Assembly (NCBI RefSeq): GCF_044704955.1
Contig: NC_091996.1
Span: 97,960,001 to 98,024,000 of the forward strand
DNA from: Pristiophorus japonicus
Lineage: Eukaryota
Direction of reading: 5' to 3'
DNA: 64,000 bases
In this document: in pieces, positions 1 through 64,000 of the stretch
Position numbering within the stretch: position 1 is the first letter of the stretch
Layout of the letters: the number at the start of each line of letters is the position of its first letter
The notes under the pieces: generated by a model
What the model was told of the DNA's origin: nothing
What the model saw: only the letters and a program-made list of their open reading frames with translations
The model's database searches: none
Made by a program: the position numbers and the translations under genes

Positions 1-470
1 CGCCGCACTGTCGGAGGGGCAGTACTGAGGGAGTGCCGCACTGTCGGAGGGGCAGTACTGAGGGAGTGCCGCACTGTCGGAGGGGCAGTACTGAGGGAGT
101 GCCGCACTGTCGGAGGGGCAGTACTGAGGGAGCCCCGCACTGTTGGAGGGGCAGTACTGAGGGAGCACCGCACTGTCGGAGGTACCGTCTTTCGGATGAG
201 ACATTAAACTGCTCCCTTGGATTGATATAAAAGATCCTGCGGCACTATTTCAGAGAAGAGCAGGGAGCTATCCCTGGCAATTGTGTACCCAAGCTCAGTA
301 GTGCAGGTTACCTGGACGTTCTAATCTTGCAGTGTGTGGGAGCTTGCTGTACAAAGATTAGTGTTTTGTTTCCTACATTACAACAGTGACTACACTTCAA
401 AAAGTACTGCGCCGGCTGTAAAATGCTTTTGCGAGGTCGTGAAAGGCGGTATATAAATGCAAGTCTTTCT
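1..470 (+). mobile_element. DeuSINE (SacSINE1-like) SINE, 5' part outside window, with internal 33-bp minisatellite (1..181)
   Basis: 33-bp unit cgcactgtcggaggggcagtactgagggag(t/c)gc is followed by the SINE body (gtctttcggatgagacattaaac...gaagagcaggg) and the 3' tail gaaaggcggtatataaatgcaagtctttc. The same body recurs many times in the window. Confidence 0.8.
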
Positions 471-989
471 TTGGTTTGTATGTAAATGGGTTCACCGAGT
501 GCGGTTAACACACAGGGAATAGCGGGCCGAGGAACACCATCGCTGTGGAGTGAGCCGAGGCAGGGTTGGGGTTACCAAGAACCCCTGCTGTTCGGGAGGG
601 AAATATGTGTAGCTGACGACACCAGATCAGCATGTGCCAGAGAGAGGAATAGACGGACATACTGAGCAGTGAGAGGAAGGGTGTGTGGGGCATAAACCCC
701 GGCACAGACCCGTCGGGCAGAACAGCCTCTTTCTGTGCCGTAAACTCGATGTAAGAGAGTGAGGCGAGAGGTTTAGGGGAAGTTTAGTTACAGCATGGAA
801 TTCTTCATCTCATGGAACAGCTGAGACAGAGCCCAACGCAGCTTTTAAAGAAACGTTTTGATGCAGAGGCAGCTACGAGTTTACCGGAAGAGAGCGGGGC
901 AGTGGGATTAGTGTCTGGCGAAGACACCATCAGCCAAACAGCCTCTTGCTGTGCTGTGCACGGCTGTAGTTCCACATTAGTATCAGTTA

Positions 990-1500
990 CTTGGACATCC
1001 AACATCCCCAGCATCGAAGCACTGACCACACTCGACCAGCTCCGCTGGGCAGGGCCACATTGTGCACATGCCCCCAGACACGAGACTCCCAAAGCAAGCG
1101 CTCTACTCGGAACTCCTACACGGCAAGCGAGCCCCAGGTGGACAGAGGAAACGTTACAGGGACCACCCTCAAAGCCTCCCTGATAAAGTGCAACATCCCC
1201 CACCGACACCTGGGAGTCCCCGGCCAAAGACCAGTCCGCCCTAAGTGGAGGAAGTGCATCCGAGAGGGCGCTGAGCACCTCGAGTCTCGTCGCCGAGAGC
1301 ATGCAGAAACCAAGCGCAGGCAGCGGAAGGAGCGTGCGGCAAACCAGTCCCACCCTCCCCTTCCCTCAACCACTGTCTGTCCCACCTGTGACAGGGATTG
1401 TGGCTCTCGTATTGGACTGTTCAGTCACCTGAGGACTCACTTTTAGAATGGAAGCAAGTCTTCCTCGATTCCGAGGGACTGACTACGATGGTGATGATAA
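990..1500 (+). mobile_element. RTE-clade LINE 3' fragment
   Basis: Frameshifted ORF2 C-terminus: RLPKQALYSEL...GGQRKRY, and the CCHH finger CPTCDRDCGSRIGLFSHLRTH. Ends in a gatggtgatgat-type tail. Confidence 0.85.
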
Positions 1501-1744
1501 CTGACTTGCAAAATGGCGGACAGGATAAAAAAACCTAGTTGGTCCAACTAACCTTTCACATATATTTATGATGCTTTGTACATTACAATTAATATATCCC
1601 ATACCCTCTCGGTGCCGTGTAATCTCCTGAGAGAGAGGAGATAAACCAGAATAAAACCCCAAGGCCAATTAGGGGGAACAAAATCTGGCAACTTCCTCAC
1701 GTGAGGTGATTAAAATGGCATTGACCATGACTTGCATTACTTGA

Positions 1745-1815
1745 TCATCATCATAGGCAGTCCCTCAGAATCCACTCTTAAAGTGAGTCCTTCGGTGGCT
1801 GAACAGTCCAATACA
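1745..1815 (-). mobile_element. short RTE LINE 3' tail fragment
   Basis: catcatcataggcagtccctc...gtggctgaacagtccaatac is the reverse complement of the RTE 3' end seen at 1410-1495. Confidence 0.6.
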
Positions 1816-2411
1816 GGATGTGCCGTTAGGCTCCATCAAAGGCTGAATTCCAGCCGCAGGATTAATCATTGAAGGGAAGCCAACAAAGGATTGAAGCCAG
1901 AGTTTGTCAAGTTGGTTAATGACCACCTCGACGGTGGCCTTGGTGAGTGTTCAGCTGTGGTCAGCGACTGAGTTCATGGGGTATCAGTGAGTGAATGTCC
2001 TTACATACCCCCCAGTACCCAGTCACTGTCAACATTTCCCAACCAGCTCGCTGCCTGCTCATGGCTCTTCAGTAAACAGTAAACGTTGGCAAATGGTAAT
2101 GTGACAAAGTCCTGGGCCCCTTAGATCAAGACCCTGAGTTCGGCTGCTCTAATTGGCCAGCCAGTTATTGAGCCTTCCCACTTCCTCCAGCCCCTTGCCA
2201 GTAAAACACATTGCCGAATTGGCCCCAACTCAGTGTGGCCATTCCAGAATCCACAGTGAGTGGGTGTGACTACGTGCTGGGGTAAGAGCCATGTCTGTTG
2301 AAATCATTTGTGATTAATCTCACTCTTTGGTGAGCCGTGCATGTCAAGAAAGACCGAGATGTCATGGCTGCTCCGTGCTAAGTTAACTGGTCTCCATTTG
2401 GTGCTGTCTGC

Positions 2412-3252
2412 GGGAGGGGCCTGTGGGGGGGGGGTCTGTGGGGGGGAGAGGGCTGTGGGGAGGGGGCTGTGGTGGGGGGGTCTGTGGAGAGGGGGCTGTG
2501 GAGAGGGGGCTGTGGAGAGGGGGCTGTGGTGGGGGGGGTCTGTGGGGGGGGTCTGTGGGGAGTGGGCTGTGTGGAGGGGGCTGTGGGGAGGGGGCTGTGG
2601 GGAGGAGTCTGCGGGGAGGGGGCTGTATGGAGGGGGCTGTGGGGAGGGGGCTGTGGGGAGGGAGCTGTGGGGAGGGGGCTGTGGGGAGGGAGCTGTGGGG
2701 AGTGGGCTGTGGGGAGGGGGCTATGGGGAGGGGGCTGTGAGGAGGGGGCTGTGGGGAGGGGGCTATGGGGAGGGGGCTGTGAGGAGGGGGCTGTGGAGAG
2801 GGGTCTGCGGGGAGGGGGTTGTGGGGAGTGGGCTATGGGGAGGGGGCTGTGAGGAAGGGGCTGTGGAGAGGGTTCTGTGGGGAGGGGGCTGTGGGGAGGG
2901 GGCTGTGGGGAGGGGGCTGTGGGGAGTGGGCTGTGGGGAGTGGGCTGTGGGGAGGGGTCTGTGGGGAGGGGGCTGTGGGGAGGGGTCTGTGAGGAAGGGG
3001 CTGTGGAGAGGGTTCTGCGGGGAGGGGGTCTTTAGGGGGGTGTCTGTGGGGAGGGGGCTGTGTGGAGCGGGCTGTGGGGAGTGGGCTGTGGGGAGGGGTC
3101 TGTGGGGAGGGGGCTGTGGGGAGGGGTCTGTGGGGAGGGGGCTATGGGGAGGGGGCTGTGGGGAGGGGGCTGTGGGGAGTGGGCTGTGGGGAGGGGTCTG
3201 TGGGGAGGGGGCTGTGTGGAGGGGGCTGTGGGGAGGGGCTGTGGGGTGGGGG
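2412..3252. repeat. G-rich ~14-bp minisatellite (ggggagggggctgt)n
   Basis: Directly visible tandem repeat with extreme G strand bias. Confidence 0.9.
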
Positions 3253-3319
3253 CGGGAGATGTTACAGCTCGCTGGCAGAATAATCGGTCAGGGTCCATGC
3301 TTCAGATCTCCAGCCAGTG

Positions 3320-4205
3320 AATCCTGTTGAAAGGTGCCTCCATTGTGTCCAATTCTGGGCACCACACTTTAGGAAGGAGGCCTTAGAGTGGGACAAGAGA
3401 TTTTCTGGAACGGTACCAGGGGATGAGGAACTGGAGAAGTTGGGATTGTTCTCCTTGGAGTCGAGACGGTTACTGGAAGATTTATTAGCGGCCGTCAAAG
3501 TCACGAAGGGTTTTGATGGAGCAAGTTCGGAGAAACTGGTCCACCGGAGGGTCGGTAACCAGAGGACACAGATTTAAGTAGTGGGCAGGGACAGGGGCAG
3601 GGACAGGGGGCAGGGGGCAAGGACATGGGCAAGGACAGGGGCAGGGACACGGGGCAAGGGCATAGGGCAGGGGCAGGGGGCAGGGAGACGGGGCAGGGGC
3701 ATAGGGCAGGGGGCAGGGGGCATAGGGCAGGGACAGGGGCAGGGACAGGGGCAGGGTCACGGGGCAGGGGGCAAGGACAGGGGCAGGGACACGGGGCAAG
3801 GGCATAGGGCAGGGGCAGGGGGCAGGGGCATAGGGCAGGGGGCAGGAAGCATAGGGCAGGGACAGGGGCAGGGACAGGGGCAGGGTCACGGGGCAGGGAC
3901 AGGGGCAGGGTCACGGGGCAGGGGGCAGGGGCAGGGACAGGGGCAGGGACAGGGGCAGGGACAGGGGCAGGGACAGGGGCAGGGACAGGGGCAGGGGGCA
4001 GGGGCAGGGACACGGGGCAGGGACAAGGGCAGGGACACGGGGCAGGGGGCAGGGGGCATAGGGCAGGGTCACGGGGCAGGGACAGGGGCAGGGACACGGG
4101 GCAGGGGGCAGGGGCAGGGACACGGGGAGTGCGATGAATTGGATAGCTGTACTAAAGAACCAGCACAGGCACAATGGGCCAAATGGCCTCCCTCTGTAAG
4201 ATTCT
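3320..4205 (+). mobile_element. decayed CR1 LINE 3' end interrupted by a G-rich tandem array
   Basis: Encodes HCVQFWAPHFRK...LEKLGLFSLE.RRL. After the array comes the CR1-type 3' UTR gcacaggcacaatgggccaaatggcctcc. Confidence 0.7.
3581..4128. repeat. G-rich 6/12-bp tandem repeat (ggggcagggaca)n
   Basis: Directly visible tandem repeat. Confidence 0.9.
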
Positions 4206-4400
4206 CTGTGGCCGCAAGAAAGCAGAATGGGGTTATAGAATGGGCCCCTTTCACGACTCCATAACCACTCACAGCAGGCGGAGGGTTAAAGCCAGGTCGG
4301 GGTGTGCCGAGTATTTGAGAATGTTTGAGCTGATGATCTAATCGGGAAGCTAATCCAATAATAGACGGAACTTTCTCCCCAGATATTCCGAGCCTCCGTC

Positions 4401-4440
4401 ATGCTGAGGGGACTTATCCTCTTCACTCTGCTCGCTCAGG
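4401..4440 (+). CDS. LECT2: LECT2 coding exon 1 (signal peptide MLRGLILFTLLAQ, phase-1 donor)
   Basis: ATG in gtcATGc context, hydrophobic leader, consensus donor cagg|gtaagt. Phase joins exon 2 in frame. Confidence 0.8.
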
Positions 4441-4968
4441 GTAAGTCGGCACAGCCCCAGTGTGGGCGGAGATAGCGCTGTAGAATTATTTGGGATTCAC
4501 AAACCCTTTTGTTGCGCTAAAATGTTTAAAGAAACGGTTCAGAACTCTCCTGCTCACACAGGATTGCGCTCTGTCAGTTGTTGTGAGGGTTGTTTCCCTG
4601 AGGTCGCTCTAAGGTGCCCTTCAGCCCGTCCCATTAATCACCATCCCTGCTGAAATCATGCGTTCCAGTGAGTGCAATTTGCAGCTCTGTCTGACACGCC
4701 CCAAATCCCATCCCCATTTCCTGAGGGAGGTTTGTTTGGCCGGTCTGGAGGGCACCATTGCCCCCACAGGGGACCGAGAGTTTGGACACTGGCTGCTGGA
4801 TCCAAGCACCGCCCCCAGCTGCGAGTACAGACCTTGCTGGGATTTAACCAGCTCAAACTGCAGGGTGTTGCTCAATCTTCCCACTGCTTCTCCTGCTGGG
4901 AACTACCTGCACAGTGGTACATTTCATTACAGAGTTCTCTGGAGCCAAGTGTGAGTAGTTCCACACTC

Positions 4969-5790
4969 CAGATATCCCACCCAGTCTAATCCCACTCTCC
5001 CCCTCCCCATTTAATATCCCACCCAGTCTAATCCCACTCTCCCCCTCCCCATTTAATATCCCACCCAGTCTAATCCCACTCTCCCCTCTCTCCCCACCTT
5101 TAATATCCCACCCAGTCTAATCCCACTCTCCCCTCTCTCCCCACCTTTAATATCCCACCCAGTCTAATCCCATTCTCCCCCTCCCCATTTAATATCCCAC
5201 CCAGTCTAATCCCACTCTCCCCCTCCCCATTTAATACCCCACCCAGTCTAATCCCACTCTCCCCCTCACTCCCCGACCCTTTAATATCCCACCCAGTCTA
5301 ATCCCACTCTCTCCCTCCCCATTTAATATCCCACCCAGTCTAATCCCACTCTCCCCTCTCTCCCCACCTTTAATATCCCACCCAGTCTAATCCCACTCTC
5401 CCCCTCCCCATTTAATATCCCACCTAGTCTAATCCCACTCTCCCCCTCCCCATTTAATACCCCACCCAGTCTAATCCCACTCTCCCCCTCACTCCCCGAC
5501 CCTTTAATATCCCACCCAGTCTAATCCCACTCTCCCCCTCTCTCCACGATTCTTTAATATCCCACCCAGTCTAATCCCACTCTCCCCCTCACTCCCCCCT
5601 TTAATACCCCACCCAGTCTAGTCCCACTCTCCCCCTCACTCCCCGCACCCTTTAATATCCCACCCAGTCTAATCCCACTCTCCCCCTCACTCCCCCCTTT
5701 AATACCCCACCCAGTCTAATCCCACTCTCCCCACTCTCCCTTTAATATCCCACCCAGTCTAATCCCACTCTCCCCTCACTCCCCGCACAC
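4969..5790. repeat. C-rich ~42-50-bp minisatellite (ttaatatcccacccagtctaatcccactctcccc...) in LECT2 intron 1
   Basis: Visible tandem repeat with a constant core cccacccagtctaatcccactctccc and a variable pyrimidine linker. Confidence 0.9.
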
Positions 5791-5999
5791 TTTGCTGTTC
5801 CTCTATCTAAAATCTGCCGAATTCCTGTTGCAAAGAATGTGCTTCACCATCAGTGTGTGACGTAGAATTGTACATTCTGCCCAGCCATGGTGCAAACAAC
5901 AAAGGGTTCTCCTTATAGTGCGCCTTGCAACTTTAGAATCTGTACCCACTATAGTAAATAAACTGATCTGTGTTGTGTGTTAACTTCCCCCTCGTACAG

Positions 6000-6096
6000 T
6001 TACAGCTGGCAGATGGGGCAAGCTCTGTGCTGGAAATCTGCGGAACAGGGTGAGAGGGACTGATATCTATGGCAATGGGGCTTATGGTGCTCCCAG
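6000..6096 (+). CDS. LECT2: LECT2 coding exon 2 (VTAGRWGKLCAGNLRNRVRGTDIYGNGAYGAPR)
   Basis: Acceptor cttccccctcgtacag|, donor cccag|gtaac, 97 nt, phase 1 to 2. Aligns with human [30 protein letters not shown]. Confidence 0.88.
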
Positions 6097-6139
6097 GTAA
6101 CTGTGACACTGTCGTTATCCATACAATTGTACCTTCCTT

Positions 6140-6580
6140 CAACAACAGCAGCAACAATGTGAACTTATGTAGCGCCTTTAATGTAGTACAATGTCCCATG
6201 GTGCTTCACAGGAGCGTTATCAAACAACATTTGACCCCGAGCCGCATCTTACAACAGATTGGTCAAAGAGGTCGGTTTTAAGGAGCGTCTTAAAGTAGGA
6301 TGGAGAGGTTAGAGAGGCGGAGAGGTTTAGGGAGGGAGTTCCAGAGCTTGGGGCCCAGGCAGCTGAAGGCACGGCCAGCGATGGTGGAGCGATTATAATC
6401 AGGGATGGACAGGAGGGCAGAATTGGAGGAGCGCAGAGGGTTGTAGGGCTGGGGATGGGGAAGGGGTTGCAGAGATAGGGAGGGGCGAGGGCCATGGAGG
6501 GATTTGAAAACAAAGATGAGTATTTTTAAAATCGAGGCGTTGGTTAACCGGAAGCCAATGTAGGTCAGCGAGCACAGGGG
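6140..6580 (-). mobile_element. L2-clade LINE 3' fragment
   Basis: Reverse complement of the element at 11330-11723; (caa)n tail; encodes LAPPYLCN-like motif. Confidence 0.7.
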
Positions 6581-7033
6581 GGAGGGACTATCTGAAGAGA
6601 GAACGGTTTCACTCCCTCTCCCTGCTCCCCGCTTTGGTGGCCCCGATCACCTCCATGTTCCTGTTACATGGAGCGTTGGTGTCAGACTTGGAGCCTGTAG
6701 TGCACGTGCCAAGGGCTGGAAGGCTGAAGGGGGAAGAACATTTCCATAAATTCTACAACACAGGATCACAGGCCGTCTTAACTCATCACAGTACTAGCCT
6801 GTCGAGCGCACTTCCTGTCAGAGGCGCCGTTATTTCCTGTCACACTTCAGACGTCACACTCTGATGGTGAGCAATGCCACGGGCGATCCACTGGTACTCT
6901 TCGAACGCGAGATCTCAGTGCTGAGGGTGCTGTGGAAATTGTCGGTACAGTAATAGCCATGTCCATCAGACGTTAGGAATATTTCACCGACAGATGATCG
7001 TATTCGGGGCTGACTGTGTTTTGTCGTGTACAG

Positions 7034-7182
7034 GAAGGGTGGGACCACACACAAGGGGGTCGACGTGGTTTGCAGGAACGGATCAACAGTTTACGCCCCC
7101 TTCAGCGGCAGGCTGATGAGACGGGCCACCCCCTATAGGGAAACAAACGCGATTAACAATGGAGTAAAGTTGGAAGGAGCAG
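7034..7182 (+). CDS. LECT2: LECT2 coding exon 3 ([49 protein letters not shown])
   Basis: Zn motif HKGVD; matches human [20 protein letters not shown]...NAINNGVRISG. Acceptor gtacag|, donor gcag|gtgag, 149 nt. Confidence 0.95.
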
Positions 7183-7452
7183 GTGAGAAGAGTTCATTCC
7201 ATTCAGTCCAATCTGCCAGCTCCTTGCTAACCTGTCTCCCCATTTCCCCACGAAATCATCAGGGAATTCAAATTCACAGCTGCACAAGGGTGGAGGGAGC
7301 AGAAGCACAAGAACGATGGGCCGAATGGCATGCTTTTGTCTTGTATCATTCTATAATTCAAATGGGAGCCCTCCCCCGGCACTGACTGATTCTCTGAGTC
7401 GCTGGGCTTCTTCACGTTTGGTAATTATCTCTCGCTGTTGAGTTTAGAGCGG

Positions 7453-8162
7453 AATTCTATTAAAATGCATCCGTAAAGTCCTGCTTTATAATGTAGCAGG
7501 AAGCGGTTGTAACTCCCTCCCCAGATAGGGGGCTTGTCCATTTCGAATTCCTAGATCCTACCGATATACGTGGCTTAAGATCGACCTGCATTCATACGAA
7601 CAACGACAGACAAGCAAAGACCCTCCTATCCCACACAACATATACACTACACCCCACCCGAACCCATGTGGTCTCCTGGGAGAGGAAAAACAGTTCGATA
7701 ACGCAGGTCAACTTGAGTTAAAAAAAATACGGGAAATTCTGCTCCGATCCAACTCGCCCAGGAGATCACTCTGGCCCTGAACTCCCCGCAGTACCCACCT
7801 CCTGTAAGAGGGATCTCCACCCCAGAAACAGCTCCAGCTCTCGCCCAAAGGAATTCAGCCAATCAGCGTCCAACGCACGAGACAGCAGCCTGATCCAGAG
7901 GTCCTCTGGGTAAAGAACCACCTCCTGACATCTGACCCCGATCTAGCCTTGTACAACTTAAATCTGTGACCCCCGATCCTCCCGAACCTATTTAATTGAT
8001 CGTATGTGACAAGACTCCATATGAATGCAGGTCTGTCTCAAGCCATGCATATCGGTAGGATCCAGGAATTCGAAATGGACAAGCCCCTATCTGGGGAGAG
8101 ATTTAAAACTGCTTTTTGTTACATTAAACAACAGGACTTTACAGATGCATTTTAATAGAATT
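7453..8162. mobile_element. ~710-bp element bounded by ~140-bp imperfect inverted repeats (MITE/foldback-like)
   Basis: 7453..7596 is the near reverse complement of 8020..8162 (aattctattaaaatgcat...gacctgcattcata versus tatgaatgcaggtc...atgcattttaatagaatt). Confidence 0.65.
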
Positions 8163-8379
8163 ATCTTATGATTCTATTAACCTATAACCCCATTCTGCCT
8201 ACATTTCTCTAAAGTGTAGCGCCCAATTCCTTTTAGCCTACCTTGATAACTAAGATGCTTTAAACTGTAAATTAGTCGAGTGAATTAGTAACATCTCTCA
8301 GGAACTCCTCACACTATCTCCCACATAATAAATTGCCTAAATGAGTGAATCTTGATTGTGGAAACACGGGAACCAGTTT

Positions 8380-8605
8380 GTGCAGAGTGAGATCCCACTG
8401 GCCATAAAATGAATGACACCAGTGGGGTGTTGGCTGAGGGAGGAATATTGTTTCAGTAGGCCAGGAGAACTCCCCCTGCTCATCTTTCATTATTGCTGTG
8501 GGACCCTTCCCATCCGTGTGCACAGTGAGTTCCCAGGGACCCTCCTCTCAACGTCCCACCTGAAGGACGGCACCTCCGACAATGCAGCACTCCCTCAGTA
8601 CAGCC
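8380..8605 (-). mobile_element. DeuSINE fragment (diverged)
   Basis: Reverse complement of SINE body: ccaggagaactccccctgctc...gacggcacctccgacaatgcagcactccctcagtac. Confidence 0.65.
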
Positions 8606-8616
8606 CCTAGTATCTC

Positions 8617-9722
8617 CATAAGAACATAAGAAATAGGAGCAGGAGTTGGCCATTTGGCCCCTCGAGCCTGCTCCGCCATTCAATACAATCATGGCTGATC
8701 CGATCATGGACTCAGCTCCACTTCCCCGCCCGCTCCCCAGAACCCTTCACTCCCTTATCGCTCAAACATCTGTCTATCTCCGCCTTAAATATATTCAATG
8801 ACCCAGCCTCCACAGCTCTCTGGGGCAGAGAATTCCACAGATTTACAACCATCTCAGAGAAGAAATTTCTCCTCATCTCAGTTTTAAATGGGCGGCCCCT
8901 TATTCTAAGACCATGCCCCCTAGTTCTAGTCTCCCCCATCAGTGGAAACATCCTCTCTGCATCCACCTTGTCAAGCCCCCTCATAATCTTATACGTTTCG
9001 ATAAGATCACCTCTCATTTTTCTGAATTCCAATGAGCAGAGGCCCAACCTCCTCAACCTTTCCTCATAAGTCAACCCCCTCATCCTCGGAATCAACTGAG
9101 TGAACCTTCTCTGAACTGCCTCCAAAGCAAGTATATCCTTTCGTAAATATGGAAACCAAAACTGCACGCAGTATTCCAGGTGTGGCCTCACCAATACCCT
9201 GTATAACTGTAGCAAGACTTCCCTGCTTTTATACTCCATCCCCTTTGCAATAAAGGCCAAGATACCATTGGCCTTCCTGATCACTTGCTGTACCTACATA
9301 CTAACCTTTTGTGTTTCATGCACAAGTAACCCCCAGGTCCTGATGTACTGCAGCACTTTGCAATCTCTCTCCATTTAAATAATAACTTGGTCTTTGATTT
9401 TTTTTCTGCCAAAGTGCATGACCTCACACTTTGTCACATTATACTCCATCTGCCAAATTTTTGCCCACTCACTGAGCCTGTCTATGTCCTTTTGCAAATT
9501 TTTTGTGTCCTCCTCACACATTGCTTTTCCTCCCATCTTTGTATCGTCAGCAAACTTGGCTACGTTACACCCAGTCCCTTCTTCCAAGTCATTAATATAG
9601 ATTGTAAATAGTTGGGGTCCCAGCACTGATCCCTGCGGCACCCCACTAGTTACTGATTGCCAACCAGAGAATGAACCATTGATCCCGACTTTCTGTTTTC
9701 TGTTAGTTAGCCAATCCTCTGT
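8617..9722 (-). mobile_element. 5'-truncated CR1 LINE (RT C-terminal part plus 3' UTR)
   Basis: PQGSVLGPQLFTIYINDL...KFADDTK and LVRPHLEYCVQFW...KGVKGSGERAGKWS*; tandem (ttcttatg) tail at 8617-8633. Confidence 0.93.
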
Positions 9723-10362
9723 CCAAAGGATACGCGGTCAAGGTCTGGTGTGGGCTTGAAGCCCAAGGTGCTACCCACTGAGCCAAGCTGACAAGGGAAG
9801 GCAAGTGGTGGACTCATAAATATGACCAAGCTGTCCTCTTGTCCTGTGCCTGTTGCGTGTGGTAAGCTGACCGTGATTAAGTGAGAACCCCTCTTCAATG
9901 ATTGACTGACTCAAGTACTTGAGTCGCAACCAAAACTCGGTCTCCCGGATGGCTGAGTGTGTAAGGCAGCCAATGGCACTGGGCTACGCAGAGCAAGAGG
10001 ATCCATGTCTGATCCTTGATCAAATGCTGCGTTCAAGGTCACTGTGGGGTGGCCGAGTTTCGACCCCGGGGGTAGAATAAAATCACTCGGCTCTTTATGT
10101 GGGAAATTCTGCTGCCCGCCTCCTTAGAATGAGATACCTAAACAAGGGCCGCAGTGCTTGGCTCAATGGTCGTTCTCTCACTTGTGAATCAGGTCAATGG
10201 TTCAATACCTGCTCCAGCCCTTAAGCACATAATCTCGTCTAACACTCCAGTGCAGCATTGGGTGAATGCTGCATTGTCAGAAGTGTGGGCTCAGTGTGAC
10301 AGTAAGGATATACAGTGTGGGATCAGTATTATTTTTCATAGAATTTCTCTCTCTAATTCCAG

Positions 10363-10532
10363 GTTACTGCGTTAAGATCTTCTACATTGCCCCGGAGCGT
10401 TACACTGGGTACGTTTTGAAGGGCCAGAAGATCGGGACTTTGCTGAACGTTCAAAGTGTTTACCCCGGGATCACCTCCCACGTTCACATCGAGATGTGCA
10501 ACACGTCCACAGACCCCACAAGTCACCTGTAA
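10363..10532 (+). CDS. LECT2: LECT2 coding exon 4 ([56 protein letters not shown])
   Basis: Acceptor ctctctctaattccag|; HVH Zn motif; matches human GFCVKMFYIKP...[23 protein letters not shown]. The four exons total 456 nt = 151 aa plus stop. Confidence 0.95.
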
Positions 10533-10714
10533 CTCCGGGGTGGAGGAAATTAGCACCCGAAGAAACATCGCATCTCAGCAAAATCTCTTGGAATTCCGAT
10601 CTAGTTAAAATCACTCGGTGTGACTGAGCACCAATATCGGGGGAGGGGGGGGAGGGGGGTTTGGAATTGAACCAATATGGTCAGTTGTAGTGTGATGCCA
10701 GAGTCTGGGTCCCC

Positions 10715-10842
10715 CCTCTCGGAGACGAGACTCGAGGTGCTCAGCGCCCTCCCGGATGCACTTCCTCCACTTAGGGCGGTCTCTGGCCAGTGACTCCCAG
10801 GGTCAGTGGGGATGTTGCACTTTATCAGGGAGGCCTTCAGGG
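10715..10842 (-). mobile_element. RTE LINE fragment in probable LECT2 3' UTR
   Basis: Reverse complement of the 1165-1300 RTE segment (gagactcgaggtgctcagcgccctc...gatgttgcactttatcagggaggc). Confidence 0.75.
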
Positions 10843-11329
10843 TAATGCCAGAGTTCGGGTCCCCTCAGGGCCTCAGTTGGTAGTTGCTGTGCCTGCTGAG
10901 GTGGTGAGCAACACAGACCTGGGGGTGATCCCTGACTCCGTGCTGAGCTCACTGATCTCAGTGAGTGACGGGGGCAGACAGTACACTTGCCCTCAGTGCC
11001 CCTTGGGGGCAGGGATGGGGGTTATTCAGCCAGGACTCCAACAATCCCTCTGAACCACCCGTTTCATTGAGACGTCCCTAATTGGCTGGTGGGTTTTGGC
11101 ACTCGGCCAACCTCACAATAGGCCCCAGTTTTACAACCTGCTCCTTGTTACTCCGTCTCCTTGAAGGTTTGTCCAGGTCTCTCCCCATCCTAACACCCTC
11201 AGCCCTCACTTCTTGTGCCAATCTCGGACCCTGAGGTCTCTTTCTGGAGTGACAGGCTGTATGGGGACAGAGTCTGATCCCAACACTTCTCGGAGCTTCT
11301 ATTTCAGTCGGCTCTTTGGCTTATTAAGC

Positions 11330-11723
11330 AATGCCTCACTTTTAAAATTCTCATCCTTCTTTTCAAATCCCCCCTTGACTTTGCCCGCCTCTGTATCTCT
11401 GTAACCTCCTCCAGCCCTCCAACCCCCCGAGATATCGGCGCTCCTCCAATTCTGCCCTCCTGACCATCCCTGATTATAATCACTCCACCATCGGTGGTCG
11501 TGCCTTCAGCTGCCTGGGCCCCAAGCTCTGGAACTCCCTCCCTAAACCTCTCCGCCTCTCTCGCCTCCTTTAAGATGCTCCTCAAAACCGATCTCTTTGA
11601 TCACACCCGTCCAAATATCGCCTCATGTGGTTCGGTGCCAAACCTTGTTGGATAACGCTACTGTCAAGCGCCTTGGGACGATTTACTACGTTAACGGAGC
11701 TATATAAACGCAAGTTGTTGTTG
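11330..11723 (+). mobile_element. L2-clade LINE 3' end
   Basis: tttaaaattctcatcc...gccttcagctgcctgggccccaagctctggaactccctccct..., ending gctatataaacgcaagttgttgttg. Confidence 0.7.
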
Positions 11724-12043
11724 TACGGAAGCTCGGCTAACTGGGCTCACCACCTCATCTGCTGGTCTACTTTCATCTGGAACAAGGCGAGGAGCCGAAT
11801 CACCGAATCCCGGGTCACTCGACATCCCTCAGCTGGGCCGGCCATGGACAGAGGCTCAGAGATACGGAGCAGCAGGGGATGGGGGCCGAGGGTTCGGGGA
11901 GGGGAGGGGAGCCATGCACCCAGTACTCCCTCAGGTCCTACTCTGAGAAGCCCTGCTCCACAACGGAACCATCGCCAACTGGGAAACCCCCTCCGTTATT
12001 GTCAATGCTTTTATATGTTTAATGTGTAGATGATAAATTAACC

Positions 12044-12049
12044 AATAAA
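12044..12049 (+). terminator. candidate LECT2 polyadenylation signal AATAAA
   Basis: First canonical AATAAA I found after the LECT2 stop, in an AT-rich patch. Assignment is inference. Confidence 0.4.
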
Positions 12050-12429
12050 TCAATCGGTGGGAACTGAAACTGCTCTGGGCCTCCCGACTCTCACTTTGGA
12101 CCTGACCCTTTCTTGTTGATGTTACTGATGTGAGAGTGAGTCTCGATTGCCAGCATGGTCTCACACACACAGCACTGCCCATGGCACTGGCACCCAGTGA
12201 TACCCGACAGGTTACAAGGGCACACCTGTCGTCTGAGAGGCCCCTCACTCAGCACCAGCTTCCAAATCTCTCCCGCTCCATCACATCCTTGTCTCTTGAA
12301 TTTATCGAGGCCCATTGCTCCTTGAAACTGGCCTTCTTTCTCTTCTAAATTGCAAATCCACCGTTGGACTCAATCTTCCCGCCCCGTGTGCAAAGACCCA
12401 TCGCCTCTTCGCCCACTCGAGCGATGCCA

Positions 12430-12690
12430 GCTGTGGCTCAGTGGGTAGTTCTCTGGTCTCCAAGTCAGAAGGTCGTGGGTTCAAGTCCCACTCCAGAGAA
12501 TTAAGCATGACATTTGGGCTAACATCAGTGGAGTGCTGCACTGTAAGGTGAGACATCTTTCTGATGGGATGTGAAACCGAAGCCCTGTTTGCCCTCTCGG
12601 GTAGGTATGAAAGATCCAACACCTTTTTGGAGAAGAGCAGGGCAGTTATCGCCGGTGTCCTGGCCAATATTTATCCCCATCACTGAAACC
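12430..12690 (+). mobile_element. DeuSINE with tRNA-derived head, 3' truncated
   Basis: A box tggctcagtgg and B box ggttcaagtcc, followed by the SINE body gaagagcagggcagttatcgccggtgtcctggccaatatttatccc. Confidence 0.8.
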
Positions 12691-13234
12691 CTTCACCTCC
12701 CTCAGCCTCTCCTTCCTCCCTCAGTCCATAGGATTTCAAAACACGAGCTTCCTGTCGACTAACTTCACTTCCTGTTCATAGAACCGTAGGCCATGGATAC
12801 TTCCACACAGGAGGCCACTTGGCCCAGCGAGCCTGCGCTGGCTCTGTGACAGAGCAGTCGTGCTCAGTCCCACCTCCACCTCGCTTTCTGCCCGTAACTC
12901 AGTGAGCTCCTCACCCCCCAGTACCCGTCCCAACACCTTTTCAGGCCGAAGGTTCCAAATCCCGGCAACTCTCTGAGTGAGAAGGTTTCTCCCCCTCGCC
13001 CCTCTGGATCTTTTCCCGGTGAGTTTGACTCGATGACCTCTGGTTATTGACCCACTCGCCTGTCCCAGCTCCTCCTCTCCACACACCGGGATTGTCGGGA
13101 CACGTGCAGCACATTGCTGGGAGGGACTTACCACCTGAGCCCCTGGAGTACTGGCCCTCAGGGTTTGAGGCCAGAGCCCCCGAGGGTGAAAGGACCGTGT
13201 TGGTTCCCCACCGCCTGACACTGTGCGCGGGCAA

Positions 13235-15637
13235 CGTGCGCGGGCGGTGACATCACGGTCAGTCACGTGCGCGGGCGGTGACATCACAGTCAGTCACGTG
13301 CACGGGCGATGACATCACGGTCAGTCACATGCACGGGCGGTGACATCACGGTCAGTCACGTGCACGGGCGGTGACATCACGGTCAGTCACGTGCACGGGC
13401 GATGACTTCACGGTCAGTCACGTGCACGGGCGGTGACATCACGGTCAGTCACGTGCGCGGGTGGTGACATCACGGCCAGTCACGTGCGCGGGGAATAACA
13501 TCACAGTTATGGTGACATCACGGCCAGTCACGTGTGCGGGGAATGACATCACGGTTATGGTGACATCACGGCCACTCACGTGTGGTGACATCACGGCCAG
13601 TCACACGCACAGGCGATGACATCACGGCCAGTCACGTGCACGGGCGGTGACATCACGGTCAGTCACGTGCGCGGGCGATGACATCACGGTCAGTCACGTG
13701 CACGGGTGATGACATCACGGTCAGTCACGTGTGGTGACATCAGGGTCAGTCACGTGCACGGGCGATGACTTCACGGTCAGTCACGTGCACGGGCGGTGAC
13801 ATCACGGTCAGTCACGTGCACGGGCGATGACATCACGGTCAGTCACGTGCACGGGCGGTGACATCACGGTCAGTCACGTGCGCGGGCGGTGACATCACGG
13901 CCAGTCACGTGCGCGGGGAATAACATCACAGTTATGGTGACATCACGGCCAGTCACGTGTGCGGGGAATGACATCACGGTTATGGTGACATCACGGCCAC
14001 TCACGTGTGGTGACATCACGGCCAGTCACACGCACAGGCGATGACATCACGGCCAGTCACGTGCACGGGCGGTGACATCACGGTCAGTCACGTGCGCGGG
14101 CGATGACATCACGGTCAGTCACGTGCACGGGTGATGACATCACGGTCAGTCACGTGTGGTGACATCAGGGTCAGTCACGTGTGTGGGCGATGACATCACG
14201 GTCATGCTGACATCACGGTCATTTACGTGTGTGATTGGTGACATCACAGTCAGCCACGTGCACAGGCGATGACATCACGGCCAGTCACGTGCACAGGCGA
14301 TGACATCACGGCCAGTCACGTGTGCGGGGAATGACATCACGGTTATGGTGACATCATGGTCAGTCACGTGCATGGGCGGTGACATCACGGCCAGTCACGT
14401 GTGCGGGGAATGACATCACGGCTATGGTGACATCATGGCCAGTCACGTGTGGTGACATCACGGTCAGTCACGTGTGTGTCAGTGACATCACGTCCAGTCA
14501 CGTGCACAGGCGATGACATCACGGCCAGTCACGTGTGCGGGGTATGACATCACGGTTATGGTGACATCACGGTCAGTCACGTGTGGTGACATCACGGCCA
14601 GTCACGTGTGCGGGGAATGACATCACGGTTATGGTGACATCACGGTCAGTCACGTGTGGTGACATCACGGTCAGTCACGTGCACGGGCGGTGACATCACG
14701 GTCAGTCACGTGCGCGGGCGGTGACATCACGGCCAGTCACGTGCACAGGCGATGACATCACGGCCAGTCACGTGCGCGGGGAATGACATCACGGTTATGG
14801 TGACATCACGGCCACTCACGTGTGGTGACATCACGGCCAGTCACATGCACAGGCGATGACATCACGGCCAGTCACGTGCACAGGCGGTGACATCACGGTC
14901 AGTCACGTGCGCGGGCGATGACATCACGGTCAGTCACGTGCACGGGTGATGACATCACGGTCAGTCACGTGTGGTGACATCAGGGTCAGTCACGTGTGTG
15001 GGCGATGACATCACGGTCATGCTGACATCACGGTCATTTACGTGTGTGATTGGTGACATCACAGTCAGCCACGTGCACAGGCGATGACATCACGGCCAGT
15101 CACGTGTGCGGGGAATGACATCACGGTTATGGTGACATCATTGTCAGTCACGTGCACGGGCGGTGACATCACGGCCAGTCACGTGTGCGGGGAATGACAT
15201 CACGGCTATGGTGACATCATGGCCAGTCACGTGTGGTGACATCACGGTCAGTCACGTGCGTGTCAGTGACATCACGTCCAGTCACGTGCACAGGCGATGA
15301 CATCACTGCCAGTCACGTGTGCGGGGTATGACATCACGGTTATGGTGACATCACGGTCAGTCACGTGTGGTGACATCACGGCCAGTCACGTGTGCGGGGA
15401 ATGACATCACGGTTATGGTGACATCACGGTCAGTCACGTGTGGTGACATCACGGTCAGTCACGTGCACGGGCGGTGACATCACGGCCAGTCACGTGCACG
15501 GGCGGTGACATCACGGCCAGTCACGTGCGCGGGGAATGACATCACGGTTATGCTGACATCACGGCCAGTCACGTGCGCGGGGAATGACATCACGGTTATG
15601 GTGACATCACGGCCAGTCACGTGCGTGTCAGTGACAT
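13235..15637. repeat. CpG-rich ~31-bp minisatellite (gtgacatcacggtcagtcacgtgcacgggcg)n with higher-order blocks
   Basis: Visible tandem array. Rare variants recur at offsets 425 (taacatcacag at 13496/13921) and 815 (atttacgtgtgtgattgg at 14221/15036). Confidence 0.92.
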
Positions 15638-15851
15638 GGAACAACCAAGGTGTACAGAGCTGGCTGACTAGTGCCACAGTGTAACCTAGTGGCCAGAGAA
15701 TGTATAACCCCAGCCCCTTGCAACAGCACCTACTGTGTGGCAGCTCGTACTGACAGACAAGTTTGCCATGATAAAATGTTGCCGTGTGTGTATATAATAT
15801 TTCTACCATTATAAATTTGGAAAGCAGAGAAGTAGATTTGGTTGGAGCAGA

Positions 15852-15985
15852 GGAACATAAGAATTAGGAGCAGGAGTCAGCCATTCGGCCCCTCGAGCCT
15901 GCTCCGCCATTTATTGAGATCACGGCTGACCTTCGACCTCAACTCCACTTCCCTGGCCTATCCCCATATCCCTGGATTCCCTCAA
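15852..15985 (-). mobile_element. CR1 LINE 3' UTR fragment
   Basis: gaacataagaattaggagcaggagtcagccattcggcccctcgagcctgctccgccatt closely matches 8621-8680. Confidence 0.8.
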
Positions 15986-16189
15986 TACTACGGGAGTTTG
16001 AGGGGCTACAAGCACCCCCACTGGCAGGAGGGTGTCATTACAGCGTGACAAGTTTACATAGATAATTCCCATTATAAATGTGAACATAGGAGGTAATGAT
16101 GGAAAAAACTGGCACAGAGCATCACAGACGTGAGATTTTATTTATTATACTTCCAGACAGATGGAGAACATGTGTTGCAGGATGAACAT

Positions 16190-16345
16190 GTCCTACAGGC
16201 TGATTGCAAGGACACAATCCCCCCTGTCACAGACTCCCCTCTATCCCAGTTGAGAATATTGCCACCCAACAGGGAACATCCCTGACTGACAGCTTTTATT
16301 TCATCAGCAGACAGAACATAGTCCCACAGGTGCACATCCGTCCAT
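16190..16345 (-). pseudogene. pentraxin (CRP/SAP-like) C-terminal fragment
   Basis: Reads TDVHLWDYVLSADEIKAVSQGCSLLGGNILNWD, resembling the pentraxin C-terminus (human CRP GNVNMWDFVLSPDEI...NVLNW). No upstream pentraxin sequence is recognisable. Confidence 0.65.
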
Positions 16346-16559
16346 GCTCCTATTTCTAGAGGTATAAGGCTGGATTTCGGTCACCTGCCGCCCCTGTTAG
16401 AGCCCCATAGCGTGCACGAGTGGGAATGCCTTTGAAAGCTGGCAGTCACAGTTAGGTCAGTAATGTCGACCTGAGGTAAGTACGTGTGATAGGTTTTTCT
16501 TTTTTTACGATTTATGTTGTGCTGGCGTGAGTATTGTATTGGGATGGTGACAGACATTT

Positions 16560-16866
16560 GAGCCAAAGTTGAGGAGGACGCTCCATAATCCCTCATGGTT
16601 GACAGTGTCGAAGGCCTTTGTCAGGTCAAAGCAGGCCATGTACAGAGGTTGGTGTTGTTCCCTGTATTTCTCTTGGATTTGATGCGCGATAAAGATCATG
16701 TCCATGGTGCCCCTTAGTGGACGGAATCCGCATTGCGACTCTGGGAGGAGTTCTTCAGCCACAGGGAGAAGGTGATTGAGGAGGATTCTTGCGCTGACTT
16801 TCCCTGTGACAGACAGCAGGGAAACTCGTCTGTAGTTATGGCAATTGGACTTGTCGTCTTTCTTGA
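16560..16866 (-). mobile_element. RTE LINE internal reverse-transcriptase fragment
   Basis: KKDDKSNCHNYRRVSLLSVTGK...LLPESQCGFRPLRGTMDMIF...FDLTKAFDTVNHEGLWSVL. Confidence 0.85.
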
Positions 16867-16867
16867 C

Positions 16868-17330
16868 CAGCGCTCTACTCGGAGCAATGACACGGCAAGC
16901 GAGCCCCAGGTGGGCAGAGGAAACGTTACAAGGACACCCTCAAAGCCTCCCTGATAAAGTGCAACATCCCCACTGACACCTGGGAGTCCCTGGCCCAAAG
17001 ACCAGTCCGCCCTAAGTGGAGGAAGTGCATCCGAGAGGGCGCTGAGCACCTCGAGTCTCGTCGCCGAGAGCGTGCAGAAACCAAGCGCAGGCAGCGGAAG
17101 GAGCATGCGGCAAACCAGTCCCACCCTCCCCTTCCCTCAACCACTGTCTGTCCCACCCTCCCCTTCCCTCAACCACTGTCTGTCCCACCCTCCCCTTCCC
17201 TCAACCACTGTCTGTCCCACCTGTGACAGGGACTGTGGCTCTCGTATTGGGCTGTTCAGTCACCTGAGAACTCACATTGAGTGGAATCAAGTCTCCCTCG
17301 ATCCCGAGGGACGGCCCAAGGAGACGAGGA
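16868..17330 (+). mobile_element. RTE LINE 3' end with internal 32-bp triplication (17120..17215)
   Basis: Near-identical to 1095-1480; cccaccctccccttccctcaaccactgtctgt is present three times. Confidence 0.85.
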
Positions 17331-17989
17331 ATGTATTGGAAGTGTTTTTTGTGTTGGAGGGGGTTTTCAGATTTTTTCACGGAAGCCTCTCTCAATAACT
17401 GTATAATATTTATAATATTCATACACTCTAGGCATTCTCTTTAAGGATATATTTAGCACTATATATATATATATACACACAGCATGCTATATGAATAGAA
17501 AGGGTATAGCCGAGCTGTTACAAGGAAAGATTTTAATTTATATAAAGCCGTCTCACATTCTCAAAAACAGCTTAAAGAAGTTTATAGATAATAAATTGCC
17601 TGAAGTGATATCTTTGTTATGTCGACAAACACAGAAGCCATTTTTCACACAGTGAGAACACACAGTCAGTTGATAATTTTGATTGAGGGAGGATTGTTGG
17701 CCAGGACATTTATATTTAATTTAATATATGGGCCTCGATGGGCCGAAATGGCCTCCTTCTGCGCTGTAAATGTCTGTGTTTCTCGGGCACTCTGAGGCCG
17801 GCTGTTTACCCCGGGTATTTCACTCGCTCAGCCGGACTCGCGCCCCGAGAGAGGTGTGGAACCCCTCCCCTAGCGCTCCACCCCACACTCAGGGTCCAGC
17901 AAACCATTTCCTGGCAAATTGTCTGTCGGATTTGTCCTTCCTGCCCTGTGTGCAAAACAAGACCCATCTCCCGTCCAAACAGCATCATC

Positions 17990-19742
17990 CGGGGCTCATT
18001 GGGCAACAACTCTCGTCTCGGAGTCACAAGGTCCCACTCCAGAGACTTGAGCACGAAGATCTAGGCTGACACTTCCAGAACTGAGGCTGCACAGTCGGAA
18101 GGGCAGTACTGAGGGAGCGCCGCACTGTCGGAGGGGCAGTACTGAGGGAGTGTCGCACTGTGGGAGGGGCAGTACTGAGGGAGTGCCACACTGTCGGAGG
18201 GGCAGTACTGAGGGAGCGCCGCACTGTTGGAGGGGCAGTACTGAGGGAGCCCCGCACTGTCGGAGGGGCAGTACTGAGGGAGCCCCGCACTGTCGGAGGG
18301 GCAGTACTGAGGGAGTGCCGCACTGTCAGAGGGGCAGTACTGAGGGAGTGCCACACTGTCGGAGGGGCAGTACTGAGGGAGCGCTGCACTGTCGCGGGGC
18401 AGTATTGAGGGAGCGCCGCACTGTCGGAGGGGCAGTACTGAGGGAGCGCCGCACTGTCGGAGGGACAGTACTGAGGGAGCGCCGCACTGTTGGAGAGGCA
18501 GCACTGAGGGAGCCCCGCACTGTCGGAGGGGCAATACTGAGGGAGTGCCGCACTGTCGGAGGGGCAGTACTGAGGGAGCGCTGCACTGTCGCGGGGCAGT
18601 ATTGAGGGAGCGACGCACTGTCGGAGGGGCAGTACTGAGGGAGCGCCGCACTGTCGGAGGGGCAGTACTGAGGGAGTGCCGCACTGTCGGAGGGGCAGTA
18701 CTGAGGGAGCGCCGCACTGTCGGAGGGGCAGTACTGAGGGAGCCCCGCACTGTCGGAGGGGCAGTACTGAGGGAGTGCCGCACTGTCGGAGGGGCAGTAC
18801 TGAGGGAGCGCCGCACTGTCGGAGGGGCAGTACTGAGGGAGCCCCGCACTGTCGGAGGGGCAGTACTGAGGGGGTGCCGCACTGTCGGAGGGGCAGTACT
18901 GAGGGAGCCCCGCACTGTCGGAGGGGCAGTACTGAGGGAGTGCCGCACTGTCGGAGGGGCAGTACTGAGGGAGCCCCGCACTGTCGGAGGGGCAGTACTG
19001 AGGGAGCCCCGCACTGTCAGAGGGGCAGTACTGAGGGAGTGCCGCACTGTCGGAGGGGCAGTACTGAGGGAGTGCCGCACTGTCGGAGGGGCAGTACTGA
19101 GGGAGCCCCGCACTGTCGGAGGGGCAGTACTGAGGGAGTGCCGCACTGTCGGAGGGGCAGTACTGAGGGAGCCCCGCACTGTCGGAGGGGCAGTACTGAG
19201 GGAGCCCCGCACTGTCAGAGGGGCAGTACTGAGGGAGTGCCGCACTGTCGGAGGGGCAGTACTGAGGGAGTGCTGCACTGTCGGAGGGGCAGTACTGAGG
19301 GAGCCCTGCACTGTCGGAGGGGCAATACTGAGGGAGCCCCGCACTGTCGGAGGGGCAGTACTGAGGGAGCCCTGCACTGTCGGAGGGGCAGTACTGAGGG
19401 AGCCCCGCACTGTCGGAGGGGTAGTATTTCAGCTAAGATGTTGACCTGAGGGCCTGTCTGCCCCCTCAGGAGATGTAAAAGATCCCGTGGCCACTTTTTC
19501 AAAAAAGAGCAGGGGAGTTCTCCCCGGTGTCCTGGGGCCAATATTTATCCCTCAATCTACATCACTAAAACAGATTATCCGGTCATTACATTGCTGTGTG
19601 TGGGAGCTTGCTGTGCACAAATTAGCTGCCACTTTTCCCACATTGCAACAGTGACCACACTCCAAAAGTACTTCATTGGCTGTAAAGCACATTGGGACGT
19701 CCGGTGGTCGTGAAAGGCGCTATATAAATGCAAGTCCTTCTT
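17990..19742 (+). mobile_element. DeuSINE inflated by ~40 copies of an internal 33-bp minisatellite (18089..19425)
   Basis: Head (gtcccactccagagacttgagcac) precedes the array; SINE body and tail gaaaggcgctatataaatgcaag follow it. Confidence 0.88.
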
Positions 19743-20989
19743 TCCCAGGAATTCAACACTGTGAGACTCTTGCCCTTTCTCAGACACACTTCCTCCTGCA
19801 GCTCCACTCGGAACATGACAACTAACTTCACTTCCTGTTGATAGAATTGGAGGCCATGGATACTTACGGCACACAAGGAGGCCAATCGGCCCGACGTTCC
19901 TGCGCTGGCTCTGTGACAGAGCAGTCGTGCTCAGTCCCACCCCCACCTCGCTAACCCTGTGAGCTCCGCACCCTCCAGTACCCGTCCCAACACCTTCTAC
20001 AATTATTGATGGAACCAGCCACCTTTTCAGGTCTGGCGTTCCCGATCCCGGCAACTCTCTGAGCGACAAGATTTCTCCCCTCTGGATCTTTGGCCGGTGA
20101 TTTTGAATCTAGTTATTGACCCACTCGCCCGTTCGATCTCCTCCTCTCCACGCCGGCATTGCCAGAACATTTCCAGTGCAGTCTCTGACAGGGGCCAGAC
20201 AACCGATTGACGTGACTGCTACGAATGGTCAACTCTGGGAGCCTCTGACAGTGACTCCTTCCCCCCCGGGTCAGTCGACACTCAGGGGTTCCTTCCCTCC
20301 CACGTTACCCCTTGTGGACACTCGGGCTCTGGCCGGGTAGCGGCCCCACGCTCCGAGACTCTCTCTCGCTCCTGTGCGAGTTTGCAGTCTGTCTGTCCGT
20401 CTGTCTGTCCGTCCGTCTGTCCGTCTGTCGGAGGAGTAGGAGGTGGGTCACGGGAGAAAGTGAGGGGGAGGCGATCCCAGGGTGGGGTGAAAGGTCGATG
20501 ACCCAGTGAGACAGCCACACAGCGATACCAGAAAGAGAGTTTATGGAGACAAGCGTGCTGTTATTTCTTCTCCATTTCTACTTTCTGTGCCTGTTTTCTC
20601 TGTGTTTGTTCCTGAGCAGAGAGGTCGACAGTCTGTGCCCTCAACATTATGGCACCATGGATCCTACTCCTGATACAGCCCCTTTACACAGCTTTTTGTT
20701 TAAAGAAAAAAACCCTCCTCCTATTTCTATCCAGTGCCCCCGCTAAAGGCGTTTGGCTCTCACGAGAGTTCGGTTCCACTTTTCACATGTGACTTGGACG
20801 TTGGGCGGTAGGCGGTTATTCAACAGGCGGGGGCATCGCAGCAATGCCCTGCTTTCTCCTCTCTTGACTTTGGGCAATGGACACGATCCAGCTGGGTGCA
20901 GAGCTGGGATAAAGGATTGCTATACAGGCGTGGGATCTGGAGCTGGGGTGGAGGAATGCGTTGTATTATTGTTATTATCCGTTCCCGGG

Positions 20990-21940
20990 ATGTGGGCGTC
21001 ACTGGCCAGGCCGGCATTTATTGCCCGTCTCTAATTGCCCCTTGAGAAGGTGGTGGTGAGCTCCTTCTTGAACCGCTGCAGTCCGTGTGGTGAAGGTGCT
21101 CCCACAGTGCTGTTAGGGAGGGAGTTCCAGGATTGTGACCCAGCGACGATGAAGGAACGGCCGATATATTTCCCAGTCGGGATGGTGTGTGACTGGGAGG
21201 GGAACGTGGAGGTGGTGGTGTTCCCATGCACCTGCTGCCCTTGTCCTTCTAGGCGGTAGAGGTCGCGGGTTTGGGAGGTGCTGCTGAAGAAGCCTTGGCG
21301 AGTTGCTGCAGTGCATCTTGTAGATGGTACACACTGCAGCCAGGGGGCGCCGGTGGTGGAGGGAGTGAGTGTTGAAGGTGGTGGAGGGAGTGAGTGTTGA
21401 AGGTGGTGGAGGGAGTGAGTGTTGAAGGTGGTGGAGGGAGTGAGTGTTGAAGGTGGTGGAGGGAGTGAGTGTTGAAGGTGGTGGAGGGAGTGAGTGTTGA
21501 AGGTGGTGGAGGGAGTGAGTGTTGAAGGTGGTGGGTAGAGTGTCGATCAAGTGGCTGCTTTGTCCTGGATGGTGTCGAGCTTCTCGAGTGTTGTTGGAGC
21601 TGCACCATCCAGGCAAGTGGGGAGTGTTCCATCACACTCCTGACTTGTGTCTTGTAGATGGTGGAAAGGCTTTGGGGAGTCAGGAGGTGAGACACTGGCC
21701 GCAGAATACCCAGCCTCTGACCCGCTCTTGTAGCCACAGTATTTATGTGGCTGGTCCAGTTAAGTTTCTGGTCAATGGTGACCCCCGGGATGTTGATGGT
21801 GGGGGATTCGGTGACGGTAATGTCAAGGGGCGGTGGTTAGACTCTCGCTTGTTGGAGATGGTCATTGCCTGGCACTTGTGTGGCGTGAATGTTACTTGCC
21901 ACTTGTCAGCCCGAGCCTGAATGTTGTCCAGGTCTTGCTG
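20990..21940 (-). mobile_element. CR1/L2-group LINE 3' part with internal 25-bp tandem expansion (21352..21534)
   Basis: QQDLDNIQARADKWQVTFTPHKCQAMTISNKR and LLTPQSLSTIYKTQVRSVME are LINE RT-like motifs; about 7 copies of ggtggtggagggagtgagtgttgaa. Confidence 0.8.
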
Positions 21941-22495
21941 TATGTGATGTAGGTTGGGGATATGGAACAGAGATATAGGGTGAGGATGTAGAGGTTGGAG
22001 GCAGGGTTGGAGAAGCTGAGAGAGGGGCACTGGGGTGAAGGGAATGAGAAGCTTTGAGGATGAGAAGCAGGATATAACATTCTTGTGCTGGGAGCAGGGA
22101 CCCAATGTGGTCAGCGATGGTGCAGTGTGAGACTGTGCGGGGCAGGAGAATTCTGGAGGAGCAAGAACTACAAGAACAAACTGTCGCTATGACCTGCCAC
22201 TAAAGGCCATGATCGTTGTGCAATTTGTCTCGGAACCCACAAGGAACTGAGTGAGGCTGAAAGTGGAATCCTGCACCGTGGTGACAGGGCTGAGAGACAA
22301 TGAGTCAGAATAAAACTTCCGCAGCATGCCCACAGCTGGAAAGGCGATTTGTGTCCAAGGGCATTTGTCTGGCTCGAGTTCCCAGCGGCAGCCGATTCTC
22401 CTGAGGGCGATGCATTAAAGGTTATTTAATTTGAGATATCAAAAGCCAAGAACCACCTTCAAGCCCAAGGTTATTCAACAGTGAGTGGCACAGAT

Positions 22496-22553
22496 ATGGA
22501 CATGAAGTTCTCCAGTATCATCCGGATCAGCATCTGTTGGTTATTAATGAAAG
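22496..22553 (+). CDS. leader exon of V-type IgSF gene (MDMKFSSIIRISICWLLMK, phase 1)
   Basis: ATG(s), hydrophobic stretch and donor aaag|gtatgt. Phase-1 join gives ...LLMKG-GSVRG-EVHQRP, a typical split signal peptide. Confidence 0.65.
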
Positions 22554-22632
22554 GTATGTTAGGGGCAAGGCAACACAGCAGATCCTCCTGCTGAACTTGT
22601 CTGTCTGTCAATACATCTATCTATCAACACAT

Positions 22633-23842
22633 TGGGTTCAAAATCCAGAGACTTGAAGCACAAAAATCGAGGCGAACACTCCCCGTGCAGTACTGAGGGA
22701 GCTCCGCACTGTCAGAGGGGCAGTGCTGAGGGAGCTCCGTACTGTTGGAGGGGCAATACTGAGGGAGCGCCGTACTGTCAGAGGGGCAGTGCTGAGGGAG
22801 CTCCGTACTGTTGGAGGGGCAATACTGAGGGAGCGCCGTACTGTCAGAGGGGCAGTACTGAGGGAGTGCCGCACTGTTGGAGGGGCAGTACTGAGGGAGC
22901 GCCGCACTGTCGGAGGGGCAGTACTGAGGGAGTGCCGCACTGTCGGAGGGGCAGTACTGAGGGAGCAATGTACTGTCGGAGGGGCAGTACTGAGGGAGCC
23001 CTGCACTGTCGGAGGGCCAGTACTGAGGGAGCGCTGTACTGTCGGAGGGGCAGTACTGAGGGAGCCCCGCACTGTCGGAGGGGCAGTACTGAGGGAGTAC
23101 CACACTGTCTGAGGGGCAGTGCTGAGGGAGCGCCGCACTGTCGGAGAGGCAGTGCTGAGGGAGCACTGTACTGACGGAGGGGCAGTCCTGAGGGAGTGCC
23201 GCACTGTTGGAGGGGCAGTACTGAGGGAGCACTGTACTGACGGAGGGGCAGTACTGAGGGAGTGCAGCACTGTCGGAGGGGCAGTACTGAGGGAGTGCCA
23301 CACTGTCGGAGGGCCAGTACTGAGGGAGCGCTGTACTGTCGGAGGGGCAGTACTGAGGGAGTACCACACTGTCGGAGGGGCAGTACTGAGGGAGCGCCGC
23401 ACTGTCGGAGGGGCAGTACTGAGGGAGTGCTGCACTGTCAGAGAGGCATTACAGAGGGAGTGCCGCACTGTCGGAGGGGCAGTATTGAGGGAGTGCTGCA
23501 CTGTCAGAGAGGCATTACAGAGGGAGTGCCGCACTGTCAGAGGGGCAGTACTGAGGGAGCCCCGCACTGTCGGAGGTGCCATGTTTTGGATGAGACGTTA
23601 AACTGAGGCCCCGTCTGCTCTCTCAGGTGGATGTAAAAGATCTTAGGGCACTATTTTGAAGGAGAGCAGGGGAGTTCTCCCCGGTGTCCTGGGGCCAATA
23701 TTTATCCCTCAATCAACATCACTAAAACAGATTATCTGGGTCATTATCACATTGCTGTGTGTGGGAGCTTGCTGAGCGTAAATTGGCGTTTCCCACATTA
23801 CAACAGCGACAGCAGTTCGAAAAATAACTTCATTGGCTGTCT
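22633..23842 (+). mobile_element. DeuSINE with ~27 copies of the 33-bp minisatellite (22686..23576)
   Basis: B-box remnant gggttcaaaatccagagacttg, then array, then SINE body ending acttcattggctgt. Confidence 0.88.
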
Positions 23843-23974
23843 TTTTATAGTGTGCTCGGGTCTCTTGAGTGGGACTGGAGAGCACGACTGTCTGGCTCAG
23901 GGGGCAGGTCCATGCTCCGCACCGAGCCAGGCCTGGCGCTCTGAGCTAACCCGGCGGCTGTATTTTGTTTGCAG

Positions 23975-24331
23975 GGGGCTCGGTACGAGGTGAGGTCCAC
24001 CAGCGGCCGGCCACACTCGAGGCCGAAGAAGGGGATTCCGTGGAGCTGAGCTGCCGCTTCGATGAGCCCGGGAGGGCACCGCAGCTGGTGAGTTTCCAGT
24101 GGGATCTGCCAGATGGTGAGCTGTACCAAATGGTGCCGGGCGACAGGGCTCTGGGTGGGTCGGGCCGGAGGGTGTCTCTTCACACTGACCTCGCGACGCG
24201 GAGCAGCGAGCTACGCATCAGCAACGTCACGACCAGCGACAGCGGCCACTACCTGTGCATCATCCAGCTCCTGGAGCCCCTGCCCATAATTCAGATGGAG
24301 GGGCGTGGGACCCAGCTCCGGATCATACCAG
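23975..24331 (+). CDS. Ig V-set domain exon with germline-joined J-like motif (CD28/CTLA4/NKp30-like single-V protein)
   Basis: Acceptor tattttgtttgcag|, donor ccag|gtacac, 357 nt, phase 1-1. B-strand VELSC, C-strand FQW, E-strand SELRISNV, F-strand DSGHYLC, G-strand GRGTQLRI. Confidence 0.9.
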
Positions 24332-24344
24332 GTACACCAATTCA

Positions 24345-24460
24345 AACCTTCTTTTATCTTCTCCTGCGGAAGGATATATTGGCCTTGGGTGTGCTGCATA
24401 AATTTACCAGAATTATTCCTGGACGCCGAGGGTTAAATTACTCGGAGAGGTTTCTCAAAT
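24345..24460 (+). mobile_element. old CR1 fragment (appears to continue at ~26353..26472)
   Basis: LRKDILAL...KFTRIIPG.RGLNYSER, a diverged CR1 ORF2. The downstream part ttcccgctggttgggg...tttggaactctct lies after the younger CR1. Confidence 0.6.
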
Positions 24461-26352
24461 TGTTGGCAACCAGTAACCAGTCGGGTGCCACAGGGATCAG
24501 TGCTGGGACCCCAACTATTTACAATCTATATTAATGACTTGGAAGAAGGGACTGAGTGTAACGTAGCCAAGTTTGCTGACGATACAAAGATGGGAGGAAA
24601 AGCAATGTGTGAGGAGGACACAAAAAATCTGCAAAAGGCTCAGTGAGTGGGCAAAAATTTGGCAGATGGAGTACAATGTTGGAAAGTGTGAGGTTGTGCA
24701 CCTTGGCAGAAAAAATCAAAGAGCAAGTTATTATTTAAATGGAGAAAGAGTGCAAAGTGCTGCAGTACAGCGGGACCTGGGGGTACTTGTGCATGAAACA
24801 CAAAAGGATAGTATGCAGGTACAGCAAGTGATCAGGAAGGCCAATGGTATCTTGGCCTTTATTGCAAAGGGGATGGAGTATAAAAGCAGGGAAGTCTTGC
24901 TACAGTTATACAGGGTATTGGTGAGGCCACACCTGGAGTACTGCGTGCAGTTTTGGTCTCCGTATTTACGAAAGGATAGAAACATAGAAACATAGAAACA
25001 TAGAAAATAGGTGCAGGAGTAGGCCATTCGGCCCTTCTAGCCTGCACCGCCATTCAATGAGTTCATGGCTGAACATTCAACTTCAGTACCCCATTCCTGC
25101 TTTCTCGCCATACCCCTTGATCCCCCTAGCAGTAAGGACCTCATCTAACTCCTTTTTGAATATATTTAGTGAATTGGCCTCAACAACTTTCTGTGGTAGA
25201 GAATTCCACAGGTTCACCACTCTCTGGGTGAAGAAGTTCCTCCGCATCTCGGTCCTAAATGGCTTACCCCTTATCCTTAGACTGTGACCCCTGGTTCTGG
25301 ACTTCCCCAACATTGGGAACATTCTTCCTGCATCTAACCTGTCTAACCCCGTCAGAATTTTATATGTTTCTATGAGGTCCCCTCTCATTCTTCTGAACTC
25401 CAGTGAATACAAGCCCAGTTGATCCAGTCTTTCTTGATAGGTCAGTCCCGCCATCCCGGGAATCAGTCTGGTGAACCTTCGCTGCACTCCCTCAATAGCA
25501 AGAATGTCCTTCCTCAGGTTAGGAGACCAAAACTGTACACAATACTCCAGGTGTGGCCTCACCAATGCCCTGTACAACTGTAGCAACACCTCCCTGCCCC
25601 TGTACTCAAATCCCCTCGCTATGAAGGCCAACATGCCATTTGCTTTCTTAACCGCCTGCTGCACCTGCATGCCAACCTTCAATGACTGATGTACCATGAC
25701 ACCCAGGTCTCTTTGCACCTCCCCTTTTCCTAATCTGTCACCATTCAGATAATAGTCTGTCTCTCTGTTTTTACCACCAAAGTGGATAACCTCACATTTA
25801 TCCACATTATACTTCATCTGCCATGCATTTGCCCATATACTTGCTTTGGAGGCAGTTCAGAGAAGGTTCACTCGGTTGATTCTGGGGATGAGGGAGTTGA
25901 CTTATGAGGAAAGGTTGAGGAGGTTGGGCCTCTACTCATTGGAATTCAGAAGAATGAGAGGTGATCTTATGGAAACGTATAAGATTATGAGGGGGCTCGA
26001 CAAGGTGGATGCAGAGAGGATGTTTCCACTGATGGGGGAGACTAGAACTAGGGGGCATGATCTTAGAATAAGGGGCCGCCCATTTAAAACTGAGATGAGG
26101 AGGAATTTCTTCTCTCTGAGGGTTGTAAATCTGTGGAATTCTCTGCCCCAGAGAGCTGTGGAGGCTGGGACATTGAATATATTTAAGGTGGAGATAGACA
26201 GATTTTTGAGCGATAAGGGAGTGAAGGGTTATGGGGAGCAGGCGGGGAAGTGGAGCTGAGTCCATGATCAGATCAGCCATGATCGTATTAAATGGCGGAG
26301 CAGGCTCAAGGGGCCGAATGGCTGACACCTGCTCCTATTTTTTATGTTCTTA
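24461..26352 (+). mobile_element. 5'-truncated CR1 LINE (same subfamily as 8617..9722), split by a nested CR1
   Basis: ORF2 breaks at ...WSPYLRKD (24978) and resumes at atatacttgctttggaggca (25835), ending KGVKGYGEQAGKWS* and a ttatgttctta tail. Confidence 0.92.
24979..25834 (-). mobile_element. nested CR1 LINE of a second subfamily
   Basis: Uninterrupted 244-aa ORF2 C-terminus (25083..25817) and (tttctatg)n tail at 24979-25005. Confidence 0.92.
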
Positions 26353-26530
26353 TTCCCGCTGGTTGGGGAATCCTGGACTAGGGGCACAGTCTAAACAGTA
26401 GAGCCAGACGTTTCAGGAGTGACATTCGGAAACACTTCTACACACAGGGTGGGAGAGGTTTGGAACTCTCTTCATTGTGAATTACTTTGTGAAAGGTGTT
26501 ATATAAAGGCAGGTTCTTCTTATTTCCCAG

Positions 26531-26584
26531 CTAAAGTGAAGCATGAAGGAACAAACGAGCCCCAAGTCATCACAGAGCTGTTCG
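26531..26584 (+). CDS. IgSF gene stalk micro-exon A ((A)KVKHEGTNEPQVITELF)
   Basis: Acceptor ttcttcttatttcccag|, donor ttcg|gtacgt, 54 nt, phase 1-1, open in frame with the V exon; paralogous to B and C. Confidence 0.7.
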
Positions 26585-26754
26585 GTACGTTCTTGTAGAA
26601 ACATCTCTGGGTAAAAAAATAACATTGAACCTTGTATAAGTTAAGGAAATAAAGATCATGAGATGGTCCTTGGATGATTAAAGGTATCCTTCCGTTGACA
26701 TAATAGCTCTCCCTTTGAAGGTAGTCGTCAGTGTTCAGACATCACACCAAACCA

Positions 26755-27305
26755 CGCTCTCTCGGGTGGACGCGAAAGATCCCACGGCACTATTTCGAAG
26801 AAGAGCAGGGGAGTTATCCCCGGTGTCCTGGGGCCAATATTTAACACTCAACCAACATCATCATCAGACGCAGTCCCTCGGGATCGAGGAAGACTTGCTT
26901 CCACTCAATGTGAGTCCTCAGGTGACTGAACAGTCCAATACGAGAACCACAGTCCCTGTCACAGGTGGGACAGACAGTGGTTGAGGGAAGGGGAGGGTGG
27001 GACTGGTTTGCCGCACACTCCTTTCGCTGCCTGCGCTTGGTTTCTGCATGCTCTCGGCGACGAGACTTGAGGTGCTCAGCGCCCTCCCGGATGCACTTCC
27101 TCCACTAAACCAACATCACTTTAAATAGTAAGATTATCTGGGTCATTAACACATTGCTGTGTGTGGGAGCTTGCTGTGCGCAAATTAACTGCCGTGTTTC
27201 CCACATTACAACAGTGACTACACTCCAAAAGTGCTTCATTGGCTGTGAAGCGCTTTGAGACGTCCTGAGGTCGTGAAAGGCGCTATATAAATGCAAGTTC
27301 CTTCT
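26755..27305 (+). mobile_element. DeuSINE body interrupted by an RTE insertion
   Basis: SINE body reads continuously if 26861..27118 is removed; ends gaaaggcgctatataaatgcaag. Confidence 0.8.
26861..27107 (-). mobile_element. 5'-truncated RTE LINE with 11-bp target-site duplication
   Basis: Reverse complement of RTE 3' end, flanked by aaccaacatca at 26850..26860 and 27108..27118. Confidence 0.85.
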
Positions 27306-28049
27306 TTCTTATTTCCTTAATGGCCCAGGAATCCACTTATCCCAGTTGGTCCGTGCCGACGGCTATCAAACGCCCGATGGGAGAGGAAATCACCATGGGG
27401 TGGGTGATAGCCTGTCGCGTGTGGCCCAGGAGAAGGTCCCTCCATTTCTGTGGCAAACCCACTTGGAAACAGCTTGGGTGCCCCCCCCAGGAGAGTGATT
27501 GCAGCAAGCCAAGAATAGGTATGGATAGTCAGGAGGGGCACGTGACAGGTAGCTGCCCCCCATCCCACCCTTCCAATGGCCCCTTTGGGAGGAGAGTGCA
27601 TTAAAGAGTAATTGTTTCATTAAGATAAGTTCCCTTTTTTTGTTCAGTCAGATCCCAGCCTTGACACGACAGTCCGCCCCCATCGCCACACATGAGCTAA
27701 GAGCACGAGAGCCCCTGGAAGGGCTGAAGAACTATGGCCTCTATTAAAATCATATAAGAGTCCAGTTAAGAATGAGGCCATTCAATTCATCGTGTCCATG
27801 CCAGCTCTTTGCTCGAGCAAACTAAACCCACTGCCCCGCAGTGAAACGGATAGTGACCCAAGTTTACCTCAGGATGCTGTTCACGGGAGAACGTGTCACA
27901 TTCCCACCATATTGTCCCATACCTCTTAAAGAGGTGAAGAGTAAAATATCACTGTGTCAATACATGCAGGCTAAAATGTTCAGTTGGATTTATTTGCAGA
28001 TGAAAGGTTATAAGGAGGTGAGACACCGAAACAAGTGCAATCATGGATG

Positions 28050-28450
28050 TTTGGCTCAGGGCCAGGATTTTTACATCTGAGTCAGAAGGTTGTGGGTTCA
28101 ATCCCCACTCCAGTGCTGATCTGAAGCAATGCTTCATTGTTAGAGCTGCCATCTTCCAGATGCGACATTAAACTGAGGTCCTATCTGCCTGTTCAGGTGG
28201 AAGTAAAGATTGTATTGCGCTACTTGGAAGAAGAGCACAGGCGGTCTCCCACTATCCTGGGCAATGTTCTGCCCTCAACCAACACCACTGATCGTCTGTC
28301 CCATGCGCTGATTGTGAGATCTTGCTGTGCGTAAAATGCTGGTCACGTTTCCATAGAGAGCAACTGTGAATGTATTTCAAGAGGAAGTCATGATGAATCG
28401 CTTTGGGGCAGTCTGAGGATGTGAAAGGTGCTATATAAAGGTAATGTCTT
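28050..28450 (+). mobile_element. older, near full-length DeuSINE
   Basis: tggctcag...gtcagaaggttgtgggttcaatccc head through gtgaaaggtgctatataaagg tail. Confidence 0.75.
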
Positions 28451-28466
28451 CCTTCTTATCTCCCAG

Positions 28467-28517
28467 GTGATGTGAAGCATCAAGGAACAAACAAGTTCAA
28501 AGTCGCAGATCTGTCTG
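28467..28517 (+). CDS. IgSF gene stalk micro-exon B ((G)DVKHQGTNKFKVADLS)
   Basis: Acceptor cttccttcttatctcccag|, donor tctg|gtaagt, 51 nt, phase 1-1. Confidence 0.72.
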
Positions 28518-28941
28518 GTAAGTCCTCATGACCACAACTTTGGGATCCTGTTCCAATCTCTCTCAGGGAGGGAGAGTTAATTCGGACCTATTGATTGACA
28601 CACCAATTGATTGATGGCCAAGGCCCACAGTGCCTGGACATTACAGTTCAGGCTTCTTCCAAGTTTTGCTCTTGAGTTCAAGTGTGATTGAGTCTCCCGC
28701 GAACTGAAACCTGTGTCCTTATTCACGGCCATGGAAGGCTGAGCGGACCCAGGTTTAACAATTCCGAATGCCGCTCACGGAAGGATATGTCGTATTCCCA
28801 CCACATTCTCCCATTGCCTTTAAGTGGCGGAGAATAACACATCACGGAGCCGATGTGTGCAGGCTAACACATTAGTTGGATTTATTTTCTGATGAAAAAT
28901 TACAAGGAAGCCAGATGGCAAAACAGCACAATCACGAAAGT

Positions 28942-29385
28942 TTGGCTCAGTGCTAGCATTTTTACGTCTTGAGTGGGAAGGTTGTGGGTTCAATCCTGAC
29001 TCCAGGATTTGAGCACAGTTACTAGGCTGATGCTCCAGTGCTGATCTAAAGCAATGCTCCATTGTCAGGGCTGCCGTCCTCCAGATACGACATTAAATTG
29101 AGGGGCTGTCTGCCTGTTCAGGTGGAAGTAAAAGTTTCTACTTGAAGAAGAGCACAGATGTTTTCCCACTGTCCTGGCCAACGTTCTGCCCTCCACCAGC
29201 AGCACAGAAAACAAACCAGGTTGATTCATCATCTATCTCCTGTGCTGATTGTGGGATCTTGCTGTGCATAAATTGGCTGTCACATTTGCACGAGTAACAA
29301 TTGTGAATGCCATTCAAGACGAAGTCATGGTGAATCGATTTGGGACATTCTGGGGAAGTGAAAGGCACTATATAAAGGCAATGAC
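28942..29385 (+). mobile_element. older, near full-length DeuSINE (paralog of 28050..28450 by local duplication)
   Basis: Shares derived sequence gtgctgatct(g/a)aagcaatgct and upstream unique flank with the 28050 copy. Confidence 0.75.
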
Positions 29386-29403
29386 ATCCTTCTTATGTCC
29401 CAG

Positions 29404-29457
29404 GTAATGTGAAATATCCAGACACAAATGAGTCTACGGTCATCAAAGTTCTGCCCA
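29404..29457 (+). CDS. IgSF gene stalk micro-exon C ((G)NVKYPDTNESTVIKVLP)
   Basis: Acceptor ccttcttatgtcccag|, donor ccca|gtaagt, 54 nt, phase 1-1; carries an N-E-S sequon. Confidence 0.72.
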
Positions 29458-29722
29458 GTAAGTTCTTGTGAACGCCACTCGGGGCAACAACTAACACAGA
29501 TACTTTTATAAGTAAAGGAAATGAGGAAATAAAGATTATGGGCTGGAACCTGGATTATCACTGCATCCTTTCTGTAATGTAATAGTGTTCACTTTGAAAA
29601 TTGTACTTAACAAACACACATCAAACCAAACACAAAGTTAATGGCCCAGAAAACAATTCAGTGATCCCCGTCCTAATGGTAATCAAATTGGAGGAGGATA
29701 GCACCACAGGGGTGGAACACAT

Positions 29723-32700
29723 CTAATCCCACTGCCCCGCTCTCTCCCCATAGTCCTGTATCAATCCCCAAACTAATCCCACTGCCCCGCTCTCCCACCA
29801 TAGTCCTGTATCAATCTCCAAACTAATCCCACTGCCCTGCTCTCTCCCCATAGTCCTGTATCAATCCCCAAACTAATCCCACAGCCCCGCTCTCCCCCCA
29901 TGGCCCTGTATCAATCTCCAAACTAATCCCACTGCCCTGCTCTCTCCCCATAGTCCTGTATCAATCCCCAAACTAATCCCACTGCCCCACTCTCTCCCCA
30001 TAGCCCTGTATCAATCCCAAATTAATCCCACAGACCCACACTCTCCCCATAGTCCTGTATCAATCCGCAAACTAATCCCACTGCTCCGCTCTCTCCCCAT
30101 AGTCCTGTATCAATGCCCAAACTAATCCCACTTCCCCGCTCTCTCCCCATAGTCCTGTATCAATCCCCAAACTAATCCCACTGCCCCGTTCTCTCCCCAT
30201 AGCCCTGTATCAATCCCCAAACTAATCCCACTGCCACACACTCTCCCGATAGCCCTGTTTCAATCCCCAAACTAATCCCACTGCCCTGCTCTCTCCCCAT
30301 AGCCCTGTATCAATCCCAAACTAATCCCACTGCCCCGCTCTCTCCCCATAGCCCTGAATCAACCCCAAACTAATCCCACTGCCCCGCTCTCCCACCATAG
30401 TCCTGTATCAATCTCCAAACTAATCCCACTGCCCTGCTCTCTCCCCATCGTCCTGTATCAATCCCCAAACTAATCCCACTGCCCCGCTCTCCCCCCATGG
30501 CCCTGTATCAATCTCCAAACTAATCCCACTGCCCTGCTCTCTCCCCATAGTCCTGTATCAATCCCCAAACTAATCCCACTGCCCCACTCTCTCCCCATAG
30601 CCCTGTATCAATCCCAAATTAATCCCACAGACCCACACTCTCCCCATAGTCCTGTATCAATCCGCAAACTAATCCCACTGCTCCGCTCTCTCCCCATAGT
30701 CCTTTATCAATGCCCAAACTAATCCCACTTCCCCGCTCTCTCCCCATAGTCCTGTATCAATCCCCAAACTAATCCCACTGCCCCGTTCTCTCCCCATAGC
30801 CCTGTATCAATCCCCAAACTAATCCCACTGCCACACACTCTCCCGATAGCCCTGTTTCAATCCCCAAACTAATCCCACTGCCCTGCTCTCTCCCCATAGC
30901 CCTGTATCAATCCCAAACTAATCCCACTGCCCCGCTCTCTCCCCATAGCCCTGAATCAACCCCAAACTAATCCCACTGCCCCGCTCTCTCCCCATAGCCC
31001 TGTATCAATCCCCAAACTAATCCCACTGCCCCGCTCTCTCCCCATAGCCTTGTATCAATCCCCAAACTAATCCCACTGCCCCGCTCTCTCCCCATAGTCC
31101 TGTATCAATCCCCAAACTAATCCCACTGCCCCGCTCTCTCCCCATAGCCCTGTATCAATGCCAAACTAATCCCACTGCCCCGCTCTCTCCCCATAGCCCT
31201 GTATCAATCCCAAACTAATCCCACTGCCCCGCTCTCTCCCCATAGCACTGTATCAAACCCCAAACTAATCCCACTGCTCTGCTCTGTCCCCATAGCCCTG
31301 TATCAATCACCAAACTAATCCCACAGCCCCGCGCTCTCCCCATAACCCTGTATCAATCCCCAAACTAACCCCACTGCCCCGCTCTCTCCCCATAGCCCTG
31401 TATCAATCCCAAACTAATCTCACTGCCCCACTCTCTCCCCATAGCCCTGTAACAATCCCCAAACTAATCCCACTGCCCCACTCTCTCCCCATAGTCCTGT
31501 ATCAATCCCCAAACTAATCCCACAGCCCCAATCTCTCCCCATAGCCCTGTATCAATAACAAACTAATCCCACTGCCCCGCTCTCTCCCCACAGCCCTGTA
31601 CCAATCCCCAAACTAATCCCACTGCCCCACTCTCTCCCCATAGCACTGTATCAATCCCCAAACTAATCCCACTGCTCCGCTCTCCCCATAGCCCTGCATC
31701 AATCCCCAAACTAATCCTACTGCCCCGCTCTCTCCCCATAGCCCTGTATCAATCCCCAAACAAATCCCACTGCCCCACTCTCTACACATAGCCCTGTTTC
31801 AATTCCCAAACTAATCCCACTGCCCCGTTCTCTCCGCATACCCCTGTATCAATCGCCAAACTAATACCACTGCCGCGCTCTCTCCCCATAGTCCTGTATC
31901 AATCCCCAAACTAATCCCACTGCCCCACTCTCTCCCCATTGTCCTGTATCAATCCCCAAACTAATCCCACTGCCCCACTCTCTCCCCATAGCCCTGTATC
32001 AATCCCCAAACTAATCCCACTGCCCCGCTCTCTCCCCACAGCCCTGTATCAATCCCCAAACTAATCCCACTGCCCCGCTCTCTCCCCATAGTCCTGTATC
32101 AATCCCCAAACTAATCCCACTGCCCCGCTCTCTCCCCATAGCCCTGTCTCAATCACAAACTAATCCCACTGCCCCACTCTCTCCCCATAGTCCTGTATCA
32201 ATCCCCAAACTAATCCCACTGCCCCGCTCTCTCCCCAAAATCCTGTATCAATCCCCAAACTAATCCCACTGCCCCGCTCTCTCCCCATAGCCCTGTATCA
32301 ATCCCCAAACTAATCCCACTGCCCCGCTCTCGCCCCATACACCTGTATCAATCCCCAAACTAATCCCACTGCCCCGCTGTCTCCCCATAGCCCTGTATCA
32401 ATCTCAAACTAATCCCATTGCCCCGCTCTCTCCCCATAGTCCTGTATTAATCCCCAAACTAACCCCCTGCCCCGCTCTCTCCCCATAGCCCTGTATCAAT
32501 CCCAAATTTTTCCCACTGCCCCGCTCTCTCCACATAGCCCTGTATCAATCCCAAACGAATCCCACTACCTCGCTCTCTCCCCAGAGCCCTGTATCAATCC
32601 CAAACTAATCCCACTGCCCCGCTCTCTCCCCATAGTCCTGTATCAATCCCCAAACGAATCCCACTGCCCCGCTCTCTCCCCATAGTCCTGTCTCAATCCC

Positions 32701-35700
32701 AAACTAATCCCACTGCCCCACTCTCTCCCCATAGCCCTGTACCAATCCCCAAACTAATCCCACTGCCCCACTTTCTCTCCATAGTCCTGTATCAATCCCC
32801 AAACTAATCCCACGGCCCCACCTCTCCCCATAGCCCTGTATCAATCTCAAACTAATCCCACTGCCCCGCTCTCTCCCCATAGTCCTGTATCAATCCCCAA
32901 ACTAATCCCACTGCCCCGCTCTCTCCGCATAGACCTGTATCAATCCCAAACTAATCCCACTGCCCCACGCTCTCCCCATAGCCCTGTACCAATCCCAAAC
33001 TAATCCCACTGCCCCACTCTCTCCCCATAGCCTTGTATCAATCCCCAAAATAATCCCACTGCCCCGCTCTCTCCCCACAGCCCTGTATCAATCCCAAACT
33101 AATCCCACTACCCCACTCTCTCCCCATAGCCCTGTATCAAGCCCCAAACTAATCCCACTGCTCCGCTCTCTCCCCATAGCCCTGTATCAATGCCCAAACT
33201 AATCCCACTGCACCGCTCTCTCCCCATAGCCCTGTATCAATCCCCAAACTAATCCCACTACCGCGCTCTCTCCCCATAGTCCTGTATCAATCCCCAAACT
33301 AATCTTACTGCCCCGCTCTCTCCCCATAGTCCTGTATCAATCCCTAAACTAATCCCACTGCCCCGCTCTCTCCCCATAGCCCTGTATCAATCCACAAACT
33401 AATCCCACTGCCCCACACTCTCCCGATAGCCCTGTATCAATCCCGAAACTAATCCAACTGCCCCGCACTCTCCCCATAGCCCTGTATCAATCCCAAACTA
33501 ATCCCACTGCCCCGCTCTCTCCCCATACACCTGTATCAATCCACAAACTAATCCCACTGCCGCACTCTCTCCCCATAGCCCTGTATCAATCCCAAACTAA
33601 TCCCACTGCACCGCTCTCTCCCCATAGTCCTGTTTCAATTCCCAAACTAATCCCACTGCCCCGCTCTCTCCCCATAGCCCTGTATCAATCCCCAAACTAA
33701 TCCCACAGCCCCGCACTCTTCCCATAGCACTGTATCAATCCCCAAACTAATCCCACTGCTCCGCTCTCTCCGCATAGCCCTGTATCAATCCCAAACTATT
33801 CCCACTGCCCCACTCTCTCCCCATAGCCCTGTATCAATCCCAAACTAATCCCACTGCCCCACTCTCTGCCCATAGCCTTGTATCAATCCCCAAAATAATC
33901 CCACTGCCCCGCTCTCTCCCCATAGCCCTGTATCAATCCCAAACTAATCCCACTGCCCCACTCTCTCCCCATAGCCCTGTATCAATCCCCAAACTAATCC
34001 CACAGCCCCAATCTCTCCCCATAGCCCTGTATCAATCACAAACTAATCCCACTGCCCCGCTCTCTCCCCATAGCCCTGTACCAATCCCCAAACTAATCCC
34101 ACTGCCCCACTCTCTCCCCATAGTCCTGTATCAATCCCGAAACTAATCCCACAGCCCCAATATCTCCCCATAGCACTGTATCAATCACAAACTAATCCCA
34201 CTGCACCGCTCTCTCCCCATCGTTCTGTATAAATCCCCAAACTAATCCCACTGCCCCACTCTCTCCCCATAGCCCTGTATCAATCCCCAAACTAATCCCA
34301 CTGCCCCGCACTCTCCCCATAGCACTGTATCAATCCCCAAACTAATCCCACTGCCCCGCTCTCTCCCCATAGCCCTGTATCAATCCCCAAACTAATCCCA
34401 CTGCCCCGCTCTCCCCATAGCCCTGCATCAATCCCCAAACTAATCCCACTGCCCCGTTCTCTCCCCATAGCCCTGCATCAATCCCCAAACAAATCCCACT
34501 GCTCCGCTCTCTCCCCATAGCCCTGTATCAATCCCCAAACTAATCCCACTGCCCCGCTCTCTCCCCATAGTCCTGTATCAATCCCCAAACAAATCCCACT
34601 GCCCCGCTCTCTCCCCATAGCCCTGTATCAATCCCCAAACTAATCCCACTGCCCCGCTCTCCCCATAGCCCTGCATCAATCCCCAAACTAATCCCACTGC
34701 CCCGTTCTCTCCCCATAGCCCTGTATCAATCCCCAAACTAATCCCACTGCCCCGCTGTCTCCCCATAGCCCTGTATCAATCTCAAACTAATCCCACTGCC
34801 CCGCTCTCTCCCCATATTCCTGTATCAATCCCCAAACTAATCCCACTGCCCCGCTCTCTCCCCATAGCCCTGTATCAATCCCAAACTAATCCCACTGCCC
34901 CGCTCTCTCCACTTAGCCGTGTATCAATCCCAAACTAATCCCACTACCCCGCTCTCTCCCCATAGCCCTGTATCAATCCCAAACTAATCCCACTGCCCCG
35001 CTCTCTCCCCATAATCCTGCATCAATCCCCAAACAAATCCCACTTCCCCGCTCCCTCCCCATAGCCCTGTATAAATCCCAAACTAATCCCACTGCCCCAC
35101 TCTCTCCCCATAGCCCTGTACCAATCCCCAAACTAATCCCACTGCCCCACTTTCTCTCCATAGTCCTGTATCAATCCCCAAACTAATCCCATGGCCCCAC
35201 TCTCTCCCCATAGCCCTGTATCAATCCCAAACTAATCCCACTGCACCGCTCTCTCCCCATAGTCCTGTATCAATCCCCAAACTAATCCCACTGCCCCGCT
35301 CTCTCCGCATAGACCTGTATCAATCCCAAACTAATCTCACAGCCCCACTCTCTCCCCATAGCCCTGTATCAATCCCAAACTAATCCCACTGCCCCACTCT
35401 CTCCCCATAGCCTTGTATCAATCCCCAAAATAATCCCACTGCCCCGCTCTCTCCCCATAGTCCTGTATCAATCCCCAAACTAATCCCACTGCCCCGCTCT
35501 CTCCGCATAGTCCTGTATCAATCCCAAACTAATCCCACTGCCCCGCTCTCTCCCCATAGCCCTGTATCAAGCCCCAAACTAATCCCACTGCTCCGCTCTC
35601 TCCCCATAGCCCTGTATCAATCCCTAAACTAATCCCACTGCCCCGCTCTCTCCCCATAGCCCTGTATCAATCCCCAAACGAATCCCACTGCCGCGCTCTC

Positions 35701-38700
35701 TCCCAATAGTGCTGTATCAATCCCCAAACTAATCCTACTGCCCCGCTCTCTCCCCATAGTCCTGTATCAATCTCTAAACTAATCCCACTGCCCCGCTCTC
35801 TCCCCATAGCCCTGTATCAATCCCCAAACTAATCCCACTGCCCCACACTCTCCCGATAGCCCTGTATCAATCCCCAAACTAATCCCACTGCCCCGCACTC
35901 TCCCCATAGCCCGGTATCAATCCCAAACTAATCCCACTGCCCCGCTCTCTCCCCATAGTCCTGTATCAATCCCCAAACTAATCCCACGACCCCGCTCTCT
36001 CCCCATAGTCCTGTATCAATCCCCAAACTAATCCCACTGCCCCGCTCTCTCCCCATAGTCCTGTATCAATCCTAAACTAATCCCACTGCACCGCTCTCTC
36101 CCCATAGTCCTGTTTCAATTCCCAAACTAATCCCACTGCCCCGCTCTCTCCCCATAGCCCTGTATCAATCCCCAAACTAATCCCACTGCCCCGCACTCTT
36201 CCCATAGCACTGTATCAATCCACAAACTAATCCCACTGCCCCGCTCTCTCCGCATAGCACTGTATCAATCCCAAACTATTCCCACTGCCCCACTCTCTCC
36301 CCATAGCCCTGTATCAATCCCAAACTAATCCCACTGCCCCACTCTCTGCCCATAGCCTTGTATCAATCCCCAAAATAATCCCACAGCCCCATTCTCTCCC
36401 CATAGCCCTGTATCAATCACAAACTAATCCCACTGCCCCGCTCTCTCCCCATAGCCCTGTACCAATCCCCAAACTAATCCCACTGCCCCACTCTCTCCCC
36501 ATAGTCCTGTATCAATCCCCAAACTAATCCCACAGCCCCAATCTCTCCCCATAGCCCTGTATCAATCACAAACTAATCCCACTGCACCGCTCTCTCCCCA
36601 TAGTTCTGTATAAATTCCCAAACTAATCCCACTGCCCCACTCTCTCCCCATAGCCCTGTATCAATCCCCAAACTAATCCCACTGCCCCGCACTGTCCCCA
36701 TAGCACGGTATCAATCCCGAAACTAATCCCACTGCCCCGCTCTCCCCATAGCCCTGCATCAATCCCCAAACTAATCCCACTGCCCCCCGCTCTCCCCATA
36801 GCCCTGTATCAATCCCCAAACTAATCCCACTGCCCCGCTCTCCCCATAGCCCTGCATCAATCCCCAAACTAATCCCACTGCCCCGTTCTCTCCCCATAGC
36901 CCTGTATCAATCCCCAAACTAATCCCACTGCCCCGCTCTCTCCCCATAGCCCTGTATCAATCCCCAAACTAATCCCACTGCCCCGCTCTCTCCCCATAGT
37001 CCTGTATCAATACCCAAACAAATCCCACTGCTCTGCTCTGTCCCCATAGCCCTGTATCAATCCCCAAACTAATCCCACAGCCCCGCGCTCTCCCCATAAC
37101 CCTGTATCAATCCCCAAACTAACCCCTCTGCCCCGCTTTCTCCCCATAGCCCTGTATCAATCCCAAACTAATCTCACTGCCCCACTCTCTCCCCATAGCC
37201 CTGTACCAATCCCCAAACTAATCCCACTGCCCCACTCTCTCCCCATAGTCCTGTATCAATCCCCAAACTAATCCCACAGCCCCAATCTCTCCCCATAGCC
37301 CTGTATCAATAACAAACTAATCCCACTGCCGCGCTCTCTCCCCATAGCCCTGTACCAATCCCCAAACTAATCGCACTGCCCCACTCTCTCCCCATAGTCC
37401 TGTATCAATCCCCAAACTAATCCCACAGCCCCAATCTCTCCCCATAGCCCTGTATCAATCACAAACTAATCCCACTGCTCCGCTCTCTCCCCATAGTCCT
37501 GTATCAATGCCCAAACTAATCCCACTTCCCCGCTCTCTCCCCATAGTCCTGTATCAATCCCCAAACTAATCCCACTGCCCCGTTCTCTCCCCATAGCCCT
37601 GTATCAATCCCCAAACTAATCCCACTGCCACACACTCTCCCGATAGCCCTGTTTCAATCCCCAAACTAATCCCACTGCCCTGCTCTCTCCCCATAGCCCT
37701 GTATCAATCCCAAACTAATCCCACTGCCCCGCTCTCTCCCCATAGCCCTGAATCAACCCCAAACTAATCCCACTGCCCCGCTCTCCCACCATAGTCCTGT
37801 ATCAATCTCCAAACTAATCCCACTGCCCTGCTCTCTCTCCATAGTCCTGTATCAATCCCCAAACTAATCCCACTGCCCCGCTCTCCCCCCATGGCCCTGT
37901 ATCAATCTCCAAACTAATCCCACTGCCCTGCTCTCTCCCCATAGTCCTGTATCAATCCCCAAACTAATCCCACTGCCCCACTCTCTCCCCATAGCCCTGT
38001 ATCAATCCCAAATTAATCCCACAGACCCACACTCTCCCCATAGTCCTGTATCAATCCGCAAACTAATCCCACTGCTCCGCTCTCTCCCCATAGTCCTGTA
38101 TCAATGCCCAAACTAATCCCACTTCCCCGCTCTCTCCCCATAGTCCTGTATCAATCCCCAAACTAATCCCACTGCCCCATTCTCTCCCCATAGCCCTGTA
38201 TCAATCCCCAAACTAATCCCACTGCCACACACTCTCCCGATAGCCCTGTTTCAATCCCCAAACTAATCCCACTGCCCTGCTCTCTCCCCAGAGCCCTGTA
38301 TCAATCCCAAACTAATCCCACTGCCCCGCTCTCTCCCCATAGCCCTGAATCAACCCCAAACTAATCCCACTGCCCCGCTCTCTCCCCATAGCCCTGTATC
38401 AATCCCCAAACTAATCCCACTGCCCCGCTCTCTCCCCATAGCCCTGTATCAATCCCCAAACTAATCCCACTGCCCCGCTCTCTCCCCATAGTTCTGTATC
38501 AATCCCCAAACTAATCCCACTGCCCCGCTCTCTCCCCATAGCCCTGTATCAATAACAAACTAATCCCACTGCCCCGCTCTCTCCCCACAGCCCTGTACCA
38601 ATCCCCAAACTAATCCCACTGCCCCACTCTCTCCCCATAGCACTGTATCAATCCCCAAACTAATCCCACTGCCCCGCTCTCCCCATAGCCCTGCATCAAT

Positions 38701-41700
38701 CCCCAAACTAATCCTACTGCCCCGCTCTCTCCCCATAGCCCTGTATCAATCCCCAAACAAATCCCACTGCCCCACTCTCTACACATAGCCCTGTTTCAAT
38801 TCCCAAACTAATCCCACTGCCCCATTCTCTCCGCATACCCCTGTATCAATCGCCAAACTAATACCACTGCCGCGCTCTCTCCCCATAGTCCTGTATCAAT
38901 CCCCAAACTAATCCCACTGCCCCACTCTCTCCCCATTGTCCTGTATCAATCCCCAAACTAATCCCACTGCCCCACTCTCTCCCCATAGCCCTGTATCAAT
39001 CCCCAAACTAATCCCACTGCCCCGCTCTCTCCCCACAGCCCTGTATCAATCCCCAAACTAATCCCACTGCCCCGCTCTCTCCCCATAGTCCTGTATCAAT
39101 CCCCAAACTAATCCCACTGCCCCGCTCTCTCCCCATAGCCCTGTCTCAATCACAAACTAATCCCACTGCCCCACTCTCTCCCCATAGTCCTGTATCAATC
39201 CCCAAACTAATCCCACTGCCCCGCTCTCTCCCCAAAATCCTGTATCAATCCCCAAACTAATCCCACTGCCCCGCTCTCTCCCCATAGCCCTGTATCAATC
39301 CCCAAACTAATCCCACTGCCCCGCTCTCGCCCCATACACCTGTATCAATCCCCAAACTAATCCCACTGCCCCGCTGTCTCCCCATAGCCCTGTATCAATC
39401 TCAAACTAATCCCATTGCCCCGCTCTCTCCCCATAGTCCTGTATTAATCCCCAAACTAACCCCCTGCCCCGCTCTCTCCCCATAGCCCTGTATCAATCCC
39501 AAATTTTTCCCACTGCCCCGCTCTCTCCACATAGCCCTGTATCAATCCCAAACTAATCCCACTACCTCGCTCTCTCCCCATAGCCCTGTATCAATCCCAA
39601 ACTAATCCCACTGCCCCGCTCTCTCCCCATAGTCCTGTATCAATCCCCAAACGAATCCCACTGCCCCGCTCTCTCCCCATAGTCCTGTCTCAATCCCAAA
39701 CTAATCCCACTGCCCCACTCTCTCCCCATAGCCCTGTACCAATCCCCAAACTAATCCCACTGCCCCACTTTCTCTCCATAGTCCTGTATCAATCCCCAAA
39801 CTAATCCCACGGCCCCACCTCTCCCCATAGCCCTGTATCAATCCCAAACTAATCCCACTGCCCCGCTCTCTCCCCATAGTCCTGTATCAATCCCCAAACT
39901 AATCCCACTGCCCCGCTCTCTCCGCATAGACCTGTATCAATCCCAAACTAATCCCACTGCCCCACTCTCTCCCCATAGCCCTGTACCAATCCCAAACTAA
40001 TCCCACTGCCCCACTCTCTCCCCATAGCCTTGTATCAATCCCCAAAATAATCCCACTGCCCCGCTCTCTCCCCACAGCCCTGTATCAATCCCAAACTAAT
40101 CCCACTACCCCACTCTCTCCCCATAGCCCTGTATCAAGCCCCAAACTAATCCCACTGCTCCGCTCTCTCCCCATAGCCCTGTATCAATGCCCAAACTAAT
40201 CCCACTGCACCGCTCTCTCCCCATAGCCCTGTATCAATCCCCAAACTAATCCCACTACCGCGCTCTCTCCCCATAGTCCTGTATCAATCCCCAAACTAAT
40301 CCTACTGCCCCGCTCTCTCCCCATAGTCCTGTATCAATCCCTAAACTAATCCCACTGCCCCGCTCTCTCCCCATAGCCCTGTATCAATCCCCAAACTAAT
40401 CCCACTGCCCCACACTCTCCCGATAGCCCTGTATCAATCCCCAAACTAATCCCACTGCCCCGCACTCTCCCCATAGCCCTGTATCAATCCCAAACTAATC
40501 CCACTGCCCCGCTCTCTCCCCATACACCTGTATCAATCCACAAACTAATCCCACTGCCGCACTCTCTCCCCATCGCCCTGTATCAATCCCAAACTAATCC
40601 CACTGCACCGCTCTCTCCCCATAGTCCTGTTTCAATTCCCAAACTAATCCCACTGCCCCGCTCTCTCCCCATAGCCCTGTATCAATCCCCAAACTAATCC
40701 CACAGCCCCGCACTCTTCCCATAGCACTGTATCAATCCCCAAACTAATCCCACTGCTCCGCTCTCTCCGCATAGCCCTGTATCAATCCCAAACTATTCCC
40801 ACTGCCCCACTCTCTCCCCATAGCCCTGTATCAATCCCAAACTAATCCCACTGCCCCACTCTCTGCCCATAGCCATGTATCAATCCCCAAAATAATCCCA
40901 CTGCCCCGCTCTCTCCCCATAGCCCTGTATCAATCCCAAACTAATCCCACTGCCCCACTCTCTCCCCATAGCCCTGTATCAATCCCCAAACTAATACCAC
41001 AGCGCCAATCTCTCCCCATAGCCCTGTATCAATCACAAACTAATCCCACTGCCCCGCTCTCTCCCCATAGCCCTGTACCAATCCCCAAACTAATCCCACT
41101 GCCCCACTCTCTCCCCATAGTCCTGTATCAATCCCGAAACTAATCCCACAGCCCCAATATCTCCCCATAGCCCTGTATCAATCCCCAAACTAATCCCACT
41201 GCCCCGCTCTCTCCCCATAGTCCTGTATCAATCCCCAAACAAATCCCACTGCCCCGCTCTCTCCCCATAGCCCTGTATCAATCCCCAAACTAATCCCACT
41301 GCCCCGCTCTCCCCATAGCCCTGCATCAATCCCCAAACTAATCCCACTGCCCCGTTCTCTCCCCATAGCCCTGTATCAATCCCCAAACTAATCCCACTGC
41401 CCCGCTGTCTCCCCATAGCCCTGTATCAATCTCAAACTAATCCCACTGCCCCGCTCTCTCCCCATATTCCTGTATCAATCCCCAAGCTAATCCCACTGCC
41501 CCGCTCTCTCCCCATAGCCCTGTATCAATCCCAAACTCATCCCACTGCCCCGCTCTCTCCACTTAGCCGTGTATCAATCCCAAACTAATCCCACTACCCC
41601 GCTCTCTCCCCATAGCCCTGTATCAATCCCAAACTAATCCCACTGCCCCGCTCTCTCCCCATAATCCTGTATCAATCCCCAAACAAATCCCACTTCCCCG

Positions 41701-44700
41701 CTCCCTCCCCATAGCCCTGTATAAATCCCAAACTAATCCCACTGCCCCACTCTCTCCCCATAGCCCTGTACCAATCCCCAAACTAATCCCACTGCCCCAC
41801 TTTCTCTCCATAGTCCTGTATCAATCCCCAAACTAATCCCACGGCCCCACTCTCTCCCCATAGCCCTGTATCAATCCCAAACTAATCCCACTGCACCGCT
41901 CTCTCCCCATAGTCCTGTATCAATCCCCAAACTAATCCCACTGCCCCGCTCTCTCCGCATAGACCTGTATCAATCCCAAACTAATCCCACTGCCCCACTC
42001 TCTCCCCATAGCCCTGTATCAATCCCAAACTAATCCCACTGCCCCACTCTCTCCCCATAGCCTTGTATCAATCCCCAAAATAATCCCACTGCCCCGCTCT
42101 CTCCCCATAGTCCTGTATCAATCCCCAAACTAATCCCACTGCCCCGCTCTCTCCGCATAGTCCTGTATCAATCCCAAACTAATCCCACTGCCCCGCTCTC
42201 TCCCCATAGCCCTGTATCAAGCCCCAAACTAATCCCACTGCTCCGCTCTCTCCCCATAGCCCTGTATCAATCCCCAAACTAATCCCACTGCCCCGCTCTC
42301 TCCCCATAGCCCTGTATCAATCCCCAAACGAATCCCACTGCCGCGCTCTCTCCCAATAGTGCTGTATCAATCCCCAAACTAATCCTACTGCCCCGCTCTC
42401 TCCCCATAGTCCTGTATCAATCTCTAAACTAATCCCACTGCCCCGCTCTCTCCCCATAGCCCTGTATCAATCCCCAAACTAATCCCACTGCCCCACACTC
42501 TCCCGATAGCCCTGTATCAATCCCCAAACTAATCCCACTGCCCCGCACTCTCCCCATAGCCCGGTATCAATCCCAAACTAATCCCACTGCCCCGCTCTCT
42601 CCCCATAGTCCTGTATCAATCCCCAAACTAATCCCACGACCCCGCTCTCTCCCCATAGTCCTGTATCAATCCCCAAACTAATCCCACTGCCCCGCTCTCT
42701 CCCCATAGTCCTGTATCAATCCTAAACTAATCCCACTGCACCGCTCTCTCCCCATAGTCCTGTTTCAATTCCCAAACTAATCCCACTGCCCCGCTCTCTC
42801 CCCATAGCCCTGTATCAATCCCCAAACTAATCCCACTGCCCCGCACTCTCCGCATAGCACTGTATCAATCCCAAACTATTCCCACTGCCCCACTCTCTCC
42901 CCATAGCCCTGTATCAATCCCAAACTAATCCCACTGCCCCACTCTCTGCCCATAGCCTTGTATCAATCCCCAAAATAATCCCACAGCCCCATTCTCTCCC
43001 CATAGCCCTGTATCAATCACAAACTAATCCCACTGCCCCGCTCTCTCCCCATAGCCCTGTACCAATCCCCAAACTAATCCCACTGCCCCACTCTCTCCCC
43101 ATAGTCCTGTATCAATCCCCAAACTAATCCCACAGCCCCAATCTCTCCCCATAGCCCTGTATCAATCACAAACTAATCCCACTGCACCGCTCTCTCCCCA
43201 TAGTTCTGTATAAATTCCCAAACTAATCCCACTGCCCCACTCTCTCCCCATAGCCCTGTATCAATCCCCAAACTAATCCCACTGCCCCGCACTGTCCCCA
43301 TAGCACGGTATCAATCCCGAAACTAATCCCACTGCCCCGCTCTCCCCATAGCCCTGCATCAATCCCCAAACTAATCCCACTGCCCTCCGCTCTCCCCATA
43401 GCCCTGTATCAATCCCCAAACTAATCCCACTGCCCCGCTCTCCCCATAGCCCTGCATCAATCCCCAAACTAATCCCACTGCCCCGTTCTCTCCCCATAGC
43501 CCTGTATCAATCCCCAAACTAATCCCACTGCCCCGCTCTCTCCCCATAGCCCTGTATCAATCCCCAAACTAATCCCACTGCCCCGCTCTCTCCCCATAGT
43601 CCTGTATCAATACCCAAACAAATCCCACTGCTCTGCTCTGTCCCCATAGCCCTGTATCAATCCCCAAACTAATCCCACAGCCCCGCGCTCTCCCCATAAC
43701 CCTGTATCAATCCCCAAACTAACCCCTCTGCCCCGCTTTCTCCCCATAGCCCTGTATCAATCCCAAACTAATCTCACTGCCCCACTCTCTCCCCATAGCC
43801 CTGTACCAATCCCCAAACTAATCCCACTGCCCCACTCTCTCCCCATAGTCCTGTATCAATCCCCAAACTAATCCCACAGCCCCAATCTCTCCCCATAGCC
43901 CTGTATCAATAACAAACTAATCCCACTGCCCCGCTCTCTCCCCATAGCCCTGTACCAATCCCCAAACTAATCGCACTGCCCCACTCTCTCCCCATAGTCC
44001 TGTATCAATCCCCAAACTAATCCCACAGACCCAATCTCTCCCCATAGCCCTGTATCAATCACAAACTAATCCCACTGCACAGCTCTCTCCCCATAGTTCT
44101 GTATAAATCCCCAAACTAATCCCACTGCCCCACTCTCTCCCCATAGTCCTGTATCAATCCCCAAACAAATCCCACTGCCCCGCTCTCTCCCCATAGCCCT
44201 GTATCAATCCCCAAACTAATCCCACTGCCCCGCTCTCCCCATAGCCCTGCATCAATCCCCAAACTAATCCCACTGCCCCGCTGTCTCCCCATAGCCCTGT
44301 ATCAATCTCAAACTAATCCCACTGCCCCGCTCTCTCCCCATATTCCTGTATCAATCCCCAAACTAATCCCACTGCCCGGCTCTCTCCCCATAGCCCTGTA
44401 TCAATCCCAAACTAATCCCACTGCCCCGCTCTCTCCACTTAGCCCTGTATCAATCCCAAACTAATCCCACTACCCCGCTCTCTCCCCATAGCCCTGTATC
44501 AATCCCAAACTAATCCCACTGCCCCGCTCTCTCCCCATAATCCTGTATCAATCCCCAAACGAATCCCACTTCCCCGCTCTCTCCCCATAGTCCTGTCTCA
44601 ATCCCAAACTAATCCCACTGCCCCACTCTCTCCCCATAGCCCTGTACCAATCCCCAAACTAATCCCACTGCCCCACTTTCTCTCCATAGTCCTGTATCAA

Positions 44701-47700
44701 TCCCCAAACTAATCCCACGGCCCCACTCTCTCCCCATAGCCCTGTATCAATCCCAAACTAATCCCACTGCACCGCTCTCTCCCCATAGTCCTGTATCAAT
44801 CCCCAAACCAATCCCACTGCCCCGCTACCTCCGCATAGATCTGTATCAATCCCAAACGAATCCCACTGCCCCACTCTCTCCCCATAGCCCTGTATCAATC
44901 CCAAACTAATCCCACTGCCCCACTCTCTCCCCATAGCCTTGTATCAATCCCCAAAATAATCCCACTGCCCCGCTCTCTCCCCATAGTCCTGTATCAATCC
45001 CCAAATTAATCCCACTGCCCCACTCTCTCCCCATAGCCCTGTATCAATCCTAAACTAATCCCACTGCACCGCTCTCTCCCCATAGCCCGGTATCAATCCC
45101 AAACTAATCCCACTGCCCCGTTCTCTCCCCATAGCCCTGTATCAATCCCAAACTAATCCCACTGCCCCGCTCTCTCCACTTAGCCCTGTATCAATCCCAA
45201 ACTAATCCCACTACCCCGCTCTCTCCCCATAGCCCTGTATCAATCCCAAACTAATCCCACTGCCCCGCTCTCTCCCCATAATCCTGTATCAATCCCCAAA
45301 CGAATCCCACTTCCCCTCTCTCTCCCCATAGTCCTGTCTCAATCCCAAACTAATCCCACTGCCCCACTCTCTCCCCATAGCCCTGTACCAATCCCCAAAC
45401 TAATCCCACTGCCCCACTTTCTCTCCATAGTCCTGTATCAATCCCCAAACTAATCCCACGGCCCCACTCTCTCCCCATAGCCCTGTATCAATCCCAAACT
45501 AATCCCACTGCACCGCTCTCTCCCCATAGTCCTGTATCAATCCCCAAACTAATCCCACTGCCCCGCTCTCTCCGCATAGACCTGTATCAATCCCAAACTA
45601 ATCCCACTGCCCCACTCTCTCCCCATAGTCCTGTATCAATCCCCAAACTAATCCTACTGCCCCGCTCTCTCCCAACAGTCCTGTATCAATCTCTAAACTA
45701 ATCCCACTGCCCCGCTCTCTCCCCATAGCCCTGTATCAATCCCCAAACTAATCCCACTGCCCCACACTCTCCCGATAGCCCTGTATCAATCCCCAAACTA
45801 ATCCCACTGCCCCGCACTCTCCCCATAGCCCGGTATCAATCCCAAACTAATCCCACTGCCCCGCACTCTTCCCATAGCACTGTATCAATCCCCAAACTAA
45901 TCCCACTGCCCCGCTCTCTCCGCATAGCACTGTATCAATCCCAAACTATTCCCACTGCCCCACTCTCTCCCCATAGCCCTGTATCAATCCCAAACTAATC
46001 CCACTGCCCCACTCTCTGCCCATAGCCTTGTATCAATCCCCAAAATAATCCCACAGCCCCATGCTCTCCGCATAGCCCTGTATCAATCACAAACTAATCC
46101 CACTGCCCCGCTCTCTCCCCGTAGCCCTGTACCAATCCCCAAACTAATCCCACTTCCCCACTCTCTCCCCATAGTCCTGTATCAATCCCCAAACTAATCC
46201 CACAGCCCCAATCTCTCCCCATAGCCCTGTATCAATCACAAACTAATCCCACTGCACCGCTCTCTCCCCATAGTTCTGTATAAATCCCCAAACTAATCCC
46301 ACTGCCCCACTCTCTCCCCATAGCCCTGTATCAATCCCCAAACTAATCCCACTGCCCCGCACTGTCCCCATAGCACGGTATCAATCCCGAAACTAATCCC
46401 ACTGCCCCGCTCTCCCCATAGCCCTGCATCAATCCCCAAACTAATCCCACTGCCCCACTCTCTCCCCATAGCCCTGTATCAATCCCCAAACTAATCCCAC
46501 TGCCCCGCTCTCCCCATAGCCCTGCATCAATCCCCAAACTAATCCCACTGCCCCGTTCTCTCCCCATAGCCCTGTATCAATCCCCAAACTAATCCCACTG
46601 CCCCGCTCTCTCCCCATAGCCCTGTATCAATCCCCAAACTAATCCCACTGCCCCGCTCTCTCCCCATAGTCCTGTATCAATCCCCAAACAAATCCCACTG
46701 CTCTGCTCTGTCCCCATAGCCCTGTATCAATCCCCAAACTAATCCGACAGCCCCGCGCTCTCCCCATAACCCTGTATCAATCCCCAAACGAACCCCACTG
46801 CCCCGCTTTCTCCCCATAGCCCTGTATCAATCCCAAACTAATCTCACTGCCCCACTCTCTCCCCATAGCCCTGTACCAATCCCCAAACTAATCCCACTGC
46901 CCCACTCTCTCCCCATAGTCCTGTATCAATCCCCAAACTAATCCCACAGCCCCAATCTCTCCCCATAGCCCTGTATCAATAACAAACTAATCCCACTGCC
47001 CCGCTCTCTCCCCATAGCCCTGTACCAATCCCCAAACTAATCGCACTGCCCCACTCTCTCCCCATAGTCCTGTATCAATCCCCAAACTAATCCCACAGCC
47101 CCAATCTCTCCCCATAGCCCTGTATCAATCACAAACTAATCCCACTGCACCGCTCTCTCCCCATAGTTCTGTATAAATCCCCAAACTAATCCCACTGCCC
47201 CACTCTCTCCCCATAGCCCTGTATCAATCCCCAAACTAATCCCACTGCCCCACTCTCTCCCCATAGCCCTGTATCAATCACAAACTAATCCCACTGCACC
47301 GCTCTCTCCCCATAATCCTGTATCAATCCCCAAACTAATCCCACTGCCCCGCTCTCTCCGCATAGACCTGTATCAATCCCAAACTAATCCCACTGCCCCA
47401 CTCTCTCCCCATAGCCCTGTATCAATCCCAAACTAATCCCACTGCCCCACTCTCTCCCCATAGCCTTGTATCAATCCCCAAAATAATCCCACTGCCCCGC
47501 TCTCTCCCCATAGCCCTGTATCAATCCCAAACTAATCCCACTACCCCACTCTCTCCCCATAGCCCTGTATCAAGCCCCAAACTAATCCCACTGCTCCGCT
47601 CTCTCCCCATAGCCCTGTATCAATCCCCAAACTAATCCCACTGCCCCGCTCTCTCCCCATAGCCCTGTATCAATCCCCAAACTAATCCCACTGCCGCGCT

Positions 47701-50700
47701 CTGTCCCCATAGCCCTGTATCAATCCCCAAACTAATCCCACTGCCCCACACTCTCCCGATAGCCCTGTATCAATCCCCAAACTAATCCCACTGCCCCGCA
47801 CTCTCCCCATAGCCCTGTATCAATCCCAAACTAATCCCACTGCCCCGCTCTCTCCCCATAGTCCTGTATCAATCCCCAAACTAATCCCACTGCCCCACTC
47901 TCTCCCCATAGCCCTGTATCAATCCTAAACTAATCCCACTGCAATGCTCTCTCCCCATAGTCCTGTTTCAATTCCCAAACTAATCCCACTGCCCCACACT
48001 CTTCCCATAGCACTGTATCAATCCCCAAACAAATCCCACTGCCCCGCTCTCTCCCCATAGCCCTGTATCAATCCCAAACTATTCCCACTGCCCCACTCTC
48101 TCCCCGTAGCCCTGTATCAATCCCAAACTAATCCCACTGCCCCACTCTTTGCCCATAGCCTTGTATCAATCCCCAAAATAATCCCACTGCCCCGCTCTCT
48201 CCCCATAGCCCTGTATCAATCCCAAATTAATCCCACTTCCCCACTCTCTCCCCATAGCCCTGTATCAATCCCCAAACTAATCCCACTGCCCCACTTTCTC
48301 TCCATAGCCCTGTATCAATCCTAAACTAATCCCACTGCACCGCTCTCTCCCCATAGTCCTGTTTCAATTCCCAAACTAATCCCACTGCCCCGCTCTCCCC
48401 ATAGTCCTGTATCAATCCCCAAACTAATCCCACTGCCCCGCACTCTCCCCATAGCCCTGTATCAATCCCCAAACTAATCCCACTGCCCCGCACTCTTCCC
48501 ATAGCACTGTATCAATCCCCAAACTAATCCCACTGCCCCGCTCTCTCCGCATAGCCCTGTATCAATCCCAAACTATTCCCACTGCCCCACTCTCTCCCCG
48601 TAGCCCTGTATCAATCCCAAACTAATCCCACTGCCCCACTCTTTGCCCATAGCCTTGTATCAATCCCCAAAATAATCCCACTGCCCTGCTCTCTCCCCAT
48701 AGCCCTGTATCAATCCCAAACTAATCCCACTGCCCCACTCTCTCCCCATAGCCCTGTATCAATCCCCAAACTAATCCCACTGCCCCGCTCTCCCCATAGC
48801 CCTGTATCAATCCCAAATTAATCCCACTTCCCCACTCTCTCCCCATAGCCCTGTATCAATCCTCAAACTAATCCCACAGCCCCAATCTCTCCCCATAGCC
48901 CTGTATCAATCACAAACTAATCCCACTGCCCCGCTCTCTCCCCATAGCCCTGTATCAATCCCCAAACTAATCCCACTGCCCCGCTCTCCCCATAGCCCTG
49001 CATCAATCCCCAAACTAATCCCACTGCCCCGCTCTCTCCCCATAGTCCTGTATCAATCCCCAAACAAATCCCACTGCTCTGCTCTGTCCCCATAGCCCTG
49101 TATCAATCCCAAACTAATCCCACAGCCCCGCGCTCTCCCCATAACCCTGTATCAATCCCCAAACTAACCCCACTGCCCTGCTTTCTCCCCATAACCCTGT
49201 ATCAATCCCAAACTAATCTCACTGCCCCACTCTCTCCCCATAGCCCTTTACCAATCCCCAAACTAATCCCACTGCCCCACTCTCTCCCCATAGTCCTGTA
49301 TCAATCCCCAAACTAATCCCACAGCCCCAATCTCTCCCCATAGCCCTGTATCAATAACAAACTAATCCCACTGCCCCGCTCTCTCCCCATAGCCCTGTAC
49401 CAATCCCCAAACTAATCCCACTGCCCCACTCTCTCCCCATAGTCCTGTATCAATCCCCAAACTAATCCCACAGCCCCAATCTCTCCCCATAGCCCTGTAT
49501 CAATCACAAACTAATCCCACTGCACCGCTCTCTCCCCATAGTTCTGTATAAATCCCCAAACTAATCTTACTGCCCCACTCTCTCCCCATAGCCCTGTATC
49601 AATCCCCAAACTAATCCCACTGCCCCGCACTCTCCCCATAGCACTGTATCAATCCCCAAACAAATCCCACTGCCCCGCTCTCCCCAGAGCCCTGCATCAA
49701 TCCCCAAACTAATCCCACTGCCCCGCACTCTCCCCATAGCCCTGTATCAATCCCCAAACAAATCCCACTGCCCCACTCTCTACCCATAGCCCTGTTTCAA
49801 TTCCCAAACTAATCCCACTGCCCCGTTCTCTCCCCATACCCCTGTATCAATCGCCAAACTAATACCACTGCCGCGCTCTCTCCCCATAGCCCTGTATCAA
49901 TCCCCAAACTAATCCCACTGCCCCGCTCTCTCCCCATAGTCGGTATCAATCCCCAAACTAATCCCACTGCCCCGCTCTCTCCCCATAGCCCTGTCTCAAT
50001 CACAAACTAATCCCACTGCCCCACTCTCTCCCCATAGTCCTGTATCAATACCCAAACTAATCCCACTGCATCGCTCTCTCCCCATAGCCCTGTATCAATC
50101 CCCAAACTAATCCCACTGCCCCGCTCTCGCCCCATAGTCCTGTATCAATCCCCAAACTAATCCCACTGCCCCGCTCTCTCCCCATAGTCCTGTATCAATC
50201 CCCAAACGAATCCCACTGCCCCGCTCTCTCCCCATAGTCCTGTCTCAATCCCAAACTAATCCCACTGCCCCACTCTCTCCCCATAGCCCTGTATCAATCC
50301 CAAACTAATCCCACTGCCCCGCTCTCTCCACATAGCCCTGTATCAATCCCAAACTAATCCCACTACCCCGCTCTCTCCCCATAGCCCTGTATCAATCCCA
50401 AACTAATCCCACTGCCGCGCTCTGTCCCCATAGTCCTGTATCAATCCTCAAACTAATCCTACTGCCCCTCTCTCTCCCCACAGTCCTGTATCAATCTCTA
50501 AACTAATCCCACTGCCCCGCTCTCTCCCCATAGCCCTGTATCAATCCCCAAACTAATCCCACTGCCCCACACTCTCCCGATAGCACTGTATCAATCCCCA
50601 AACTAATCCCACTGCCCCGCTCTCTCCCCATAGTCCTGTATCAATCCCCAAACTAATCCCACTGCCCCACTCTCCCCCATAGCCCTGCATCAATCCTAAA

Positions 50701-53700
50701 CTAATCCCACTGCACCGCTCTCTCCCCATAGTCCTGTTTCAATTCCCAAACTAATCCCACTGCCCCGCTCTCTCCCCATAGCCCTGTATCAATCCCAAAA
50801 CTAATCCCACTGCCCCGCACTCTTCCCATAGCACTGTATCAATCCCCAAACTAATCCCACTGCCCCGCTCTCTCCGCATAGCCCTGTATCAATCCCAAAC
50901 TATTCCCACTGCCCCACTCTCTCCCCATAGCCCTGTATCAATCCCAAACTAATCCCACTGCCCCAATCTTTGCCCATAGCCTTGTATCAATCCCCAAAAT
51001 AATCCCACTGCCCCGCTCTCTCCCCATAGCCCTGTATCAATCCCAAATTAATCCCACTTCCCCACTCTCTCCCAATAGCCCTGTATCAATCCCCAAACTA
51101 ATCCCACAGCCCCAATCTCTCCCCATAGCCCTGTATCAATCACAAACTAATCCCACTGCCCCGCTCTCTCCCCATAGCCCTGTACCAATCCCCAAACTAA
51201 TCCCACTGCCCCACTCTCTCCCCATAGTCCTGTATCAATCCCCAAACTAATCCCACAGCCCCAATCTCTCCCCATAGCCCTGTATCAATCACAAACTAAT
51301 CCCACTGCACCGCTCTCTCCCCAGAGTTCTGTATAAATCACCAAACTAATCCCACTGCCCCACTCTCTCCCCATAGCCCTGTATCAATCCCCAAACTAAT
51401 CCCACTGCCCCGCACTCTCCCCATAGCACTGTATCAATCCCCAAACTAATCCCACTGCCCCGCTCTCTCCCCATAGTCCTGTATCAATCCCCAAACAAAT
51501 GCCACTGCTCTGCTCTGTCCCCATAGCCCTGTATCAATCCCCAAACTAATCCCACTGCCCCACTCTCCCCATAGCCCCGTATCAATCCCCAAACTAACCC
51601 CACTGCCCCGCTTTCTCCCCATAGCCCTGTATCAATCCCAAACTAATCTCACTGCCCCACTCTCTCCCCATAGCCCTGTACCAATCCCCAAACTAATCCC
51701 ACTGCCCCACTCTCTCCCCATAGTCCTGTATCGATCCCCAAACTAATCCCACAGCCCCAATCTCTCCCCATAGCCCTGTATCAATAACAAACTAATCCCA
51801 CTGCCCCGCTCTCTCCCCATAGCCCTGTACCAATCCCCAAACTAATCCCACTGCCCCACTCTCTCCCCATAGTCCTGTATCAATCCCCAAACTAATCCCA
51901 CAGCCCCAATCTCTCCCCATAGCCCTGTATCAATCACAAACTAATCCCACTGCACCGCTCTCTCCCCATAGTTCTGTATAAATCCCCAAACTAATCCCAC
52001 TGCCCCACTCTCTCCCCATAGCCCTGTATCAATCCCCAAACTAATCCCACTGCCCCGCACTCTCCCCATAGCCCTGTATCAATCCCCAAACTAATCCCAC
52101 TGCCCCGCTCTCTCCCCATAGCCCTGTATCAATCCCCAAACAAATCCCACTGCCACACTCTCTACCCATAGCCCTGTTTCAATTCCCAAACTAATCCCAC
52201 TGCCCCGTTCTCTCCCCATAGCCCTGTATCAATCACAAACTAATCCCACTGCACCGCTCTCTCCCCATAGTTCTGTATAAATCACCAAACTAATCCCACT
52301 GCCCCACTCTCTCCCCATAGCCCTGTATCAATCCCCAAACTAATCCCACTGCCCCGCTCTCCCCATAGCCCTGCATCAATCCCCAAACTAATCCCACTGC
52401 CCCGCTCTCTCCCCATAGTCCTGTATCAATCCCAAACAAATCCCACTGCTCTGCTCTGTCCCCATAGCCCTGTATCAATCCCCAAACTAATCCCACAGCC
52501 CCGCGCTCTCCCCATAACCCTGTATCAATCCCCAAACTAACCCCACTGCCCCGCTTTCTCCCCATAGCCCTGTATCAATCCCAAACTAATCTCACTGCCC
52601 CACTCTCTCCCCATAGCCCTGTACCAATCCCCAAACTAATCCCACTGCCCCACTCTCTCCCCATAGTCCTGTATCAATCCCCAAACTAATCCCACAGCCC
52701 CAATCTCTCCCCATAGCCCTGTATCAATAACAAACTAATCCCGCTGCCCCGCTCTCTCCCCATAGCCCTGTACCAATCCCCAAACTAATCCCACTGCCCC
52801 ACTCTCTCCCCATAGTCCTGTATCAATCCCCAAACTAATCCCACAGCCCCAATCTCTCCCCATAGCCCTGTATCAATCACAAACTAATCCCACTGCACCG
52901 CTCTCTCCCCATAGTTCTGTATAAATCCCCAAACTAATCCCACTGCCCCACTCTCTCCCCATAGCCCTGTATCAATCCCCAAACTAATCCCACTGCCCCG
53001 CACTCTCCCCATAGCACTATATCAATCCCCAAACTAATCCCACTGCCCCGCTCTCCCCAGAGCCCTGCATCAATCCCCAAACTAATCCCACTGCCCCGCT
53101 CTCTCCCCATAGCCCTGTATCAATCCCCAAACTAATCCCACTGCCCCACTCTCTACCCATAGCCCTGTTTCAATTCCCAAACTAATCCCACTGCCCCGTT
53201 CTATCCCCACAGCCCTGTATCAATCCCCAAACTAATCCCACTGCCCCGCACTCTCCCCATAGCACTGTATCAATCCCCAAACTAATCCCACTGCCCCGCT
53301 CTCCCCAGAGCCCTGCATCAATCCCCAAACTAATACCACTGCCCCGCTTTCTCCCCATAGCCCTGTACCAATCCCCAAACTAATCCCACTGCCCCACTCT
53401 CTCCCCATTGTCCTGTATCAGTCGCCTAACTAATCCCACTGCCCCACTCTCTCCCCATAGCCCTGTATCAATCCCAAACTAATCCCACTGCCCCGCTCTC
53501 TCCCCATAGTCCTGTATCAATCCCCAAACTAATCCCACTGCCCCGCTCTCTCCCCATAGCCCTGTATCAATCCCCAAACTAATCCCACTGCCCCGCTCTC
53601 TCCCCATAGCCCTGTATCAATCCCCAAACTAATCCCACTGCCCCGCTCTCTCCCCATAGTCCGGTATCAATCGCCAAACTAATCCCACTGCCCCGCTCTC

Positions 53701-56700
53701 TCCCCATAGCCCTGTCTCAATCACAAACTAATCCCACTGCCCCACTCTCTCCCCATACTCCTGTATCAATACCCAAACTAATCCCACTGCATCGCTCTCT
53801 CCCCATAGCCCTGTATCAATCCCCAAACTAATCCCACTGCCCCGCTCTCGCCCCATAGTCCTGTATCAATACCCAAACTAATCCCACTGCCCCGCTCTCT
53901 CCCCATAGTCCTGTATCAATCCCCAAACGAATCCCACTGCCCCGCTCTCTCCCCATAGTCCTGTCTCAATCCCAAACTAATCCCACTGCCCCACTCTCTC
54001 CCCATAGCCCTGTACCAATCCCCAAACTAATCCCGCTGCCCCACTTTCTCTCCATAGTCCTGTATCAATCCCCAAACTAATCCCACGGCCCCACTCTCTC
54101 CCCATAGCCCTGTATCAATCCCAAACTAATCCCACTGCACCGCTCTCTCCCCATAGTCCTGTATCAATCCCCAAACTAATCCCACTGCCCCGCTCTCTCC
54201 GCATAGACCTGTATCAATCCCAAACTAATCCCACTGCCCCACTCTCTCCCCATAGCCCTGTATCAATCCCAAACAAATCCCACTGCCCCACTCTCTCCCC
54301 ATAGCCTTGTATCAATCCCCAAAATAATCCCACTGCCCCGCTCTCTCCCCATAGCCCTGTATCAATCCCAAACTAATCCCACTGCCCCACTCTCTCCCCA
54401 TAGTCCTGTATCAATCCCCAAACTAATCCTACTGCCCCGCTCTCTCCCCATAGTCCTGTATCAATCCCTAAACTAATCCCACTGCCCCGCTCTCCCCATA
54501 GCCCTGCATCAATCCCCAAACTAATCCCACTGCCCCGTTCTCTCCCCATAGCCCTGTATCAATCCCCAAACTAATCCCACTGCCCCGCTCTCTCCCCATA
54601 GCCCTGTATCAATCCCCAAACTAATCCCACTGCCCCGCTCTCTCCCCATAGTCCTGTATCAATCCCCAAACAAATCCCACTGCCCCGCACTCTCCCCATA
54701 GCACTGTATCAATCCCCAGACTAATCCCACTGCCCCGCTCTCCCCAGAGCCCTGCATCAATCCCCAAACTAATCCCACTGCCCCGCACTCTCCCCATAGC
54801 CCTGTATCAATCCCCAAACAAATCCCACTGCCCCACTCTCTACCCATAGCCCTGTTTCAATTCCCAAACTAATCCCACTGCCCCGTTCGTTCCCCATAGC
54901 CCTGTATCAATCACAAACTAATCCCACTGCACCGCTCTCTCCCCATAGTTCTGTATAAATCACCAAACTAATCCCACTGCCCCACTCTCTCCCCATAGCC
55001 CTGTATCAATCCCCAAACTAATCCCACTGCCCCGCACTCTCCCCATAGCACTGTATCAATCCCCAAACTAATCCGACTGCCCCGCTCTCCCCATAGCCCT
55101 GCATCAATCCCCAAACTAATCCCACTGCCCCGCTCTCTACCCATTGCCCTGTATCAATCCCCAAACTAATCCCACTGCCCCGCTCTCCCCATAGCCCTGC
55201 ATCAATCCCCAAACTAATCCCACTGCCCCGCTCTCTCCCCATAGTCCTGTATCAATCCCCAAACAAATCCCACTGCTCTGCTCTGTCCCCATAGCCCTGT
55301 ATCAATCCCCAAACTAATCCCACAGCCCCGCGCTCTCCCCATAACCCTGTATCAATCCCTAAACTAACCCCACTGCCCTGCTTTCTCCCCATAGCCCTGT
55401 ATCAATCCCAAACTAATCTCACTGCCCCACTCTCTCCCCATAGCCCTGTACCAATCCCCAAACTAATCCCACTGCCCCACTCTCTCCCCATAGTCCTGTA
55501 TCAATCCCCAAACTAATCCCACAGCCCCAATCTCTCCCCATAGCCCTGTATCAATAACAAACTAATCCCGCTGCCCCGCTCTCTCCCCATAGCCCTGTAC
55601 CAATCCCCAAACTAATCCCACTGCCCCACTCTCTCCCCATAGTCCTGTATCAATCCCCAAACTAATCCCACAGCCCCAATCTCTCCCCATAGCCCTGTAT
55701 CAATCACAAACTAATCCCACTGCACCGCTCTCTCCCCATAGTTCTGTATAAATCCCCAAACTAATCCCACTGCCCCACTCTCTCCCCATAGCCCTGTATC
55801 AATCCCCAAACTAATCCCACTGCCCCGCACTCTCCCCATAGCACTGTATCAATCCCCAAACTAATCCCACTGCCCCGCTCTCCCCAGAGCCCTGCATCAA
55901 TCCCCAAACTAATCCCACTGCCCCGCTCTCTCCCCATAGCCCTGTATCAATCCCCAAACTAATCCCACTGCCCCACTCTCTACCCATAGCCCTGTTTCAA
56001 TTCCCAAACTAATCCCACTGCCCCGTTCTCTCCCCATAGCCCTGTATCAATCACAAACTAATCCCACTGCACCGCTCTCTCCCCATAGTTCTGTATAAAT
56101 CCCCAAACTAATCCCACTGCCCCACTCTCTCCCCACAGCCCTGTATCAATCCCCAAACTAATCCCACTGCCCCGCACTCTCCCCATAGCACTGTATCAAT
56201 CCCCAAACTAATCCCACTGCCCCGCTCTCCCCAGAGCACTGCATCAATCCCCAAACTAATACCACTGCCCCGCTTTCTCCCCATAGCCCTGTACCAATCC
56301 CCAAACTAATCCCACTGCCCCACTCTCTCCCCATTGTCCTGTATCAGTCGCCTAACTAATCCCACTGCCCCACTCTCTCCCCATAGCCCTGTATCAATCC
56401 CAAACTAATCCCACTGCCCCGCTCTCTCCCCATAGTCCTGTATCAATCCCCAAACTAATCCCACTGCCCCGCTCTCTCCCCATAGCCCTGTATCAATCCC
56501 CAAACTAATCCCACTGCCCCGCTCTCTCCCCATAGCCCTGTATCAATCCCCAAACTAATCCCACTGCCCCGCTCTCTCCCCATAGTCCGGTATCAATCGC
56601 CAAACTAATCCCACTGCCCCGCTCTCTCCCCATAGTCCTGTCTCAATCACAAACTAATCCCACTGCCCCACTCTCTCCCCATACTCCTGTATCAATACCC

Positions 56701-59700
56701 AAACTAATCCCACTGCATCGCTCTCTCCCCATAGCCCTGTATCAATCCCCAAACTAATCCCACTGCCCCGCTCTCGCCCCATAGTCCTGTATCAATCCCA
56801 AACTAATCCCACTGCCCCGCTCTCTCCCCATAGTCCTGTATCAATCCCCAAACGAATCCCACTGCCCCGCTCTCTCCCCATAGTCCTGTCTCAATCCCAA
56901 ACTAATCCCACTGCCCCACTCTCTCCCCATAGCCCTGTACCAATCCCCAAACTAATCCCGCTGCCCCATTTTCTCTCCATAGTCCTGTATCAATCCCCAA
57001 ACTAATCCCACGGCCCCACTCTCTCCCCATAGCCCTGTATCAATCCCAAACTAATCCCACTGCACCGCTCTCTCCCCATAGTCCTGTATCAATCCCCAAA
57101 CTAATCCCACTGCCCCGCTCTCTCCGCATAGACCTGTATCAATCCCAAACTAATCCCACTGCCCCACTCTCTCCCCATAGCCCTGTATCAATCCCAAACA
57201 AATCCCACTGCCCCACTCTCTCCCCATAGCCTTGTATCAATCCCCAAAATAATCCCACTGCCCCGCTCTCTCCCCATAGTCCTGTATCAATCCCCAAACT
57301 AATCCTACTGCCCCACTCTCTCCCCATAGTCCTGTATCAATCCCTAAACTAATCCCACTGCCCCGCTCTCCCCATAGCCCTGCATCAATCCCCAAACTAA
57401 TCCCACTGCCCCGTTCTCTCCCCATAGCCCTGTATCAATCCCCAACCTAATCCCACTGCCCCGCTCTCTCCCCATAGCCCTGTATCAATCCCCAAACTAA
57501 TCCCACTGCCCCGCTCTCTCCCCATAGTCCTGTATCAATCCCCAAACAAATCCCACTGCTCTGCTCTGTCCCCATAGCCCTGTATCAATCCCCAAACTAA
57601 TCCCACTGCCCCGCACTCTCCCCATAGCACTGTATCAATCCCCAAACTAATCCCACTGCCCCGCTCTCCCCATAGCCCTGCCTCAATCCCCAAACTAATC
57701 CCACTGCCCCGTTCTCTCCCCATAGCCCTGTATCAATCCCCAAACTAATCCCACTGCCCCACTCTCTCCCCATAGCCCTGTATCAATCCTAAACTAATCC
57801 CACTGCACCGCTCTCTCCCCATAGTCCTGTTTCAATTCCCAAACTAATCCCACTGCCCCGCTCTCCCCATAGCCCTGTATCAATCCCCAAACTAATCCCA
57901 CTGCCCCGCACTCTTCCCATAGCACTGTATCAATCCCCAAACTAATCCCACTGCCCCGCTCTCTCCGCATAGCCCTGTATCAATCCCAAACTATTCCCAC
58001 TGCCCCACTCTATCCCCATAGCCCTGTATCAATCCCAAACTAATCCCACTGCCCCAATCTTTGCCCATAGCCTTGTATCAATCCCCAAAATAATCCCACT
58101 GCCCCGCTCTCTCCCCATAGCCCTGTATCAATCCCAAATTAATCCCACTTCCCCACTCTCTCCCCATAGCCCTGTATCAATCCCCAAACTAATCCCACAG
58201 CCCCAATCTCTCCCCATAGCCCTGTATCAATCACAAACTAATCCCACTGCCCCGCTCTCTCCCCATAGCCCTGTACCAATCCCCAAACTAATCCCACTGC
58301 CCCACTCTCTCCCCATAGTCCTGTATCAATCCCCAAACTAATCCCACAACCCCAATCTCTCCCCTTAGCCCTGTATCAATCACAAACTAATCCCACTGCA
58401 CCGCTCTCTCCCCGTAGTTCTGTATAAATCACCAAACTAATCCCACTGCCCCACTCTCTCCCCATAGCCCTGTATCAATCCCCAAACTAATCCCACTGCC
58501 CCGCACTCTCCCCATAGCACTGTATCAATCCCCAAACTAATCCCACTGCCCCGGTCTCCCCATAGCACTGCATCAATCCTCAAACTAATCCCACTGCCCC
58601 GCTCTCTACCCATAGCCCTGTATCAATCCCCAAACTAATCCCACTGCCCCGCTCTCCCCATAGCCCTGCATCAATCCCCAAACTAATCCCACTGCCCCGC
58701 TCTCTCCCCATAGTCCTGTATCAATCCCCAAACAAATCCCACTGCTCTGCTCTGTCCCCATAGCCCTGTATCAATCCCCAAACTAATCCCACAGCCCCGC
58801 GCTCTCCCCATAACCCTGTATCAATCCCCAAACTAACCCCACTGCCCCGCTTTCTCCCCATAGCCCTGTATCAATCCCAAACTAATCTCACTGCCCCACT
58901 CTCTCCCCATCGCCCTGTACCAATCCCCAAACTAATCCCACTGCCCCACTCTCTCCCCATAGTCCTGTATCAATCCCCAAACTAATCCCACAGCCCCAAT
59001 CTCTCCCCATAGCCCTGTATCAATAACAAACTAATCCCACTGCCCCGCTCTCTCCCCATAGCCCTGTACCAATCCTCAAACTAATCCCACTGCCCCACTC
59101 TCTCCCCATAGTCCTGTATCAATCCCCAAACTAATCCCACAGCCCCAATCTCTCCCCATAGCCCTGTATCAATCACAAACTAATCCCACTGCACCGCTCT
59201 CTCCCCATAGTTCTGTATAAATCCCCAAACTAATCCCACTGCCCCACTCTCTCCCCATAGCCCTGTATCAATCCCCAAACTAATCCCACTGCCCCGCACT
59301 CTCCCCACAGCACTGTATCAATCCCCAAACTAATCCCACTGCCCCGCTCTCCCCAGAGCCCTGTTTCAATTCCCAAACTAATCCCACTGCCCCGTTCTCT
59401 CCCCATAGCCCTGTATCAATCACAAACTAATCCCACTGCACCGCTCTCTCCCCATAGTTCTGTATAAATCACCAAACTAATCCCACTGCCCCACTCTCTC
59501 CCCATAGCCCTGTATCAATCCCCAAACTAATCCCACTGCCCCGCACTCTCCCCATAGCACTGTATCAATCCCCAAACTAATTCCACTGCCCCGCTCTCCC
59601 CATAGCCCTGCATCAATCCCCAAACTAATCCCACTGCCCCGCTCTCGACCCATAGCCCTGTGTCAATCCCCAAACTAATCCCACTGCCCCGCTCTCCCCA

Positions 59701-62700
59701 TAGCCCTGCATCAATCCCCAAACTAATCCCACTGCCCCGCTCTCTCCCCATAGTCCTGTATCAATCCGCAAACAAATCCCACTGCTCTGCTCTGTCCCCA
59801 TAGCCCTGTATCAATCCCCAAACTAATCCCACTGCCCCGCTTTCTCCCCATAGCCCTGTATCAATCCCAAACTAATCTCACTGCCCCACGCTCTCCCCAT
59901 AGCCCTGTACCAATCCCCAAACTAATCCCACTGCCCCACTCTCTCCCCATAGTCTTGTATAAATCCCCAAACTAATCCCACAGCCCCGCACTCTCCCCAT
60001 AGCCCTGTATCAATAACAAACTAATCCCGCTGCCCCGCTCTCTCCCCATAGCCCTGTACCAATCCCCAAACTAATCCCACTGCCCCACTCTCTCCCCATA
60101 GTCCTGTATCAATCCCCAAACTAATCCCACAGCCCCAATCTCTCCCCATAGCCCTGTATCAATCACAAACTAATCCCACTGCACCGCTCTCTCCCCATAG
60201 TTCTATATAAATCCCCAAACTAATCCCACTGCCCCACTCTCTCCCCATAGCCATGTATCAATCCCCAAACTCATCCCACTGCCCCGCACTCTCCCCATAG
60301 CACTGTATCAATCCCCAAACTAATCCCACTGCCCCGCTCTCCCCAGAGCCCTGCATCAATCCCCAAACTAATCCCACTGCCCCGCTCTCTCCCCATAGCC
60401 CTGGATCAATCCCCAAACAAATCCCACTGCCCCACTCTCTACCCATAGCCCTGTTTCAATTCCCAAACTAATCCCACTGCCCCGTTCTCTCCCCATAGCC
60501 CTGTATCAATCACAAACTAATCCAACTGCACCGCTCTCTCCCCATAGTTCTGTATAAATCCCCAAACTAATCCCACTGCCCCACTCTCTCCCCATAGCCC
60601 TGTATCAATCCCCAAACTAATCCCACTGCCCCGCACTCTCCCCATAGCACTGTATCAATCCCCAAACTAATCCCACTGCCCCGCTCTCCGCAGAGCCCTG
60701 CATCAATCCCCAAACTAATCCCACTGCCCCGCTTTCTCCCCATAGCCCTGTACCAATCCCCAAACTAATCCCACTGCCCCACTCTCTCCCCATTGTCCTG
60801 TATCAGTCACCTAACTAATCCCACTGCCCCACTCTCTCCCCATAGCCCTGTATCAATCCCAAACTAATCCCACTGCCCCGCTCTCTCCCCATAGTCCTGT
60901 ATCAATCCCCAAACTAATCCCACTGCCCCGCTCTCTCCCCATAGCCCTGTATCAATCCCCAAACTAATCCCACTGCCCCGCTCTCTCCCCATAGCCCTGT
61001 ATCAATCCCCAAACTAATCCCACTGCCCCGCTCTCTCCCCATAGTCCGGTATCAATCGCCAAACTAATCCCACTGCCCCGCTCTCTCCCCATAGCCCTGT
61101 CTCAATCACAAACTAATCCCACTGCCCCACTCTCTCCCCATAGTCCTGTATCAATACCCAAACTAATCCCACTGCATCGCTCTCTCCCCATAGCCCTGTA
61201 TCTATCCCCAAACTAATCCCACTGCCCCGCTCTCGCCCCATAGTCCTGTATCAATCCCCAAACTAATCCCACTGCCCCGCTCTCTCCCCATAGTCCTGTA
61301 TCAATCCCCAAATGAATACCACTGCCCCGCTCTCTCCCCATAGTCCTGTCTCAATCCCAAACTAATCCCACTGCCCCACTCTCTCCCCATAGCCCTGTAC
61401 CAATCCCCAAACTAATCCCGCTGCCCCACTTTCTCTCCATAGTCCTGTATCAATCCCCAAACTAATCCCACGGCCCCACTCTCTCCCCATAGCCCTGTAT
61501 CAATCCCAAACTAATCCCACTGCACCGCTCTCTCCCCATAGTCCTGTATCAATCCCCAAACTAATCCCACTGCCCCGCTCTCTCCGCATAGACCTGTATC
61601 AATCCCAAACTAATCCCACTGCCCCACTCTCTCCCCATAGCCCTGTATCAATCCCAAACAAATCCCACTGCCCCACTCTCTCCCCATAGCCTTGTATCAA
61701 TCCCCAAAATAATCCCACTGCCCCGCTCTCTCCCCATAGCCCTGTATCAATCCCAAACTAATCCCACTGCCCCACACTCTCCCCATAGTCCTGTATCAAT
61801 CCCCAAACTAATCCTACTGCCCCGCTCTCTCCCCATAGTCCTGTATCAATCCCTAAACTAATCCCACTGCCCCGCTCTCCCCATAGCCCTGCATCAATCC
61901 CCAAACTAATCCCACTGCCCCGTTCTCTCCCCATAGCCCTGTATCAATCCCCAAACTAATCCCACTGCCCCGCTCTCTCCCCATAGCCCTGTATCAATCC
62001 CCAAACTAATCCCACTGCCCCGCTCTCTCCCCATAGCCCTGTATCAATCCCCAAACTAATCCCACTGCCCCGCTCTCTCCCCATAGCCCTGTATCAATCC
62101 CCAAACTAATCCCACTGCCCCGCTCTCTCCCCATAGTCCTGTATCAATCCCCAAACAAATCCCACTGACCCGCTCTCTCCCCATAGCCCTGTATCAATCC
62201 CCAAACTAAACCCACTGCCCCGCTCTCCCCATAGACCTGCATCAATCCCCAAACTAATCCCACTGCCCCGTTCTCTCCCCATAGCCCTGTATCAATCCCC
62301 AAACTAATCCCACTGCCCCGCTGTCTCCCCATAGCCCTGTATCAATCTCAAACTAATCCCACTGCCCTGTTCTCTCCCCATAGTCCTGTATCAATCCCCA
62401 AACTAATCCCACTGCCCCGCTCTCTCCCCATAGCCCTGTATCAATCCCAAACTAATCCCACTGCCCCGCTCTCTCCACATAGCCCTGTATCAATCCCAAA
62501 CTAATCCCACTACCCCGCTCTCTCCCCATAGCCCCGTATCAATCCCAAACTAATCCCACTGCCCCGCTCTCTCCCCATAATCCTGTATCAATCCCCAAAC
62601 GAATCCGACTGCCCCGCTCTCTCCCCATAGTCCTGTCTCAATCCCAAACTAATCCCACTGCCCCACTCTCTCCCCATAGCCCTGTACCAATCCCCAAACT

Positions 62701-64000
62701 AATCCCACTGCCCCACTTTCTCTCCATAGTCCTGTATCAATCCCCAAACTAATCCCACGGCCCCACTCTCTCCCCATAGCCCTGTATCAATCCCAAACTA
62801 ATCCCACTGCACCGCGCTCTCCCCATAGTCCTGTATCAATCCCCAAGCTAATCCCACTGCCCCGCTCTCTCCGCATAGACCTTTATCAATCCCAAACTAA
62901 TCCCACTGCCCCACTCTCTCCCCATAGCCCTGTATCAATCCCAAACTAATCCCACTGCCCCACTCTCTCCCCATAGCCTTGTATCAATCCCCAAAATAAT
63001 CCCACTGCCCCGCTCTCTCCCCATAGCCCTGTATCAATCCCAAACTAATCCCACTACCCCACTCTCTCCCCATAGCCCCGTATCAAGCCCCAAACTAATC
63101 CCACTGCTCCGCTCTCTCCCCATAGCCCTGTATCAATCCCCAAACTAATCCCACTGCCCCGCTCTCTCCCCATAGCCCTGTATCAATCCACAAACTTATC
63201 CCACTGCCGCGCTCTGTCCCCATAGTCCTGTATCAATCCCCAAACTAATCCTACTGCCCCGCTCTCTCCCCATAGTCCTGTATCAATCTCTAAACTAATC
63301 CCACTGCCCCGCTCTCTCCCCATAGCCCTGTATCAATCCCCAAACTAATCCCACTGCCCCACACTCTCCCGATAGCCCTGTATCAATCCCCAAACTAATC
63401 CCACTGCCCCGCACTCTCCCCATAGCCCTGTATCAATCCCAAACTAATCCCACTGCCCCGCTCTCTCCCCATAGTCCTGTATCAATCCCCAAACTAATCC
63501 CACTGCCCCACTCTCTCCCCATAGCCCTGCATCAATCCGAAACTAATCCCACTGCACCGCTCTCTCCCCATAGTCCTGTTTCAATTCCCAAACTAATCCC
63601 ACTGCCCCGCTCTCCCCATAGCCCTTTATCAATCCCCAAACTAATCCCACTGCCCCGCACTCTTCCCATAGCACTGTATCAATCCCCAAACTAATCCCAC
63701 TGCCCCGCTCTCTCAGCATAGCCCTGTATCAATCCCAAACTATTCCCACTGCCCCACTCTCTCCCCATAGCCTTGTATCAATCCCCAAACTAACCCCACT
63801 GCCCCGCTTTCTCCCCATAGCCCTGTATCAATCACAAACTAATCTCACTGCCCCACTCTCTCCCCATAGCCCTGTACCAATCCCCAAACTAATCCCACTG
63901 CCCCGCACTCTCCCCATAGCCCTGTATCAATCCCAAACTAATCCCACTGCCCCGCTCTCTCCCCATAGTCCTGTATCAATCCCCAAACTAATCCCACTGC
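29723..64000. repeat. ~50-bp satellite array, ~690 monomers, runs off the window end (aaactaatcccactgccccgctctctccccatagccctgtatcaatcccc)n
   Basis: Continuous head-to-tail 48-50-bp monomers with point variants; I saw no unique insertions. Confidence 0.97.

What the first reader, a model, noticed from the sequence alone, without database searches (positions are those of the whole stretch)
22496..29457. Unnamed germline-joined V-J immunoglobulin-superfamily gene with CD28/CTLA4-like F-G loop geometry
Seen: five exons join in frame (all phase 1) to give leader, one V domain and a stalk. V and the J-like GxGT strand are in a single exon, with no recombination signal next to it. Established: CD28/CTLA4, PD-1 and NKp30 are single-exon V-J-type receptors discussed as relatives of the pre-RAG antigen-receptor ancestor. 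Seen: CIIQLLEPLPIIQMEGRGT aligns without gaps to human CTLA4 CKVELMYPPPYYLGIGNGT, with two prolines and GxGT in register but LEPLPI in place of MYPPPY. Inference: a divergent cartilaginous-fish CD28/NKp30-family receptor, possibly binding a B7-family ligand. I cannot assign an ortholog.
Basis: partly seen in the sequence, partly recalled or inferred. Interest (0 to 1): 0.8.

Follow-up and report, generated by a model that had tools for sequence, protein, structure and literature searches.

The report
Unnamed shark CTLA-4-like V receptor gene
The window holds the front part of a real shark gene for a small surface receptor whose sensing loop resembles that of the immune brake CTLA-4; sharks, rays and chimaeras all keep this gene, but it has no name and no known function.

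Summary
Five phase-1 exons with AG/GT borders encode a leader, one VJ-type Ig V domain and three 16-17-codon stalk units. No exact RSS heptamer lies near the V exon.

The V exon falls in a well-supported clade with proteins of 16 chondrichthyan species, chimaera included. None carries a curated name. Full-length orthologues add a TM segment and a short tail with no conserved tyrosine motif. The window lacks these exons: a 50-bp satellite starts 266 bp after exon 5 and runs to the window end.

The CTLA-4-like F-G segment is real and a family trait. It aligns gaplessly, and CTLA-4 is the best full-span PDB match (E 0.011 alone, about 1e-6 as a 15-sequence profile). It is also the most conserved part of the domain.

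CD28-family membership is unproven: the orthologues have no conserved tyrosine motif, the neighbour is LECT2, and amphibian relatives lean towards NKp30. No transcripts could be checked.

Verdict: a new, unnamed member of the CD28/CTLA-4/NKp30-type VJ receptors. Earlier scan notes cover this same stretch only, not other DNA.

The parts
22496..22553 (+). Exon 1: start codon and signal-peptide leader (19 codons plus 1 base, GT donor)
   Evidence: The leader resembles orthologue leaders, for example in Rhincodon and Heterodontus. tblastn with P0171 also matches 22435-22482 and 22499-22576.
23975..24331 (+). Exon 2: complete VJ-type Ig V domain (118 whole codons, 23977-24330), phase 1-1
   Evidence: Pfam V-set E 1e-10. 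tblastn E 3e-51 to Heptranchias P0171 at 64% identity. AlphaFold2 model has mean pLDDT 91.1. It sits in the orthologue clade with 97/96 support.
24271..24312 (+). Codons for the FG loop and J-like bulge (L-E-P-L-P-I-I-Q-M-E-G-R-G-T, residues 99-112), the family signature
   Evidence: Gapless match to the CTLA-4 F-G segment. Most conserved segment among the 17 orthologues: 6 of 13 positions invariant in residues 99-111. The motif YxC-x6-PxP-x5-GxG is present in 35 of 176 fetched proteins.
26531..26584 (+). Exon 3: stalk cassette 1 (54 nt, phase 1-1)
   Evidence: tblastn to stalk repeats of P0171, P0003, P0154 and P0167. Alignment of the three cassettes.
28467..28517 (+). Exon 4: stalk cassette 2 (51 nt, phase 1-1)
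   Evidence: 71% identity over 21 residues to a Heptranchias stalk repeat, E 0.003.
29404..29457 (+). Exon 5: stalk cassette 3 (54 nt, phase 1, GT donor). It is the last exon visible in the window and carries an N-E-S sequon.
   Evidence: tblastn to stalk repeats of P0003 and P0171.
29723..64000 (.). 50-bp satellite array (about 691 copies, 90% matches, strong C-over-G bias on the + strand, GC skew about -0.70). It starts 266 bp after exon 5 and runs to the window end. The TM and tail exons seen in orthologues are not in the window.
   Evidence: tblastn finds no match to the TM or tail parts of the orthologues.
7044..7184 (+). Context: LECT2 exon, the upstream neighbour on the same strand
   Evidence: phmmer to LECT2 structures 5b0h and 9non, E 1.9e-13. 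ORF. Matched by the LECT2-like N-terminus of the fused model P0013.

Best explanation
The stretch is the 5' part (leader, V domain, three stalk cassette exons) of this shark's copy of an unnamed gene. The gene is conserved as a single orthologue group in sharks, rays, skates and a chimaera.

Shown in orthologues: the full protein is a type I membrane protein. It has one germline-joined VJ-type Ig V domain, a stalk built from repeated 15-18-residue cassette units, a transmembrane segment with a conserved Cys and a G-L-G-x-S motif, and a short basic tail with no conserved tyrosine motif.

Shown: within the V domain, the FG loop (L-E-P-L-P-I, followed by GxGT) is the best conserved part. It has the length and proline/glycine register of the CTLA-4 MYPPPY-GxG segment.

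Inferred: this rigid proline loop is the ligand-contact surface, as it is in CTLA-4 and CD28.

Inferred: stalk length is set by including or skipping cassette exons.

Inferred: with no signalling motif of its own, the protein acts as a non-signalling binder (decoy or competitor), or it works with the ITIM/ITSM-bearing multi-V paralogues that share its loop. At least one such paralogue lies near LECT2 in another shark.

The TM and tail exons of this copy lie outside the window, beyond a satellite of 34 kb or more, or they are lost.
For: Exon model.

Orthologues: the full HMMER search gave 233 hits at E<=1e-3. The single-V hits at 47-63% identity come from Heterodontus, Cetorhinus, Scyliorhinus, Stegostoma, Narcine and Callorhinchus. 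The profile word search added Pristis, Mobula, Hemitrygon, Rhincodon, Hemiscyllium, Heptranchias, Carcharodon and S. canicula.

Tree: the window V sits in a 17-row clade with 97/96 support, with the chimaera outermost and the batoids monophyletic.

A V-domain HMM separates three tiers: orthologues at 135-201 bits, loop-sharing relatives at 45-77 bits, and other V domains at 31 bits or less.

Architecture of the orthologues. Predicted isoforms differ by exactly one 18-residue cassette (Rhincodon) or carry an alternative TM-less end (Cetorhinus).

CTLA-4 likeness:
- With the 39-residue F-G segment alone, 18 of the 60 listed PDB rows are CTLA-4. They are the best full-span rows, gapless, E 0.011-0.14.
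- With a 15-sequence profile of that segment, 18 of 60 rows are again CTLA-4, at E 9e-7 to 3.9e-5. Every row ranked above them matches only the DSGxYxC part.
- The AlphaFold2 model has pLDDT 91. CTLA-4 is Foldseek rank 1 and takes 6 of the 42 printed rows.
- ESM Atlas for orthologue P0007: CTLA-4-like clusters at 0.97 and CD28 at 0.96 for the whole protein. For the V part alone: PD-1 at 0.94, CTLA-4 at 0.92, and the best structural TM of 0.85 to a CTLA-4-like cluster.

FG loop conservation: mean top-residue share 0.81, against 0.62-0.71 elsewhere in the domain.
Against: No transcript evidence was available. No RNA run was listed, so read laying could not be used. The orthologue proteins are database models whose support I could not see.

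The window lacks the TM and tail exons. None of the 17 proteins found is from a sawshark, so this copy may be truncated or unannotated.

The CTLA-4 signal rests on about 37 residues. The N-terminal 79 residues give nothing specific (best E 0.017, antibody light chains). Over the whole V domain, TCR alpha V (6e-8) and CD276 (5e-8) outscore CTLA-4 (1.3e-3). The Foldseek E-values for CTLA-4, VNAR, TCR and VH are practically tied.

A proline loop could be convergent. Ligand, cell type and the decoy or partner role are all inference.
Confidence: 0.7

Rival explanations
1. It is a divergent subtype of the already described shark NKp30 (NCR3) family, not a CD28/CTLA-4-type gene. The V domain would then bind a B7H6-like ligand.
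For: The X. laevis relative P0060 shares the S-P-L-P-I loop, and its best PDB match is NKp30 (E 1.2e-4). Four NKp30 rows are in its top 12, though TCR alpha is tied at 1.3e-4.

A gecko protein, P0114, matches NKp30 structures at E 8e-13, about level with pIgR at 7.6e-13. It nests beside the anuran relatives, and that group is sister to the shark clade with 90/89 support.

Recalled from the abstract of Kinlein et al. 2021 (only its reference entry was seen): sharks have eight highly divergent NCR3 subtypes. Other agents' notes report many NKp30-family genes in this genome (unchecked).
Against: NKp30 is absent from the best 60 PDB rows for the window V, for its F-G segment and for the family F-G profile. 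It is also absent from the 42 printed Foldseek rows and from both Atlas lists.

NKp30 needs a 3-residue gap in the FG loop to align with P0060.

The family HMM scores the gecko protein at only 30 bits, no better than unrelated V domains. Its branch is long (1.67), so its place in the tree is unsure.

Shark NCR3 genes are said to be MHC-linked (recalled). Here the neighbour is LECT2.
Confidence: 0.2
2. In this species the gene is a truncated or decaying copy. The satellite expansion after exon 5 has separated or removed the TM and tail exons, so the five exons no longer make a membrane receptor.
For: No TM or tail match anywhere in the 64 kb. The satellite begins 266 bp after exon 5 and fills the rest of the window. 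None of the 17 proteins found comes from a sawshark. Each cassette donor, if read through, meets a stop five codons on (read).
Against: All five exons are open and all eight internal splice sites are canonical. At each of the 24 positions invariant the window carries the residue shared by the 16 orthologues compared. Its branch length (0.25) is ordinary. The three cassettes correspond in order to the three of Heptranchias. Large introns are usual in shark genomes (general knowledge).
Confidence: 0.12
3. It belongs to a non-immune adhesion-type IgSF group (IGSF3/PTGFRN-like, turtle-like or PILR-like), as the automatic names of some relatives suggest.
For: Automatic names of relatives: 'immunoglobulin superfamily member 3-like' for the Mobula and Hemitrygon orthologues; 'prostaglandin F2 receptor negative regulator-like' for P0013; 'protein turtle homolog B-like' for P0017.
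Against: These are pipeline names given to multi-V models. P0013 is a fusion with LECT2. The paralogues carry ITIM/ITSM-like tail motifs typical of immune receptors. No adhesion-family Pfam model is hit.
Confidence: 0.05

Closest known systems
CTLA-4 (CD152) and the chondrichthyan CD28/CTLA4-related genes of Quiniou et al. 2024 (PMC11599192; outline with abstract and sections 14-16 and 23 read)
   Same: Single-exon VJ-type V domain with leader and V in separate phase-1 exons. The F-G segment has the same length, with Pro at Cys+7 and Cys+9 and GxGT at Cys+15 to Cys+18. The paper reports P-[P/L]-P followed by GxG for the shark CD28/CTLA4-like genes. CTLA-4 is the best full-span PDB sequence match and Foldseek rank 1.
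   Different: L-E-P-L-P-I replaces MYPPPY. Orthologue tails have no conserved Tyr motif, and no YxxxxT motif is conserved in the TM. The neighbour is LECT2, not the cd28/ctla4/icos cassette markers. The stalk is built from repeated cassette exons. Batoid orthologues carry 2-3 V domains. Outside the F-G segment there is no specific similarity.
NKp30 / NCR3
   Same: A non-rearranging VJ-type V domain on a stalk and TM. Amphibian loop-sharing relatives and a nested gecko protein have NKp30 as a top PDB match.
   Different: NKp30 appears in none of the lists for the window sequence or for the shark family. Its FG loop is 3 residues shorter in the printed alignment. No basic TM residue is conserved in the orthologues. 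Charged-TM signalling and MHC linkage of NCR3 are recalled, not tested here.
CD28H (TMIGD2) and CD28HL1-3, CD28X, PD-1 (Quiniou et al. 2024)
   Same: Single V domain plus TM, with a proline-bearing CDR3-like loop. Atlas features of the orthologue's V part put a PD-1 cluster first at 0.94.
   Different: The published motifs are YxC-polar-xxx-E-I-P for CD28H, HL1 and HL2, and YxC-x6-PPP for CD28X. Each has its own Tyr motif and synteny block (fsd1/stap2; man2b/kiaa0232; slbp/tacc3; prkab1b/pla2g1b; pudp/sts). Here Glu is at Cys+6 and P-L-P at +7 to +9, the orthologue tails have no conserved Tyr motif, and the neighbour is LECT2.
TCR alpha V-J domains
   Same: Best whole-domain sequence matches in the PDB, J strand included (E 6e-8; profile 5.6e-15).
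   Different: No RSS, V and J in one exon, and no C domain. The PDB holds thousands of TCR and antibody chains, so a best-of-many score is expected.

Membership tests
CD28 family sensu Quiniou et al. [quoted passage not shown] | One extracellular IgSF V domain followed by TM and cytoplasmic tail | tested here: inconclusive
   The window holds one V exon and no other Ig exon between leader and stalk. The TM and tail are not in the window. Shark and chimaera orthologues have a single V domain, but 5 batoid orthologues have 2-3 V domains.
CD28 family sensu Quiniou et al. 2024 | Conserved proline motif in the CDR3-like FG loop (MYPPPY; P-[P/L]-P plus GxG in chondrichthyan CD28/CTLA4 homologues) | tested here: met
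   P-L-P at Cys+7 to +9 and G-x-G at Cys+15 to +17. The alignment to CTLA-4 is gapless. The motif is invariant in the 17 orthologues.
CD28 family sensu Quiniou et al. 2024 | Conserved tyrosine-based signalling motif in the cytoplasmic tail | tested here: not met
   This cannot be tested in the window because the tail exon is absent. Of the 10 full-length orthologue tails aligned, one (S. torazame) has a Tyr in the tail, and no Tyr motif is conserved.
CD28 family sensu Quiniou et al. 2024 | Location in one of the published synteny blocks | tested here: not met
   The upstream neighbour on the same strand is LECT2. 'lect2' occurs 0 times in the paper's main text. The markers named there differ. 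Only 64 kb of context was available, and the paper's supplements were closed.
CD28 family sensu Quiniou et al. 2024 | Clusters with family members in a phylogeny | not tested
No reference CD28-family sequences could be obtained. Indirect evidence: 0 of 12 family members hit Pfam V-set_2 (PF15910), the model the Atlas shows for its CD28 cluster.
NKp30 / NCR3 family | Non-rearranging VJ-type V domain encoded in one exon | tested here: met
NKp30 / NCR3 family | Specific sequence or structure similarity to NKp30 | tested here: inconclusive
   NKp30 is not in any list for the window or the shark family. It is the best PDB hit of the amphibian relative P0060, at E 1.2e-4 and tied with TCR alpha.
NKp30 / NCR3 family | MHC linkage in sharks (recalled from the abstract of Kinlein et al. 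2021; the paper is not held) | not testable with these tools
Rearranging antigen-receptor V gene segments (Ig/TCR) | Recombination signal sequence after the V part, with J encoded separately | tested here: not met
   No exact heptamer lies between 21110 and 27949. The GxGT strand lies inside the V exon.

The most novel reading that the evidence does not exclude
The LECT2-linked 'P-L-P loop' genes are an unrecognised lineage of the CD28/CTLA-4/NKp30 group, a tenth CD28-type member or the sister of NKp30, that predates the split between cartilaginous and bony vertebrates.

On this reading it has existed since then as a paired set. One member is Tyr-less and short-tailed, with an invariant ligand loop on a stalk whose length is tuned by splicing. 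Its partners are ITIM/ITSM-bearing multi-V proteins that share the same loop and a Y-A-E-I tail motif. The set would be kept in Chondrichthyes and amphibians and lost or unrecognisable in teleosts and mammals.
Probability: 0.3. Interest if true: 0.7.

Novelty: new member of a known kind. Interest (0 to 1): 0.5.

Why it matters
A 2024 survey set the jawed-vertebrate CD28 family at nine members and described it as complete by motif and synteny (abstract and discussion read).

This orthologue group does not fit that picture, at least by the paper's main text. It spans chimaera to sharks and rays. Its CTLA-4-register proline loop is its most conserved segment. It sits next to LECT2 and has no conserved tyrosine motif.

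If it is a real co-receptor lineage, it adds a non-signalling or partner-dependent member to the early co-stimulation toolkit. It would also offer a natural test of what the proline FG loop recognises in cartilaginous fish.

The cassette-exon stalk gives a simple, testable example of receptor reach being set by alternative splicing.

Tried and rejected
Searches and analyses that gave nothing useful:
- The word search with the V exon alone found nothing, because only proteins of 65-206 aa were candidates.
- The word search with the Xenopus relative P0060 found only itself.
- The whole-domain profile against the PDB was swamped by TCR and antibody chains, with 8525 hits, and did not discriminate.
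- The N-terminal 79 residues gave no specific hit.
- Pfam gives only generic Ig models.
- UrIg/UrIg2 (PMC12227049, outline with abstract and three passages read) was rejected as a relative. Those are V-C1-C2-C3 proteins.
- An RSS-bearing V segment was rejected.

Paper searches:
- Six orthologue LOC identifiers: 0 papers.
- The loop motifs: 6 papers, none about this family.
- LECT2 with shark IgSF terms: no paper holding 'lect2'.
These searches do not cover supplements or subscription papers. I cannot exclude that the gene is listed in the supplementary data sheets of Quiniou et al. 2024, or that it is one of the eight shark NCR3 subtypes of Kinlein et al. 2021.

Unverified points:
- Other agents' notes call the genome the Japanese sawshark. 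I did not verify the species.
- Deep nodes of the tree are unreliable. It is midpoint-rooted, has long branches, and the outgroups fall among the shark ITIM paralogues.
- For the tree I chose 34 of the 176 fetched proteins, kept HMM envelopes of 96 residues or more (which dropped the 85-residue first envelope of P0110), and left out isoforms and the long multi-Ig hits.

The spliced protein was never joined.


Full report
1. WHAT IS IN THE SEQUENCE

- E1 22496-22553: ATG, 19 codons plus one base, a hydrophobic leader.
- E2 23975-24331: 357 nt.
- E3 26531-26584.
- E4 28467-28517.
- E5 29404-29457.

All exons have AG acceptors and GT donors, and all borders are phase 1.

E2 is a full V-set domain (Pfam PF07686, E 1e-10, covering 108 of 109 profile positions). 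It has the canonical Cys, Trp and Tyr-x-Cys, and G-R-G-T lies in the same exon. No exact RSS heptamer lies within about 2.8 kb on either side of E2.

All searches used single exons.

2. THE GENE HAS ORTHOLOGUES

The word search with the V exon was blank because of its length window. I therefore used the full HMMER search, which gave 233 hits at E<=1e-3.

The best single-V hits are 47-63% identical. They come from Heterodontus, Cetorhinus, Scyliorhinus, Stegostoma, Narcine and Callorhinchus. A profile word search added Pristis, Mobula, Hemitrygon, Rhincodon, Hemiscyllium, Heptranchias, Carcharodon and S. canicula.

All are named 'uncharacterized' or 'hypothetical', except two automatic 'immunoglobulin superfamily member 3-like' labels.

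In a maximum-likelihood tree of 52 V domains, the window sequence sits in a 17-row clade with 97/96 support. Callorhinchus is outermost, the batoids are monophyletic (99/99), and Heptranchias (65% identity) and Heterodontus are nearest. This looks like one orthologue per species.

A V-domain HMM separates three tiers:
- orthologues, 135-201 bits;
- loop-sharing relatives, 45-77 bits;
- other V domains, 31 bits or less.

3. WHAT THE WHOLE PROTEIN LOOKS LIKE, AND WHAT THE WINDOW LACKS

After the V domain, shark orthologues have two to six repeats of a 15-18-residue unit of the type G-N-V-x-H-x-G-T-N-E-S-K-V-x-x-D-L-S. Then comes a hydrophobic segment with a conserved Cys and G-L-G-(F/Y/D)-S. The tail is short and basic, with no conserved tyrosine.

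The window's E3-E5 correspond in order to the three units of Heptranchias.

tblastn with ten relatives finds the leader region, the V exon and the three cassettes. It finds nothing for the TM or tail. A 50-bp satellite of about 691 copies starts 266 bp after E5 and fills the window to its end. The model is therefore a true 5' part, not a whole gene.

Predicted isoforms elsewhere differ in two ways. Rhincodon X1 and X2 differ by exactly one 18-residue cassette. Cetorhinus X2-X4 have an alternative TM-less end. This suggests cassette skipping and possibly secreted forms. These are database models, and I could not see their support.

4. THE CTLA-4-LIKE LOOP

With the 39 residues from the end of strand E to the end of strand G, CTLA-4 chains are the best matches that span the whole piece. 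They take 18 of the 60 listed rows, at E 0.011-0.14. The alignment is gapless, and the printed mouse alignment puts P-L-P over P-P-P and GRGT over GNGT.

With a profile of the same segment from 15 family members, the CTLA-4 rows improve to 9e-7 to 3.9e-5. They remain the best full-span matches. Every row ranked above them is a multi-Ig protein matching only the generic DSGxYxC part.

The AlphaFold2 model is confident (mean pLDDT 91.1). Foldseek ranks CTLA-4 first (E 4.8e-9, TM 0.70), and CTLA-4 takes 6 of the 42 printed rows. VNAR, TCR and VH domains are practically tied with it.

Language-model features of orthologue P0007 are nearest to clusters auto-named CTLA-4-like (0.97) and CD28 (0.96). 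For the V part alone, the nearest are PD-1 (0.94) and CTLA-4 (0.92). The best structural TM (0.85) is to a CTLA-4-like cluster. These are leads only.

Among the 17 orthologues, residues 99-111 are the most conserved segment. The mean top-residue share is 0.81 and 6 of 13 positions are invariant, against 0.62-0.71 elsewhere. That is unusual for a CDR3-like loop and argues for a fixed ligand contact. This last step is inference.

5. EVIDENCE AGAINST CD28-FAMILY MEMBERSHIP

Over the whole domain, TCR alpha V (6e-8) and CD276 (5e-8, summed over two weak domains) outscore CTLA-4 (1.3e-3). The N-terminal 79 residues match nothing specific.

Quiniou et al. 2024 define the family by domain structure, motifs and synteny (abstract and sections 14-16 and 23 read). 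The comparison gives:
- The proline-plus-GxG motif is met.
- The orthologue tails lack a conserved Tyr motif.
- The neighbour is LECT2 (E 1.9e-13 to LECT2 structures). LECT2 is absent from the paper's text.
- Batoid orthologues carry two or three V domains.
- 0 of 12 members hit Pfam V-set_2.

The accession lists of that paper are in supplements that I could not open.

6. A WIDER LOOP-SHARING SET

The pattern YxC-x6-P-x-P-x5-GxG occurs in 35 of the 176 proteins fetched. These fall into four groups:
- the orthologues;
- shark and ray multi-V proteins with ITIM/ITSM-like tails (P0016, P0017, P0013, P0030);
- short-tailed amphibian proteins (Xenopus, Lithobates, Ranitomeya, Microcaecilia);
- caecilian and newt proteins with Y-A-E-I and I-x-Y-S-E-L tail motifs.

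P0013 of Heterodontus is a fused model that begins with LECT2 and continues with three such V domains. It lies on the same contig as the Heterodontus orthologue. An earlier scan note reports a two-V gene 25.6 kb before this window (not checked here). LECT2 linkage of the cluster therefore seems to hold in at least two sharks.

7. THE NKp30 QUESTION

The best PDB match of the Xenopus relative is NKp30 (1.2e-4), tied with TCR alpha.

A gecko protein matches NKp30 structures at 8e-13, about level with pIgR at 7.6e-13. It nests beside the anuran group, which is sister to the shark clade with 90/89 support.

Against this, NKp30 appears in no list for the shark sequences. The gecko protein scores only 30 bits with the family HMM and sits on a long branch.

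The paper on shark NCR3 subtypes is not held, so I could not compare with them.

8. VERDICT

This is the front part of a real, conserved, unnamed VJ-type receptor gene. Its binding loop is CTLA-4-like. Its closest named relatives lie in the CD28/CTLA-4/NKp30 group. Membership in any named family is not shown.

No transcripts could be checked: none was listed. Function is inferred only.

Noticed in passing
window 26480-26530, 28400-28466, 29340-29403; compare 27240-27310: The acceptor region of each stalk micro-exon (GTGAAAGG-(T/C)-(G/A)-CTATATAAAGG... then a pyrimidine tract and CAG) is the 3' tail of a shark SINE. The same tail ends an ordinary SINE copy at about 27100-27310 with no exon after it. 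The E4 and E5 cassettes align over about 500 bp upstream of the exon. So the stalk seems to have grown by duplication of a 'SINE plus micro-exon' unit.
   Followed up: partly
window 29723-64000: An uninterrupted 50-bp satellite, about 691 copies at 90% matches, with GC skew about -0.70 (C over G on the + strand). It fills more than half the window and sits where the next intron or exon of the receptor gene is expected.
   Followed up: partly
window 7026-7238 (+), ORF 7026-7385: A LECT2 exon (E 1.9e-13 to LECT2 crystal structures; weak Peptidase_M23 hit) on the same strand, about 15 kb upstream of the receptor gene. A Heterodontus database model fuses LECT2 to three loop-sharing V domains, which suggests the same neighbourhood there.
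   Followed up: partly
window 2-182, 18089-19426, 22687-23576: A 33-bp minisatellite (GCACTGTCGGAGGGGCAGTACTGAGGGAGCGCC) occurs three times in the window. One array of 27 copies lies inside intron 1 of the receptor gene, directly followed by SINE-body-like sequence. It creates long spurious ORFs on both strands.
   Followed up: no
window 24573-26259: Intron 2 holds reverse-transcriptase-like LINE fragments on the + strand (ORFs 24573-24995 and 25846-26259). They are interrupted by another such fragment on the - strand (ORF 25083-25817). A similar ORF lies at 8712-9284 (-).
   Followed up: no
proteins P0164, P0030, P0066 (Pristis pectinata LOC127586538, LOC127586539, LOC127586541); P0045, P0150, P0076 (Microcaecilia unicolor): In the sawfish, the orthologue, an ITIM-type paralogue and a PILR-like two-V gene have near-consecutive gene numbers on one 14.6-Mb contig. 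In a caecilian, a short-tailed and an ITIM-type loop-sharing gene share one 56.6-Mb contig. This hints at a conserved cluster of paired receptor types.
   Followed up: no
window 13234-15623: A degenerate tandem array (31-bp unit nested in a 425-bp unit, 71-78% matches) rich in the word TGACATCACGG lies between LECT2 and the receptor gene.
   Followed up: no

Follow-up and report, generated by a model that had tools for sequence, protein, structure and literature searches.

The variable exons of CD45 and CD44 are alternatively spliced stalk exons. In CADM1, the alternatively spliced stalk exons 8 and 9 were found by experiment to act through O-glycans and shedding (PMC5385562). The human IGHG3 hinge is encoded by two to five tandem exons, depending on the allele, of 15 residues each, and its length is thought to affect function (PMC8674132). 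SINE ends, for their part, can become pyrimidine tracts: the poly(A) of antisense Alu, B1 and MIR copies is read as poly(U), and exonization is described for the zebrafish HE1 SINE (PMC2911107). Such tracts typically derive from antisense poly(A) (PMC2911107; PMC13709765).

The shark gene described here brings these themes together. Its closest parallel would be the IGHG3 hinge, in which tandem small exons and flanking intron likewise form a spacer; the hinge, however, is rich in Cys and Pro and varies in copy number between alleles, whereas the gene here has a Cys-less membrane stalk, a copy number that differs between species and old, diverged copies that each lie behind a SINE (PMC8674132). 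CADM1 (PMC5385562) resembles it in that small in-frame juxtamembrane exons alter stalk length and glycosylation, but here N-X-S/T sequons are found in the stalk units of most species, and the skipping of units is seen only in gene models. As in the described SINE-supplied tracts, a SINE end would give a 3' splice site its pyrimidine tract, here as judged by position and tail composition; the difference is that the SINE lies in the sense orientation, its own (CTTT)n-like tail likely giving the pyrimidines (PMC2911107). The SINE does not extend into the exon, so no SINE sequence has been exonized. The locus is an ordinary tandem exon duplication, real and old, with two modest twists: a sense-strand SINE tail that would act as acceptor, and a CD28-like gene that apparently has no name yet. 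The surprise is moderate, because each ingredient has been described before: duplicated tandem exons, hinges or stalks with variable exons, and pyrimidine tracts that derive from SINEs.

The window, a 64,000-nt stretch (G000:C20:97960001-98024000) of the 5.9 Gb genome, contains all but the terminal exon of the gene, on its plus strand; positions are in window numbering, and features lie on the plus strand, unless stated. A leader exon encoding the signal peptide (22496–22553; 58 nt, ending in phase 1), with a tblastn match to the Heptranchias orthologue, precedes a single exon for an Ig V-set domain (23975–24331; 357 nt, phase 1-1), which contains the motif YxC-x6-PLP-x5-GxG and is 55–66% identical to shark orthologues. 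Three phase 1-1 stalk exons follow: A (26531–26584; 54 nt), B (28467–28517; 51 nt) and C (29404–29457; 54 nt), the last with the sole N-X-S/T sequon among them. The phases of the leader, V and stalk exons are compatible. A tblastn comparison of five orthologues with the window and 200 kb downstream returned A, B and C only, with no fourth stalk exon. A 50-bp minisatellite occupies the last intron from 29723 to 64000 and on to about 167,700 (about 138 kb in total), and beyond it lies the terminal exon, for the transmembrane segment and tail, 142 kb past the stalk exons (G000:C20:98131495-98131731; L012:7495-7731).

The initial annotation had proposed that the stalk grew by serial duplication of a cassette made of a SINE tail and a micro-exon of 51–54 nt in phase 1-1. 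The three micro-exons proved homologous, and the peptides named for them were reproduced. Each has CAG before it, GTA after it and an open frame; nucleotide identity is 39/51 (76%) between A and B, 34/54 (63%) between A and C and 33/51 (65%) between B and C, with a single in-frame 3-nt gap. Both pairs of intron flanks said to be paralogous are so: 27965–28050 and 28857–28945 match at 60/77 positions (score 59, against a maximum of 22 in 200 shuffles), and 26585–26720 and 29458–29600 at 98/131 (score 51, against 24 in 200 shuffles). The homology extends further, to the upstream flanks of cassettes B (27855–28048) and C (28746–28942), which match at 139/186 positions (score 113, shuffle maximum 27), and to the downstream flanks of A (26585–26752) and C (29458–29650), where 26585–26752 matches 29458–29631 at 118/164 (score 52, shuffle maximum 25). 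The downstream flank of B has no significant local match to its counterpart in A or C (scores 15–16, the shuffle level). The cassettes thus form a mosaic, in which B and C have about 600 aligned nucleotides upstream in common and A and C about 170 nucleotides downstream. The upstream flank of A and most of its SINE have been replaced by repeat debris, LINE-like by eye (24371–26472, no strand assigned), which has up to 90 matches in other DNA and no significant match to the upstream flank of B and C. That flank has one extra match, of 116 nt at 75%, on contig C4, and a genome-wide search with the exon C cassette matched C and A only.

A SINE tail does precede each of the three acceptors, as the initial annotation had it, but a full-length SINE stands only at B and C. 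In cassette A, a 3' remnant, pyrimidine tract and CAG acceptor (26474–26530) were placed by three-way alignment (39/43 to B, 36/42 to C); about 57 nt of the SINE are left, with a 16-nt internal gap and other repeat DNA upstream. Cassette B (28049–28466), with A/B-box-like motifs in its head, and cassette C (28943–29403) each hold a full-length old SINE, its tail, a pyrimidine tract and the CAG acceptor. A rare variant unites the tails: TATATAAA is followed by G in 3/3 exon-linked copies and in 0/35 other tails within the 464 kb around the locus, which include some local duplicates or sister-family members, and genome-wide 390 tails carry the G (1.0%) and 37,184 a T. Measured against the column majority of 30 free copies, the B and C SINEs each diverge by 27%; the median of the free copies themselves is 14%. 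Between them they have 39 differences in common where about 9 are expected, whereas B has at most 16 in common with any free copy; an older subfamily or gene conversion could account for some of this overlap. The rare variant and the differences in common make the SINE before the acceptor one event seen three times, not three events, and together with the paralogous flanks they support serial duplication of the cassette.

A younger, independent SINE with another repeat inside it (26753–27317) lies in the downstream flank of A. It differs by 8% from the column majority, against 27% for the B and C copies, and past it, at 27318, the homology of the A flank with the C flank resumes, with a junction match of 14/15. 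In the upstream alignment of B and C, the flank matches at 141/191 positions and the SINE body at 306/363; the SINE body is the closer of the two (84% versus 74%, p = 0.004), which could reflect conversion or crossing-over inside the SINE. The corresponding distances between B and C disagree (0.18 for the SINE body, 0.32 for the flank) and so do not point to one date.

We consider it probable that the stalk consists of tandem copies of one phase 1-1 exon, with which a single old sense-strand SINE was copied, that the T/C-rich end of this SINE likely provides the branch-point region and some of the pyrimidine tract of each acceptor, and that gain, loss and likely skipping of copies would set stalk length in steps of 17–18 residues. 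Unequal crossing-over would have duplicated the cassettes, possibly with the SINE as the homology block, and the candidate splice sites would be in use. Owing to the symmetric phase, the gain, loss or skipping of a copy would leave the reading frame intact; each exon would add a probably disordered, partly N-glycosylated spacer of 17–18 residues, and the skipping of single exons would change stalk length. The stalk may then act as a spacer that sets V-domain reach, glycan load or shedding. A fully extended stalk unit would measure at most about 6 nm; coiled, it would be far shorter. Height tuning, which the initial annotation had put forward, may fit no better than altered glycosylation, shedding or neutral copy-number drift, all four agreeing equally well with the data.

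The branch point usually lies 18–40 nt upstream of the exon (−18 to −40). Given that the TATATAAA core ends 23, 27 and 27 nt before exons A, B and C, this region is SINE-derived by position, and the TnA motifs at −18 to −40 all lie within SINE-derived DNA. Free tails continue into pyrimidines for a median of 10.5 nt at 30 loci (the first 30 listed on C1). Among the at least 82,725 exact tails in the genome, a count whose search pattern may also take in LINE tails with the same end, 37,951 (46%) carry at least eight pyrimidines. With the branch-point window inside SINE DNA and the tails of the family natively T/C-rich, the SINE likely supplies the pyrimidine tract as well. YAG follows free tails at a rate of 0.18 against a background of 0.22, which is not above chance, so the AG would normally come from the target site. 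No repeat covers the exons themselves, whose body does not come from the SINE.

The claim that the SINE tail forms part of the acceptor is thus upheld by position and by the T/C-rich ends of the family, but as a single event and with no significant extra conservation. Between B and C, the last 44 intron nucleotides match at 38/44 positions versus 447/554 for the rest of the duplicate (p = 0.24), and the acceptor stretch of A matches that of C at 33/40 versus 110/160 (p = 0.06). The acceptors of the V exon and the terminal exon, which have no SINE tail, contain 11/17 and 14/17 pyrimidines versus 13–16/17 at the stalk exons; ordinary acceptors of the same gene being similarly pyrimidine-rich, the SINE-derived ones are not special in this respect. 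For cartilaginous fishes, the locus offers a concrete example, one that can be dated, in which the tail of a sense-strand SINE would serve as splice-acceptor DNA.

This lack of excess conservation in the tail is what would be seen if the SINE were a tolerated passenger in the pyrimidine tract of a pre-existing exon, its tail having kept the acceptor working by chance while copy number drifted near-neutrally with no regulated skipping. We regard this as a tentative reading of nearly even standing. With at least 82,725 tails in the genome some will land at acceptors, and the chance-level YAG rate after free tails points the same way; the one suggestive case to the contrary is cassette A, which lost all of its SINE except the 57 nt beside the acceptor. 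The exons bear on both sides of the question. The frame and both splice sites are intact in 3/3 copies despite 25–35% divergence, as the initial annotation had noted and as a pure passenger would not readily explain, but the exon sequence is no better kept than the introns (63–76% versus 69–84%) and diverges at their pace, so that selection is visible on the frame and splice sites and not on the peptide. Stalk copy number varies freely across species, as drift would have it, although models that skip a unit recur in three of them. Near-neutral copy-number drift is a serious rival to the duplicated, splicing-competent stalk that we favour.

A SINE insertion in the ancestor of sharks and rays might instead have created the acceptor, and hence the stalk exon, from intron DNA, which we think unlikely. 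Acceptor-like ends are common enough: 6,704 of the 82,725 tails (about 8%, a testable genome-wide figure) already have at least eight pyrimidines and a YAG at 21–27 nt, matching the distance at the stalk exons. The Callorhinchus relative has a stalk with no recognisable unit (score 13 against shuffle 20), whereas Hypanus does match (34 against 21); yet a 17-residue stalk can diverge past recognition, and Amblyraja is also at shuffle level. The corrected SINE divergence of 33% translates into some 300 My by the rough clock that PMC5499810 gives, but that clock is crude, and an alternative rate in the same source gives ages about six times older. That the exon body is not repeat-derived also weighs against such an origin. 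A broader form of the idea, in which one sense-strand SINE near the origin of sharks and rays made the stalk exon through its acceptor and then served as homology block for the duplications, would yield a self-contained module of acceptor and exon that sets receptor height, with one to five units between species and splicing within the animal; this we hold to be decidedly doubtful. Were it true, shark genomes would have, in the thousands of acceptor-like tails of this family, a general supply of new exons.

That any of the micro-exons has died and now stays out of the spliced transcript is quite improbable. Exon A does have additional AGs at −24 and −20, and little of its upstream context survives, but CAG, GTA and an open frame are found in all three, and A, B and C each match units of annotated proteins of other shark orders (48–51 against shuffle 17–23). 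Three independent SINE insertions, selected or targeted at three acceptors, can be dismissed, because, abundant as the family is and although a fourth, independent copy sits in the A–B intron, the 1% variant is common to all exon-linked tails and B and C have both their 39 differences and their upstream flank in common.

Returning to the duplicated stalk, its copy number differs among orthologous protein models, in which unit boundaries were set by hand from the exon model: there are two to five units in 10/10 shark species and one to three in three rays. Heterodontus, Stegostoma, Rhincodon, Hemiscyllium and Chiloscyllium have two units, Heptranchias, Cetorhinus and Carcharodon three, and two Scyliorhinus species four and five; among the rays, Narcine has three (two of them identical), Hypanus one and Amblyraja a single candidate at shuffle level. 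Units of the window score higher against units of another shark order (48–51) than against their own siblings (28–33), and exon C finds its best match in the last Heterodontus unit, and vice versa. As similarity across orders exceeds that between siblings, the first duplication is likely older than the separation of the main shark lineages, and lineage-specific gains followed, insofar as comparisons over 17 residues, which are weak, can say. A metagenome scan for orthologous genomic DNA gave five loci among 177 pattern matches, all of 20 residues, which we judged to be chance.

RefSeq models, which are computational annotations, lack exactly one unit in 3/10 sharks: unit 1 in Stegostoma, unit 1 in Rhincodon, and unit 2 or unit 3 in Cetorhinus, where the models lacking unit 2 or 3 also lack the transmembrane segment. 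These protein models from three other sharks suggest that stalk exons may be skipped independently. Shark orthologues have two to six N-X-S/T sequons within 95 residues past the V domain, and in most species the units carry such sequons. The apparently unnamed cluster of CD28/CTLA4-like receptors beside LECT2, with its one to five stalk units in sharks and rays, would form a natural series for ectodomain height in a checkpoint-like receptor.

The V exon matches the Pfam V-set family (E = 1e-10), and PLP and GxG are invariant in 11/11 aligned sequences. The spacing YxC-x6-P[P/L]P-x5-GxG is that of CD28X/CTLA4-type loops, and the gene further resembles the CD28/CTLA4 family in having one V domain, a stalk and a single transmembrane segment (PMC11599192). 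The top Atlas cluster for the Heterodontus orthologue is 'CTLA-4-like'. The terminal exon encodes no Tyr, orthologous tails have no Tyr motif in common and the transmembrane segment has no YxxxxT dimer motif, so the signalling features of the CD28/CTLA4 family are missing. The gene also differs from the family, whose described loci number nine, in lacking the EIP motif, in its linkage to LECT2 and in its one to five repeated stalk exons (PMC11599192). The available text of PMC11599192 and its nine supplements contain no mention of LECT2, picture alignments not being searchable, and nine text supplements have no match to the gene's accessions, locus identifiers or loop motif; the available sections of PMC12227049 and PMC10751288 mention neither LECT2 nor CD28. 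Within our literature coverage, which leaves out most subscription journals, we found nothing on the gene at this locus or on SacSINE1 tails as acceptors. On sequence grounds we would call the gene CD28/CTLA4-like and apparently unnamed, without placing it in a described subfamily. Structural comparisons were set aside: the AlphaFold model of the V domain is poor (pLDDT 60.5), its best Foldseek matches, to strand-swapped CTLA-4, are too weak (TM 0.26–0.29), and a sequence search of solved structures gave generic matches to TCR-alpha and B7-H3.

A LECT2-like gene lies in the window upstream of the CD28-like gene. One Chiloscyllium model is fused to the LECT2-like neighbour, so that orthology is supported by synteny. 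A gene with two V domains is also a neighbour. A UniRef protein labelled Pristiophorus japonicus has 100% matches to two V exons that lie 26–28 kb upstream of the window.

Rfam gave no matches in the window at the gathering score. Motifs resembling A and B boxes lie at about 28052–28110 and 28945–29000, as judged by eye against the usual consensus, and the label 'DeuSINE' used in the initial annotation for the exon-linked SINE is plausible on structure. SacSINE1 of cartilaginous fishes is a tRNA-derived DeuSINE with an L2-like tail (PMC5499810; PMC3747384). The SINE at this locus is similar to it in length (about 400–450 bp), in its A/B-box-like head, in being very abundant and old and in occurring in sharks (PMC5499810). 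It fits the description of SacSINE1, a putative assignment made by structure. A second family occurs nearby, for example at window position 11690, with a near-identical tail core but (GTT)n ends, and may be an L2-type LINE.

The last intron of the V gene, which encodes a CD28/CTLA4-like protein with a single V-set domain, is filled by a minisatellite with a 50-bp unit. The array is about 138 kb long, occupies window positions 29723–64000 and runs on to about 98,127,700 of the contig (G000:C20). Because of this array, the terminal exon encoding the transmembrane segment and tail (G000:C20:98131495–98131731) lies 142 kb from exon C, the last of the three duplicated stalk exons A, B and C. The acceptor of this terminal exon is a tandem NAGNAG (L012:7490–7500, in the downstream piece of the contig), of which the distal site gives the register of the orthologues and the proximal site adds one residue. 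A second array of the 50-bp motif was seen at about 192,300–198,800 in window numbering, which continues beyond 64000, and one lone 23-nt unit resembling it lies in the A–B intron (27817–27839).

An acceptor-like SINE tail also occurs outside the stalk: a younger, independent SINE at 19710–19750, 2.7 kb 5′ of the V-gene start codon, ends in a pyrimidine run and CAG on the strand of the V gene, and is a natural example of such a tail. Between the old SINEs preceding exons B and C, identity reaches 44/46 (28090–28235 of SINE B against the corresponding part of SINE C), and the SINE bodies are closer to each other than the non-repeat flanks are, which may reflect conversion, constraint or rate differences. 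The supposedly unique upstream flank of the stalk cassette has a lone off-contig match, at 75% identity (L051, G000:C4:96721534–96721644), beside which we found no SINE match and no exon match; it is perhaps an old low-copy element. In several SINE copies (window 1–180, 18100–19430 and 22680–23570; L012:8460–8890), a stretch of the body has expanded into a minisatellite of about 30 bp inside the element.

The same contig carries a cluster of related V exons whose loops are P-x-P-like: a two-V receptor on the minus strand about 50 kb upstream (L043 and L046, G000:C20:97931507–97934370) and a further V exon 750 kb downstream (L044, C20:98735455–98735811). Ray gene models (Hypanus and Amblyraja) combine the orthologous V with one or two V domains of the cluster type, followed by a stalk, and a similar PLP loop occurs in frog proteins that also scored. 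The cluster looks like an undescribed CD28-like subfamily.

On its upstream side, the V gene adjoins a same-strand gene (about 4400–10530; tblastn hits at 5999–6097, 7035–7184 and 10362–10433) that we take to be LECT2-like from its sequence. This linkage is conserved, because the LECT2-like gene and the V gene are fused in a Chiloscyllium model, and in a Heterodontus model a LECT2-like piece is joined to a multi-V neighbour. Also 5′ of the V gene, two stretches that are alike by eye (about 12760–13090 and 19820–20150), both with ACTTCCT motifs, are possibly a duplicated promoter-like segment. Upstream of the window, near-identical blocks recur every 24–25 kb or so (loci L026–L032, G000:C20 about 97,857,000–97,912,000); identical SINE tails and open frames occur in them two or three times. 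The blocks reflect either a segmental duplication of recent date or a repeat in the assembly.

Follow-up and report, generated by a model that had tools for sequence, protein, structure and literature searches.

Organization of the locus

The window, the whole stretch of 64,000 nt that was analysed, corresponds to C20:97,960,001-98,024,000 in a 5.9-Gb assembly and lies about 1.7 Mb from the contig end. For positions above 64,000, the window numbering was carried on into the next 200 kb. The features needed here are the following, with TM for transmembrane.

22496..22553, + strand: predicted leader exon, from ATG to a phase-1 donor; in frame, similar on visual comparison to the N-termini of P0002 and P0004
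23975..24331, + strand: Ig V-set exon (P0001); Pfam V-set, E=1e-10; single copy in the genome
26531..26584, + strand: stalk micro-exon A, 54 nt, phase 1-1, with AG/GT borders
28467..28517, + strand: stalk micro-exon B, 51 nt, phase 1-1, with acceptor context and in frame
29404..29457, + strand: stalk micro-exon C, 54 nt; the predicted last intron begins with its donor, GTAAGT at 29458
29723..64000 and on to C20:98,127,764, strand ".": 50-bp tandem array, followed by a 3.4-kb (CT)n tract, the TM exon and AATAAA
29723..29753, + strand: acceptor-like part of the first array unit, with CTAAT (A at 29726), a C-rich tract and TAG; score -0.34
29774..29776, + strand: TAA at which the hypothetical product of a join between exon C and the first unit would end; this product has 198 aa and lacks a TM segment
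C20:98,127,924-98,131,309: (CT)n tract, 3.4 kb; its higher-order period is 122 bp and it ends 185 nt upstream of the TM exon
C20:98,131,495-98,131,730 (171,495 in the continued numbering): TM exon, phase 1, 3.7 kb past the array, with a hydrophobic segment and a short tail

The leader, the V domain, the stalk and the TM exon, the last judged from its hydrophobic sequence and homology, lie in one frame. The six-exon model encodes 269 aa with no internal stop, and each predicted exon is intact, as are its splice sites. The V exon is 55-66% identical to four shark proteins; its next best match within its own genome is 34% identical. With sharks as the source of all four homologues, the genome is presumably a shark's too. 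The four homologues have 1-3 stalk repeats and then a TM tail, and the TM exon, which is open and single copy, is 45, 43, 31 and 31% identical to the C-termini of all four. We predict that the gene encodes an unbroken V-set Ig receptor, a type I membrane protein with a single V domain. The records of the homologues are labelled uncharacterized, and among solved structures (PDB) only distant matches to CD276 and TCR-alpha V were found (best E=5e-8).

The initial annotation had proposed, as one of two options, a giant intron leading to a TM exon further downstream, and had suggested a search for a phase-1 TM exon beyond 64000. Such an exon is present, in frame and conserved as described above; it supports the giant intron and rules out truncation of the gene by the satellite. 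An AATAAA is found at about C20:98,132,309 (172,309), around 0.8 kb downstream of the TM acceptor. The predicted last intron, between exon C and the TM exon, is 142,037 nt long and is best read as being filled by the array.

Within the window, 29723 to 64000 is a tandem array with a 50-bp period (691 copies, 90% matches, Tandem Repeats Finder), in agreement with the satellite of about 690 monomers described earlier. Of the limits given there, the start at 29723 held, 265 nt past the micro-exon C donor, whose GT is at 29458, but the window end at 64000 is not the array end. The array runs for 138,042 nt from its start (about 2,784 units), of which 103,764 nt lie beyond the window, to position 167,764 in the continued numbering. 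Its sequence is without an N gap. Exactly repeated 200-mers account for 66% of the array bases, there are blocks of 7 kb and 16.5 kb, and exact runs reach 4.2 kb (the longest exact repeat) among units that are about 90% alike. These exact block duplications point to growth by block duplication, recently, or in part to assembly. The array has about 0.9 CpG per unit, and its template strand has 2,202 G4-like motifs by pattern count only.

The acceptors of micro-exons A, B and C each lie at the 3′ end of a dispersed repeat (26370-26530, 28307-28466 and 29244-29403), which we take to be SINE-like. In blastn, the matches to this repeat end 2-5 nt from the micro-exons. A unit of repeat plus exon seems to have been duplicated to give the three micro-exons, so that T-rich, repeat-derived acceptors are likely in use in the Ig gene.

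Origin and distribution of the 50-bp unit

The minus strand of the unit corresponds to the C-terminus and stop codon of a LINE ORF2. At one locus (L084), an array of the 50-bp unit is collinear with ORF2-like sequence, and the unit supplies the last residues and the stop. This locus matched LINE ends near the window down to E=2e-12 in tblastx, and in blastn also; one neighbouring LINE copy carries an RVT_1 match (E=4e-26). The flanks of three other loci (L041, L044 and L045) show a similar LINE context by eye. We assume the LINE to be of the CR1 type from the motif at its ORF2 end. By these comparisons, the unit evidently derives from 50 bases at the end of ORF2 in a CR1-type LINE, the CR1 label being given by motif, and it lies antisense in the intron.

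The exact 33-nt junction between units was found 27,340 times on the forward and 25,163 times on the reverse strand of the genome, 52,503 in all, with 0 matches for the control. The host-gene array holds about one twentieth as many units. Arrays of the unit were seen on C1, C2, C3 and C20, with head-to-tail arrangement at many loci. The 50-bp unit is a dispersed, genome-wide minisatellite family, and the idea of an array specific to the Ig receptor gene is ruled out by the number of junction matches. Because the unit comes from the ORF2 end and was spread as a minisatellite, its acceptor-like string is the reverse complement of a LINE coding end. The LINE origin, with the genome-wide family, accounts for the motif without selection for splicing.

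By eye, the AG was kept in 2 of 8 solitary copies, one of which (L216) is in a plain LINE-end context. A control search for solitary LINE ends in two EGF-repeat genes, 400 kb in total, gave a single match at up to 8 mismatches. In the titles and abstract openings of the literature searched, mostly outside subscription journals, neither this repeat family nor a tandem array of acceptors was described.

Several other repeats were observed. A second array of the unit lies 21 kb past the TM exon on the same strand (C20:98,152,287-98,158,877, 133 copies), where no host gene was recognised. An array near a contig end at C3:331,562,776-331,589,633 spans about 27 kb with about 500 matches; among the matches listed, many arrays are near the ends of C1-C3. 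Intron 1 of the upstream gene holds a separate tandem repeat of 42-47 bp (window 4972-5784). In blastn it is about 72-75% similar to the LINE segment from which the unit comes, and its consensus is without the acceptor AG. Pieces resembling the reverse transcriptase of an LTR retrotransposon were seen by eye at L024:4248-5021.

The acceptor-like motif

The first unit carries, on the sense strand, CTAAT, a 42-nt AG-free zone, 14 pyrimidines in 16 positions and a TAG whose last base is 29753, with the candidate branch A placed at -28 relative to the splice point. The elements reported in the initial annotation (CTAAT, an AG-free spacer, a C-rich tract and TAG) are thus all present. Exon C joined to 29754 would, as stated there, read VLP-ILYQSPN-stop and give a 198-aa protein without a TM segment.

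For the array as a whole, we used four loose criteria, chosen after the unit had been seen: YAG, CTRAY at -18 to -40, at least 13 pyrimidines of 16, and an AG-free stretch of at least 20 nt. All four were found at 506 of the 723 array AGs within the window and at 2,091 of 2,847 in the whole array. The motif itself was therefore borne out, but not in each monomer as had been claimed. YAG was seen at 2,763 of the 2,847 AGs, and CTRAY preceded 2,406 of them by 18-40 nt, mostly at -28. Only 411 of 20,000 letter shuffles of the unit (2%) had all four features, so the acceptor resemblance is above the chance level for its composition, with post hoc criteria. Among the 109 real acceptors taken from this genome, all four were present in just 13; the criteria therefore capture the textbook consensus and not the make-up of real sites.

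The two AG columns of the unit (0.97 and 0.94) are no more constant than its other columns. There was no sign of selection on the AG within the array units, the copies being non-independent and the CTAAT columns being the anchor of the alignment.

Strength compared with real acceptors

As reference acceptors, we took those of EGF_CA exons whose first codon starts with the last G of the intron, so that the tract sequence was not used in their choice. Two starts without AG were omitted and 109 acceptors were kept, all preceding EGF exons. They were used to train a position matrix from -25 to -3, scored leave-one-out, which ignores the branch-point motif.

The tract of the unit is poor in T, with 3 T of 16 and no TT. 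Real acceptors have a median of 9 T at -20 to -5; 107 of the 109 have more than 3 T and only 2 have 3 or fewer. The same count, 3 T of 16, was found in 1,641 of the 2,091 qualifying units. The first unit scored -0.34, at the 6th percentile of the 109 real acceptors, and the true TM acceptor scored 6.4, at the 66th percentile. None of the 2,847 array AGs scored at or above the TM acceptor in this matrix; 201 reached the 10th percentile and 4 the 25th. AGs that reach the 25th percentile occur at 0.03 per kb in the array; two control genes of 200 kb each have about 2 per kb. With a GC-matched model (n=40), the unit was at the 8th percentile and 1 array AG was above the TM site. Under the trained model, 5,858 of 20,000 shuffles of the unit had an AG scoring as well.

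When C and T were treated as equal in a purine/pyrimidine model, the unit rose to the 98th percentile. The earlier description of the sites as canonical thus holds for pyrimidine content and fails at the 6th-8th percentile once C and T are distinguished; the unit does not pass as a functional U2-type 3′ splice site by the test of a U-rich tract. Such a T-poor tract should bind U2AF poorly. The branch motif of the unit is better than most, since CTRAY was found in only 21 of the 109 real acceptors.

The (CT)n tract contains 17 AGs that beat the TM acceptor by tract score alone (7.5-10.1) and just 1 CTRAY. A GTGAG lies directly 3′ of this tract. In the search for reference acceptors, about 45 EGF_CA exons of near-equal score were seen within 200 kb at C15:84.85-85.05 Mb, which suggests a recent tandem expansion of exons.

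Partner signals for exon definition

Most splice sites in vertebrates are described as recognised across exons, with both ends near-equal in weight (PMC3203598). Sequences that match the consensus and are unused are reported to be more numerous than real sites (PMC3640928). The 138-kb array has no GTRAG and 3 GTRA as possible donors. It has no AGGT, which rules out recursive (ratchet) splicing within it. Only 3 AATAAA were found in the array. The first is 67 kb past donor C and is followed by further C-rich units, with no U/GU-rich element. There are also 71 TATAAA variants, and the first one inspected is in a C-rich context. The array units thus fail the test of a partner signal, whether a donor or a poly(A) site, for exon definition. 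With its AG only 296 nt from donor C, the first unit is plausibly the only one that could pair across a short intron, and its product would still be without a near poly(A) site.

Arrays of the unit in other genes

For 26 other array loci, taken from the first matches listed on C1-C3, exons were sought in about 10 kb of flank on either side. Candidate exons were present on both sides at 8 loci, of which 7 have the array in sense and 1 in antisense orientation (two-sided p=0.07). At 3 loci an exon was seen on one side only (1 sense, 2 antisense), for an overall count of 8 sense of 11 (p=0.23). No recognisable exons were found within about 10 kb at the remaining 15 of 26.

Three sense loci have collinear Pfam matches on both sides of the array:

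Nramp gene: 14 units, 11 qualifying
Thyroglobulin-repeat gene: 20 units, 18 qualifying
Tyrosine phosphatase gene: 11 units, 7 qualifying

At three further sense loci the Pfam match was one-sided (ankyrin, HMG box and helicase C). Another, with about 139 units, is without a Pfam match; its host is presumably a ferlin-like gene. The antisense locus with exons on both sides is in an SH2 gene. There is no sign that sense orientation is depleted among the two-sided loci (7 of 8), contrary to what is expected of a potent acceptor. These arrays have 11-140 units and are 20-250 times smaller than the 2,784-unit array, so a cumulative effect is not settled by them.

Decoys or functional acceptors

We consider it probable that the units of the 138-kb LINE-derived array in the predicted last intron are weak decoys, mostly skipped to the TM exon. 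The units would have been inherited as weak decoys from the LINE end and amplified in tandem, and splicing would pass over them across the 142-kb intron to give the membrane form. No unit would be definable as an internal exon, for want of a donor, or as a last exon, with almost no poly(A) signal. The true TM acceptor would be favoured by its better tract and by the AATAAA that follows it. We infer skipping from the expected poor binding of U2AF to the T-poor tract and from the lack of exon definition of the units. CU-binding repressors such as PTBP1 may help, a lead taken by analogy from PMC6108849. Several observations count against this reading: the branch motif of the unit is better than that of most real sites, its rank is at the 98th percentile when C and T are equal, the first unit is close to donor C, and alphaCP/PCBP proteins are reported to be able to activate C-rich tracts (PMC4797308).

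A non-adaptive attenuation of the gene, which we regard as unlikely, would begin from the same array: more than 2,000 weak copies, a G-rich template and CpG might together divert or stall transcripts, so that little full-length receptor is made, and mis-spliced RNAs, stopping after 7 codons, would be degraded. The 2,091 qualifying sites, the G4-like template motifs and the CpG content fit this, as does the report of read depth dropping across giant satellite introns in Drosophila (PMC11207136), and the exact multi-kb duplications would mean growth too recent for selection to show. However, the six predicted exons and splice sites are intact, the score of each site is low, sense arrays are present in other genes, and the G4 figure is a pattern count. 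We think it highly improbable that the array is instead partly false in length or continuity through misassembly, with a shorter intron or a misplaced join to the TM exon. The exactly repeated 200-mers, the 7-kb and 16.5-kb blocks and the exact runs are what such an error could produce; against it, there is no N gap, the units are about 90% alike with no exact repeat above 4.2 kb, and the single-copy V and TM exons have the expected order, strand and phase.

The other option in the initial annotation was a splice trap whose product would be secreted or silenced. In its regulated form, exon C would be joined to an early unit across the 296-nt intron with PCBP-type activation, and a 198-aa secreted V isoform would rise with array length. 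The first unit is indeed the first site past donor C with all four features and it has a good branch motif; the product would retain leader, V domain and stalk and end after 7 new residues, and repeat units of ABCA7 are reported to be usable as splice sites (PMC5954066). We nevertheless judge this form very improbable. The first array AATAAA is far from the donor and in an unfavourable context, a TM tail ends all four homologues found, and the same unit occurs at many unrelated loci. The trap in general found no support in the sequence, given the weak T-poor tracts, the absence of donors and the near absence of poly(A) signals; it is also disfavoured by the same-orientation arrays in other genes, with the reserve on their size given above. 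Among proteins of 64-207 aa, a weak search for short isoforms, given no weight here, had 0 of 21 candidates at E<=1e-6. A wider version, in which the LINE-derived minisatellite is a length-tuned splice trap to a secreted or degraded 198-aa form and acts in graded fashion across many shark genes, seems to us quite improbable.

Comparison with known systems

The VNTR in intron 18 of ABCA7 is similar in being an intronic tandem repeat beside an exon, with a splice motif in its unit and a C-rich region (PMC5954066). As described there, its unit starts with a donor, one 25-bp unit was shown to be retained and alleles reach about 10.7 kb, whereas the present motif is a candidate acceptor in a 138-kb, LINE-derived array. 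The Drosophila Y genes kl-3 and kl-5 are likewise coding genes split by a giant tandem-repeat intron (PMC6508621; PMC11207136). The present case differs in being a vertebrate gene with a 50-bp retrotransposon-derived unit that carries an acceptor-like motif. Pseudo sites and LINE cryptic sites repressed by MATR3/PTBP1 also match the consensus and are normally unused (PMC3640928; PMC6108849), but here about 2,800 head-to-tail copies of one putative site have arisen. Tracts activated by alphaCP/PCBP resemble those of the array in being C-rich and U-poor before AG, yet they precede cassette exons with donors (PMC4797308). Expansion of CR1-like LINEs in shark introns is described for the whale shark, in which more than 88% of genes carry CR1-like elements (10.1101/443036); in contrast to those dispersed copies, a 50-bp piece has been amplified in tandem here.

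If the units are decoys that are mostly skipped, splicing of a vertebrate gene passes over about 2,100 consensus-like acceptors in tandem, and the locus is a natural test of decoys that sets U content and exon definition against branch-point quality. The family would be a case of a minisatellite that arose around the stop codon of a LINE and spread through the genome, and it forms a series within one genome, from 11 to 2,784 units. If early units were used as a trap, repeat length would be a dial for membrane versus soluble forms of the receptor.

Neighbouring features

Further V-set exons, 30-34% identical to P0001, lie near the gene at C20:97,931,507-97,934,370 (- strand) and 98,735,455 (+ strand). 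Upstream, a four-exon gene on the + strand (window 4401-10529) has a weak Peptidase_M23 match (E=7e-4) and is presumably LECT2-like. Between the two genes, window 13234-15625 is a complex repeat of 2.4 kb in which TGACATCA and CACGTG words are frequent; we take these words to be similar to transcription-factor sites. Directly downstream of the receptor gene is a 2.5-kb inverted duplication with 96% identity (C20:98,132,474-98,134,936 and 98,141,655-98,144,103).
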